64,000 nucleotides of DNA from Octopus sinensis (GCF_006345805.1 NC_043021.1:16492001-16556000), one strand, 5' to 3'. Shown: positions 1 to 64,000, counted from the stretch's first letter. The notes: a model not told the origin generated them from the sequence alone. A program made the numbers and translations.

Positions 1-136
1 GATTTCCACCTCAGCATCCGAAACTCAGAGTTTTATCTTGGCTATTGAATAATTGTCACATATTATTTTAGATAAATTTCCTCTATTTACATAATATTGA
101 GGTCGCTTTCTTTCTTTTGTTATCTTAACGTTTTTA

Positions 137-178
<42 letters not shown>

Positions 179-437
179 ATATAATATATCTGTAATATAA
201 TATGTGACAATTATTCAATAGCCAAGATAAAACTCTGAGTTTCGGATGCTGAGGTGGAAATCCACAACACCATCTTGGTTAACCGAAGAGATGGTGTTGT
301 GGATTTCCACCTCAGCATCCGAAACTCAGAGTTTTATCTTGGCTATTGAATAATTGTCACATATTATTTTAGATAAATTTCCTCTATTTACATAATATTG
401 AGGTCGCTTTCTTTCTTTTGTTATCTTAACGTTTTTA

Positions 438-440
<3 letters not shown>
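1..440 (+). mobile_element. Tandem (301-bp period) short (TA)n-associated element with a 79-bp perfect inverted repeat and a hammerhead-like motif; Penelope pLTR/retrozyme-like
   Basis: 1-140 repeats at 302-441. Arms 197-275 and 289-367 are exact reverse complements. CCGAAGA(283-289)-GATG...CATC-C-GAAA(321-324)-CTCAGAGTT matches type I hammerhead order. Confidence 0.6.
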
Positions 441-483
<43 letters not shown>

Positions 484-487
<4 letters not shown>

Positions 488-670
488 ATCCAAACAAGAA
501 AACACAAAAAACACAACAACGCGAGGATGTGGAACAAATATAGTATTATTGGACGCTCAGGGAAGAAGGAGGGCTTAACGTTTCGAGCGGAGCTCTTCGT
601 TGGAAACATAGGAGAAGGGAAGACAGAGGAAAAGAAATTGCCAACGGTACACACGAGGTCACATTTTGAA
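484..670 (-). mobile_element. Short (TA)n-flanked element with a degenerate minimal hammerhead motif
   Basis: Minus strand reads tgttt-CCAACGA-A-GAGC-tcc-GCTC-GAAACGTT-aagc (about 575-609): core, stem II hairpin, GAAA and palindromic ACGT helix III. Flanked by TA/GT microsatellites. Confidence 0.5.
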
Positions 671-1037
671 GTGTGTGTGTATATATATATACATGTGTGT
701 GTGTGTATATATATATGTATGAGCTTGGTGCAGCCTTCCAGCATGCCATCCCAGTCAAACCATGTAAAACAAACGATAGAGAAAAAAAATGGAATACACG
801 GGAAACTTTATTGCTCGCAAAGATCGTTTCAACACCTCCCACACCGATCCCTCGCAGGTGGGAAACTATACAGCTAGCTGTGGTGCATCCCACAGCGCAG
901 ATGCATCTCGTCAGGTGTTGTAATAAGGGGTATCTCGTTAAATGAACTACGCTTCACTCGGATTTAATACATGTGTCTGTCAGCTAAGGCTGTTGGTCCC
1001 ATGCATTGTATATATTGCCGCTGAGATAATAGAAGCA

Positions 1038-1479
1038 GGATATTTTCGGTTTGAACGGCAGTTTTTAACATAATTTCTACATAACTAAAAAATTTTAAAC
1101 TTCGTACACTGGTAGAATGTGTTTAGAAAACATCTTTTGCTCTTGGCTTTATTGAGAAAATTCCATAGTTTGTAAGATATTTGTTGGTTTTTTTTTTTTC
1201 TTCAATTTCTGCAATTTTAACCAATCAGTGATGTCTATTGAGTTAAAAAGCATTCTGTGCCGTATGAATATGTCCCTCGTTTAAGAAACAGATTGGGTTT
1301 ATTTACATTTCTGAAGCAAAAAAAAAAGATACCCTTACCCCCACCCCTAACCCTAACTCTAACTAACCCTAACCCTAAAACAGATTGAAATGCAATAGAT
1401 CGATTCTAGGGTCATAATTATGAGTGACAATTTCATATGACACCGCTAGAAAAAACTGCCGTTCAAACCGAAAAGATCC
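1038..1479. mobile_element. MITE, Merlin/IS1016-like
   Basis: 29-bp TIRs starting GG (GGAT[A/C]TTTTCGGTTTGAACGGCAGTTTTT); 8-bp TSD TAGAAGCA at 1030-1037 and 1480-1487; internal CCCTAA repeats. Confidence 0.8.
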
Positions 1480-2015
1480 TAGAAGCATCCCATTGTGTTT
1501 TGGGTAGCTTTATACTCTTGTTGAGTTCCCATAGTGCAAAACCTGATGTCCATGCTGACTTCCATGTCAAATGAAAGCCAAAAGGAAAATACGTTTGGCA
1601 TAGCAGAACTCCCTGGTTAGCCCAAAATGTTCATTCATATTATAACCTGGCGAGGGAACAGACTACCTATACATCTACCAACCTACTGCTTCCATTCACA
1701 ACTGATACCCTGTTTAAAATAAACGTTTTCAGTACTGATAGACCTGTCTGTTCCCCACCGCCTCTCCACATCCCCCATTTATTTTCTATGCTATATTTTG
1801 TACGTGTTCTGCCAGCTTTTTGCTTTATTATTATTATATTATTATTATTATTAGTAGTAGTAGTAGTAGTATAGTAGTAGTAGTAGTAGTAGTTTTTCTT
1901 CTTCCTTCAATTTTATTTCTATTTCTTGCTGAATGTCTTCCCAACATGTAAGGCAAAGAAACTCATTGTATTCAATGACAGGCCATTTAAAATAAACACA
2001 CTAGACCATTCATAA

Positions 2016-2574
2016 CAGCAATCCCTCGGCTATCGTGGGGGTTACGTTCCAAAACACCCCTCAATAGGCAAAAATCCACAAAGTAGAAAAACTACTGTAC
2101 TGTATATATTTTTTATTTTTATAACTTGTATACTCTGTTGTGTCTGGGGAGAGTCATTTTCTTTTTGTGCCTTATAATGTAATAAACTCACCGGTAAAAT
2201 TTCCACTTTTTTCTTATTTTTATTGTCCTAAAATTTTCGTTGCATCTTGCAGCGTTTTCAATAGTTTTGACTCTCTTTTGAAAAGGTTGCAAGACGCAAC
2301 GAAAATTTTAGGAAAATATAAATAAGAAAAAAGTGGAAATTTTACCGGTGAGTGTGTTACATAACAAGGCACAACAAGAAAATGACTCTCCCCAGACACA
2401 ACAGAATATGCTTCAACACACGAACTCATATAAAGAATCACGCAAACCAAATCCAAAAACGAAATTGTATATATTTATTTTATTTATAAATGCAAAACAC
2501 CACCACGGAGGAATCGACGTAAGCTTAAATAATAAACCGCGATAAATGAATCGTAGTATGACGAGGGATTACTG
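2016..2574. mobile_element. Tc1/mariner (pogo/Tigger-like) MITE with long internal foldback
   Basis: Termini CAG[C/T]AATCCCTCG / CGAGGGATTACTG followed by TA; about 125-bp internal inverted arms at about 2130-2400. Confidence 0.65.
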
Positions 2575-2974
2575 TATACCAAGAGTAAAAAAAATTATTT
2601 CCCTGGAAGGTTATTGTTCGTAAAGTGACAATGCTTCTTCTTAATACATGTGATGTGCCAGTTAAAACAATCTTTTGCACTTCTCACGGGGATGGTAAGC
2701 CAGGGAGCATTCTCAAATCATTTTCAGTTTGTGTTTTGATCATCCCTTGCTTAATTAAGGTTGATCTAGGATTCAGATCAATCACTGATCTAATTGGCCA
2801 TCCTGTGGTCACTTGGATAGAAAATCCTAGTTGGAGGTCAAATAAAGAATTTGAATAGTCGAAAACCTTGTCACAGCAGTAAATTGCAATCTGTGTATGG
2901 GGCAAGGTAGATAACTCTGCATGGTACTGTTTAGGTGACAGAAGCCAGCCAGCTCCGTTTCTGATGGTAAACGT

Positions 2975-3185
2975 TAGCACGCCGGGCGAAATGCGTAGCT
3001 GTATTTTGTCTGCCGTTACGTTCTGAGTTCAAATTCCGCCGAGGTCGACTTTGCCTTTCATCCTTTCGGGGTCGATAAATTAAGTAACAGTTACGCACTG
3101 GGATCGATATAATCGACTTAATTCGTTTGTCTGTCCTTGTTTGTCCCCTCTGTGTTTAGCCCCTTATGGGCAGTAAAGAAATAGG
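2975..3185 (+). mobile_element. SINE, family S3 (GGCGGCGAGCTGGCAGAA head type), 5'-truncated
   Basis: Matches copies at 34180-35010, 59204-59425 and 62175-62700; central GCCGAGGTCGACTTTGCCTTTCATCCTTTCGGGGTCGATAAATTAAGTA domain. Confidence 0.75.
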
Positions 3186-3779
3186 TAATGAATATTCTGT
3201 TCTTTAAAATGTCTACAAATGAATATTCTCTGAGACGAAAGCAACAGCATCATACCTTTCAGTGGTGTATATATGTTAAGTGTGACCCACAAGTAGCCAT
3301 TTTAAAATTAAAAATTCAAGAAAAAAAAAAAACAGGTGTTGCTGTTTAACCCTAGGTCATCCCTGGTCGCCTAGGCCCACGATGAAAGGTGTGCTAATTA
3401 TGGGCTTTTTTTTTTTAAACTCATCCTTTTATTTTTTTTTATGATGGCAACATGATAAAAGGGAGATTTGCTTGCTATTTCTAGCAAATCATACAACTAT
3501 GTAGCAGCTCTCTTGTTGGCTCAAAGAGAAAGAGATTGTGTCATTAGATCGTTCATCATTTCCATGCTTGCCTGGGTCAGACAGAATTTGTTGAGGCAGA
3601 TTTTCTGCGACCGGATGCCCTTCCTGTTGCCAACCCTCACCTGTTTCCAAGTCAGGTAATATCTTCCAGTGACAGGAATACCACAGAATATTGGGAACGG
3701 AGGACACTGCTTGCATTCACATTACATTGACACTTGTTAACGACGTACATGCAATGCCAAAGTAAGGAGACAGTAACAG

Positions 3780-3795
3780 ACACACATACACATAT

Positions 3796-3837
<42 letters not shown>

Positions 3838-5131
3838 GTACATATACACACACACACATATGTACATACACACACACACACATATGTACATATACACACA
3901 CACACACATATGTACATATACACACACACACATATGTACATATACACACACACACACACATATGTACATATATACACACACACACACACATATGTACATA
4001 TATACACACACACACACACATATGTACATATACACACACACACACATATGTACATACACACACACACATATGTACATACACACACACACATATGTACATA
4101 TACACACACACACACATATGTACATATATACACACACACACACACATATGTACATACACACACACACACACATATGTACATATATACACACACACACATA
4201 TGTACATATACACACACACACACACACATATGTACATATATACACACACACACACATATGTACATATATATACACACACACACACATATGTACATATATA
4301 CACACACACACATATGTACATATACACACACACACATATGTACATATATACACACACACACACACACACATATGTACATATATTCACACACTCACACATA
4401 TGTACATACACACACACACATATGTACATATACACACACACACATATGTACATATATACACACACACACACACACATATGTACATATACACACACACACA
4501 TATGTACATATACACACACACACATATGTACATATACACACACACATATGTACATACACACACACACACATATGTACATACACACACACATATGTACATA
4601 CACACATACATATGTACATACACACACATACGTACACATACATACGTACGTACATATACACACACATGTACATATACACACAATGTACATATACACACAT
4701 ACGTACATATACACATTCATACGTACATATACACACACATACGTACATATACACACACATACGTACATATACACACACATACGTACATATACACACACAT
4801 ACGTACATATACACACACATGCGTACATATACACACACATGCGTACATATAGACACACATACGTACATATACACACACATACGTTCATATACACACACAT
4901 ACTTTCATATACACACACATACGTTCATATACACACACATACGTTCATATACACACACATACTTACATATACACATACACACACACGTACATATACACAC
5001 ACGTACATACACACACGTACATACAACACATACGTACATACACACGTACGTACATACACACACGTATGTACATACACACACGTACGTACATATACACACA
5101 TACGTACATATACACCACACCACACACACAT
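3780..5131. repeat. Compound (CA)n/TATGTACATA microsatellite-minisatellite
   Basis: Units TATGTACATA(TA)n(CA)n grading into 20-bp TACGTACATATACACACACA units; source of the many HT/YT/CV ORFs. Confidence 0.95.
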
Positions 5132-5468
5132 ATGACCAGCTTCGTTCAGTTTCTGTCTACCAAAATACACATACAAGGCTGGCTTTGGTCAGCTTAGGGC
5201 TATACAAAACGACACTTGCTCAAGGTGGAACCAAAACTGAAACCACGGGGCCGGGAAGCAAACCACACAGCCATTCTCGTGTCTGTTTGATTCAAATGGG
5301 TTCTTCTTTAATTATGCTTCATATCTTAACCACCAAACTTCAGCACTTTTTAATCCTTTTTGCATGCTAATAATAATAATAATAATAACAATAATCATCT
5401 CTGCTTTTAATTCTCAAACGCACGCTGTACCTTGCATGTCTTAAACCCTGCTTTGTCTGTATTTTCAG

Positions 5469-5505
5469 AAATGAGCTGTGTTCATGAATACAGATTCTCT
5501 CTTGC
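5469..5505 (+). CDS. AGTRAP: AGTRAP-like gene, alternative microexon A (37 nt; xAA-MSCVHEYRFSLA)
   Basis: Pyrimidine-rich CTTTGTCTGTATTTTCAG acceptor; donor GTATCCTTT (U12 consensus) at 5506; phase 1 to phase 2; joins in frame to 25526; YRFxL[A/G] homologous to exon B and to human AGTRAP GRFGVG (recalled). Confidence 0.75.
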
Positions 5506-5936
5506 GTATCCTTTTCCCCCATTTAGTTTTACCTGAGTTTCTTTTTTTTTGTTTGTTTGTTTGTTTGGTTGGTTGTTGTTTTCTTGCTTGTTACTCTTTT
5601 ACTTGTTTCAGTCATTTGACTGCGGCCATGCTGGAGCACCGCCTTTAATCACACATTCCTTTTTTTTGCACCATTTTCTTAACTTTTTCTAGTTTTCAAG
5701 TATGTGGTGTGGAGGTGGTGGTGGTGGTGGTGGTGGCGTCTTTTATCATCTCCTCCTCCTCCTCCTCCTCCCTGACCCCCTCCCGTTCCACTTCATTTCC
5801 CCGCCCTCAAACTGATGTTCACTGCATCCACCTCAATTCCCGTCTCTAATCATCTGCCACGCTCTTTTCACGCCCAGACTCACTCACCCACCTTTTCTGT
5901 TTCTCTATCACTACTCTCACTCTTGTATTCACCCCG

Positions 5937-6092
5937 TGGTGAAGGTGCGTGGCTTATTGGTTAGGGTATTTGGCTCTTGATCATAAGGTTGTGAGATCGA
6001 TTCCTGGCAACAACCTTGCCTGGACTTGTACCTGGGAGGGTAACTTTCTAGGTGCAATCCCACGGTCAGTCATGACCGAAGGGGGTCTCAGC
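5937..6092 (+). mobile_element. Internally deleted tRNA-derived SINE (S5 family)
   Basis: Head GTGAAGG[C/T]GC..TGGCT and tail GGAGGGTAACTTTCTAGGTGCAATCCCA..GACCGAAGGGGGTC both match the full copy at 57799-58143. Confidence 0.65.
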
Positions 6093-6221
6093 ATCACACA
6101 ACTTCATTTTGTTGAGTGTAGTATTGGTTATGAACTGCATATATCTAATTTGAAGGCTTTCAAAAAAATTATTTGATGTATACATATATATATATATATA
6201 TAAAAATATATATATCATCTT

Positions 6222-6485
6222 TGTTTAATGTCCGTTTTCTATGCTAGCATGGGTTGGACGGTTCGACCGGGGTCTGGGAAGCCAGGAGGCTGCACCAGGC
6301 TCCAGTCTGATCTGGCAGTGTTTCTACCGCTAGATGCCCTTCCTAATGCCAACCACTCCGTGAGTGTAGTGGGTGCTTTTTACGTGCCACCAGCACAGGT
6401 GCCTTGGGTGGCTGGCAACGGCCACGATTGGTTGGTGCTTTTTACGTGCCACCGGCACGGAAGCCAGTCAAGGTGGCGCTGGCAT
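6222..6485. mobile_element. SINE-like repeat, family S2
   Basis: TTTAATGTCCGTTTTCTATGCTAGCATGGGTTGGACGG...GTGCTTTTTACGTGCCACC; many copies in the window. Confidence 0.75.
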
Positions 6486-6540
6486 ATAGTTGAAAAAATA
6501 TTAGAGATCTATACAAATCAAATTTTTATATACTCTTCTA

Positions 6541-6946
6541 CTCTCTTTTACTTGTTTCAGTCATTTGACTGCGGCCATGCTGGAGCACCGCCTTTAGTCG
6601 AGCAACTCGACCCCGGGACTTATTCTTTTTGTAAGCCCAGTACTTATTCTATCGGTCACTTTTTGCTGAACCGCTAAGTGACGGGGACGTAAACACACCA
6701 GCATCGGTTGTCAAGCAATGCTAGGGGAACAAACATAGACACACAAACGCACACACATACATACACATATATATACATATATATGACAGGCTTCTTTCAG
6801 TTTCCATCTACCAAATCCACTCACAAGGCATCGGTCGGCCCGGGGCTATAGCAGAAGACACTTGCCCAAGGTGCCACGCAGTGGGACTGAACCCGGAACC
6901 ATGTGGTTGGTTAGCAAGCTACTTACCACACAGCCACTCCTGCGCC
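6541..6946 (-). mobile_element. Full-length tRNA-derived SINE, family S1
   Basis: Minus strand starts GGCGCAGGAGTGGCTGTGTGGTAAG with A/B-box-like motifs (GGTTCAGTCC), has an internal microsatellite and ends AAACAAGTAAAAGAG. Confidence 0.85.
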
Positions 6947-7281
6947 TATATATAAAAGGTGGAGGTGGAAATAGCACAGATGTAAGTCTAAGACATTTCA
7001 ACTTAGGAGGGAATTTAATAAAAATGATTTTTTGAAAATTATATTAAGAAAATATTACCAGTTTTGATGAATCTCATCTTGTCAAATATCAGTAAAAATT
7101 TACTTCAAATTTTTATAAATTTTTACTATTTGATAAAATGGGATTCACCAAAACCCTTAATATTTTCTTTATATAATTTTTTAAAAATCATTTTTATTAA
7201 ATTCCTTCTTAAATTGAAATGTCTCAGACTTACTTCTGTACTATTTCCACCTCCATCTTTTATATATATATATATATATAT

Positions 7282-7490
7282 GTATCCTTTTTCCAAGAAA
7301 TCTAATGCTCATATCTTAGTTTTTCCTTGGAGCTGGCCGGATCAGAGCGATCTCAAGATTAATCAGCCGAAATTGTGAGGATGATCCGGTTCTTGACTGA
7401 AGATTGAAGGTTTCGAATGTCCCGTCCGTGTTTTTTGTATCGTCTTCTAAATGTTTTGCGTTCTTGTCCCAGTTTGTATTTTTTTACATA
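7282..7490 (+). mobile_element. Short (TA)n-inserted element (same family as 28737-29012)
   Basis: Shares CGAAATTGTGAGGATGATCC.GTTCTTGACTGA and TTTTGCGTTCTTGTCCC with the palindromic copy; flanked by TA repeats. Confidence 0.55.
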
Positions 7491-7504
7491 TACATATGTA
7501 TACA

Positions 7505-7765
7505 TCGCCTGGCCCCGTGCCGGTGACACGTAAAAGCACCATCCGTTCGTGGCCGTTCGCCAGCTCTGTCTGGCACCTGTGCTGGTGGCACGTAAAAAAC
7601 ACCCACTACACTCGCGGAGTGGTTGGCGTTAGGAAGGGCATCCAGCCGTAGAAACACTGCCAGATCTGACTGGGCCTGACGAAGCCTTCCAGCTTCACAG
7701 ACCCCAGTTGACCCGTCCAACCCATGCTAGCATGGAAAGCGGATGCTAAACGATGATGATGATGA

Positions 7766-7770
<5 letters not shown>
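7505..7770. mobile_element. SINE-like repeat, family S2
   Basis: GCACCCACTACACTC...AGGAAGGGCATCCAGC...CCAACCCATGCTAGCATGG, ending in a (GAT)n tail. Confidence 0.75.
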
Positions 7771-7838
<68 letters not shown>

Positions 7839-8864
7839 TGTAGAGGCAGTATAGTCAAATGGTTTAAGAAGTTTGTTTTGCAACCATTAGGTCTTACTTT
7901 CAATTCCACTGTTAGGAATTCTTGAGCAAGTGTCATCTCCTATAGCCTTGGGTCAACTCATACTTTGTGAATGAAACTGGGAGAATGGAAACTGTACGGA
8001 ATCCCATCAGATTCACCTATGTCCTGCAACATCACACTGATCCTGCCTGAGAATTACATTGATGTACATGTGTTTGTGTGTGGAATACTCAACCACCTAC
8101 ATGTTAATTCAAACAACTAAATTCTCATCACTGAATGACTGGAAACCAACTAAATGTGTGTGTGGTGGGGGTCTGTTTGTGTGAATGTGTATATATATAT
8201 ATATATATATGTATGTATGCACACACATTTATCCACACAGAAAAAAATGTGTGACCACACGAATCCTGGTTTTACTATGAGTATACTGTCCTGGAATTTA
8301 GCTATTTAGACACATGCCCACCTCCCCACTACCATTTTTATAGACAATAGGAGGGGGTTTGTTGAATATGTCACTGCCTTATCCTATTTAGTTCAAGTAC
8401 GGGAAGGAAGTACTTGCCATTTATAATGATGGTGATGATAATTTTTTTTTTTTGCTATTTTTGGCTCAAGGTCAGCAATTTTAAGGCAAAGGGACAAGTT
8501 GATTCATCGACCCCAGTATTCAACTGGTACTTATTTTATCGACCCCCCCACCCACCCCAAAAAAAGGATGAGTAGCAAAGTCAACCTCTGTCGCATCTGA
8601 ACTCAAAAGATGATGTGCCGGAAGAAATGTCGCTAAGCGTTTTGTTCTTCCTGGTGACAGTTCTGCCAGTTCATCACCTTAATAATAACGGTTTCAAGTT
8701 TTGGAACAAGGCAGGCAATTTCAGCAGGGGTTAAGTTGGTTACATCAGTTCAGGTACTTGACTGGTACTTTATTTTATTGCCCCTGCACTCCTACCCTAA
8801 AGCAGTGGCTCTCAACTGAGAGCCAATATTTCAATATCAGCCAACATATAGGAAACCTGGGAGG

Positions 8865-9750
8865 TAGTCCAAGAATGAGATGGATAATATCCATAGTCTG
8901 AGTTTGGCTATGCTAGGAGACCTAGGGAGCAGATGAAGAACAAGATAGTTGGATAATGTCCATAGTCTGAATTGGCCATGAATGTTGGGTGATGACCAGA
9001 AGAGTGCAATCACGAATACAAGTGGCTGAAATGTGGTCCACTAAAGGATCTCTAGACTAGCGTTACTTAACAGGATGTTTAACTCAGAGATCATGGAGTC
9101 TCTCCAGGTTGAGCCACCACTTCTTCGCATTGAGAAGTCACAGCTCCACTACTATGGACATGTGATTAGAATGTTGCAGGAGAGAATTGCATGATGGATT
9201 TATCAAGTTAAGGCAGGAGACGAAGGGGTGGACCAAGAATAAAATGGTTGGATAATATTGATAGAGTTGGTCATGAATGTTGGGTAGTGACTGAAATAAT
9301 CGTGAATACTAAGTGGATGAAATGGGGGTCTGCTAAAGGATTTCTGAAGTAGTTGGTATTACTTGACAGGGTGTGTAGCTCAGCAATCAGGCAGTCTCTC
9401 CAGACTGAGCCACCACTTCTCTGCATTGAGAGGTCATGGCTCTGTTATTATGGACATATGATTAGAATGTCTCAGGAAAGAATTGCAAGACAGATTTTTC
9501 AAACCAAGCCAATTGGTAGGAGACCAAGGGGTAGACCAAGAATGAGATGGTTGGATAATGTCCTTAGTCTGAGTTGGTCATGCTTGGAGATCCAGCCGGA
9601 AAGTAGAATGGCAGTTGCTTCTGATAAGACATTATGGAGGCAGTACCTGAAGACTTTACCCTTTGACTGGCAGGAGACCTAGGGGTGGACCAAGAATGAG
9701 ATGTCCATTGTCTGAGTTGGTCATGCTTGGAGATCCAGCCGGAAAGTTTT
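8865..9750 (+). pseudogene. Decayed, tandemly reiterated 3' ends of an RTE-clade LINE ORF2
   Basis: ORF 9353-9682 encodes IERSWLCYYGHMIRM..ERIARQ..GRRPRGRPRMRW, the typical RTE C-terminus; partial repeats of the same segment lie on both sides. Confidence 0.8.
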
Positions 9751-10354
9751 AATGATAGCTGTTTCTGTTAGGACCCCACAGATGAGGTGCCTGAGGGCTC
9801 TCCTTCTATAACCTCCCCCCAGGAATAGTGGATGAAGATGGATGAATAGACAGTAGCTTGCTTTCCAACCACATGGTTCTGGGTTCAGTCCCTTTGCCTG
9901 GCACATTTGGGTGTTTTCTACCATAGCCTCAAGCTGATCAAAACCTTGTGAGTGGAATTGGTAGATGGAAATTGAAAAAAGCCCTCTGTTTGTGTGTGTC
10001 TTTGTATCAGTGTTTGTCCCCCATAACTTAGCAGTTTAGCAAAAGGGGCCACTAGCATAAATACCAGGCTTAAGAAAAAAGTACTGGGTTTGATTTATTC
10101 AACTAAAAATTCTTCAAGGCACTGCCCTAGTATGGTCACAGTCTGATGACTGTAACAAGTAATAGATGACAGATCTGATAAATGGTTAAGTGGCTGAGTC
10201 AGTAGATTGACAGATTGAACTGGTGTGCAGTATTTGTTCTGGTTTTCTGGGCTCTGGGTTCAAGTTCCATCAAAGTCATCCTTGCTTTTCTCATCTGTTG
10301 AGGCTGATAAATAAGGAGTTCAAATCGGTGAACTGGCAGAATTCTTTGAGCATT

Positions 10355-10611
10355 CATCTTAATGCTGTGTGGTGTCCCTTTTCACTTTCTGTGTTCTGAG
10401 TTGAACTTTTTGCCTCAGTGCCAATGGCCAGGGCAAATCAACTGGCCAAAAAAGCACCTTGGTCAGAGGCCTACAATCACAGCATCTTAATGCTGTGTGG
10501 TGTCCCTTTTCACTCTCTGTGTTCTGAGTTGAAATTTTTGCTTCAGTGCCAGTGGCCAGGACAAATCAACTGGCCAAAAAAGCACCTTGGTCAGGGGCCT
10601 ACAATCACAGC
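10355..10611. repeat. Direct tandem duplication, about 129 bp x2
   Basis: CATCTTAATGCTGTGTGGTGTCCC...GGCCTACAATCACAG occurs twice back to back. Confidence 0.85.
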
Positions 10612-12323
10612 ATATTAAGATGACAATAGTATGCCATGGCCTTGTCCAGCTCAAAATTGGAAACTGTTGAATCAACATGGTTACAATCATCATCATCGTT
10701 TTAATGTCTGCTTTTCTATGCTTTGAATGTGTCAGACAAAATTTGGCGATGCAAATTTTCTATGGCTGGTTGCTCTTCCAGCCACCAACCTTCAATTGTC
10801 TCCAAACAAGGTAAAATTTCCTTTACACTTTCAAACATGAACGGTACAACAGCCAGACATGTTTTCATGGAAGATTGCAAGTTAATGGCACCACTTCTAT
10901 CACAACAACGTTTGTCTACATTTAGTGCATGTTATCAAGAAACAGACATGCTTGTGCATATATGCACACACACACACACACACATACACAAGCTTATCAT
11001 AGATATATATACATATAATAGGTTCGTAGGGATAAGATAATCCAGGTGTTTATCTTGGTAAGTACTCACATGGATAATAGCTATATATATATGTGTATGT
11101 ATGTATATTTATATATAGATGTATGTGTGTATATATATGTGTACATATATATATATAAGCTTCTTGCAATTTCCTCAATCCACATTCACTCACAGTCGGT
11201 CTAGTCCTATTGTACAAGACACTTACCCCATGGGTGTTATGCAAAACTTCTTAACCACATAGCCATGTCTGCATCTAGTTTTGCTGTGCTGCACCTTTTT
11301 ATTATTGTCTGCCCCTGTTTTTGTTGCCTGCCCCTGCTGCAATGGAAAACCGAAATTCAGCTAAAGCCATCACATTCCTTATATATACTAGGCTTTTTAA
11401 AAATTGCTTTGTCAACAAGGGCAGCGTTCATATCCCTGCTCAGGGTCTCTGACACTGGTGGGAAGGAGACAGGTATCCTTAAACCAGACATCTGGCAGGA
11501 ATCCTTGCAACGGACCGGCCTCTTCCATTAAAGCCACCATTAAACAAGGCAGTGGAGTGAGTCTATATTCCAAACAGGTAGCGGCAGGATGCTATCCTTG
11601 CTGCACCCTGGTCCTTATGAAGCTACCCTTGCCTGCATCCTGGCTCCTTTGAGGTTACCTCTTCTGCACCCTGGCCCCCTGTGTTATGCATTGGTTCCTA
11701 TGAGACTGTTCATGTACCCTCGTTAGCTATTCTTTTGTCCCGTTTCCTGTGAGGTAAGGTTCCTCTAACTTGGTTCTTGTGAGTCTGTCTCCACTGCACC
11801 CTGGTCCCTGTGAGGTTTATGCCTTGACCTTTTCTTTGTGAGTCTTTCTCCCCCCCTCTCCCCCCTCTCTCACTCTCCTTTTCTCTCTCAACCACCACCA
11901 CCACCCCTGCCACATATGCTTATTGCTTTCACCATCCTGTTGAATCAGTTATGGGGTTGGTATGATTGCTTTGAATCTTTGATGATGGTGGTGCTGCTGC
12001 ATGGCCACAATCCAATGAATGAATGAACGAAACAAAAAAAAAACACTAAAAGAAAATAAAAAGGGAACTGAATCTAAAATTGAAATCTTGAAGGGAAAAA
12101 ATAGAAAAAAATAGAAAGAAAAATAATTTTTTGAAAATTGAAATTATTTTTGGTTGTACATTAAGACTCTTTGAACAATGTTAAAAACATGATCAGGAAC
12201 TCTTGACCGATTATCTTGAGTTCTTGTTCTTCCTCTTCACTGCACCATCTCCCACAGCCTGTTGCCTGTATCATAAGTTTTTTTGTTTATTTTATTATTT
12301 GTGTTGTTTACCTTTATATGCAT

Positions 12324-12367
<44 letters not shown>

Positions 12368-12465
12368 TTATGTGTTTGTATAGATGATTTTGATAATAAT
12401 AGATCTTCTAAAAAAATTTGTTTTGTGCTTATATCATTATTATTATTATCATCATTATTATTATC

Positions 12466-12496
<31 letters not shown>

Positions 12497-12497
<1 letters not shown>

Positions 12498-12680
12498 CTT
12501 CGCCCGAAGGCAGAGGTATTGTTTTCCGTCATGTTTGGTTGTTTGTCCATGGACAAGATATCTCAAGAACCGCTGGATGGATTTGGATGAAACTTTCAGG
12601 GATGTTTGGCCTCATGACTGGCACGAGCTGATTAGGTTTTGGGATCAATCCAGTACCGGACAAGGATTCTGGATCATTTT
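12497..12680 (+). mobile_element. Helentron/HINE (DINE-1-like) non-autonomous element, 5' part
   Basis: After an (ATT)n run: TCTTCGCC-cgaa-GGCAGAGG hairpin, then TATTGTTTT...GGATGGATTTGGATGAAACTTTCAGG, the recalled HINE-type body; no 3' end seen. Confidence 0.5.
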
Positions 12681-13207
12681 TTTCTGTTTTTTTTTTTTTT
12701 TTACTTAATTTTTAAGAGTGGTCGGGTTCATTTTAAGGATTTTTGTTTGTGAAAACAGTCGAGTTTATTTCAGATATTCTCATTTTAAAATTCATCTCTG
12801 GCTAAAATGGGTACCAGTGAAATATTGGGGTCAGTTAATCAGTAAGCCTCCCCCCGCACACATCCCACAAAATTTCAGGCCTTGTACCTTTAATAGAAAG
12901 GATTATTATAAGTACTGGGGTCAATGTGATCAACTTACCTCCTCCTCCTCCCACCAAATTGCGGGCCTTGTGCCTATAGTAGAAAGGATTATTATTATTA
13001 TTATTATTGTTTGCATGCTGGATGAAGTGCTTAGGGGCATTTCATTCCTCTTCATGTTCTAACTCCGAATTCCTCCAAGGTTGATTTTGTCTTTCATCCT
13101 TTCGGGGTCAATAAAATGAGTAGTACTAGTCTAGCACAGGGCTTGCTGTAATCGACTTACCCTCCTCCTTTAAAATTGCTGGCCCTGTGCCTATATTAGA
13201 AAGCACT

Positions 13208-13720
13208 ATTATTATTATTGAGTGAGAGAGCAGTGCATGCCATCAAAGTGACACTGGGGTAAAATATACGAAGCCCAGTATATCCATCATGACTACTCGT
13301 GTGATAAGGGTACACTAGGCACATGCATCACAACCATATGTGCGCGACATGGTGATCTCATATCAAGATAAACAGCACATGACCTTGCAGGTGGGGCCCA
13401 GTTAGAATTTTCTTCTGGTCGAGTAACCCATCCCACTCAAAAGGTCCTTGAATAAGGGTTATTTAAGGATGTTGAATGAAACACCCATGTTTTCAGAGGT
13501 GAATTATTTAAACCCCAAATAACTCCTCTCAACACATGGCTATGATGGTCCCCCACTATTCCTGCTCGTGATCAGAGATGCACATATCGTCAGCCACTAA
13601 GGGACATCTCAACTGGTTAAGGTCAAACAACTGACAAGCAAATCTGTGGTATTGAGCAGAATATTTGCTGTAGCCCATCTTTCATACCAAGACAAAACAA
13701 CGTACATGATAACACTTCCA
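13208..13720 (-). mobile_element. Probable LINE 3' UTR remnant with (TAA)n tail
   Basis: Starts immediately after (ATT)n on + (a minus-strand tail); non-coding body recalled as a common repeat of this genome type. Confidence 0.4.
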
Positions 13721-14059
13721 TATTATTATTATTATTATTATTATTATTGTTATTATGGCCATAAGCTGGCAGAATCGTTTGCACATTGGATAAAATGCTC
13801 AACTGCATTTCCTTTGGCTCTTTACGTCCTGAGTTCAAATTCTGCCAGTGTCGACTTAGAACTTTAAATAGGACAAATTGTGTGTGTGTGTGTACACACA
13901 CATACGCAACGGTGTTTCTACATCGCCAGTTAAAGTGCAGGACATGACCATTGTGTTAGACCTTCATGTGTTCTACGAGGTTCTGAAAGAATCCTGTGAA
14001 GAGAATCACAGTTGTTACAGTGAAGGCTCATATTACAAGCCTCATTGACTATAAAGGTC

Positions 14060-14459
14060 ACAATACACACACACACACACACACACAATGCACATAGATA
14101 GATACACATGTACACACATACCCACACATAGCACATATATACATGCACACACATGTAGATAGATACACATATACAAACACATTCACACATACAGACATAT
14201 ATGCATATAGATAGATATATACACACACACAACACAGATACACATATGTATACACATACCCAGACATAACACATATATACACTCACATACATAGATGGAT
14301 AGATACACATATATACAAACACACATTCACATACATACAGACATATATGCATATATATATATATATAGATATATATATATACACACACACACTCGCACAA
14401 CACACAGATAGATAGATACACACATATATACACACGCATATTTACATACATACAGGCAC

Positions 14460-14513
<54 letters not shown>

Positions 14514-14530
14514 ATACATACACACACCCA
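14060..14530. repeat. Compound CA/TA microsatellite
   Basis: Low-complexity ACACAT/ATATAT runs. Confidence 0.9.
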
Positions 14531-16671
14531 CATTTACATGTACAAAAGTATTATATATACATACAAAAAATAAAACTAGAGAGTATTGTTTGACATTATT
14601 CACATATAACATCCTTATAAATGCGTGTGTGCATGTGTATGATGTATGTATAGCTACATTTCAACTCAGAGATTTTGTTTCTAGTCTATGGAGGTTCTGA
14701 AGGCTTCTATTTCTGCATTAGGAATTTAGAAATCTAGTTTTGAGTTTCCTCCTGTCCCAGATGAGTGATTCTTGTGTGTACAAATGTAACCCATCCTTCG
14801 AGAGAACATTAGAAAATGGACCTGAGAAGGAGTAGACTCTGAACAGAAACTTGAAACTGGAGCGGTGGAATGAGGTAATTACTATCAGAAGCAAAATGGT
14901 GGGAATACAATGGTGTACCATGAAGAGGAGGAGTATGTAATCTTTTGGACATTGTTGTCATCTACTGACTTCAACTTCCATTTGTGTTAAAAACGAAGAC
15001 TTACTGTCTCCACTCATAAAGCTAGTTGCCTGGTTGCCATGGTAACATTCTCCCTAAACAGGATGCCAGTCCGTCACAGGGTTACGCATTCACAGCTGAG
15101 TCGACTGGAGGCAACTTCAAATGAAACGTTTTGCTCAAAAACACAGCGCCCTGCCCTGCTGGGAATTGAAACCATGATCTTCTGGTCATGTGTGCAGCCC
15201 ACCCTAACCACTAGGCCACAGTGACAGGCAGATTGGCACACGACAAATCCTGTTCCATTATCACTGTTCTGAGTTAATCAGCAATAAAAAGGCCTTTAAT
15301 AGTTTATCCTTTCATGGGTCTCTTCTTGGCTGGTGGATTGTTCTGGTCATCTCAGACACTCCTACATGTTGCAACCATTTTCCTGCTTTCATGTTGGACA
15401 GCATATTGGACAGAGACCTTTTACAACAGAAAGAATACTCTTCCTCCTTCCCCCACCTCCTTATTAGAACATATCTCATTTCTATGTGGAAATCACCTCT
15501 TTACTCACCCAGAGCCCCATTAATATCCTCTTTTCCAGTTGTGGTTGGTTACACGCAAAGCATTTATTATTTGCCAAGCGCACCTATAATTCCTTTAAAT
15601 ATGTATCTCAGAACCTTAAATTTCCTTAATAATAATAATAATAATGGTTTCAAATTTTGTCATAAGGGCAGCAATTTTTAGGGAGGGGATGAGTCGATTA
15701 CATCGACCCCAGTATTTAATTGGTGCTTATTTTATCGATCACAAAATGATGAAAGGTAAAGTCGACCTCAGCAGAATTTGATCTTAGAACATACCGTTAA
15801 GCATTTCATTCAGCGCACTAATGATTCTGCCAGCTCACCACCTTAATAATAATAATAATAATAATTGGCGATAACAAGTGGTTGAGGTCTTTGATGATTT
15901 GCTGTGCTTGAGAAGACATGTCAAGCTAAGTGAAATTGTAGTCGTGGACAGTGCTGGTGGCACATAAAAAGCACCTGTATTGGTGGCACGTTAAAAGGCA
16001 CCTGTGTCAGCAACATGTAAAAGATAGCCATGCCAGTGACACATAAAAGACACCCGTGCTGGTTTCATGTACAAGGCACCCATTACATTCTTGGAGTGTT
16101 TGGCACAGGAAGGGCATCAAGCTGTAGAAACCAAACCAAGCCAAACCGGACAGGCTTGGTACAGCTCTCCAGCTTACCAGTTCCAGTCAAACCATTAACC
16201 TCATACCAGCATGGAAAATGGATGCTAAATGATGGTGATGATGATGATGATAATAATAATAATAATAATAATAATAATGTAGCTTGCTTGAAATATTGTG
16301 ATAAGATGTAAAATAAAAAAAATAGGGAAGATGGAAAGATTCTTACAATGTGAAAAAGTAAAAGGTGTAATAATCTTTATATTTCAAGCACAAAAGCCCA
16401 CCATCAGAGGTAAATAGTCAAGAAATGTTAGTCTATTTAGTACCTATATGGAACCAACTATCAACATGGCTAGCACTGCATAAACTCACATTTCTTAGCT
16501 GTTTGCCGCTGATGGTGGACTGTTATGCCTGAAATATATAAAAGTTATGAAACCTTTTCCTTTTTACAATATAAGAAGCTCTCTGTCTTTGCTATTTCGT
16601 AATACTAATAATAATAATAATAATAGCAACAGCAATAATCATCTCACTAAGATATTATTTTTCTATTTCAG

Positions 16672-16702
16672 ATCTCATTGGTACATACCGGTTTGCTCTT
16701 GG
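16672..16702 (+). CDS. AGTRAP: AGTRAP-like gene, alternative microexon B (31 nt; xAT-LIGTYRFALG)
   Basis: CACTAAG..TTATTTTTCTATTTCAG U2-type acceptor; donor GTATCCTTA at 16703; phase 1 to phase 2; GG|T ATG joins to 25526 giving RFALGMSIVNLILKP, versus human RFGVGMAILSLLLKP (recalled). Confidence 0.8.
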
Positions 16703-17099
16703 GTATCCTTACCATTTGGGACTTTTTTCCACAACAGGAAAAATGTTCCTTGCATCATCCACCTATTTACTCTTGTACAGGACTTTAAACAGTCGCATCA
16801 TATATTCTTTCCTCCCCCATGGATTTGGTCCGCAGTCTGAGTGTGATACTTGTCTTTGTCAACTTTTGTCTTTCATCCTCAGAGGGAGGAATTCAAGCTC
16901 AGTTGTGTTGTATGTTCTTCTAAGTCTTCTAATTGCAGTTTAGTGTGTGTTCTTACTATGAATACTGTAAACGTTAGCTTTACCACACTGACTTCTCCTT
17001 TCACTCAATGTATTAAGAATGAATATGTACATTACTGTTTTGGTTTTCTGTTCTCCATGCATGGGATTATATAATCATAAATATTATAGAAATCACGAT

Positions 17100-17608
17100 T
17101 GATAGATATCCTAGATAGATAGATGGATAAATATCAATGATAGATGGGTAGATCAACTGATAGATAGGTAGATAACAGATTGACAGGCAGACTGACAGAT
17201 CGACAGACAGATCAACAGACTGATTGGCAGATAGACAGACAGACAGACAAACATACAGACAGACAGATAAACAGACAGACAGACAGATAAACAGACAGAC
17301 AGACAGATAAACAGACAGACAGACAGATAAACAGACAGACAGACAGATAAACATACAGACAGACAGATAAACATACAGACAGACAGATAAACAGACAGAC
17401 AGACAGATAAACAGACACAGACAGATCGACAGATTGACAAATAGATAGACAGATTGAAAGATTGATAGATCGACAGATAGATTAGCAGATCGACAGATAG
17501 ACTGGCAGACCGACAGTGAGACAGACAGACAGACAGGTAGGTAGGTAGGTAGGGAGACAACTAACCTAATAGACATTGACAGATCAACAGATAGATTGAT
17601 AAATCGAC

Positions 17609-17639
<31 letters not shown>

Positions 17640-17645
17640 TATCTG
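17100..17645. repeat. (GACA)n/(GATA)n microsatellite with 20-bp higher-order units
   Basis: ACAGACAGACAGACAGATAA repeated. Confidence 0.95.
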
Positions 17646-18039
17646 CTAGATTGTTGATCATATGATCATAAGTCACAGCTTTGTTTCCTCCCTTACGGAG
17701 AAGCACCTAGTGCAACTCTAATTTCTCATTGTTCCTTCCACTCTACACAATAGCGGTTAGCAATGGGAAGGACATAACCGCCAGAACAAAATTTGCTATT
17801 CTGACGACATGTCAGAAAGGAAAAACGAAAGAAATTCCAAACTGAAGTGGAGGTTTGGAGACCTATGAGTTCATCTTTTAAAATTCTGTGATGTTATTTT
17901 TAAAATCTCATTCTCTCTCTCTCGCACACTCACTGAAGTGGATTTCAAGTTTTAGCTTCCGTCACTTCATTGGAACATTAATAGCTTTTGTGTCCTCGTT
18001 TCCTAGAAGAAATGCACTTGGAAAAAAACAGCAGCCACT

Positions 18040-18690
18040 GGTGGTTGTGGTGGTGAGGATGGTAGTGGTGGTGGTGGTGGTGGTGGTGGCTTTAAGGAGA
18101 TAGCAGTGGTAGAGGTGAGAGGCAGTGGTTGTAGTGAGGATGCTAGTGCGGCTTATCTGATGGTGATAATGAGAGCTCAATGATGGTGATGGATCATGTG
18201 ACAGTGTTCACATATTGACAGCTGTGGTGGTGGTGTTGGTGGTAATGAGAGTTCAATGAGAGTGATGGATGGTATGATAGTGGTCTGACCATATTAACAA
18301 TTGCGGTGGTGGTGATTATAACGAAGGCCTCAGTGATGGTAATGGATGGTATGACACTGTTCACATAACGATAGCAAGGACAGTGGTGGTGGTGGTGGTG
18401 GTGGTGGTGGTGGTGGTAATAATGAGAGCTCATTGATAGTGATGGATGGTATAACTGGTCTAATCATATTAACAATGGTAATGGATGGTATGACAATGTT
18501 CACATAATGATAGCAATGATAAGTGGTAAGAAGAGCTCATTGATTGTGATGGATGGTATAACTGGTCTGATCATGTTAACAATGATGATGATGGTGGTGG
18601 TAATGAAGGCCTCAGTGATGGATGGTATGACAATGTTCACATAATGACGGTGGTGGTGAAAGCCTCAGTGACGGTGCTGGTGGTGGGGTA
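18040..18690. repeat. Degenerate GGT/GAT-rich compound minisatellite
   Basis: Recurring blocks GAGAGCTCA..GATGGATGGTAT and ATGACAATGTTCACATAA separated by (GGT)n. Confidence 0.75.
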
Positions 18691-18744
18691 GAGAGAGCTT
18701 CCATGGGGCTAGTGGAATGAATGGTATTTTTATCTTTTACTTGC

Positions 18745-19150
18745 TTCGCTTGTTAGACTGCGGCCATGCTGGGGCACCACCTTGAACAGTTTTTTTTGTT
18801 TTTTTAGCCGAATGAATCAATCCCAGGACTTATTCCTTGTAAGCCAAGTACTTATTCTATTGGTCTCTTTTGCTGAACTGCTAAGTTACCAGGACATAAA
18901 CACACACCAACAGTGGTTGTCAAGTGATGATGGGGGACAAACACAGACACACACACACACACAGACACCCACACACACATGTATATATGATAGGCTTCTT
19001 TCAGTTTCTATCTACCAGATCCACTCAAAAAGATTCAGTCGGCCTGAGGCTATAGTAGAAGACACTCGCCCAAGGTGTCTTGCAGTGGAACTGAACCTGG
19101 AACCATGTGGTTGGGAGGCAAGCTTCTTACGATACAACCATGCCTGTGCC
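18745..19150 (-). mobile_element. SINE S1, diverged
   Basis: Colinear with 6541-6946. Confidence 0.75.
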
Positions 19151-19289
19151 GGTGGTATGGTAATGGTCATTATAATGATAGCAACGGAGGTGGTGACAAC
19201 AGCAGCAGTGATACCTGGTGGGTGGGGGACACGTTAAATGATGGATGTAGTGGTGATGGTGGAAGTGATGATGAGGGTCTTTAATAATG

Positions 19290-19820
19290 GTGATGGCTAA
19301 AACACTTACTTTGCAACCTTGTAGTTCCAGGTTCAGTCCCACTGCATGCCACCTCGGGCAACTGTTCTCTTCTATAGCCCCAGGCAAACCAATGCCTTAT
19401 GAGTGAATTTGATAAACGAAAACTGTGTGGAAGCTCATTTTGTATGTGTGTGTATATATATTTAGGTGCAGGCATAGCTGTGTGGTAACAAGTTTGCTTC
19501 CCAACCACATGGCTCCAGGTTCAATCCCACTGCATGGTCTAATGTCTTCTACTATAGCCTTGGGCTGACCAAAGCCTTGAGTAGATTTGGTAGACAGAAA
19601 CTGAAAGAAGTCCATTGTATATATGTGTGTGTGTGTGAATATGTATGTATTTAAGTGTGGGGTGGATGGGTGTGTTGGTTTATTTACAATTCCTCGTGAG
19701 TGAGTGATTCAGCAGTAGAGACCAAAAGAATAAGTACTAGGCTTTAAAAAAATAAAATAAGTCCTGGGGTTGATCTGTTTGACCCCAGCAAGGCTACCAT
19801 CCACTGACTGAAACAAGTGA
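19290..19820 (+). mobile_element. SINE S1, rearranged and diverged copies
   Basis: Two head segments (CCAGGTTCAGTCCCACTGC and CCAGGTTCAATCCCACTGC) plus the S1 tail (CTGAAACAAGTGAAAGA). Confidence 0.65.
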
Positions 19821-19899
19821 AAAGATTAAAAATTAAAAAAAAGACAACAATAGTGATGGTGGATGGAATGGCTGTGCTTTGCTTAATACATAAAGTGCA

Positions 19900-21000
19900 A
19901 CGGGCCACAATCGTGGCCGTCAGGCACAGGTCAGCAGGCCACAATTGTGGCCCAGATAGATGCATTTAATTTATGCGTGTTTGTTGGGGTCTAATGCCAC
20001 TCAACCGCTCTGATACCCACCAGGCCATCAGGTACAGGTCGGCAGGCCTCAATTGTGGCCCAGATAGATGCATTTAATTTATGGGTGTTTGTTGGGGTTC
20101 TAATGTCACTCAGACGCTCCGATACCCCCCAGGCCATCAGGCACAGGTCGGCTGGCCTCAATTGTGGCCCAGATAGATGCATTTCATTTATGGATGTTTG
20201 TTGGGGTTCTAATGTCACTCAGACGCTCCGATACCCCCCCAGGCCATCAGGCACAGGTCGGCAGGCCTCAATTGTGGCCCAGATAGATGCATTTCATTTA
20301 TGGGTGTTTGTTGGGGTTCTAATGTCACTCAGACGCTCCGATACCCCCCAGGCCATCAGGCACAGGTCGGCTGGCCTCAATTGTGGCCCAGATAGATGCA
20401 TTTCATTTATGGATGTTTGTTGGGGTTCTAATGTCACTCAGACGCTCCGATACCCCCCAGGCCATCAGGCACAGGTCGGCAGGCCTCAATTGTGGCCCAG
20501 ATAGATGCATTTCATTTATGGGTGTTTGTCGGGGTCTAATGTCACTCAAACGCTCCGATACCCCCCAGGCCATCAGGCACAGGTCGGCAGGCCTCAATTG
20601 TGGCCCAGATAGATGCATTTAATTTATGGGTGTTTGTTGGGGTCTAATGTCACTCAAACGCTCCGATACCCCCCAGGCCATCAGGCACAGGTCGGCAGGC
20701 CTCAATTGTGGCCCAGATAGATGCATTTAATTTATGGGTGTTTGTTGGGGTCTAATGTCACTCAAACGCTCCGATACCCCCCAGGCCATCAGGCACAGGT
20801 CGGCAGGCCTCAATTGTGGCCCAGATAGATGCATTTAATTTATGGGTGTTTGTTGGGGTCTAATGTCACTCAAACGCTCCGATACCCCCCAGGCCATCAG
20901 GCACAGGTCGGCAGGCCTCAATTGTGGCCCAGATAGATGCATTTAATTTATGGGTGTTTGTCGAGGTCTAATGTCAGTCAAACGCTCCAATACCCCCCAG
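19900..21000. repeat. 108-110 bp GC-rich minisatellite, 10 copies
   Basis: Unit CAGGCACAGGTCGGCAGGCCTCAATTGTGGCCCAGATAGATGC...CGCTCCGATACCCCCCAGGCCAT; units 7-9 identical with a 108-bp period. Confidence 0.95.
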
Positions 21001-22554
21001 AATGCAAGAGGACTAATAGTTCAACTAATGACTTTTCAGATGATGTAAAACTTGCCACCATTATATACTAAGAAGATATTTTAACTATTTTTTTGTTTTC
21101 TATGTATGGTAGTCTCATTTTCATAAAATGTGCTCAGCAGTCCATGCTATGTAAGTGCAAATCCCAGTGCTTTATGGGTTAATGATGGAGGAGGGTGATC
21201 GTGGTGGTGGTAGGAAATTAGAAAGTAACCCAAATACTGACCAGTGGAGAAATAAACCAGGCAAATATTTTGAGTAACGAAGTAAATGATTGTTAGAGGC
21301 AGGGGAGGGGGGGTTACTGAAGACAGAGAATTTCTTCAGTCAGTGTTTCCTACTGAAGTAGGACAGTGCGTGGGTGGATGTCGGACAGTTGACATGACGT
21401 CAGGAATAACTGATAAAGGTTACCATTGGTGAGTAGGGGATTGGATGAGATGACACTTGAGAGAGGCACAAGAGAAGATCAAGTGGGTTTTTTTTGTATT
21501 TTTTGTGTTTTTTTTTTTTTGTTGTTTTTAGAAAATTACTATTTGTGAATCTCTTGTGAAATATTCAGCAACAGTGCTCTAAAGATTGTTTGCCAGCGTA
21601 ACATGGCAACATTTGTACTAAACCAGGACTGCCATGTGATGTTGGCAAAAAATCTTTACTCAAGTGGAGATTTTTGTTTTTTTGTTTTTTTTTTCTGGAC
21701 CTGGGAAAACAAAATTTTTTTTCTTGATATCAAATATTCTTTCTGCAAAATGAAACATCTCGTATCCAGATATGATACTGCCTGATATTGATTTTCTTTG
21801 AGGTTACAATTTAATGTACATTGGTGATATCAGGAAATATGGCAGACGTACCTATATGCAATAATTATATAATTGAGCTTTTATGAGATTTCTTCGTCAT
21901 TTGTAGAAAATGAGGGAAATGAATAGTGATTTTCAAAAGAAAAATATTTATCACCAAAGAATTGAATCAAGCAGTTTTCTCATTGGCATAACTCCTCCCA
22001 CCATTACTCTGTCATTTACTTCCTCTCCTCCTCTGCTCACTATGATTCTTTCTCACTGTGTGTGTGATGTGTGTGTAGCACTCCTTTACTCATTGTCTGC
22101 CACCATGCCTAGTATAGTTTACTATCAGGAAGAGAATTATATTATCATTATATATATGGGGCAAAGTACTGAAGGACAACCTCAAGACATTGAACTTTTT
22201 AAATGAGATCACAAAGGACCATGGTACCTGGCACCTTGCTGTACTCAAGGCCCGTACTTCCACAGTGGAAGTGTTAAGGCCACGTCCCCTGGTGAAGAGG
22301 ATTGACCTGTAAGAGTCTCATGCCAGTGTCATGTAAAAAGCACTTGTCTCACGTAAAAGAACCCATGTGGTGCCCGGTAAAAGCACCCAGCTCACTCTTT
22401 AAAATGGTTGGCATTAGAAAGAGCATTCCAGCCAGAGAAAACCTTGCCAAATCAGACTGGAGCCTGATGCAGCTCTCCAGCTTGCTAGCTCTGGTTAAAC
22501 TGTCCAACCCGTGCCAGCATGGACAATGGACATTCAGTGATGATGTTGACATAC

Positions 22555-22775
22555 ACACACACCGCATGGTTCTTGGTCTCAAGCATTTGTCTTATGAAGA
22601 AAGGCTGAAGACACTCCACCTTTATTCTCTTGAAAAACGCCGCCGCCGAGGTGATCTCATTCTTGCTCACAACATCATAAGCGGAAAGTGTAACCTCTCG
22701 AAAGAGCTGTTCTTCACTCCTGCTCCAGAACGTAGGCTGTGGGGTCACTCCGAAAAGCTCTATCTGCGATGATTT
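22555..22775 (+). pseudogene. CR1-clade LINE ORF2 fragment
   Basis: RMVLGLKHLSYEERLKTLHLYSLEKRRRRGDLI...GHSEKL, the canonical CR1 C-terminal motif. Confidence 0.85.
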
Positions 22776-22856
22776 CTGTGGTTCTCAAGGAGATTCAGTA
22801 TGACAAAGAATGTGACAAGGCTGGCCCCTTTGGAATATAGGTACAACTCATTTTTT

Positions 22857-23489
22857 GGATCTTTTCCTTTTGAACGGCAGACAATTTCTAGTTAACTAAA
22901 CACTTTAAAACTTCGTACACTGGTAGAATGTGTCAAAATAAAACATTTTTTTCTCTTGGCTTTCATGAGAAAATTGTAATTTGTTTGTTTAACGTAGTTT
23001 AATTTTTCGAATTTTAACCAATCCTATGCTCTCTTTTGAGCTAAAATCATTTGCTGCGTCTAAAACTGAGACAACATCCTGTAACTAACCCTAAGCCTCC
23101 CCCCTAACCCTAACCCTAAATTTTTTTTTTCTTAATTGTTAAATTAATTTAATTGTTACGCGTGTAAAAAAAACTAAAGCAATGGAATTAAATTAATTTA
23201 ACAATTAAGAAAAAAATTTAGGGTTGGGGGGCGGTTTAGGGTTAGTTACAGGATGTTGTCTCAGTTTTAGACGCAGCAAATGATTTTAGTTGAATGGAGG
23301 TAATCGATTGGTTAAAATTGCCGAAATGCTCGGATTTTCAGACGAAATATCTTACAAACTATAGAATTTTCTCAATAAAACCAAGAGAAAATGATGTTTT
23401 ATAAACACATTCTACCAGTATACGAAGTTTTAAAATGTTTAGTTAACTAGAAATTGTGTTGACATGTGCCGTTCAAAAGGAAAAGATCC
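22857..23489. mobile_element. Foldback MITE, Merlin-like
   Basis: TIR GGATCTTTTCCTTTTGAACGGCA at both ends; 8-bp TSD CATTTTTT (22849-22856 and 23490-23497); near-palindromic body with CCCTAA/TTAGGG motifs. Confidence 0.85.
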
Positions 23490-24316
23490 CATTTTTTTTG
23501 CCAGCTGAGTGGGCTGAAGCAATGAGAAATAAAGTGTCTTGCTCAGGGACACAGTGCACCACTGGGAATTAAGGTCACGGCCTTACAGTCATGAACTGAC
23601 TACCCTAACCACCTAGATATAAACCTTCACAAGAAGTACAGTTAATGAGAAGACTGAAAGCTGACTACAATAAAAATAAGGGAACTGGTGTCCATTGAAA
23701 TTTATCTAAATATACCACAAAAACAGGTATGTTTCCCAGTTTTTTTTTTGTTTTTTTTTTATTTTATATCTCTCACCACCACTCATATTGTAAGAAACAT
23801 TTCCTTTCATTTAATTGACAGGGGATTCTAACTATGAAAATGTTCACAAATATGTATATATTTATATATATATATATATATCCATGACCAATGAATAATC
23901 AAAATGGAGAGGCGAAACCGGTTGAGGTTATTTTGGTTATCATTGTATTTTAATTACTCTTTCTCTTTTTGTTTTGAGAATTACTCTTGGTTGTGTTTTG
24001 GTTTTGTTACTCTCTCCCCTCCTTGTCCCAGCCTCATCTAAGCTTTTCTATTTTTCAGAATTAACACTTTCGTTAACATTTTCTAATGAAGTATGTTATG
24101 TTTTTTTTTAATTAATTTTTTTTAAATAACTGTAAATTTGGAAAGATTTAATTAACAAACTTTATTTTTAAACTGTTTGTTTGGATTTTTGTTAAATCAG
24201 ACAAAATTTGTCTGAGAAATTATTTTTGTTCTTGAAGAAGTCTTCTGAAGTGCAATGGCTGAAATGTTGAGATTTTAGCAACCAGGATGAGGGCATTAAT
24301 CCAATGTATTATGATA

Positions 24317-24800
24317 TTAACCCTGTTGATACCAATCCAACTGTGACCACCACTTAGTTCAATGATACATACTGTCTCTTTCAAAGTAATCTAAATTAAA
24401 ACCTTCCACCAAAATTCCATGTTCATTTATGTTCTAAACACCATCTTAATAAAGACAAAGTTACCTTACTAAATTCTTGATTATTTTCAAAACTTATTGA
24501 AACAAAAACAGTGTCCTTCAACAGAAATATGACAAGAAAAGGGTTAACCCTTTTGCTACTAACTTGCCTGAGGCACATCCTGCTTCTATAATATACAAAC
24601 TTCCTGTTTTAACCCTTTAGCATTTAGATTTTTCTGTCAAATGTAAAACTTATCTATTCACATTGTTTCAAATTAGGCATTATCTCATAGCTTTAAGAAT
24701 TCAATAATGTGACCGTTGCATATCTAAAATGACATTGTAGGGTAGGTGTGAAAGATCAAATCTGGTTAGTTGAACATAAAACAGTAAATATCTGAGCTGG
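24317..24800. mobile_element. Cluster of TTAA-flanked piggyBac-like MITEs
   Basis: TTAA|CCCTGTTG...AAAAGGG|TTAA (24321-24543), immediately followed by CCCTTTTG and another TTAACCCTTTAGCA at about 24610. Confidence 0.6.
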
Positions 24801-24807
24801 ATATACT

Positions 24808-25210
24808 CTCTTTTTACTCTTTTACTTGTTTCAGTCATTTGACTGCGGCCATGCTGGAGCACCTTTAGTCGAGCGAATCGACCCCAGGACTTATTCTTTG
24901 CAAGCCCAGCACTTATTCTTTCGGTCTCTTTTGCCGAACCACTAAGCTACGGGGATGTAAACACACCAGCATTGGTTGTCAGGTGATGTTGGGGGGACAA
25001 ACACAGACACACAAACACACACACACACATATATATTCATATACATATATACGACAGGCTTCTTTCAGTTTCTGTCTACCAAATTCACTCACAAGGCTTT
25101 GGTCGGCCTTAGGCTATAGTAGAAGAAACATGCCCAAGGTGCCACATTGTGGGAATGAACCCAGAACTATGTGGTTGGTAAGCAAACTACTTACCACACA
25201 GCCACTCCTG
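24808..25210 (-). mobile_element. SINE S1
   Basis: Colinear with 6541-6946. Confidence 0.85.
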
Positions 25211-25504
25211 TTTAGTTGATGTTTGAAATATAGCAAACAAAATATTCTGATATAAAAGAAAATTTCGAGTTTCAGTTGAAAGATGAACATTTTTAAAAGG
25301 AACAGTTTTGTATCCTGGAAATTAGAGGTGGATTGTTATCAAGAGTTTTAGGCTAGGTGGATTTGTAATTTAGTCTCCAACCTACTAGACATTGTATTTT
25401 TTAATTTTTGGAGAGTTGTAAAAACAGTTGCTTACCGTCCTCATGTAATATTTCTCTTCCATTGTCTTCAAATTAATGAATGTAAAAACATGAACAAGTT
25501 TCAA

Positions 25505-25525
25505 TTCCTTGACCTCAGCCGTTAG
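25505..25525 (+). promoter_or_regulatory. U12-type branch site (TTCCTTGAC) and 3' splice site
   Basis: TTCCTTGAC at 25505-25513 matches the U12 consensus TTCCTTRAC; branch A at 25512 is 13 nt from the AG at 25524-25525; no polypyrimidine tract in between. Confidence 0.85.
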
Positions 25526-25632
25526 TATGAGCATTGTCAACCTAATTCTAAAGCCAGTCTCCTGTTTCTTACTGTATCGCATCTATCAAGATCGAGGAGG
25601 AATTTATGAGACATTCAGCATACCAGGCCTCA
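25526..25632 (+). CDS. AGTRAP: AGTRAP-like exon (type-1 angiotensin II receptor-associated protein family)
   Basis: Encodes MSIVNLILKPVSCFLLYRIYQDRGGIYETFSIPGL, versus human AGTRAP MAILSLLLKPLSCCFVYHMYRERGG (recalled); GTAAGT donor at 25633, phase 1. Confidence 0.88.
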
Positions 25633-25768
25633 GTAAGTAGACTTTGTATCTTCATTTCTTTTAGTTTTTGTTTGTTTTTGTGGCTCTCTCTGGTAATAAT
25701 ACAAGAGAGAGATGATATCTGTCCCATCACAATGTGAGACGGGATTAGAAAATGTATAGAGTTCACAT

Positions 25769-26177
25769 TACTCTTTTACTTGTTTCAGTCATTTTGACTG
25801 CGGCCATGCTGGAGCACCGCCTTTAGTCGAGCAAATCGACCCCAGGACTTATTCTTTGTAAGCCTAGTACTTATTCTATTGGTCTCTTTTGCCAAACTGC
25901 TAAGTTATGGGGGACGTAAGCACACCAGCATCGGTTGTCAAGCAATGTTGGGGGGACAAACACAGACACACAAACATATACACACACACACACATACATA
26001 TATATACATATATACAACGGGCTTCTTTCAGTTTCCGTATACTCACAAATCCACTCACAAGGCTTTGGTCGGCCTGAAGCTATAGTAGAAGACACTTGCC
26101 CAAGGTGCCACATTGTGGGACTGAACCCGGAACCATGTGGTTGGTAAGCAAGCTACTTACCACACAGCTACTCCTCA
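25769..26177 (-). mobile_element. SINE S1 inside the last AGTRAP intron
   Basis: Colinear with other S1 copies; several CpG to TpG/CpA changes. Confidence 0.85.
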
Positions 26178-26230
26178 TGTTTGTTTTATCTTGTCTTGAT
26201 TTTATTTAATTTTTTGCATTTTATTTTTAG

Positions 26231-26340
26231 CATCCCATACAGGTGGAACATATGAAAACATTGATCAGCCTGTCCCAACTAACAACCTCGAGGCAGCGTC
26301 TCCTCGTCATATGGCAGACAAGCTACCTTTGGACCCCTGA
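26231..26340 (+). CDS. AGTRAP: AGTRAP-like terminal coding exon
   Basis: TTTTGCATTTTATTTTTAG acceptor; A|CA continues the frame: TSHTGGTYENIDQPVPTNNLEAASPRHMADKLPLDP-stop (TGA 26338-26340); YENID aligns with human YQTID (recalled). Confidence 0.85.
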
Positions 26341-26609
26341 AGTAAAGAGAGGAAACTGAGTTTACATGCAACAAGTTATGATGGCAAGGTAATTCACAAT
26401 GTCCTTTTTTTAACACTTTGGTATTCAAACAGGCCACATCCGGCCCAACTATTCTTCCAGCAGGCCAGATCTAGCTTCTCACACCTATCCTACAATGCCA
26501 TTCTTAAAATAAACTATTACATCACCTTTCAAATCACCTGAAAATGCAATTCTAAGTCCTTCTGCCCACAAATTATTACATTTCCAAGTTTTCACACATA
26601 CAATGCACC

Positions 26610-26845
26610 AATCCGACCGTGGCCGATGCCAGCCTCGCCTGGCACCTGTGCGGGTGGCACGTAAAAAGCACCCACTACACTCACGGAGTGGTTGGCGTTA
26701 GGAAGGGCATCCAGCTGTAGAAACATTGCCAGATAAGACTGGAGCCTGGTGCAGCCTTCTTGCTTCCCAGATCCCTGGTCGAACCGTCCAACCCATGCTA
26801 GCATGGAGAACGGACGTTAAACGATGCTGCTGATGATGATGATGA
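26610..26845. mobile_element. SINE-like repeat S2
   Basis: Colinear with other S2 copies; (GAT)n tail. Confidence 0.75.
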
Positions 26846-27198
26846 AATCTCAAAGCCTCAAAATAATGCATGGTTCATACAAAGCAATGTGAATAAGCAT
26901 TAGATTTGACAGAGGAATCTGAATGCTAAGGGGTTTAACTGGCCATATCTGGCCTAAATATTGTATCTGTTTTATGTCCAAACAAACAAGATCCAGCCTC
27001 TCCCATCCACCCTATAATGTCATTCTAAAAATAAACAATTACATCATATCTTGATGCTATGAAATAATGCATGATTCATTCAAAACAATGTGAATAAATA
27101 AGAATTACATTGGACAGAATAAACTGAATGCTGAAGGGTTTATACTTTGAATTTATTTTAATAACGAAAAGCTTTTTAAGGTTTATTCACAGGCAGTA

Positions 27199-27545
27199 GT
27201 GCTGGACTTCTGACCACATGGTCTGCAAAGGTTGGTCTAATTTCATGGTCAAGTGCTGGACAACTTGACCACATGGACTCCTGGTGTTGGACTACAAATC
27301 ACACAGTTTCCAGGTACTGGACTAACCAACTACACAGTCTCTAGGTGCTGGACAAATGACCACATGGTCTACAAATGCTGATCTGACACCATGGTCAAAT
27401 GCTGAACAAATGACCACATGGTCTCCAGATACTGGACAGCTTAACCACATGGTCTCCTGGTGTTGGACTACCAACCACATGGCCTCCAGACACTGGACTA
27501 ACTGACCACACAGTCTTTAAGTTCTGGACTGCTGACCACTGGTTG
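27199..27545. repeat. Degenerate 30/31-bp minisatellite with higher-order structure
   Basis: About 12 units resembling GTGCTGGACAAATGACCACATGGTCTCCAG. Confidence 0.7.
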
Positions 27546-28592
27546 CTATGGTATGAAATGGCATATAATATTAGGTCATCTCCCAGACCAGACACCTAAT
27601 TTAAACAATTGTGACAGTCAGAACCCAAGGGACAAATAATGATATTAAACTGGGCAACAGATTAGTTCTGTCATCCAGCAGGCTTCCACACAGTTTCCAT
27701 TTTCCAAATTTTATTCCTAAAGCTTAGGTAAGGCATGAGCAACCTTCTTCGAGAAGCAGGCCCCATAAGACACGGCTCAATCAAGTGGGTTATTTTCATC
27801 TGGCATGGCCTTCAGAATGTCCCACAGGCTGCAGTTTGCCCAGGACTAGTTTTGGTCAACGTGAGGTTGTGGTTGAAGTCTGTTGTCCCAGTTTAGTTGA
27901 GGGAAATTTGGCTGGTATTTTTAGCCAGTGGATCGGCGACATAGACATGGAGGCATTATTGTTGGTTCTCCCAGTTTTTTTTTTTCTTTTTAATTTTATG
28001 GAAGTAAAGATTTACCCCCCTCCCCTCTCTCTCTCCCTCTTCTCCATTTCTTTACACGTTTTATATTTTGAACTATTTTTTTTTTTTGTTATTGTTGTTT
28101 CCTGTTTGAAATACTTTTTTTTTTTTTACGTTTTTCTTTTTCTCTCTTTCAGAAGAAAGGAGCCTCAGTTTCTCTGACTTATTTCTTGAATTAATAAAAG
28201 AAGAATGTGAAGAATTACAAAAACAACAAACACCACCACCAACAACAACAACTACTACTACTACTATTACATATAGAACAACAACATTTTAATCATCATC
28301 ATCATCATCATCATCAGTATTTTTTCTCTTCTCATTACTTTCCAATTTTCAGAATTATTACATACCAAACCCTTGAATAAATTTCTTTTTATTTTAAATC
28401 AGCCCTTACTCCTACCCTTAAATATGGCCTCAACCTAATTTGATCTGTGAGAAAGGGATTACATTTTGGGGTAGACTTTCCGTCATCAGCCATCGGCATT
28501 GTTGTCATCATTCTCACTCTAGAACTTTCTACTTCAAAAGTTTTTCCCATTCATTTTGCTCATTTTTTCCTGCTTTCACTAATCTCTCTTTG

Positions 28593-28624
<32 letters not shown>

Positions 28625-28736
28625 GTATATTTTTCTTTTTTTCCTCAATTAATTCAGTCCATACACAGACATATATTCATATACATACATACATACATGC
28701 ACACATACATACAGACATATATATATATATAAAATC

Positions 28737-29012
28737 CAAAATGGGACAAGAACGCAAAACATCTGGACAACTAGGTGATACAAAAGGGGACAACAAAACA
28801 TCCAGATAGACAATACAAAAAAACAAGGATGGGTCATTCGAAGCCTTTTATCCTCAGTCAAGAACCAGATCATCCTCGCAATTTCGGCGAAATTGTGAGG
28901 ATGATCCAGTTCTTGACTGAGGATAAAAGGCTTTGAATGACCCATCCTTGTTTTGGTGACCCTTTTTGTATCACCTAATTGTCTGGATGTTTTGCGTTCT
29001 TGTCCCATTTTG
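28737..29012. mobile_element. Palindromic (TA)n-flanked element
   Basis: Inner arms about 28820-28886 and 28888-28954, centred on CAATTTCG-G-CGAAATTG; outer arms about 28737-28790 and 28960-29012. Confidence 0.7.
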
Positions 29013-29728
29013 TATTATATATATGTATAGCAGCATACGTACACTTTGTTCTCTTATATATATATATATATATATATATGAAGAAATGAATGAGAAAATG
29101 GATAACAACAGTCTTTATTTCATACTCTTACTAATGCTTCCACACATCGTTACACCTGTAGTACATAGGTGAGATGATATAATTAACATATTGTGTAATT
29201 AGTCATCCATCACCAATGTGCTATGAGTGTAACGATGTGTGGAAATAGCTGTAGCGATGTGAAATAAAGAATGTCGTGCAATCCATTTTCTCTTATTCAT
29301 CTCTTTATATAAACTTTCCAGATTCTATGGAATTCCAGATATATATCCAGTGTCAGGAGTATTCCTATCTGAATGCTGACATTTGATAGCCAATAACTGG
29401 AAGAGCTTTGTATAGCATAGTACAAGGTTTTTACCCTAATTTTATTCAACTACTCATATATATATATATATAATGTTTATGGATTTGTTTTGCAAGATTC
29501 TTGATGTGAAATCATGTGTTGAAACATGTTATATTTGGGGATGGTGTTCTTTTTTTTTTTGTTTTCCTTTTGCTTGCCAAATGTCCAGACAATGGACATA
29601 AGATAAAATAAGGAACAATAATAAATGAATATAGAATGAATATATAGTGCAAATGTTTATTTGGCAAGGAAATAAAAAAAATGACCATCCCGAAATATAA
29701 TTATATATATATATATATATATATACAC

Positions 29729-29889
29729 TTATTTAAAGCAGCAGAAAATTCAATAAAACCTGGCAACGTGAAACTCAGAGTAACAGGTTTTGTTGAATTT
29801 TCTGCTGCTTTAAATAAAGCATATTACTCTACCACTGGTATTTGAGTACTCTTTTTTTCCACCTTGTTTCACATTTATGTGTTTACTCC

Positions 29890-29891
<2 letters not shown>
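29729..29891 (+). mobile_element. (TA)n-inserted element with the 3' half of a hammerhead motif
   Basis: GCAACGT-GAAA-CTCAGAG-TA-ACAGG; 34-bp inverted arms 29729-29762 and 29784-29817; same family as 46381-46532. Confidence 0.65.
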
Positions 29892-29976
<85 letters not shown>

Positions 29977-30354
29977 ATCTGTTTAGTGTTGACTGTTGCA
30001 AGAAAGAGTTTAATATTTCATTTTGGTTTAAGCCTGTTGCTTCACTGAGTATGGCCTGTAGGTTCACAAGGTTTTAGGTGAGTTGTCGTGACTTGCTTGG
30101 AGACCCTGTGCAGCCTCAAGTGAAATTCAGGGAAGCAGGAGATTGACTCCACCAAACTAACTAAAGATTTATACATCCAAGCATAAACATGGACACACAC
30201 ACACACACACACACTCTGTCTTGATTCGTTTTGAAGTATTTCATGTTTTCATTTTGTTTTCTTTCTTAGGTTGATTATTTTTTCATTTACATTTCTAATT
30301 AATTTATTCAAAAACTATATTTGTTGAAATTATTTTTTAAAATCTTTGAAATTT

Positions 30355-30356
30355 TA

Positions 30357-30390
<34 letters not shown>

Positions 30391-30556
30391 CGTCTGTGTA
30401 TATGTATATACTCATACACATGTTTGTGCGTGTATATACATATATAACAAATAAATTTACATGCATATATATACAGATATATATATAACATATATATATG
30501 TATATATATATATATATATATATACATGCATATATATATATATACATGCATATATA

Positions 30557-30587
<31 letters not shown>

Positions 30588-30630
30588 CATATATAACATA
30601 TATACATGCATATATATATACATACATAAC

Positions 30631-30662
<32 letters not shown>

Positions 30663-30715
30663 GCATATATATATATATATATATACATACACACACACAC
30701 ATACATACATGCACG
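30355..30715. repeat. CT/CA/TA microsatellites
   Basis: Low-complexity runs. Confidence 0.9.
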
Positions 30716-31359
30716 TATGTGAAACAACTGGCAATTTTTTCATTGTCCTTATCTGTAGATCTGTAGGTTTGCATCCAATTTCATTTCCACTTCCTGCATT
30801 ACATAAAGCAACAATATGGTGAAATCCCTTCTCAAATTATAATATTTTCCTTTTTATTTTTTTTTCCATATTTCCTCCCTTCTGCTCCTCCCTTTTTCTG
30901 CAATCTCAATTCTAATTTATGAAAGAAAATTTCAAATTTCATTTGGGAAAGTTTTACAAAAAGAAATATGAGATATAACACTAATAATAATAATAATAAT
31001 AATAATAATGATAATAAAATCTGGTGTGTTCAGTGAATGTGATATAAAATAGAAATCCAAGGCATGATTACCTTGTTGTTTTATATATATATATATATAT
31101 ATATAATAGACAAGATTTATCACACCAGATGAAGACCAGGATCAAATCCTGGTCCCTGCTTTTCATCTTTTTTTTTTTTTTTTTTGCTACATTCTACCTC
31201 CCTGTCCTCATTCTTCTCCTCCTACCACATTCCCTCCTTCTGCCCCCCCACCCCCCAGTTTTTTCTAGTTGTTTTTATTGTCAGGCAACAATCTCCCGCC
31301 TCCCCCACCTTCCTCTCATCCATTCCCACTTTCTGCTGACTTTCAGTTACAAAATTTTG

Positions 31360-31467
31360 ACATATATGTATGTATGTATGTATGTATGTATATCTATATA
31401 TATATAATGTACATACATACAAATATATATATATACATATTTATATATATATAATGTACATACATAC

Positions 31468-31501
<34 letters not shown>

Positions 31502-31749
31502 ATGTACATATATATATATATATATATATAATGTACATATATATATAATATATATATAATGTACATATATATATATATATGTACATACATATATATATGT
31601 ACATATATATATATTACATACATATATATATATTACATATATATATATACACACATATATATACACATATATACACATAGACATTTGCATTCATACATAA
31701 ATATATTTGTACATACATGCGTATGTACATACATTCATCTATATATATA

Positions 31750-31799
<50 letters not shown>

Positions 31800-31835
31800 A
31801 TATACATATAGTGCATGCATACATATATATACACA
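31360..31835. repeat. TA/TATG microsatellite
   Basis: Low-complexity runs. Confidence 0.9.
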
Positions 31836-33260
31836 GATATAAACCTCTGATGAACCAATAAATGAATAAATAACAACAAAAATTTAAAATATGAAGAGAC
31901 AAAAATATCTATATATTTTTATTTGTTAAATTACTTGTTTAGCTATTTTTTTGCCTGACTAGCCCTGAATATAATTTGGAAATAAAATAATTAAAAAAAA
32001 AATGAGAAAAACTGTGAAACAATAAAAAAAACAACAAAAAGTGAAAATTTGAAAAAAAAACACAAAAGAAAACATTTGAAAAATTTGTCTGTCTGTGTGT
32101 CTACTCAATGCTAATTTGAAGTTTTAAATAAAATTAGAATTAAATGTTGAATCCATTTTGTTGCCTTTTTTTTTCTGTTATGACTAATATCATGTCTGTC
32201 TGTCTGTCTCTGTCTCTTTCACTCACTCACTCACTCTCTCTCTTCATTCCCCCTCTGTTTTGCTCTTTCTCTCTCTCTTTGTGTCTCTCTTTCCTTCTCA
32301 CTCTCTCTCTCTCTCTCTGTCACTTTCAATCCTTTTCTTTTTTCCTTTTCATTCCTCGCTATGTTGCCCTTTCTCGTTCTCTTTCACTCTCTCTTCATCC
32401 CTTTTGATTTTGCTCTTTCTCTGTCCATGCCTCTCTCACTTTCTCACCCTCTCTCTCTCATTAGTTCCTGTTGTTGCACCGTGGCCATGCTGGGGCACTG
32501 CTTGGAAGGATTTAATGTCAATTCAAATCAGCTCCAGTACTTAATTTTGTTTGTTTTAAAGTCCAGTAATTATTTTGTCAGTCTCTGTTTGCCAGACTGC
32601 TAGCTTTCAGGAACACAAACCAACATAACACTGCCCACACACACACAATGTACCATGCTCTCCTTAATTCTTGTTGGTGCCTGTATAGTTGTGACCAGAC
32701 ATGGACACCTTGTTCCTTAGGCCTTTAACCCAGCAGAACATCCAGTATGTAACAGCTTGAAGTGGGTAGGGGGGCTGCACCAGTAAATTACTGGTATTTA
32801 TTTTCTGTTTTATAGACTGGAGCCACATGAACTACCTTGCTCAAGAACACATCACACCACCCAGTCAAGGAACAGAACACATGATGTCTAGCCTGGTGGT
32901 TAGAGTGTTAGGCTCGTGATGTTCAAGACATGAGTTTGATTTCTGGTTGAAGTGCTAAAGTTGTACCCTTGAGCAAAGCAATTCTTTACACATTGCTCCA
33001 ATTTACTCAACTGAAAATGAGTACCAGCTGAGTGTTGGTACAACACCCACCTTCTTTCTATCTCTAGTTGTTACATCCTTCATTTTCTACTGAGTTAATG
33101 GAAGGGCTGAGGTATCTATTTACGGAGATGTACTCGCATAGCAAGTGATTTGATCTGAGATCGTGTGCTGGAATGAAAACAATTGCAGCATGGAAGGTGT
33201 TTGTAAGCCATTTAAGAAACACACAAAAGCCGTTCGATTCACTTCAATATTTAGGTTTAA

Positions 33261-33310
33261 TTTGTCAAAATATTTTCGTCGCTAAAATCCGTGACCTGTT
33301 CACTGACAAA
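33261..33310 (-). ncRNA. Putative type I minimal hammerhead ribozyme with G3-C8 variant core
   Basis: Minus strand: TTTGTCA-GTGAACA-G-GTCAC-ggatttta-GCGAC-GAAA-ATAT-T-T-TGACAAA, giving a 7-bp helix I, a 5-bp helix II (one mismatch) and palindromic AATATT helix III. Confidence 0.55.
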
Positions 33311-34179
33311 AATCCGTATTTAAAAAGTCTTTGTTTTGGCATGCCAAAATACTGGAAATAATTCTGCAGAAAATAATTCTCTGCTGTGAATTTTGCCAGT
33401 TAGAGAACATAGTTATTTGAATATAAATTTAAAATAATAAGGGTGAAAAATTGAATATTAATTTGATTAATATCAATTTAAAATTTGAAATATAACCCCA
33501 AATGTAATTGGTAGAACTATATACATGTTCAATCTCATGCAGACGTCCCATGTATAGTTCTGCAAATTATATTTTGCTATGATGATCACACTGATGAGTT
33601 GCAGACATCTATGTAAGTGATTACGTAAGTAGTAGCAACGAAACCGGTTTGTGATTAATCTGTATATTTTGTATCTTTTCATTTGTCTTGCTCGCTTACG
33701 TTCTGGTGTTTGCTAAATTTTCTTGAGAACATTCCTGTCTTAGGGGTAAGACCATAGGGGGTCGACTTCTTGCATAATGGATGTCCACTTAGTGGTCATC
33801 CCTCTTATATGTATATATGCATGTGTATATATCTATGTATATGTGTGTCTGTGTTTGTCCCTGCTTCACCTCTTGATGTGTTTACATTCCTGTGACTTAG
33901 CACTTCAGCAAAAGAGACCAACAGAGTAAGTACTAGGCCTAAAAAAAAGCAGTACTTGGGTCAATTTGTTTGACTGAAACCCTTCAAGATGGCGCTCCAG
34001 CATGGCTGCAGTCAAATAACTGACAAAAGTAAAAGATACTAAAAGGTTAAAATGGCATTCAGTGTCCATGAATTTGGACAGAAAGAAGCAAAACAAAAGA
34101 TTTTATTTTCATAGTACTTCCCAACAATAAGGTGATATTCTGAGGATATTATTAATGGCAAGAAAAGAAAAAAAAAAAA

Positions 34180-35010
34180 AAAGGCGGCAAGCTGGCTGGG
34201 CGAAATACTTAGGGGTATTTCGTCTGCCGCTACGTTCTGAGTTCAAATTCCGCCGAGGTCGACTTTGCCTTTCATCCTTTCGGGGTTGATTAAATAAGTA
34301 CCAGTTATGCACCGGGTTTGATATAATCAACTCAATTCGTTTGTCCTCTCTGTGTTTAGCCCCTTGTGGGTAGTAAAGAAATAGGTATTTCGTCTGCCGC
34401 TACGTTCTGAGTTCAAATTCAACCGAGGTCAAATTCGCATTTTATTCTTTCGAGGTCGATAAATTAAGTATCAGTTACGCACTGAGGTCGATGTAATTGA
34501 CAGGCCTCGCCTCCCCCCAAATTTTGATCCTTGGACCTAGAGTAGAAAAGAATATCTATGATATTGAAAGGCAGCAAGCTGGCAGAAACGTTAGCACACT
34601 GGCCAAAATGCTTAGTGGTAGTTCATCTGCCGCTACGTTCTGAGTTCAAATTCCACCAAGGTCGACTTCGCATTTTTTTCTTTCTAGGTTGATAAATTAA
34701 GTACCAGTTGCATATTGGGGCCAATCTAATTGACTGGCCCCCCTCCCAACAAATTTCAGTAGAAATGATTATTAATGGCAAAAAAAAAATTAACGCAGCA
34801 AACTGGGAGAATTGTTAGCATGGCGAGCTAAATACTTCATGGCATTTCATCCATCTTTACGTTTGGAATTCAAATTCCACCAAGGTCGTTTTTGCCTTTC
34901 ATCCTTTTGGGATCAATGAATTAAGTACCAGTTGAGTACTGGGGTTGATGTAATATACTTAACCCCTTCCACCAAAATTTCAGACTTTGTGCCTGTAGTA
35001 GAAAGGGTTA
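34180..35010 (+). mobile_element. Tandem array of about 4-5 partial S3 SINE copies
   Basis: Repeated CGTTCTGAGTTCAAATTC..GGTCGAC..GATAAATTAAGTACCAG modules at about 34215, 34400, 34635 and 34860. Confidence 0.75.
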
Positions 35011-35039
35011 TTAATGGTAAAATGTGCATTCTTAGAATT

Positions 35040-35340
35040 GTATAACATCTTGAGAAATCATACTCTGAGCATCAAGATCAACGAGGTTCATATACTGAAC
35101 TGCTATGTCTACCTTGTGTTGATGTACGGAAGTGTGATATGGTCTTTAACATCAGAAATGCGAAGGTGCTTAGAGAGCTGTAAAATGTGATTCTTGAGGG
35201 GAATAGTGAGAGTAGCATGGACAGATGAAGTGTCTAATAAAGAAGTGATGACCCCAGCTGCAGTGAATAGGAAATGGCTTCATGAGATAAGGGCCAAGCA
35301 ACCGAGATTTCTTGGTCATGAGACGAGGAAAGAGGTTCTT
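35040..35340 (+). pseudogene. RTE-clade LINE ORF2 fragment
   Basis: LMYGS.IW...LE...M*FLRGIVRVAWTDEVSNKEV...R.KQPRFLGH, a decayed RTE C-terminal region. Confidence 0.65.
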
Positions 35341-35387
35341 GGAGGATTTAGAAATGAACAGAAAGAATTGAAGAGAAAAGAAGCAGA

Positions 35388-35795
35388 GGCGCAGGAGTGG
35401 CTGTGTGGTAAGTAGCTTGCTAACCAACCACATGGTTCCGGGTTCAGTCCCACTGCATGGCATCTTGGGCAAGTGTCTTCTGCTATAGCCCCGGGCCAAC
35501 CAATGCCTTGTGAGTGGATTTGGTAGACGGAAACTGAAAGAAGCCTGTCGTATATATGTATATATATATATGTATGTGTGTTTGTTTGTGTGTCTGTGTT
35601 TGTCCCCCTAGCATTGCTTGACAACCAATGCTGGTGTGTTTATGTCCCCGTTACTTAGCGGTTCGGCAAAAGAGGCCGATAGAATAAATACTGGGCTTAC
35701 AAAAAGAATAAGTCCCGGGGTCGAGTTGCTCGATTAAAGGCGGTGCTCCAGCAAGGCCGCAGTCAAATGACTGAAACAAGTAAAAGAGTAAAGAG
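35388..35795 (+). mobile_element. Full-length SINE S1
   Basis: GGCGCAGGAGTGGCTGTG head through to AAACAAGTAAAAGAGTAAAGAG tail. Confidence 0.85.
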
Positions 35796-35849
35796 AAGGA
35801 TGATAAGGATACCCAGATTGATGAATTGGTTGGAAGAAAGAGGTATTAA

Positions 35850-36057
35850 CCCTTTTGTTACCATATTTCTGTTGAGATGTTCTGTGTTTCTTTCAATTAA
35901 TTTTAAATATAACAAAGAATCTAGTAAAATAACTTAGTTATCATTAAGCTAGTGTTAGGAACATAAATTGTGGAAGATTTTAATTCAGAACATTTGAAAA
36001 CAAGACATTTGTACCACAGAGCCAAAGGTGGTTTCAGTCAGGTTGGTATCAAATGGG
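35850..36057. mobile_element. piggyBac-like MITE
   Basis: TTAA|CCCTTTTG...AAATGGG|TTAA; body matches 57689-58261. Confidence 0.7.
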
Positions 36058-36734
36058 TTAAACATCAGGAAGTGGAACTCTTACAGAAAAAAAAACAAAG
36101 AATTGCAGCAGGAGATGGCTTCTTGTGTACTCCATTCTGCACATGGCACCTAAAGATTATTACCTTAACATGCTGCCTGGTTTAAGACCACAACTTGGTA
36201 CACTTTGAGGAAAGAAATGACATGGTTATGTTTAGCAGGAATGGTAAGAACAACAACATTTAAAGACACAGATTAACATGAAATTTGGATAGGCTTTGAT
36301 TAAGCTCTATTTAAAACAGGAACTTTGTATCATAGAAGTAGGAGTAGTCTCAGACAGGTTGTACCAAAAGAGTTAATCAACCATAAATCAATAGTTGTCA
36401 ACCATTTTGTCTTCTTGGTGCAGTGAATATCAGATAAAAATATCATTGGTGCATTCCTCATAGAAAATAAAGAAAAAAATATAGAAATTTTAAAATTTAA
36501 AAAAATTTGTAGAAAACTATTATCTTGATTTATTAAACAAACTTTCATATAATGACATCATGAATAACATTTTTCAATCATTCAAGCATTGGGATATTCT
36601 CTATCTTAAAATACATTTCTGAAAATGGTGCACCATTTAACCTATTTGTTACCATCTGTTAAAATCCAGTTTTTGCTTCAATCAATTTTGAAAATAACAA
36701 ATAATTTAGTAAAATAATTTTGTCATTATTTCAT

Positions 36735-37060
36735 TTTTGGATTTGGTTTGCAAGATTTTTTATATGAGTTTGTGTGTTGAAGCATATTCTGTTGTGTCTG
36801 GGGAGAGTCATTTTCTTTTTGTGCCTTATAACGTAACAAACTCACCGGTAAAATTTCCACTTATTTCTTATTTTTATTTTCCTAAAATTTTCGTTGTGTC
36901 TTGCAACCTTTTCAAGAGAGAGTCAAGATGACTGAAAAGGTTGCAAAACGCAACGAAAATTTTAGGAAAATAAAAATAAGAAATAAGTGGAAATTTTACT
37001 GGTGAGTGTCTTATATTATAAGGCACAAAAAGAAAATGACTCTCCCCAGACACAACAGTA
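36735..37060. mobile_element. Internal foldback segment of the 2016-2574 MITE family
   Basis: Same CTGTTGTGTCTGGGGAGAGTCATTTTC...CTCCCCAGACACAACAG arms, opposite orientation, embedded among TTAA-MITE remnants. Confidence 0.7.
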
Positions 37061-37972
37061 TTTTGTCATTATTAAGTGGGTGTTTGAAACAAAAAGTAAC
37101 TTGAAATTTTTTATTGGAAGATTTTAATTTAAATTACTTTTAAAACAGGAAATTTGTATCACAGACTTATGGGCAATCTCAGGCAGATTGGTGTCAAAAG
37201 AGTTAATCCTTTTGTTACTATATTCCTCTTGAAATACAGGACCTTTTGTTTCAATTTGAGAAATAATAATTTAGCAAAACAGCTAGGGTTTGGAACAAAA
37301 ATTAGTATGGAATTTTGATTGAAGGTTTTAATTTAGATTAGTTTAAAACAGTAAGTTTGTATCATGGAACAAATAAAGTCTCTGGTGGGTTGGTACCAAA
37401 AGGGTTAGTACTATTGACACCATATTCCTGTTGAAATACATGTGTAGGGCACTGTTCATGGGCTGTAAACAAGAACTTCACTGTGGGCTACATAGTGAAC
37501 TACTCTGCAGAAAAGGGAGTTCCAGTTTGGCAGGAGAGGTGTCTGGGGATTTAGATGGCCAATCATATTCGCGAAAAAAACAAGACACCTACACACTCTT
37601 GTTCAGGATTATTTCTATATATAGCTTCACCAAAGCTATATATGGCTTTTTGTCTCAGTTTGAAACTAGGGAAGAATTTAGCAAAATTGCTAGTGTTTGG
37701 AAGAGAAATTAACATGACATTTTGATGGACGGTTTTAATTTAAGTAATTTTAAAATAGTGAGTTTGTGTCAAAGAACCAAGGGTGGTTTCAGCTGAGTCA
37801 GTTTGTCAACAATTAAAAACCATTGCCAGATATAGGGCATCCTACATGTTTTTATGTGCATAAAGTTGAGATAAGAAATGTATTCGTTTCCAATTCCAAA
37901 TTGACTGGAATTTAATATACATTATGTTTACAATAAGTTTCAGTCAAGTCACATACACACACACAAACAAAC

Positions 37973-38005
<33 letters not shown>

Positions 38006-38461
38006 CATATATGTATATACGGATGCATTTATATCAGCTAAACAAGTTAGATAAAATGTTTACTTGTGCTATTTAAAATAGGCCAGCTTTTTTGGCAATC
38101 TTATGAGAAATCTATGATGTTTAGCCCTAGGCAAACTCTGATCATCAATGAATTTCATCCATGACCAACACATTTTGTTTTCAAATAATGTATCCAGAGC
38201 AACGTTATTCAATGTGACTTTGCTGTTTTTAAGGTGGTATGGTTTGGTTTGAAGGAGAAATTTGGTTGATATTTCTAACAGAGCCAGTGACCACGTAGTT
38301 AGTTCAGTCATTCTGACTAAAGAATGAATGACAGGTCTATTGATTAACCAGCTCATAGCTCAAAATGATATTTGAAATGTAGGGAAATGAGAATTATGTG
38401 GACGAACGAATGACTAAGAATGCTTGAATGGACAAGCAAACCAATTTACATTTAAAATATA

Positions 38462-38628
38462 CAGGAGTGGCTGTGTGGTAAGTAGCTTGCTTACCAACCA
38501 CATGGTTCCGGGTTCAGTCCCACTGCGTGGCATCTTGGGCAAGTGTCTTCTGCTATAGCCTCGGGCCGACCTAAGCCTTGTGAGTGGATTTGGTAGACGG
38601 AAACTGAAAGAAACCTGTCGTATATATG

Positions 38629-38661
<33 letters not shown>

Positions 38662-38865
38662 TTGTGTGTCTGTGTTTGTCCCCGCCACCATCGCTTGACA
38701 ACCGATGCTGGTGTGTTTACGTCTCTGTCACTTTGCGGTTTGGCAAAAAGAGACCGATAGAATAAGTGCTGGGCTTACAAAGAATAAGTCCCGGGGTCGA
38801 TTTGCTCGACTAAAGGCGGTGCTCCAGCATGGCCGCAGTCAAATGACTGAAACAAGTAAAAAGAA
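38462..38865 (+). mobile_element. SINE S1 (young-looking, CpGs intact)
   Basis: Colinear with 52156-52560. Confidence 0.85.
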
Positions 38866-39179
38866 GAAAAAGAAAAAGAATACACAATACACACACACAC
38901 AGAGTTTAGTGATTAGGATATTCAGCTCAGAATTGTAAGTTCATGGGTTCAATTCCCAGTGGTGCAATGTATTCTTGACCAAGATACTTTACTTCCTGTT
39001 GCACCTGTTCACTCAGCTGGCAAAAATTAGTTGTACCTGTATTTCAAAGGGGCCAGCCTTGCCACAATCTGTGCCATGCTGAATCCCCCTGAGAACTATG
39101 TTAAGGGGATGCATGTCTGTGGAGTGCTCAGCCACATTCATTTCATGGAAATTGTTGTAACCAATGGAGTGCCAACCAA

Positions 39180-39396
39180 CCGATCGTGGCTGTTGCCAGT
39201 CTCCTCTGGCCCTTGTGCTGGTGGCACGTAAAAAGCACCCACTACACTCACCGAGTGGTTGGTGTTAGGAAGGGCATCCAGCTGTAGAAACACTGCCAGA
39301 TCAGACTGGTGCCTGGTGCAGCCTCCTGGCTTCCCAGACCCTGGTCGAACCGTCCAACCCATGCTAGCATGGAAAACGGACATTAAGCGATGATGA

Positions 39397-39441
<45 letters not shown>

Positions 39442-39800
39442 TGTTCATACATCATCATCATCATCATCGTTTAAGGTCTGCTTTCCATGCTAGCATGGGT
39501 TGGATGATTTGACTAAGGACTGGCGAACCAGATGGCTGCACCAGGTTTCAATTTTGATCTGGCAGAGTTTCTACAGCTGGATACCCTTCCTAATGCCAAC
39601 CACTCTGAGAGTGTAGTGGGTGCTTTTATGTGTCACCGGCATGGGGACCAGTCAGGCGGTACTGGCAACGACCTCGCTTGAATGTTTTTACACGTGCCAG
39701 TAAGGCGACGCTGGTAACAATCACGCTCGAACGGTGCCTTTTACGTGCCACCGGCACGGAAGCCAGTTAGCCACTCTGGCAATGATCATGCTCGGATGGT
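39180..39800. mobile_element. Two S2 repeats in inverted, tail-to-tail orientation
   Basis: 39180-39395 and 39455-39800 are reverse-complement copies separated by a TA/CA microsatellite. Confidence 0.7.
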
Positions 39801-40132
39801 GCTCTTATATATACATATATACGACGGGCTTCTTTCAGTTTCCGTCAACCAAATCCACTCACAAGGCTTTGGTCGGCCCGAGGCTATAGTAGAAGACACT
39901 TGCCCAAGGTGTCACGCAGTGGGACTGAACCCAGAACCATGTGGTTCGTAAGCAAGCTACTTACCACACATCCACTCCTATGCATCTCTACGTTTTGAAT
40001 TCAAATTCTGTTGAGGTTGACTTTGCCCTTCATCTTTTTTGGGGTTGATAAAATAAAGTACCAGTTATGCACTTGGGTCAATGTAATCGACTAGTCCCCT
40101 CCCCTCAGATCTCCAGGCCTTGTGCCTATAGT

Positions 40133-40520
40133 AGGAAGGAGTGGCTGTGTGGAAAGTAGCTTGCTTCCCAGCCACGTGGTTCCAGGTTCAGTCTCACTGT
40201 GTGACACCTTGGGCAAGTGTCTATAGCCTAGGGCTGACCAAAGCTTTGTGAGTGGATTGAGTAGACGGAAACTGAAAGAAGCCCATCGTATATGTGTGTG
40301 GGTGAGTGTGAGTGTCTTTGAATCTTTCTTCACCCCCACCCCCACCAACCGGTGTTGGTGTGTTTACGTCCTCGTAACTTAGCGGTTCGGCAATAGACAC
40401 TGATAGAATAAGTACCAAGCTTTAAAAAAAAAGGGGGTCGACTCGTTAAACTAAGAATCCAAGGCGGTACCCCAGTACGGCTGCAGTCTAATGCCTGAAA
40501 CATGTAAAATGTAAAAGAGA
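40133..40520 (+). mobile_element. SINE S1, diverged, upstream of XXYLT1
   Basis: GGAGTGGCTGTGTGG head and CTGAAACATGTAAAA tail; a partial minus-strand S1 lies at 39810-39980. Confidence 0.7.
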
Positions 40521-40524
40521 AGCA

Positions 40525-40709
40525 TATACACGCGCGCGCGCACCACACACACATACATGCATACACTCACACATACAAGCACAAACACACACACACTCAC
40601 ACAAATGCGCGCGCGTACCTCTGGTTACATTCACACAAAGAGCCATTGAGGTCATCAATTACGTGTGTGAGGACCATGAAGGGCCGCTTGTGTCGTTCAG
40701 TAATCAATT
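40525..40709 (+). promoter_or_regulatory. Probable XXYLT1 promoter/5' UTR region
   Basis: CpG-rich (CGCGCGCGCG runs at about 40531 and 40606) immediately upstream of the ATG; no TSS data. Confidence 0.4.
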
Positions 40710-41231
40710 ATGGCGGAAAGGCGCCGGGCAGCACCTGTCTCGGACAACGAAGTATCACCGGAGAGTCTTCGCACCTACAAATCCAAAAGACATGCTAATA
40801 ATACCAAAGAGAAAAGCTTCTTCGATACCCACTTGAAGAGGAAATTCTTACTAGGGGTCCTCATCGTTTCTCTGTTGTTGTTTTTCTGCTTCGCTTTGTG
40901 GAATACCTTTTTTTCAGACTTTGATCAGGACTCGGACGGCGTAAAACGTTCGTCCGGTTCCCATTCGCAACCCCTAAATTACAGGACCGGTTCCGGTAAT
41001 TTAAAAGGGTTTCGGGATATTAAAGACCAGATCAACATCGTACTCACTTTCACAAATATCGAAAAAAACCCGCGCTTGAGAGAAAAGTTGAAGATCTGCG
41101 TGGATTCAATTTTGAAACACACTTCAAGTAAACTGGTTATTTTCCTCATCGGGGATCGTTTCAGCCAAATTGTGGCAGGAGAAATCATCGATGGTGCTGC
41201 TCTTGCTGCCAATTCCAGGATCAGGTATCAA
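40710..41231 (+). CDS. XXYLT1: Xyloside xylosyltransferase 1, exon 1 (174 aa; type II membrane anchor)
   Basis: ATG at 40710; basic N-terminus, TM segment FLLGVLIVSLLLFFCFALW, stem, then INIVLTFTN..SILKH..LVIFLIGD; GTAAGT donor at 41232, phase 0. Confidence 0.92.
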
Positions 41232-43554
41232 GTAAGTAAAACAGGTTTCCTTTCCTTTCCTTTTTAAGGGGAGATAGTTACAAACATAAAGCTTCATGTA
41301 ATGGTATGACTACACTTTAGGGCTCCACGCCGTCGACTTCAATTCTTTATTATTCTTTTGAGAATGCATGTTTTAAAACCAAATTTTACGCAGATGCACT
41401 TTCGAATGTGTATATTACACTTATTTCGATATAATTTTAAGATGATTTATCTTTCAGAAGTTTCGAATTATTCTTTACTCCCAAATGACTTTGTTCCGGA
41501 TAATTTCTGTCACTTGTGCATTAAAATTTTTGTTTTCAAATGTATATATTTGAAATATTAACATTACATTATATGCACTTTCGAAAAAATATTTTTCCAA
41601 AATATCATCTAAAAATATGCAAATCAAGTTATTCCCTCCTCTTTCGCCTGTGTTTTGAGGAAATTCAGTCGAGGACAGAATTGTAGGATTTCGTGTGATA
41701 TTTGCACTTGATCCGAATTTCCTCTCTTTTTGTTTTAATGTTATCATAAAAAAAATAATAATATTCTACACTGTCGATAAGATATCTGCAGAATTTTGTT
41801 AAAAAATATTTTCCCTCTGAAAGTTATGGGAAGCGAGTTATTGGGATACCAAACTATAGTTATGTACACAATTTTACAACCTTTAATGCAGAGTGGTTGG
41901 ATGTGATAATATCTTTAGAGTCTACCCCCAAAATCCGTGGGAAAGGAGGAAAAAAATTTTCTATTCCCCGATAGTGTTTCGAACCTAGAATTATTCCAAT
42001 AAAGAATAAAAGAGATCGGATTAAAATTTTGGAGAATGGAATGTGAGTTAATAAACAAGTGGCAATTACCGGAGCACCTAGGCACCCTGGAAAGCAGATA
42101 AATTAACAAAACAAGGAACACAATAAGAATTTAATAGAAGGCGATTATGTTCCAAATCTTTCACAAATCAAAGAATTCTTCAAAAAGCATAATTAATCAA
42201 GGATGGGGAAATATTGGGAAGAATCAATAGATAAACAATCGAATTTTAATCCCCCAATTATCTCAGCGTGATGTCAATGTAATAAAATGTATCGGACACT
42301 GAGAAAAATATTAATAAACACAAATTTCGTAAGCTTTGAACAGGGCCGTGTTTCTTAAAGCCATCCACAAACAGGTCGCAATGGAATCAGTCGCTTTTTA
42401 TGTTCCCGTGGGAAATATTCAGAAAAATGTTTGGCATTTATTGGTTCTAGTGTAAAATTTACCAGTCTGAGAAACAGAGGGGATATTTTTAAAATTCCCT
42501 TAAAAAGCCCACCAAAGCTAGAAGTACGATTCCTTTTCGAGGATCCACCAACCAATTAATATAGGCCTCAATTAAGATTTAACAATAGAAACATATAACT
42601 GTTGTTTAGTTCGGTAAAAGAGACCCATCGAACCATTACCAAACTTGAAATATATAAATATATACTGAGGGCAGTTTGTTCGACTAAACCATATTAAGGT
42701 ACTGCCCCAGCATGACCGTAGTCCAATGATTGAAACAAACGGTAAAAGAACTGTTCTACCTTTAATCTTATTATTATATTTTTTAGTTCTTTTATATAAG
42801 GGTTCTAATATATCTTCCACGGTTTATCATGCACTACCCACACAAATGTTTCCCCTGCACGAATTTGTTTCCTCATAACTTTCAGAAAAATGCTAATTTT
42901 TTTTAAAAAATGAAATATTCTGTTAATACGCTTCAGATGGTGTAGATTCCTATCAGATTCGGAATTAATGTAAGGGGGGAAAAAAAATTCCGTAAGTGGG
43001 GGGAGAGAAGTTTCGGAATTCGGAAAATTCACGTAAGTCGACTTCGTTTCCTCATAGTTTTCGAAAAAATTATATTTTTAATGAAATTCTCTACAAATAT
43101 TTTTTAGATTGTGTAGAGTGAATTTTATCGGAACTTAATGTGAAAAAACTTTTAAAAAATTGTTGGGACATACTGACAAACAATAGATACATATCTACAA
43201 AACGAAACTTGAAAATTTGAAGAAGAAAAAAAGAAAGATTATGTTGTGTGCGCATCATTAATTTTTAATTTTTTTTTTTCTCGCTTTAAATTCCGATATA
43301 ATTGTAATCTTCACCATCTGAAAGTTATTTGTAGAAAATTTCATTAAAAAATATCAATTTTTCTGAAAGTTATGAGGAAACAAAATCGGTGGGGTGGGCC
43401 ACACTTGTGTAAGTATACCATCAGCTTTAGCAGCGGATCTTTAAATAAATAAAACTGTTTGCTTAGCTTATGCAAGGTGGTCGAAATGTCACGAAATGTG
43501 TTAATAGTTCATTTATGTTACGTTTTAAATTTACAACACCTTACCATCATATAC

Positions 43555-43677
43555 AGTAGATAGACTGATAGATAGATAGATAGATAGATAGATAGGTAGG
43601 TAGATAGATAGATAGATAGATATATAGATAGATAGATATATAGATAGATAGACATATATATATATAGATAGATAGAC

Positions 43678-43714
<37 letters not shown>

Positions 43715-43785
43715 TAGATAGATAGATAGATAGACAGATATATATATAGATAGATAGACATATATATATATAGATAGATAGATAT

Positions 43786-43846
<61 letters not shown>

Positions 43847-43917
43847 CAGATATATAGATAGATAGATAGACAGATATATAGATAGATAGATAGACAGATA
43901 TATAGATAGATAGATAG

Positions 43918-43964
<47 letters not shown>

Positions 43965-44015
43965 CAGATATATATATATATAGATAGATAGATAGATAGA
44001 TAGGCTGATAGATAG
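43555..44015. repeat. (GATA)n microsatellite in the XXYLT1 intron
   Basis: Long GATA/GACA/TA array. Confidence 0.95.
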
Positions 44016-44797
44016 ATAAAAAGGAAATATATGTACGTTAGTTGTGAAAAATCACATCTTGTAATTTACGAAATAAAAATAATAATAATGATAATACATA
44101 TTTATTTAAATTTCAAATCCCTTCGTGACTTGTATACCTTGTATACTAGAACTGAGTATGTCCTGTACTATAGCGATGTTTCAAGGTATAAGACCCATGT
44201 CACATGGGGAAGAAAAGGGTTACGGAAGAAAGGGAAAAGCAAAATGCTAAAAGAAAAAAAATTTTTTAATAATAATAATAATAATCAAAATTTTTGGAAA
44301 AAATATTTCTTTTTTCCCCGCTAAAATCGTAATTTCTGTTGTATGAAAGTCAGCAATGCTACTTGTAAAACCAAATAGGATAGAATTAAAAACTACCCTT
44401 TTCTTTTCCCATGTGGTATGGGACATATTAATCCGAAACTCCGGTTAAAGAACCTACGATGTTCCTAGTCCAAGTAGTGTGGAGCACCTTGTTGAAGGAT
44501 GCAATGTGCAACTAAGAGGAGATTATAATACTCGAGAGAAGGGGAGGGAGTACAGGTATAGCAGTACGTAAAGGGAGATAACTAAACATTCAATATACCA
44601 GACTAACAGGTCAACGACGAAGCACGTATGTGGTCTCACGATCTGCTAGTAATAGCAGCCAAATCTCTTCAACTCATACCCTACCTAAAAAGAAATATTT
44701 ATTATTATCAGTTAAATCAATTCCTCTGTTTCTTTTAAATGTTAATCTTCTGATTTTTTTGTTCAATTTTTATTTTTTATTTTTTCATATTTTGCAG

Positions 44798-45472
44798 TTG
44801 ATATCTGTAGATATTGAAAGTCTCACTCGGACGCTTAATGGAATTTTGGGAAACATACGATCTCATTTCATTTCTAAGCCTGGGGATTATTACAGCGATG
44901 ATCTTTTTTTCGTCTCAATGGCCATGCATCGAGTGATGCCCACTCTGCTACACAAGGTAATTATGATGGACATTGACACCAAACTACAGGCGGATGTGGC
45001 CCAACTCTTTGGACACTTTGACCACTTCGCCAAAGACCATGTCATTGGGATTGCGCACGAACTCCAACCGGTCTATCGGCACATTCTTCACCATTATCGG
45101 AACGAAAACCCAGCCACCCATGTCGGTGGCCCACCACCCGATGGCTTCCCAGGGTTCAACAGCGGGGTCATGTTGATTGACCTGGATCGTTTACGAGAAT
45201 CCACGCTCTACAACTCGCTCCTTCAACCGGAGATCATTAAGAATTTGACAGAAAAATACAAGTTCAAAGGACATCTTGGTGACCAGGATTTTTACACGCT
45301 GGTTGCGTTAGAGCATCCACAGCTGTTCTATGTGCTTCCTTGCACCTGGAATCGGCAGCTTTGTCAGTGGTGGCGAGACAAAGGCTACGAAAACATTTTC
45401 GATAACTATTATCATTGTGAGGGCCACATCAATCTTTATCATGGCAACTGTGATACAGTAATTCCAGAGTAA
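44798..45472 (+). CDS. XXYLT1: Xyloside xylosyltransferase 1, exon 2 (GT8 catalytic domain, 224 aa + stop)
   Basis: Polypyrimidine TTTGCAG acceptor ending at 44797, in frame; DID (DxD) motif, ELQPVYRH, GFNSGVML, FKGHLGDQDF, CTWNRQLC.WW, YHGNC.T.IPE match recalled human XXYLT1. Total 398 aa. Confidence 0.96.
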   Translation: MISVDIESLTRTLNGILGNIRSHFISKPGDYYSDDLFFVSMAMHRVMPTLLHKVIMMDIDTKLQADVAQLFGHFDHFAKDHVIGIAHELQPVYRHILHHYRNENPATHVGGPPPDGFPGFNSGVMLIDLDRLRESTLYNSLLQPEIIKNLTEKYKFKGHLGDQDFYTLVALEHPQLFYVLPCTWNRQLCQWWRDKGYENIFDNYYHCEGHINLYHGNCDTVIPE

Positions 45473-45888
45473 GACCAGAGGCGGGTGGGTAAGGATCTAA
45501 ATTATGTACTTAAAAGAGAGCACATTCCAAAGTGAAGTATTCCTGATATTGGCTTCTTATATAAGCGCAAGACCTGAAATTTATTGGCGAGGGAGTTTAG
45601 CTAATTATATCACCCTTGTATGTGACTGAGCCCCTAAAATGTGGCTTTGTCCCTGTTGGAAATCTCTGTTGTGTTTATACATACATAATACATACACACA
45701 TGGAATTAGAACTCCAAACATGTATATATATATATATATATAAGTGGATAAATGAATTATCTTATTACGGATAATTCGAAAGATAACCGATACCTGGGTA
45801 GCAAAACTCACAACAGAAAGAACACGGTTTAAGTTACGACCATAGGGCATATACTCCGTGCCTTAGTGCGGAAATTTGAAGTTTAATT

Positions 45889-46036
45889 TAATATTATAAG
45901 TATAGGAAAGAATGGAGCTGAGCGAAGATTTAACAAAATTCCTTTATTTTATTTTCGACATATGTTTCGAAAATAAAATAAAGGAATTTTGTTAAATCTT
46001 CGCTCAGCTCCATTCTTTCCTATACTTATAATATTA
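45889..46036. repeat. Perfect 70-bp-arm palindrome
   Basis: 45889-45958 is the exact reverse complement of 45967-46036; 8-nt spacer CATATGTT. Confidence 0.9.
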
Positions 46037-46160
46037 TATATATTATTAATCTGCAGGAGTCACAGAGTGGCAAAAGGCTGAGAATTCCACGTATTAGTAC
46101 TTATCAAACTCTTGGCCTTCGGATCACTCTGCAACATCTGCCAAACAAATAGAAACACAC

Positions 46161-46201
<41 letters not shown>

Positions 46202-46456
46202 TGGAGTGGTTGATGTTAGGAAGGGCATCCAGCCATAAAATCCCTGCCAAAACAGACACAGTAGCCTAGGGTAGTTTTTCTACCTGGCCCCCGCTCCTGT
46301 CAAACGTCCCGCTCATGCATGCATGGAAGATGGACATTAAACAATGATGATGATGATATATATATATATATATATATATACCGGAGTAAACACATAAATG
46401 TGAAACAAGGTGGAAAAAAGAGTACTCAAATACCAGTGGTAGAGTAATATTCTAGC

Positions 46457-46504
46457 AAAAACTGTCTGATGAACGGCAACGAGAAACTCAGAGTAACAGA
46501 TTTT
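46457..46504 (+). ncRNA. Putative type I hammerhead ribozyme within a (TA)n-flanked element (46381-46532)
   Basis: AAAA-ACTGT-CTGATGA(46466-72)-ACG-GCAA-CGA-GAAA(46483-86)-CTCAGAG-TA(46494-95)-ACAG-A-TTTT: canonical core, GNRA-capped helix II, GUA site and helix I pairing. Confidence 0.7.
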
Positions 46505-46531
46505 GTTGAATTTTCTGCTGCTTAAAATAAA

Positions 46532-46573
<42 letters not shown>

Positions 46574-46973
46574 ATGCATGTATTCACCATACACACACAC
46601 ACATATATATTTCAAATGCAGTATAGCCATTAAAACAACAGAAAAATTGGGTATTATTACTCTTACAACTCCACCTTGTAAGAGGAATTTTTCTGCAGTT
46701 TTAACAGCAAAACTGCATTCGAAATATCACTTTCTTGTCTGTATCGTATGATACACATTTGACACTTCTAATATACAAATGTAAGCTTGCTTATATACTC
46801 ACAAGGCTAATATATATATATATATACATACACGTTAGGAAGGGCATCCAGCTATAGAAACTCTGCCAGATCAAGATTGGAGCCTGGTGCAGCCATCTGG
46901 CTCGCCAGCCCTCAGTCAAAATCGTCCAACCCATGCTAGCATGGAAAGCGGACGTTAAACGATGATGATGATG

Positions 46974-47012
<39 letters not shown>

Positions 47013-50000
47013 TGTATGTATACACTCCCATTTTATTGTTATAAAATGACTCAGGAAGGATAATAGGTAGGGTTGACTTTGGCACGATTTGAACTCAGAA
47101 CACAAAGGGCCATAAGCTAATACTGCAATACATTAAAGCGTTTTGTCCAATGTTCTCCTCACTCTGTCAGTCTATTTACCCTGAAGTTTTACCTGATGTC
47201 ACTGCGACACTCAGGTGGCATCTGAAACAGGGTTCACTTCATATGCTGACAATAGTAAATACCAGTAATATCCGAAGTTGGATTGGCAGAACTATTAAAG
47301 CATTGAACAACATGCCTAGCAAAAATTTAAATGTGGGTCTTTATATTCTGAGTTCAAATTCCTCCTGGGTCAGCATTGCTATTTTATCCTTTGGAAGTTT
47401 GATAAAATAAAACCTCAACCAAATACTTGGGTTCATATGATTGACCAGACTCCGACACCAAGATTTGTGACCCTGCGCTTATGTTAAAAACAATATACTA
47501 AAGTCAAAGGTCATGTATACAGGCTATATTTTTCTTACTCTCGCAAAATTTGGATTTTATGCTAGACAAAAGAGTTCTACCTCTTTGCTTACACTTTATA
47601 TATTATTATTAATATTATTAATTATTATTATTATTATATTAATCATAAAGCTAATTTAATCGTGGCAATCACCTCAACAGCAGTTTATGCAAGAGCCTGG
47701 CTGCCAAAATATTCAAATAGTAGTGTAAAATCTACACCTTTCAATCATCCAAAGAGTGATTGGTTATCCCTCAGATAATTATCATAGGAGCATTCCACAA
47801 ACCCCAAGACATGTATGCTAATTAGATAATGTTATAATCGTTGCTGAGTAAATGGCAGTGATTTTAATGAAGGAATGGAGATGTCATGTTGATGTTACAT
47901 ATGTTTCATTGAATGATCATTTATTTCATATTGCATACAAGATTTATGTAGTGTTATATAATACATCTAAGAATGTCTGTCAGAGCAAATTGGCTCTAAA
48001 TTTATTATATAACATAACTCCTGGATCATGAAATAAATGGCTATTCATTGAAATAAATAACATTAATTTGATTTCACTATTTCTTCATTAAAAATATATA
48101 ATTATTATATATACACATATATATATATATATGTGCGTATTATTTACATTATTATAATATATTATTATTATATAGTATTATTATTTATATTATATTACTA
48201 TATATTATCTTTAATATTATATTCATATATTGTTATTATATAATGGTTGTTGATTGGTAAAGTTCAGATTCTTCCAAGCCTGACTGTGCCATTTGTTCTC
48301 AATACATACATTGATAAAATAAACCACCACCAGTCAAATCCTGGGAGTTGAAAATAAATCAATTGTATCTTCCTCCAAAGTTCGTGTTGTCCCTCTGTTG
48401 GGCACCACTATTGTTATATATATATTTACTATTAGAGCACCAATATGTGAGTTATGATTAAATGTATATTTATTTATATATGATTAAATGTATATTTATT
48501 TATATATCTTAAAACATATTGCAAATCCTTACAGTTTGATATTGGAAATTATTATCCAGTCATCTCTGAATATTTACTGTGAAATTCCTTTAATTTAACC
48601 GCCTCAGAAATCAACATCATTCTACTCTCTCTCTCTTTCTCTCTCTCTCTCACACACAAAACCATAATCCACTATGGCCAAGCTATCTGGATAGGAAAAT
48701 ACTAACATTTCATTTGACAATAACATGGGGGCTGTTAAAGGTTCAGCAGGACTCAACAATATTATTGGTCTATATTTCTTAACTAAATGAAAATTTAAAC
48801 TTCCTTACACTGAAGGAGGCCTCTACAGAGATAAGAGACTTCAGTCATTTAAAAATCTTAACTCTTGACAAACTTCAGAAAAACTTACCTGTCTTTCTTT
48901 TAATAATTAAAAGTTCAAATTCTCTCGTCTTAAGTAATGAATTTCTTAACTGTAACACTGAACCTCAATAATTTCCTATAATTTATATGTTAACAATTGA
49001 GACCCTACACTACATTCACAAGAACTCTAACTATCCTAGGAATACAAACAAGTTTACAATGACACTATTACAAAATTGCTCTCATATACAGTGAGTCTCA
49101 AAAGAAAATAATGGTGTAATCTGCTGAATAATTTATCTATAACCATACCCGTCATTAAAAATTTTTTTTTCATCTATTAAATAACATTCCCCATTCCCCA
49201 CTGCATAAATATTAAGCATGAAAAAAATTTTTTATCAAAATTTAGTAAATTCTAACTAATCTTGGTTATGCTTAACTCCCACACCATTAACTGTAACTGT
49301 ACTTAAATCTGTAGAAACTAACAACTTGTTTATGTCATACATTGGTCGTACTGAGAATCCCTTCAAATTAATATACAACCTGCATCATTACTCTTGTCAC
49401 AATCAAAATATAAGCATAGATCTTAAATTATTTCTATATTAATTAATCTCAATTATTTTTTTATCTTAATTCTTATTCTTAAAACACATACCTCTTTCAT
49501 TTTCACTCTACCTCTTTATTCACTTCTTGTTATATATATATGTATGTATATATAATTTAATATACACAATTACAAAAGAGTCACTGATAGATTCATGCTT
49601 TAGGAATCAACATATTTGTATAATGTGTCATGTATCCTGAAAGATTGCTTGAAGATACGTAACATGTTATATAAATCTGCCAATTTAATGTAACTTAAAG
49701 TATGAAAATATTGGTAGCCCTTTCATAATTGTGTGTATTAAATGATATTTATCTCTCACTGGATGGAGTACCATTTTTGTTGATTCTACCTATAATGGAA
49801 CGATGATGATGATGATATATATTATATTTCTTGAATCCAAATTTAATTCATTTTGAAATGACTTTGTTAATATTATTTATTTATTATTTCTTTGGTGTTT
49901 ATTTAAGTTTTTTTCCCTTTCCAGAATCCATGCTGGTCACTAACAAAGTGACAAAGCTTTTGACAGGGTGTGTGGATATGTGAATGAATTAGTGCGTGCA

Positions 50001-50328
50001 TATATGTATGCTTGTACAGGTGTGCATGTCATTTTAGTACAGAAGTGTGTGTGTGTGCTTCATAGTGGTTAATGCTTGCGGGTCCTTTATGTGTGTATGC
50101 GTTTGTGTTCATTCCAGAAACTTCAAAAGTTGAATCCCTAGAATGTTTTACAAATTTTCACAGTTCCTCTAATCGATCATCTTTGGAGAACATAAACCAT
50201 TTTGCTTTATTCCTGCTTGGAAAACCCTAGAATTTCTTGGCCCAGGATACCTATGATAACAAGTACAAATGGATGTAATAGCTGTATGTTTTTCATTAGT
50301 TCTTCATTGATGTTTTCTTTTCCCCTAA

Positions 50329-50713
50329 TCTTTATATATAAAAGTGAGGCTGTGTGCTGTCTGTCTCCTACGATTTAGATTCCTAACTACTCCCACCTTT
50401 TGCAGTGCAGTTTAACCAAAACCGGGTGTCTTGTAGTTGTGATTCATATCGAGCCCTTCTGGGTATTAGCATGAGTCTACGATTTAAAAAAAAATTTACC
50501 ATCAATTTTTCCCATTTTTAATGCATTTTTGGCATATATAAGGGAAGTAACTCTCTAGAAATTTATTATTAAATCTCAGAACGTAAAAAGCTACAGTAAC
50601 ACCCCCCCTTTGTGGTTAGCCATATTCAGATGGCTATTATACTTTACATCTCTAAAAATGCTTATATAGTTATTTCCCTTACAAACCCGAGCAACGCCGG
50701 GCGATACTGCTAG
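50329..50713 (+). mobile_element. Non-autonomous Helitron (385 bp)
   Basis: A|TC 5' end; 3' hairpin CCCG-A-GC-AAC-GC-CGGG (50686-50701); CTAG|T 3' end; no TSD. Confidence 0.85.
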
Positions 50714-50916
50714 TTCTTGATAAGGCATTCACATCTGCTGGACAGCTGATCTCTACAACAATGCATGTATTTTATTCCCCTGCGCCATAGAACAATATCT
50801 GGTTCATTGTATTTATGTGAGATTGCTGTTTTTATAGGAATATTCCTCTAGTAATCTATATTTTTAATAATGTAGCTACATTCTATTTACGTATGAATGT
50901 ATGCATATATACACAT

Positions 50917-51297
50917 GTGTGGAGGCGCAATGGCCCAGTGGTTAGGGCAGCGGACTTGCGGTCGTATGATTGCGGTTTCGATTCCCAGACCGGGCGTTGT
51001 GAATGTTTATTGAGCAAAGACACCTAAAGCTCCACGAGGCCCCGGCAGGGGATGGTGGTGATCCCTGCTGTACTCTTTCACCACAACTTTCTCTCACTCT
51101 TACTTCCTGTTTCTGTTGTACCTGTATTTCAAAGGGCCGGCCTTATCACTCTCTGTGTCACGCTGAATATCCCCGAGAACTACGTTAAAGGTACACGTGT
51201 CTGTGGAGTGCTCAGCCACTTACACGTTAATTTCACGAGCAGGCTGTTCCGTTGATCGGATCAACCGGAACCCTCGTCGTCGGAACCGACGGAATGC
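50917..51297 (+). mobile_element. tRNA-derived SINE, family S4
   Basis: GTGGAGGCGCAATGGCCCAGTGGTTAGGGCAGCGG head with A box and TTCGATTCC B box. Confidence 0.8.
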
Positions 51298-52155
51298 TTC
51301 CCCATATTCACATGTGCACTACATTCTTCCTAGATTCCTTTTTATTTTCTGTTATTTTTCCATACACAATATTGAAATTTGATTTTAAGATTTTTTTTTG
51401 TTTTTAGAAACTTTGCGAGATAGAAAATAAATCATTTTAATGATGGAATTCTGAGTAGATAAAGCTACAAATTATAGTATGTAGGTTATTGGATTAAAAA
51501 AAAAAAACTCTTGCATAGAAAAAAATGTCATGGTAGCACATCTGTCATGTTTGGAGATTATTGAAATGATTTGCATCGATTTGGGCCTTTTAATTTAACC
51601 CTTTGCCATTCGGATTAGTGTTTGATGGGTCAATAATCCGAATGTTGACCCTTTAGTATTTAGATTACTCTGTACCAAATGTAATGCTTGTTCGTTCAAA
51701 TCATTTGGAATTAATCATGCATTATCTTGTCTCCTTGGGATTTCAATGATGTGATTGTTTAGTTTTAGAATGACATTGTAGGGTAGGTGTGAGAGGCCAG
51801 ATCTGGCCAGTTTGAAAATAAATCAGGTAGAATATTTAGGCTGGACATGGTCAGTTAAGATGCTAAATGGTTAAACTTATACGGAGTTTTCCTAATGATT
51901 TTCTGTTTACCTTGTGAACTTACTAAAGTGTGTGCATGTATGTATTTGTTTTTAACAGTGGAACTTGAAGCAGATAAAGCTATAAATAATAGTATGTAAA
52001 TATTAGGTTAGAAACCCCTTTTGATAGAAAAGTCAAAGTCTTTTTCTAACCAAAGGCATTTTTTAGTAGCTTTATCTTTAAGTTCCAATGTTTAAAATGA
52101 ATTACTTTATGCTTCTCAAAGTTCTTATATTCTCATGACATAAATAGTATATATA

Positions 52156-52560
52156 GGCGCAGGAGTGGCTGTGTGGTAAGTAGCTTGCTTACCAACCACA
52201 TGGTTCCGGGTTCAGTCCCACTGCGTGGCACCTTGGGCAAGTGTCTTCTACTATATCCTCAGGCCGACCAAAGCCTTGTGAGTGGATTTGGTAGACGGAA
52301 ACTGAAAGAAGCCCGTCGTATATATATGTATATATATATGTGCGTGTGTGTTTGTGTGTCTGTGTTTGTCCCCCTAGTATTGCTTGACAACCGATGCTGG
52401 TGTGTTTATGTCCCCGTCACTTAGCGGTTCGGCAAAAGAGACCGATAGAATAAGTACTGGGCTTACAAAGAATAAGTCCCAGGGTCTAGTTGCTCGATTA
52501 AAAGTGGTGCTCCAGCATGGCCACAGTCAAATGACTGAAACAAGTAAAAGAGTAAAGAGT
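52156..52560 (+). mobile_element. Full-length SINE S1
   Basis: GGCGCAGGAGTGG head through to the AGTAAAAGAGTAAAGAG tail. Confidence 0.88.
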
Positions 52561-52745
52561 AAGTTAGTTAGTTAATTTTTTGGCTCAAAAAGCAAAAAGC
52601 AAGGCCATTTAGGGGGACATGGAGTTATGTACAGGGTGGTGTTCATGTAAAGAGTTCAGGCCACTTGTGGTCAAGGGAGACTTTGAACCGAGCGGTCGTC
52701 GGCATCTTCACCATCTCGTCCGGCAGCTTATACACACTTATGCAA
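52561..52745 (-). pseudogene. CR1-clade LINE extreme 3' end with (TAAC)n tail
   Basis: Minus strand encodes YKLPDEMVKMPTTARFKVSLDHKWPELFT-stop, then a short UTR and TAAC repeats. Confidence 0.7.
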
Positions 52746-52801
52746 AAACACACACACACACACACATTATCCAGTGCACCTCCTCATTTACCCTCCTGTA
52801 C

Positions 52802-52850
<49 letters not shown>

Positions 52851-53412
52851 TTATAAACATGTAGCTGCCATCAGTGTCTCTCTCCCATTACCTTTCTGCT
52901 ATTACTGTCTCTCTTGTTACTCCTCAAGCAATGTCCCTCCTCTTCCAGTCTATCACTCCAACAACCTTGTAGATAAAGCTGTAATAGTGTGCAATGATTG
53001 GATTTATAATCCTTTTACATAGAAAAAAGTGGCAATATTTGTGTGTGTTTTTGTGTTTCTTGATCCCCCACCAATACCATTGCTTAACAAACGGTGTTGG
53101 TTTGTTTACATCCTCCTAACTTAGTGATTTCAGTAAAGACACCGACTGAACAAGTACCAGACTTACAAGTGGTGGGGTCAATTTATTTGATTAAATTCTT
53201 CAAGAGGTGTCCCAGCATGGGGTAACAGGGAGTACCCTTAATTAAAATGGTGGGTGCATCCAACTGTAGAAACCATGGTGAAGTATAGCGTTTACGTGAG
53301 TTGTGATCTCCTGGCCCTGCGTAGGCATGCAATAACCCTGAAAAGTAAACCATGACAACCCATCCAGGCCTTGTCAGCATAAAAAGCTGACAGAAAAGGA
53401 TGATAGGGTTAG

Positions 53413-53445
<33 letters not shown>

Positions 53446-53454
53446 TTGGATAAA

Positions 53455-53880
53455 TGATATCCCATAGTGGGTTACACTCATAACCCCTATCTCACTTTGT
53501 ACTTATATATATATTTATATATGTGTATGTATATATGTGTGTGTGTATGTATATATGTGTGTGCATGTATGTATATGTGTATGTATATATGTGTGTCAAT
53601 GTATGTATATGTGTGTGCATGTATATATGTGTGTGGATATCCCATAGTGGGTTACACTCATAACCTCTATCTCACTTTGTACTTATATATGTATTTATAT
53701 ATGTGTATGTATATATGTGTGTGTGTCTATGTATATATGTGTGTGTATGTATATATGTGTATGTATGTATGTGTGTGCATGTATGTATATGTGTGTGCAT
53801 GTATGTATATGTGTGTGTGTGTATGTATGTATATATATGTATAAGTATATATAAGTGTGTGTGTGTGTGTATGTATGCAT
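53455..53880. repeat. 180-bp tandem duplication merging into GT/TA microsatellite
   Basis: GATATCCCATAGTGGGTTACACTCATAACC.CTATCTCACTTTGTACTT at about 53456 and 53636. Confidence 0.85.
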
Positions 53881-53884
53881 ATAT

Positions 53885-54060
53885 ATATTGATAGAAATGG
53901 TAAAGCAACAAAAGAATGAAAGATACCTTGATATGTAAATAGAGGAATTTATCTGTAAATATAATTATTCGGTAGCCATGATAAAACTCCTCTGCCCCGA
54001 CATCTGAAACTCAGTTTTTTCATGGCTACTGAATAATTGTCACATATTATATTTACAGAT
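53885..54060. mobile_element. Diverged relative of the 1-440 element, inverted arrangement
   Basis: Shares TAAATAGAGGAATTTATCT, TAGCCA.GATAAAACTC and CATC.GAAACTCAG..TTTT.TC.TGGCTA.TGAATAATTGTCACATATTAT. Confidence 0.6.
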
Positions 54061-54322
54061 ATATATATATATGTGCATGTGTGTGTGTGTATGTGTATGT
54101 ATGTATTTGTTGTTCTTGTACAAGAATGTTGCTGACAGTGACTTCAAAGTCCAACAATGGCTTAGCTGGCTGAAACTTCAAAGTTACTGTCAGCAACATT
54201 CTTGTATGAAAATAATAAATTCATACTCTACAAAATTATAGAGTAACCCACCAGATTGATGTAAAATTGTTTTTATTATAACTGAACATCAAAACAATCT
54301 ATATATATATATGTGTGTGTGC

Positions 54323-54372
<50 letters not shown>

Positions 54373-54843
54373 TGGAAGGTTTGGAGATGATGTACAGGTA
54401 TTATATATTAGAAGAAATGAGGTACTCAGAAGATCGGATGGTTTTATATTTACAGATATTTATTTATATATTACATTTTTTATATATATATCATATCACT
54501 TAGATCATTAGCTGAAATTTTTTTTTCCTAAGGCCTTAGAACCCCCTTGGAGTCAATATTCTGTCCAGCAGACCCAAAAAAATTATTTCCTTCTTCTTCC
54601 CTCTCCCTTCCCCTCTTTCTCTTTAGCACTCACCCCAGATACAAACACAAACACACACACACACACACACATGTTCTCTCTCTCACTTTCTCCTCATCCA
54701 TCATCCTTTTGTATTGTCTTATATTCCTCCCCACCGCTACGAAACTTTATAAAATTATCAAAATTCCCCACACAGGAACTTAGTTTGATTTGAAAACCCC
54801 ACTAGAATGGGAGAAATCGCTAATGATCTAAGTGATATGATAT

Positions 54844-54875
<32 letters not shown>

Positions 54876-54999
54876 AATGTAATATATAAATAAATATCTG
54901 TAAATATAAACCATCCGATCTTCTGATTACCTCATTTCTTCTAATATATATATATATATATGTATGCATATATTGTGTGTGCGTGTGTACATAATATTT

Positions 55000-55740
55000 T
55001 GTCATTTAGTCAGTGTGTTTAACATTCATGTGAGGTATGAAAATGTGTTATGCATGATATTTATGCAGTGTGTTATTATTTTTATTATTATCTATGTAAT
55101 GTGTGTTGAATTCATGGAATATATTATCATCCATGTAATATGCGCTGCCACAATGTATCATTATACATCTGTCATCCTTTGTGTAATATATGTCAAATTT
55201 ATGAAATATTTGTTGTCAGTCATGTAATATGTATCATTATAATGTGTTGTTGTTTATATTTTATAACTTATTCAATATGGACAGCCACAAGGCATTATTA
55301 TTTATGTCTCATCTTTTATGTAATATGTGCTAAATTTATGAAATATGCATTATCAGTTATGTAATATATACTATAATAATATATTATTTATAAGTCATTA
55401 TTTATAGAATATGTCATTATTTATTTAATGCGTGTAGCCATAAGGCATTATTATTTGTGTCATCTTTTATGTAATATGTGCTAAATTTATGAAATATACA
55501 TTATCAGTTATGTAATATGTTATAATTTGTTATTATTTATATAACATCATTTATGCAATATGTAGTACGTGTTAAATTTATGGAATGTATGTTTTTTTTA
55601 TGTAATGTTATCATTTATGCAATATGTGTTATAATGTGTTATTTATATTATCATTTTTGTAATATGTATTATCATGTATGTAATGTATGTTAATATTTAT
55701 GTAACATTGAGTCATTATGTTTTTTTATGTAATAACACGA
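55000..55740. repeat. Degenerate AT-rich tandem repeat
   Basis: Recurring TTATGTAATATGTG; about 90-bp block duplicated at 55283 and 55437. Confidence 0.7.
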
Positions 55741-56129
55741 TTTATTATATAGGCAAAAACTTCCCTTGTAGTTTTGTGTAAGTTTTTTTTTGTTTGTTTT
55801 AAACTTGTGTTCTAAGCACCAGTTTAATTTAAATAGCAATAAATAAAACCATTAACAATTATTTTACTAATTATTCTCCGAATTCATGATTGTTTTGAAA
55901 ATTAATTGGATAACCAATTACTGGAGTCACTAATGAAGTTTTATCCTTTTTTTTTTTGGTTTTTAACTGTGTCCTAAAACATGTTGGCAATTCCATAACC
56001 TCTTCATTAATCTTATAGCATTTAGGTTACTTTGTTACTTATCTACTCACCTTGTTCTGAATTAGTCAGGCATTATCTCATAGCTTTGAAATTTCAGTGA
56101 TGTGTTGGTTTATTTTTAGAATGATATTT

Positions 56130-56965
56130 TACGTGCCACCGGCACGTAAAAAGCACCATCCAAACGTGGCCGATGCCAGCGCTGCCTTAACTGGCTTCTG
56201 TGCCGGTGGCACGTAAAAAGCACCAACCGATCGTGGCCGCTGCCAGCCTCCACTGGCACCTGTGCCGGTGGCATGTAAAAAGCACCCACTACACGTTAGG
56301 AAGGGCATCATGCTGTAGAAACACTGCCAGATCAGACTGGAGCCTGGTGCAGCCTCCTGGCTTCCCAGACCCCGGTCGAACCATCCAACCCATGCTAGCA
56401 TGGAAAACGGATGTTAAACGATGAGATACCAGCGCCGTCTTGACTGGCTTCTGTGCCAGTGGCACGAAAAAGCACCAACCGATCATGGCCGCTGTCAGCC
56501 TCCACTGGCACCTGTGCCGGTGGCATGTAAAAAGCACCCACTACACTCACGGAGTGGTTGGTGTTAGGAAGGGCATCCAGCTGTAGAAACACTGCCAGAT
56601 CAGACTGGAGCCTGGTGCAGCCTCCTGGCTCCCCAGACCCCAGTTGAACTGTCCAACCCGTGCTAGCATGGAAAACGGATGTTAAACGATGTGATACCAG
56701 CGCCGCCTTGACTGGCTTCTGTGCCGGTGGCACGAAAAAGCACCAACCGATCATGCCGCTGTCAGCCTCCACTGGCACCTGTGCTGGTGGCATGTAAAAA
56801 GCACCCACTACACTCACGGAGTGGTTGGCATTAGGAAGGGCATCCAGCTGTAGAAACACTGCCAGATCAGACTGGAGCCTGGTGCAGCCTCCTGGCTTCC
56901 CAGATCCCCGGTCGAACCGTCCAACCCATGCTAGCACGGAAAACGGATGTTAAACGATGATGATA
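56130..56965. mobile_element. Tandemly amplified S2 modules
   Basis: Three copies of AGGAAGGGCATC..CCATGCTAGCA.GG with GGCAC..AAAAAGCACC sub-repeats; period about 250 bp. Confidence 0.8.
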
Positions 56966-57250
56966 TTGAAGGGTAGGTGTGAGAGGCTGGGTCTGGCCAG
57001 TTTGAAACAAAACAGAATATTTGGGCTGGATGTGGCCCTTTTTATATGTTAAAGAGTTAAGCAGCAGCAACAGTAAGCTTTCAGATTACCCTGCCAAATA
57101 TAATGCTTATTTATTCAGATTCTTTGAATTAATCATGTATTGAAATAATATATTTCTAGATCCCTGAGAGAGATTTATACAGTATTAACACGATAAAGTG
57201 GTGGTATGTTGTCAACTTAATGTGACAGTCCCATGAAAGGGAAGAATACT

Positions 57251-57480
57251 ACTCTTTACTCTTTTACTTGTTTCAGTCATTTGACTGCGGCCATGCTGGA
57301 GCACCGCCTTTAGTCGAGCAAATCGACCTCGGGACTTATTCTTTGTAAGCCCAGTACTTATTCTATCGGTCTCTCTTTTGCCGAACCGCTAAGTGGCGGG
57401 GGACATAAACACACCAGCATCGGTTGTCAAGCAATGCTAGGGAGACAAACACAGGCACACAAACATATACACACACACAC
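57251..57480 (-). mobile_element. SINE S1, 3' half
   Basis: Matches the S1 tail region. Confidence 0.8.
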
Positions 57481-57688
57481 TCTTACTACTGCTATTTAGC
57501 CCTAGGAAGCATCACTTCCTGTTGGCCTTGACACATTTCCTGTGTCCTTATTTTTACAAAGGGGGAGATAAGCACCTCCATCCAGCAAAGCCAGCATCCA
57601 GAGAGTATTATCTCATAGTGAGGTTTCAGTGATGTGACTATTTTTGGAAGGACATTAAAGGGTAGATTTGAGAATAAAACAGGCTTAA

Positions 57689-58261
57689 CCCTTTTGTTAC
57701 TCTCCTTATTTTGAGATGCTCTGTGTTTCTTTCAATTACTTTAAATATAAGAATTTAGTAAAATAACTTAGTTATCATTTACCTAGTGTTAGGAACATGT
57801 GAAGGCGCATGGCTCAGTGGTTAGAGCGTTGAGCTTACGATCGTGAGGTTGTGAGCTTGAATCCCGGACCGGGCTGCGTGTTGTGTTCTTGAGCAAGACA
57901 CTTTATTTCACGTTGCTCCAGTTCACTCAGCTGTAGAAATGAGTTGTGACGTCACAGGTGCCAAGCTGTATCGGTCCTTGCCTTTCCCTTGGACAACATC
58001 GGTGACGTGGAGAGGGGAGACCGGTATGCATGGGCGACTGCTGGTCTTCCATAAAACCACCTTGCCCAGACTTGTGACTAGGAGGGTAACTTTCTAGGTG
58101 CAATCCCATGGTCAGTGTCGTGACCGAAGGGGGTCCCAGATCCAGTGTTAGGAACATAAATTGTGACTACGGTCAACTGGTGGAAGATTTTAATTCAAAA
58201 CTTATGTAATCAAGATATTTGTACTACAGAGCCAGTTTCAGCCAGGTTGGTCACAAAAGGG
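57689..58261. mobile_element. piggyBac-like MITE interrupted by a SINE
   Basis: TTAA|CCCTTTTGTTAC...GTCACAAAAGGG|TTAA. Confidence 0.75.
57799..58143 (+). mobile_element. Full-length tRNA-derived SINE S5 with 14-bp TSD
   Basis: TSD AGTGTTAGGAACAT at 57785-57798 and 58144-58157; head GTGAAGGCGCATGGCTCAGTGGTTAGAGCG with a B-box-like TTGAATCCC. Confidence 0.88.
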
Positions 58262-58387
58262 TTAAATGCTAAAAGGTTAAACTGCCGTCTCTACTCTATG
58301 CATGGCCGAACTGTTTGTGATTTCTGCTCCTTCAGTTATAAGCAAGTAAGCACCATCACTTGGTCCTTGGGTGCCTTCAGCTGATTC

Positions 58388-58645
58388 CATCATCATCATC
58401 ATCATTGTTCGACCGTGGTTGAGACAATGGAATTTACTATGTTACGCCAGACTTCACGGTCCATCATAGCATTACGGAGGTCCTGTTGCTGGATGCCTGT
58501 ATCCCTGGAGATTACATCAGGGTAGGAGAGTGTGCGCCCTCTGGTATTGCGAGTAGATGGCTTCCAGAGGAGAAGAGTAGAAATTACTTCTTTTTCAGCT
58601 CTACAACAATGTCCAGCAAACTGGACTCTCCTACCTTTCACAAGA
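58388..58645 (-). pseudogene. RTE-like LINE 3' end with (ATG)n tail
   Basis: Minus ORF: RRVQFAGHCCR..LLLWKP..RGR..SYPDVISRDTG..L.NAMMDREVWR, then TGATGATG. Confidence 0.8.
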
Positions 58646-59203
58646 TTCCACTCTGTTGCATTCAAACCAAATCTGCACTCCAAGAATATCTTCCCCACTT
58701 TCTCTTACAAGTCTTTGAGCCACTGAAAATGGTCTTGTCCTTGTCCACTCATCTTCCCTTCTCTGATGAGGCCATTTTAAAAAATATGATAGAATCACAG
58801 TTTCCCATCTGTTGTTGCTTTTTTTTTTGTGTGTGTGTGTGTGTTTCATTTTCTTTAGTCACTAGAGTTTGATTTGAGGGAGATTTAGCTGTTATTTCTG
58901 ATTGGATGTCTCGCAGCTGCTTTTTTTTTTTGTATCTCCTCCCCATTCATTTTCCAAAAAAACACATGCATTCCACCATGGACAGATAAAAAAAGCACTG
59001 GTGATGGTGCCACATAGAAAGCACCCAGTATGCGTTGTAAAGTGGCTGGTGTTAGAAAGGGCATCCAGCTGTAGAAACCATGCCAAAACGGACAAAGAAA
59101 CCTGATGTGGCCCCTGGTCATGCCAGCTCCTATCAAACCATCCAACCCATGCCGGCAAGGAAAAGGACATTAAATTATGATGATGATGATACATACACAC
59201 AAA

Positions 59204-59425
59204 AAGGCGGCGAGCTGGCTGAAATGTTAGCACGTCGGGTGAAATGCTTAGCGGTATTTTGTCTGCCGTTACGTTGTGAGTTCAAATTCCGCCGAGGTCG
59301 ACTTTACCTTTCATCCTTTCGGGGTCGATAAATTAAGTACCAGTTACGCACTGGGGTCGATGTAATCGACTTAATACCTATGTCTGTCCTTGTTTGTCCC
59401 TTCTATGTTTAGCCCCTTGTGGGTA
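59204..59425 (+). mobile_element. Full-length SINE S3
   Basis: GGCGGCGAGCTGGCTGAAATGTTAGCAC head through to CCCCTTGTGGGTAATAAA tail. Confidence 0.8.
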
Positions 59426-60597
59426 ATAAAAAAATGGGTACATACACGCAAAAAGATATTTTCATGATGGAGAATATGTCATCAAATGCAGGAATGAGAA
59501 TATATATATAAAAAAAAAGAAAATTTAACTGGAAAACAACAAGAGAATTGTAAATATATTTATTAGCATGATATTAAAAATACAAAAGTGTTGAAGGGGA
59601 GAATGAATTTGAGGAAAAAAAATAACCTCTTGGAAATATAATTGGTCATGGAATGAATGTATAAAAATGTACCTGTGTCTCAGGGTTTGGGAAAAAATAT
59701 AAAATACAAAAATCATGAGTTCAGTTCAAGCTTATTGAGCCTTTAAATTATTTTATTTTTTTTTTTTATTATTCACAACTGTTTTAAACTTTATCACAAA
59801 AACCAGTGTGGAAGCTTCTATGGAGTTGCTTGGCCTGTTAAGAAAAGCAACCAATTTTTCGTTGACGAATTCCTTAGTGTCTTTAAAATATGGTGGAGTG
59901 AACACATTTGTTCTTTGTTTTTTGGGGGGTTTTTTTGTTTGTTTTTTTTTAATCGTAAACATTGGAGTAATAGGGTCACACAAAAATCAGAAATGGAACA
60001 GGCAGGATTAGAACTCCGATCAAAATGCACACAATTTACACGGGTTAACAAACCTGACATCCAACATCTATGGAACTGGACTGGACAGGACTATACTGGA
60101 TCGGACTGAATTGAGGGAGACTTGACAGGGCCTTGAGGTGGGGGGCATGGATGTGCAAGTGAATTGGGTGTTGAATTAAAGGTCAGTGTTTTGTCTGTGC
60201 TGTACAATGCCTATGGTCAAATCCACCTGGCCCCAAATAGCTGTGAATCCATCGGTTTTTGAAATTAAGTTCTAAACTTCTTTCAGTAAAGCTATTTGTC
60301 TTGTACAAGGCAAGAATTATCTCAACATTATAGAAATCACAGCTAAATGCTCCTAAACGTAGAACCTTTGATGGCCAGAGTAGGAGCAGTAGCAAGCCTG
60401 ACCATCAAGTTGCTCTAAAATGACAAACTGACCCGCTCCCTGCTAAAGATCGGAACTGACCATAACCATTCCAGAATAAGACCTATAACTAAATTCATCA
60501 TAAACACATGAGTTTAACTTTAACCCCACTGAGAAAGAATATTCTTTCAATTCCACTGCATCTTAGGCAAGTCTCTTCTTTGAAACGCACTGCATAG

Positions 60598-60995
60598 TAA
60601 TATAATAATAATAATAATAATTGTGTACAGTGCTCAGGTGCACTACAACTCATCTAAAGTGTATATATAATCAGGTGTAGTTTCGGCGGATTTCGGAAAG
60701 CATGAGGGCCTTAAAGGATGCAGTGTCATGGCAGTCAACAACTGACAAAGGCAGTTTATTCCATGCTTCAGCAACTCTGAGCGTGAAAAAATGTTTCCGA
60801 AAGTCATGGGAGCTGTGTTGTTTTCTGACTTTGTAGGCATGTCCACGTATGTTGGACACATGGAGATCAAAAAGGTGTTCAGTGTTGTTGTTGGTGAGGT
60901 GGTTGATAACTTTGTGGGTGTTTACCAAGTCCGTCGCCAGATGCCGGAGCTTCAGTGAATCCATGCCCAGGGTAACTGAGGGTATGTCTTCATTT
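60598..60995 (-). pseudogene. CR1-clade LINE 3' end with (ATT)n tail
   Basis: SLKLRHLATDLVNTHKVI...RGHAYKV...RKHFFTLRVAEAWNKLP..VVDC..TASFK, a CR1 C-terminus. Confidence 0.85.
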
Positions 60996-61247
60996 ATATT
61001 TCACTACACAGCAACCAGGACAGTTGTCCTTCAATCTTTTTGCACGGCATTTTTGGACTAGCATACTTTTTGCACAACCGTTGTGTGTCACCTGGGACAA
61101 GGGTCAACAAAGTTCAAAAGAGCCAATTTGAAATTAAACACTGATCCGATAACAGAAGCAATGGCTGGTTTCGATTGAGTTGATGCTGAATGTGTGAGAG
61201 TGTATGTAGGGGTGGGGGACACACAATTGAACAACAGCAGCAGTAAC

Positions 61248-61615
61248 AGTGGAGGTGCAATGGCCCAGTGGTTAGGGCAGCGGACTTGCAGTCGGAGGAT
61301 CGTGTTTCAATTCCAAGACTGGGCGTTGTGTGTGGTTATTGAGCGAAAACACCTAAAGCTCCACAAGGCTTCGGCAGGGGGTGGTGGCGACCCCTGTTGT
61401 ACTCTTTCTTCCTGTTTCTTGTCCCCGACTTCCTACGCAACCGCTGAGCCTGGATGCGCATTCATCCATCCGTCGATGCTCTCAGTGTCAGGGTTTTACC
61501 TACTTTCTCTTCTGCGGGTCTTACGAATGCAAAGGACCACGTTTCGGACTTCTCCCATCTTGCGAGCTCTGGGACGAAGACCGTTTGATCAACAGCAACA
61601 GCAACAACAACAACG
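61248..61615 (+). mobile_element. SINE with S4 head and a different 3' tail ending in (CAA)n
   Basis: First about 155 bp match 50917-51075, then diverge into ACGCAACCGCTGAGCCTGGATGCG...GACGAAGACCG. Confidence 0.7.
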
Positions 61616-61904
61616 ACCACCACCACCACCACTGCTGCCACAACAATAACAGCAACAATAACACTTATTGTCATGCATAATTTCACTTTCAAAGTTACTT
61701 TTGTTAATAAATAAGAAAAAAAAAACATTAAGAAATGAGGTTAGACTGGCATGAACATCACAACAACACATTAATCTCTTGCTGTTGTTGCTGTGGGCCA
61801 TAATAATAATAATATTAAAAAAAACTAATATAAACAATGCCAGGTAAAGGTATGTGTGTGGGTGGGGGAGGGTTAACTGAGTAAATACAATAACATTGGT
61901 TTCA

Positions 61905-62760
61905 AATTTCGGCACAAGGCCAGCAATTTCAGGGGTCAGGCTAAGTCAATTACATCGACCCCAGTGTTTCACTGGTACTAATTTTATCAACCCTGAGAGG
62001 ATGAAAGGCAAAGTCGACCTCGGCAAAATTTGAACTCAGAATATAAAGATGGACAAAATGCCGCTAAGTATTTTGTCTGGCATACTAACAATTCTGTCAG
62101 CCTGCCGCCTTGCTACACACAATAATATCAATGATAGTAAGTGTTGTTGTTGTTGTTATTATTATTATCATTAAGGTGGCAACCTGGCAGAATCATTAGC
62201 ATGCTGGGCGAAATGCTTAATGGTACTTTGTCTGCTGCTACGTTCTGAGTTCAAATTCCGCCGAGGTCGACTTTGCCTTTCATTCTTTCGAGGTCGATTA
62301 AATAAGTACCAGTTACACACTGGTGTCGATGTAATCATCTTAATCCATTTGTTTGTCCTCTCTGTACTTAGCCCCTTGTGGGTAGTAAAGAAATAGGTAT
62401 TTCGTCTGTCTTTACTTTCTGAGATCAAATTCCGCCAAAGTCGACTTTGCCCTCCAACCTTTCGGGGTCGATTAAATAAGTACCATAAGTACCAGTTATG
62501 CACTGGAGTTGATGTAATCGACTTAATCCCCTCTCCCAGGCTGCCGTTGTGGCAAAATTTGAAATCATTATTATTATTATTAGTAGTAGTAGTATTATTA
62601 TTATTATTATCATTAAGGCAGTGAGTTGACAAATATCAGCTTGCCAGACAAAATGCTTAGTGGCATTTTGTCTGTTTATACATTCTGAGTTCAACTTTGG
62701 CCTTGATACAATGAGTATTGGCTGAGCAAGCACCAGGCTCCGGGTAATTATCAGGCCTTG
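61905..62760. mobile_element. Cluster of S3 SINE copies in both orientations
   Basis: Minus copy at about 61905-62115; plus copies at about 62175-62390, 62395-62560 and 62615-62700. Confidence 0.7.
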
Positions 62761-62959
62761 TGCCTATGGTAGAGAGGGTTATTGTTATTATGACCATCAT
62801 CAAAATTATTCTTTGTACATGGAGTGTGGGTGTGGAAGAGCACTGGAAGCCAAAGGTAAATGGTAATTAATTGATAAATTACAAAGTTCCTTCTTGTATT
62901 ACTGTTGTTGTTAGCATGTGAAAACTCAGTAATGTTATTTTATTACATACATGTGTGCA

Positions 62960-62969
62960 TATTTGTGTG

Positions 62970-63006
<37 letters not shown>

Positions 63007-63362
63007 AGCACACACACGCATGCATGCACAAAAATGTATATATATGCATAAAGCATATACAAAAATAATACACATATGAAAACCCATAGAAACACTCAAA
63101 TACACACATATACATACATATATATATATACACACACACACACACATATATACACACAAAAATGCATATATACACACATACACATATACATACAAAAATG
63201 CATATATACACACATACACATATACATACAAAAATGCATATATACACACATACACATATACATACAAAAATGCATATATATATATATATACATACATATA
63301 TATACACACAAAAATGCATATATATATATATATATATATATACATACATACACACACAAAAA

Positions 63363-63398
<36 letters not shown>

Positions 63399-63500
63399 CA
63401 CACACAAAAATGCATATATATACATACACACACACTCATAAAAACTTTACATGTATATACGCACATATACATACATACATGCATACAGACATGTACGTAT
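62960..63500. repeat. CA/TA microsatellite with about 30-bp CACACAAAAATGCATATATA units
   Basis: Direct inspection. Confidence 0.9.
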
Positions 63501-63812
63501 ACTTTTGCTGCACGATTATGCAGAGTTTGGTTGAGATTTGTACAGATGAAATAAGAAAAATATGAAAGGCACTTGGAATATTTGGTCGGGTGTTGTATTT
63601 GGAAGGATGCCCTAGAAAACAGTTTGGTGCCAAGTACAATAACTATCAAACAGACAGACACACACAGTCACCATTAATTCTACTCAACTACTACTACTAC
63701 TACATTACATCTAGCAGAAGTAGTAAGTATCCAGTGGCAGTAACACTGTGTCACTGTGCCACACACCCGCCCAGCCAATGATATTTTTTTTTTGTAAATA
63801 TATATATATTTA

Positions 63813-64000
63813 CTCTTTTCTCTTTTACTTGTTTCAGTCATTTGACTGCGGCCATGCTGGAGCACCGCCTTTAGTCGAGCAAATCGACCCCGGGACTTAT
63901 TCTTTGTAAGCCCAGTACTTATTCTATCGGTCTCTTTTGCCGAACCGCTAAGTGACGGGGACGTAAACACACCAGCATCGGTTGTCAAGCAATGCTAGAG
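63813..64000 (-). mobile_element. SINE S1, 3' part (runs off window)
   Basis: CTTTTACTTGTTTCAGTCATTTGACTGCGGCCATGCTGGAGCACCGCC..., CpGs intact. Confidence 0.85.

What the first reader, a model, noticed from the sequence alone, without database searches (positions are those of the whole stretch)
5469..25632. Mutually exclusive microexons enforced by a hybrid U12/U2 intron in an AGTRAP-like gene
Seen in sequence: two homologous microexons 11.2 kb apart (A 5469-5505, 37 nt; B 16672-16702, 31 nt). Each has an ordinary pyrimidine-rich CAG acceptor with no TCCTTRAC, and each ends in the U12 donor consensus GTATCCTT. The next exon (25526) has a textbook U12 branch site TTCCTTGAC 13 nt upstream of its AG. 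Either exon joins in frame: ...YRFSLA|MSIVNLILKP or ...YRFALG|MSIVNLILKP. The A-to-B intron (5506-16671) would be U12 at its 5' end and U2 at its 3' end. Established: hybrid introns are poorly spliced, and this spliceosome-incompatibility mechanism underlies the mutually exclusive exons of vertebrate JNK1/2/3 (MAPK8/9/10); few cases are described. Both exons are 3n+1, so including both also frameshifts, a second safeguard. Inference: an independent, apparently undescribed JNK-like switch in a mollusc AGTRAP. I found no second copy of the MSIVNLILKP exon between A and B, which argues against tandem paralogues.
Basis: partly seen in the sequence, partly recalled or inferred. Interest (0 to 1): 0.93.

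Follow-up and report, generated by a model that had tools for sequence, protein, structure and literature searches.

The report
Two either-or exons in octopus AGTRAP
An octopus membrane-protein gene (AGTRAP-like) has two duplicated mini-exons whose splice signals belong to two different splicing machines, so a transcript should be able to keep only one; the rare arrangement is known from human JNK genes and here arose independently in a mollusc.

Summary
The window is Octopus sinensis (100% identical to GCA_006345805.1 CM016883.1) and holds the 3' half of an AGTRAP-like gene (Pfam PF06396).

- **Architecture.** Exon 5A (5469-5505) and exon 5B (16672-16702) each follow a U2-type acceptor and end in GTATCCTT. 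Exon 6 (25526) is preceded by TTCCTTGAC, 13 nt before its AG. Exon 4, outside the window, has a U2-type GC-AG donor.
- **Isoforms.** RefSeq already lists one isoform per exon in O. sinensis and O. bimaculoides. No record has both exons or neither.
- **Age of the intron.** The intron after exon 5 is U12-type at the same position in three octopuses, Argonauta, two bivalves, a gastropod, an annelid and a nemertean. A zebrafish relative and a hemichordate have no intron there.
- **Age of the duplication.** Only Octopus has two copies of exon 5.
- **Comparison.** Two U2 acceptors, two U12 donors and one U12 acceptor is the published MAPK8/9 (JNK) design.

This is a real new example of a known, rare mechanism, in a new gene and phylum. 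Enforcement by spliceosome incompatibility remains an inference, because no RNA data could be examined. For double inclusion the nonsense-mediated decay (NMD) safeguard is doubtful: the stop lies 23 nt before the last junction.

The parts
5440..5468 (+). U2-type 3' splice region of exon 5A: pyrimidine-rich tract ending in CAG. No TCCTTRAC lies within 40 nt.
   Evidence: Nearly identical in O. bimaculoides and O. vulgaris: one substitution in O. vulgaris, at -13 from the acceptor.
5469..5505 (+). Exon 5A, 37 nt (3n+1). Encodes (E)MSCVHEYRFSL(A). It is the derived copy, with 2 extra residues relative to the whole family.
   Evidence: Used in RefSeq isoform X1 of O. sinensis and O. bimaculoides. 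37/37 nt identical in three Octopus species.
5506..5513 (+). U12-type GT-AG donor GTATCCTT of exon 5A.
   Evidence: Conserved in O. bimaculoides and O. vulgaris.
5506..16671 (+). Hybrid interval between the two exons: U12 donor at the 5' end, U2-type branch site, pyrimidine tract and AG at the 3' end. It is 11.2 kb here, 10.3 kb in O. vulgaris and 1.75 kb in O. bimaculoides.
16645..16671 (+). U2-type 3' splice region of exon 5B: CACTAAG (near-consensus U2 branch site), a T-rich tract and CAG. No U12 branch motif.
   Evidence: Identical in O. bimaculoides and O. vulgaris.
16672..16702 (+). Exon 5B, 31 nt (3n+1). Encodes (D)LIGTYRFAL(G). Collinear with the single exon 5 of Argonauta and of decapodiform transcripts.
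   Evidence: Used in RefSeq isoform X2 and in the only annotated O. vulgaris product.
16703..16710 (+). U12-type GT-AG donor GTATCCTT of exon 5B. Positions +1 to +9 (GTATCCTTA) equal the human and mouse MAPK8 minor-intron donor.
25505..25525 (+). U12-type branch site TTCCTTGAC followed by a short spacer and AG, with no pyrimidine tract. It is the shared 3' splice site for both donors.
   Evidence: Orthologous sites in nine other loci carry the same kind of motif 9-13 nt from the AG.
25526..25632 (+). Exon 6, 107 nt, constitutive. Encodes MSIVNLILKPVSCFLLYRIYQDRGGIYETFSIPGL. Its own donor, GTAAGT, is U2-type.
26231..26340 (+). Coding part of the last exon (exon 7), including the TGA stop.

Best explanation
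The window holds exons 5A, 5B, 6 and 7 of the Octopus sinensis AGTRAP-like gene. This gene family has an ancient U12-type (minor-spliceosome) intron after exon 5.

**Origin.** In the Octopus lineage exon 5 was duplicated in tandem together with its U2-type acceptor and its U12-type donor.

**Possible splices.**
- Exon 4 has a U2-type GC-AG donor. It can be joined by the major spliceosome to the acceptor of 5A or of 5B.
- The chosen exon's U12 donor is then joined by the minor spliceosome to the single U12 branch site and 3' site in front of exon 6.
- Joining 5A to 5B would need a U12 donor with a U2 acceptor.
- Joining exon 4 directly to exon 6 would need a U2 donor with a U12 acceptor.
- Neither spliceosome handles such hybrids, so each mRNA keeps exactly one of the two exons.

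**Leaks.** Any leak also shifts the frame, because both exons are 3n+1.

**Protein.** The two products differ in 10-12 residues: the turn between helix 3 and helix 4 and the first turns of helix 4.

**Shown:** the sequence architecture, its conservation, and the existence of both annotated isoforms. **Inferred:** that incompatibility is what enforces exclusivity, and any functional difference between the isoforms.
For: - **Identity of the gene.** The window equals O. sinensis CM016883.1. The gene is PF06396 AGTRAP at 150-152 bits.
- **Exon 5 signals.** Consensus U12 donors lie exactly at the ends of both exons. The only + strand TCCTTRAC of the window lies 13 nt before exon 6.
- **Exon 4.** Its donor is CAG|GCAAGT, a U2-type GC-AG site.
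- **Acceptors of 5A and 5B.** Both have pyrimidine tracts, 5B has a CACTAAG branch site, and neither has a U12 branch motif.
- **Conservation of the intron.** The same intron is U12-type, with GTATCCTT (GTATCCTA in Lineus) and a TCCTTRAC-like motif 9-13 nt from the AG, in:
  - cephalopods: O. bimaculoides, O. vulgaris and Argonauta;
  - other molluscs: Crassostrea virginica, Mizuhopecten and Gigantopelta;
  - an annelid, Owenia;
  - a nemertean, Lineus.

- **Annotated isoforms.** RefSeq gives one isoform per exon in O. sinensis (XP_036369069.1 and XP_029651070.1) and O. bimaculoides (XP_014780949.1 and XP_014780950.1). The protein cluster has only these four members, none with both exons or neither.
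- **Single gene.** Exons 4, 6 and 7 are single copy.
- **Literature on the mechanism.**
  - The same design is documented for MAPK8/9, where the hybrid intron 'cannot be properly spliced' (PMC1874599; PMC8329584).
  - O. sinensis is among the species used in a survey of minor-intron conservation, and molluscs are relatively rich in minor introns (PMC10639083).
Against: - No RNA-seq, long-read or experimental data could be examined, so exclusivity rests on annotated models only.
- RNA support for those RefSeq isoform models is assumed from general knowledge of NCBI's Gnomon gene-prediction pipeline. It was not checked.
- The U12 donor came along automatically with the duplicated exon, so the architecture could be a by-product rather than a selected switch.
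- Octopus species are too close (about 90-97% identity in the flanking introns) for conservation to prove constraint on either exon.
- Exon 5B carries two non-synonymous differences between O. sinensis and O. bimaculoides.
- Exon 5A replaces a Gly that is at least 90% conserved in the family with Ala.
Confidence: 0.8

Rival explanations
1. The two exons are genuine alternatives, but exclusivity is set mainly by other means: competition and regulation of the two acceptors, splicing order, or frameshift plus decay of double or null products. On this reading the U12/U2 mismatch is only an inherited by-product of duplicating an exon that happened to precede a U12 intron.
For: - Both exons are 3n+1, so double inclusion or double skipping shifts the frame.
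- 60% of human mutually exclusive exon (MXE) clusters contain exons whose length is not divisible by three, whereas only 0.79% show U2/U12 incompatibility (PMC5740500).
- The U12 donor is ancestral, not newly evolved.
Against: - For 5A+5B the stop lies only 23 nt before the last exon junction. By the usual 50-55 nt rule this would escape nonsense-mediated decay, so frame alone is a poor safeguard.
- Hybrid U12/U2 introns are reported not to splice properly (PMC1874599).
- No docking/selector-type complementary element was found.
Confidence: 0.12
2. One of the two exons, most likely the derived 5A, is a rarely used or non-functional pseudo-exon carried along in gene models. The gene would then effectively make one protein.
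For: - 5A has a 2-residue insertion seen in no other family member, and Ala in place of a nearly invariant Gly.
- No 5A-like exon was found in Argonauta or in decapodiform transcripts.
- No independent transcript assembly (Logan) of either octopus isoform is in the protein collection.
- Interspecies conservation is uninformative.
Against: - Two separate RefSeq annotations (O. sinensis, O. bimaculoides) each list both isoforms.
- 5A is 37/37 identical, with intact frame, acceptor and U12 donor, in three Octopus species.
- 5A keeps the family motif EYRFSL better than 5B does.
- Isoform A scores 150 bits on PF06396 against 152 for isoform B.
- Isoform A folds into the same four-helix model as isoform B.
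Confidence: 0.07
3. The two exons belong to two tandem gene copies, or the U12-like motifs are chance matches next to ordinary U2 introns.
For: Motif counts in the window are not above chance by themselves.
Against: - Exons 1-4, 6 and 7 are single copy in the 95-kb O. sinensis locus and in the O. bimaculoides locus.
- The motifs sit exactly at exon boundaries and recur at the orthologous boundaries in three phyla.
- As U2 donors, TGC|GTATCC and TGG|GTATCC match the U1 consensus at only 3-4 positions (read directly from the sequence).
Confidence: 0.01

Closest known systems
Vertebrate JNK genes (MAPK8/9/10), mutually exclusive exons 6a/6b (7a/7b in later assemblies)
   Same: [quoted passage not shown]
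- The intron between the two exons is a U12/U2 hybrid (PMC8329584; PMC1874599).
- The exon 5B donor GTATCCTTA equals the MAPK8 donor at +1 to +9.
   Different: - The gene family is unrelated: a small four-helix membrane protein rather than a kinase.
- The phylum is different (Mollusca), so the origin is independent.
- The exons are micro-exons of 31 and 37 nt.
- The upstream donor is GC-AG.
- The hybrid interval is 1.75-11.2 kb.
- Nothing is known here about tissue regulation. In JNK, Nova and the long pyrimidine tract of the hybrid intron set the choice.
TMEM87A/TMEM87B exons 11/11a (Olthof et al. 2019)
   Same: Mutually exclusive exons arranged around a minor intron, with a U2-type acceptor embedded in the U12 intron. 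No reads join the two exons (PMC6717393; PMC8329584).
   Different: - There, the second exon is described as a cryptic exon inside the minor intron.
- Here, both exons are clear homologues of the family exon and both are in reference annotation.
AGTRAP (ATRAP) of vertebrates
   Same: Same Pfam family PF06396 and the same conserved RF-x-x-G|M-x-I-x-x-L-x-x-KP segment.
   Different: - The zebrafish relative Danio aesculapii has no intron at this position: exons 4-6 are one exon. The hemichordate Glandiceps also lacks it.
- AGTRAP does not occur in the held text of the human and mouse minor-intron lists of Olthof 2019.
- The switch therefore cannot exist there.
Exon-4 alternative clusters in the same family (Lineus longissimus, three copies; Ostrea edulis, two copies)
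   Same: Tandem-duplicated alternative exons in AGTRAP-like genes of lophotrochozoans, changing helix 3 and the loop before helix 4.
   Different: A different exon is duplicated. Its downstream donor does not show GTATCCT (Lineus), so the exclusivity mechanism must differ. This was not investigated.

Membership tests
U2/U12 spliceosome-incompatibility mutually exclusive exon pair (JNK type) | Two adjacent alternative exons that are homologous versions of one exon | tested here: met
   - Both encode the family motif YRF-x-L-x at the same place.
- Both are 3n+1 with the same phases.
- 13 of the last 18 nt are identical (counted by hand from the exon sequences printed), and the donor 8-mer is identical.

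U2/U12 spliceosome-incompatibility mutually exclusive exon pair (JNK type) | Upstream constitutive exon has a U2-type donor, and both alternative exons have U2-type 3' splice sites | tested here: met
   - Exon 4 donor is CAG|GCAAGT, a GC-AG U2-type site.
- Both acceptors have pyrimidine tracts and CAG, and 5B has a CACTAAG branch site.
- No TCCTTRAC-like motif lies at U12 distance from either acceptor.
- The judgement is by consensus only. No position-weight-matrix scoring tool was available.
U2/U12 spliceosome-incompatibility mutually exclusive exon pair (JNK type) | Both alternative exons end in a U12-type 5' splice site | tested here: met
   |GTATCCTT at 5506 and at 16703. Conserved in O. 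bimaculoides and O. vulgaris.
U2/U12 spliceosome-incompatibility mutually exclusive exon pair (JNK type) | Downstream constitutive exon has a U12-type branch site and 3' splice site | tested here: met
   TTCCTTGAC at 25505-25513, with the branch A 13 nt from the intron end and no pyrimidine tract. The orthologous site is conserved in three phyla.
U2/U12 spliceosome-incompatibility mutually exclusive exon pair (JNK type) | Transcripts contain exactly one of the two exons | tested here: inconclusive
   RefSeq lists one isoform per exon in two species and none with both or neither. No read-level data could be examined.
U2/U12 spliceosome-incompatibility mutually exclusive exon pair (JNK type) | Splicing of 5A>6 and 5B>6 depends on the minor spliceosome, and the hybrid intron is not spliced | not testable with these tools
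   Needs U12/U6atac knock-down, a minigene, or deep RNA-seq.
U12-type (minor) intron, GT-AG subtype | Donor /RTATCCTT, a branch site TCCTTRAC about 10-15 nt from the 3' splice site, and no pyrimidine tract | tested here: met
   Ten orthologous donors and eight acceptors from cephalopods, bivalves, a gastropod, an annelid and a nemertean all fit.
AGTRAP protein family (Pfam PF06396) | Score above Pfam's gathering threshold over the whole domain | tested here: met
   Isoform A scores 150.2 bits and isoform B 152.2 bits against a cutoff of 25, covering profile positions 1-142 of 156.

The most novel reading that the evidence does not exclude
This would be an independent, protostome origin of the JNK-type spliceosome-incompatibility switch. 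It was created in one step when an exon lying between a U2 intron and an ancient U12 intron was duplicated, so the exon pair was mutually exclusive from birth. The same family also has exon-4 alternative clusters in a nemertean and an oyster. Together these would point to repeated selection for variation at the helix 3/helix 4 junction of AGTRAP-like proteins in lophotrochozoans.
Probability: 0.55. Interest if true: 0.5.

Novelty: new member of a known kind. Interest (0 to 1): 0.4.

Why it matters
Few mutually exclusive exon pairs are attributed to U2/U12 spliceosome incompatibility:
- the JNK genes;
- TMEM87A/B;
- five clusters (0.79%) in a human-wide survey (PMC5740500).

All described cases that I found are vertebrate.

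An invertebrate case with a datable origin gives a natural experiment on how such switches arise. Here the U12 intron is ancient and the exon duplication was seen only in Octopus. The gene is small, which makes it convenient for minigene tests of hybrid-intron incompatibility and of exon definition across 31-37-nt micro-exons flanked by different spliceosomes.

It does not change what is known about the mechanism. The two protein isoforms are already in public annotation.

Tried and rejected
- **Upstream exons.** tblastn with a remembered human AGTRAP sequence found only exon 6 in the window. Exons 1-4 lie outside it.
- **Isoform B look-up.** An exact look-up of an isoform B built on the O. 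bimaculoides backbone failed, because the window is O. sinensis. The look-up of P0009 also failed, because only the longest product of each gene is indexed.
- **Exon 5A in Argonauta.** None was found, using relaxed U12-donor patterns, a peptide motif and blastn of the flanks. The only hit was the 5B-like exon.
- **Docking/selector RNA pairing.** The (AAT)n-CAATAATCATCTC element lies upstream of both exons, but it has no complementary copy in the 95-kb locus. The idea was dropped.
- **Interspecies conservation as a test of constraint.** Octopus species are too similar, and the introns are about as conserved as the exons.
- **Rfam scan of the window.** No match.
- **AGTRAP among human and mouse minor-intron genes.** Not listed in the held supplementary text of Olthof 2019. 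This agrees with the absence of an intron at that site in Danio.
- **Other lineages with an alternative exon 5.** None among the isoform clusters read. The Lineus and Ostrea isoforms differ in exon 4 instead.
- **Tandem paralogues and chance motifs.** Both rejected.

Full report
**1. The observation**

- Exon 5A is 5469-5505 (37 nt). It is preceded by ...ctgtattttcag and followed by GTATCCTTTT.
- Exon 5B is 16672-16702 (31 nt). It is preceded by ...tttttctatttcag and followed by GTATCCTTAC.
- Exon 6 begins at 25526. TTCCTTGAC lies at 25505-25513, with the branch A 13 nt before the end of the intron. It is the only TCCTTRAC on the + strand of the 64-kb window.
- Either exon joins exon 6 in frame.

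Motif counts alone are not above chance: GTATCCTT occurs 5 times against 2.46 expected, and TTCCTTRAC twice against 1.25 expected. The evidence is that the motifs sit exactly on exon boundaries, and do so again in the orthologues (section 3).

**2. What the locus is**

The window is 100% identical over the whole 36,340-base overlap to Octopus sinensis GCA_006345805.1, CM016883.1 (locus L003, offset +58,947).

The gene encodes a 172/174-residue protein of Pfam family PF06396 (AGTRAP). It scores 150-152 bits against a cutoff of 25.

In window coordinates, or L003 where stated, the exons are:

| Exon | Position |
|---|---|
| 1 | L003 10001 |
| 2 | L003 47788 |
| 3 | about L003 55480-55596 |
| 4 | L003 56609-56702, 2.2 kb upstream of the window start |
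| 5A | 5469-5505 |
| 5B | 16672-16702 |
| 6 | 25526-25632 |
| 7 (coding part) | 26231-26340 |

Exons 4, 6 and 7 are single copy, so tandem paralogues are excluded.

Exon 4 ends CAG|GCAAGT, a U2-type GC-AG donor. This is conserved in O. vulgaris and O. bimaculoides.

**3. The U12 intron is ancient; the duplication is not**

The intron after exon 5 has |GTATCCTT (GTATCCTA in Lineus). It also has a TCCTTRAC-like branch motif 9-13 nt before the AG, without a pyrimidine tract. This holds in the following species:
- O. bimaculoides (both exons)
- O. vulgaris (both exons)
- Argonauta hians
- Crassostrea virginica
- Mizuhopecten yessoensis
- Gigantopelta aegis
- the annelid Owenia fusiformis
- the nemertean Lineus longissimus

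Exon 5 is 3n+1 in all of them.

In Danio aesculapii, and in the hemichordate Glandiceps, the corresponding coding sequence is uninterrupted. AGTRAP is not in the held text of the human and mouse minor-intron lists.

Two copies of exon 5 were found only in the three Octopus species.
- Argonauta has one copy, which is 5B-like (DFFGTFNFAFG). No second U12 donor or exon-5-like peptide lies between its exons 4 and 6.
- Decapodiform transcript assemblies show a single form...SEYRFALG.
- Exon 5B is collinear with the whole family, whereas 5A has two extra residues.
- Inference by parsimony: 5B and the Argonauta exon share the derived 'GT', while 5A keeps the ancestral 'EYRFSL'. The duplication probably predates the Octopus/Argonauta split, with later loss of 5A in Argonauta. 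This is not established.

**4. Are both exons used?**

RefSeq lists one isoform per exon:

| Species | Isoform with 5A | Isoform with 5B |
|---|---|---|
| O. sinensis | XP_036369069.1 (X1) | XP_029651070.1 (X2) |
| O. bimaculoides | XP_014780949.1 (X1) | XP_014780950.1 (X2) |

- The only annotated O. vulgaris product (CAI9740889.1) uses 5B.
- The cluster holds just these four sequences, none with both exons or neither.
- From general knowledge, alternative models from NCBI's Gnomon gene-prediction pipeline require transcript support. I could not check the reads, and no independent transcript assembly of the octopus isoforms is in the collection.
- Exon 5A is 37/37 identical in three species. 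Exon 5B differs at two non-synonymous sites in O. bimaculoides.
- The flanking introns are themselves about 90-97% identical, so conservation proves little.

**5. Mechanism**

The allowed pairings are:
- exon 4 (U2 donor) with the U2 acceptor of 5A or of 5B;
- the U12 donor of the chosen exon with the U12 branch site and 3' site of exon 6.

Joining 5A to 5B (5506-16671) would pair a U12 donor with a U2 branch site (CACTAAG), a T-tract and an AG. Joining exon 4 to exon 6 would pair a U2 donor with a U12 3' end. Both are hybrid introns.

As U2 donors, TGC|GTATCC and TGG|GTATCC match the U1 consensus at only 3-4 positions (read directly from the sequence).

This is the arrangement described for MAPK8/9, 'two U2-type 3'ss and two U12-type 5'ss' (PMC8329584). 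There the hybrid intron 'cannot be properly spliced' (PMC1874599). TMEM87A/B is a second described case (PMC6717393). A human-wide survey found five such clusters, 0.79% of the total (PMC5740500).

O. sinensis is one of the species used in a survey of minor-intron conservation, and molluscs are relatively rich in minor introns (PMC10639083).

Frame provides a back-up of uneven strength:
- Skipping both exons gives a stop 102 nt before the last junction.
- Including both gives a stop only 23 nt before it. Under the usual 50-55-nt rule that transcript would escape nonsense-mediated decay.

No complementary 'docking' element for the shared (AAT)n-CAATAATCATCTC motif was found.

**6. Protein consequence**

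AlphaFold models of both isoforms (mean pLDDT 77.5 and 81.0) give the same four-helix bundle. Exon 5 supplies the helix 3/helix 4 turn and the first turns of helix 4 (hydropathy). Isoform A has two more residues there, and Ala instead of a Gly that is at least 90% conserved. A functional difference is unknown.

**7. Verdict**

It is a new member of a known, rare kind of splicing switch, in a new gene and a new phylum.

No paper linking AGTRAP and U12 was found. None of the eight papers that mention both mutually exclusive exons and octopus looked relevant by title or abstract; they were not opened.

The isoforms themselves are already annotated. RNA-level exclusivity and dependence on the minor spliceosome remain to be shown.

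Noticed in passing
L010 about 11616-11735, 15354-15470 and 18313-18420 (Lineus longissimus); Ostrea edulis proteins P0037/P0138: The AGTRAP-like gene of the nemertean Lineus has three tandem alternative versions of exon 4 (RefSeq isoforms X1-X3). Oyster isoforms X1 and X2 also differ only in exon 4. The family has therefore evolved alternative tandem exons around helix 3/helix 4 at least three times. The exon-4 donor shows no GTATCCT in Lineus, so exclusivity there must work differently.
   Followed up: partly
window 5674-5692 (O. bimaculoides L002 36215-36233): A U12-like branch motif TTTTCTTAAC, followed 9 nt later by AG, lies about 170 nt downstream of the exon 5A U12 donor. It is present in both species. 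It could be a cryptic or decoy U12 3' splice site. The reading frame behind it is not conserved.
   Followed up: partly
window 7282-7289 and 11473-11480: Two more + strand GTATCCTT lie inside the 5A-5B interval, in sequence absent from O. bimaculoides. The one at 11473 follows cag plus 29 nt (3n+2), so it would be out of frame if ever used.
   Followed up: partly
window 5364-5401 and 16602-16645: A shared element, (AAT)n followed by CAATAATCATCTC, lies upstream of both alternative exons: 68 nt before 5A and 27 nt before 5B. It may be a remnant of the duplicated unit or a binding site. No complementary copy exists in the locus.
   Followed up: partly
L003 56703-56708 (outside the window; also L002 33849 and L011 45724): The exon 4 donor is a GC-AG site (CAG|GCAAGT) in the three Octopus species. 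It is an ordinary GT donor in Argonauta and Owenia.
   Followed up: partly
window 8784-16330: About 7.5 kb of the 5A-5B interval has no counterpart in O. bimaculoides, where the interval is 1.75 kb rather than 11.2 kb. A 197-aa ORF on the minus strand (13933-14523) has no Pfam match.
   Followed up: partly
window 44630-45469 (+): An ORF matches glycosyltransferase family 8 (PF01501, E 5.8e-07). It corresponds to the neighbouring gene downstream of AGTRAP-like in O. bimaculoides.
   Followed up: partly
window 19915-21000 and 3776-5133: A 108-bp unit is repeated 10 times (96% matches) in the intron between 5B and exon 6. A 1.3-kb AC/AT-rich microsatellite lies just upstream of exon 5A and produces spurious long ORFs in all frames.
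   Followed up: no
proteins P0002, P0003, P0011, P0028 (decapodiform-like transcript assemblies): These transcripts have a single exon-5 form but several different N-termini, which suggests alternative first exons in the squid or cuttlefish orthologue.
   Followed up: no
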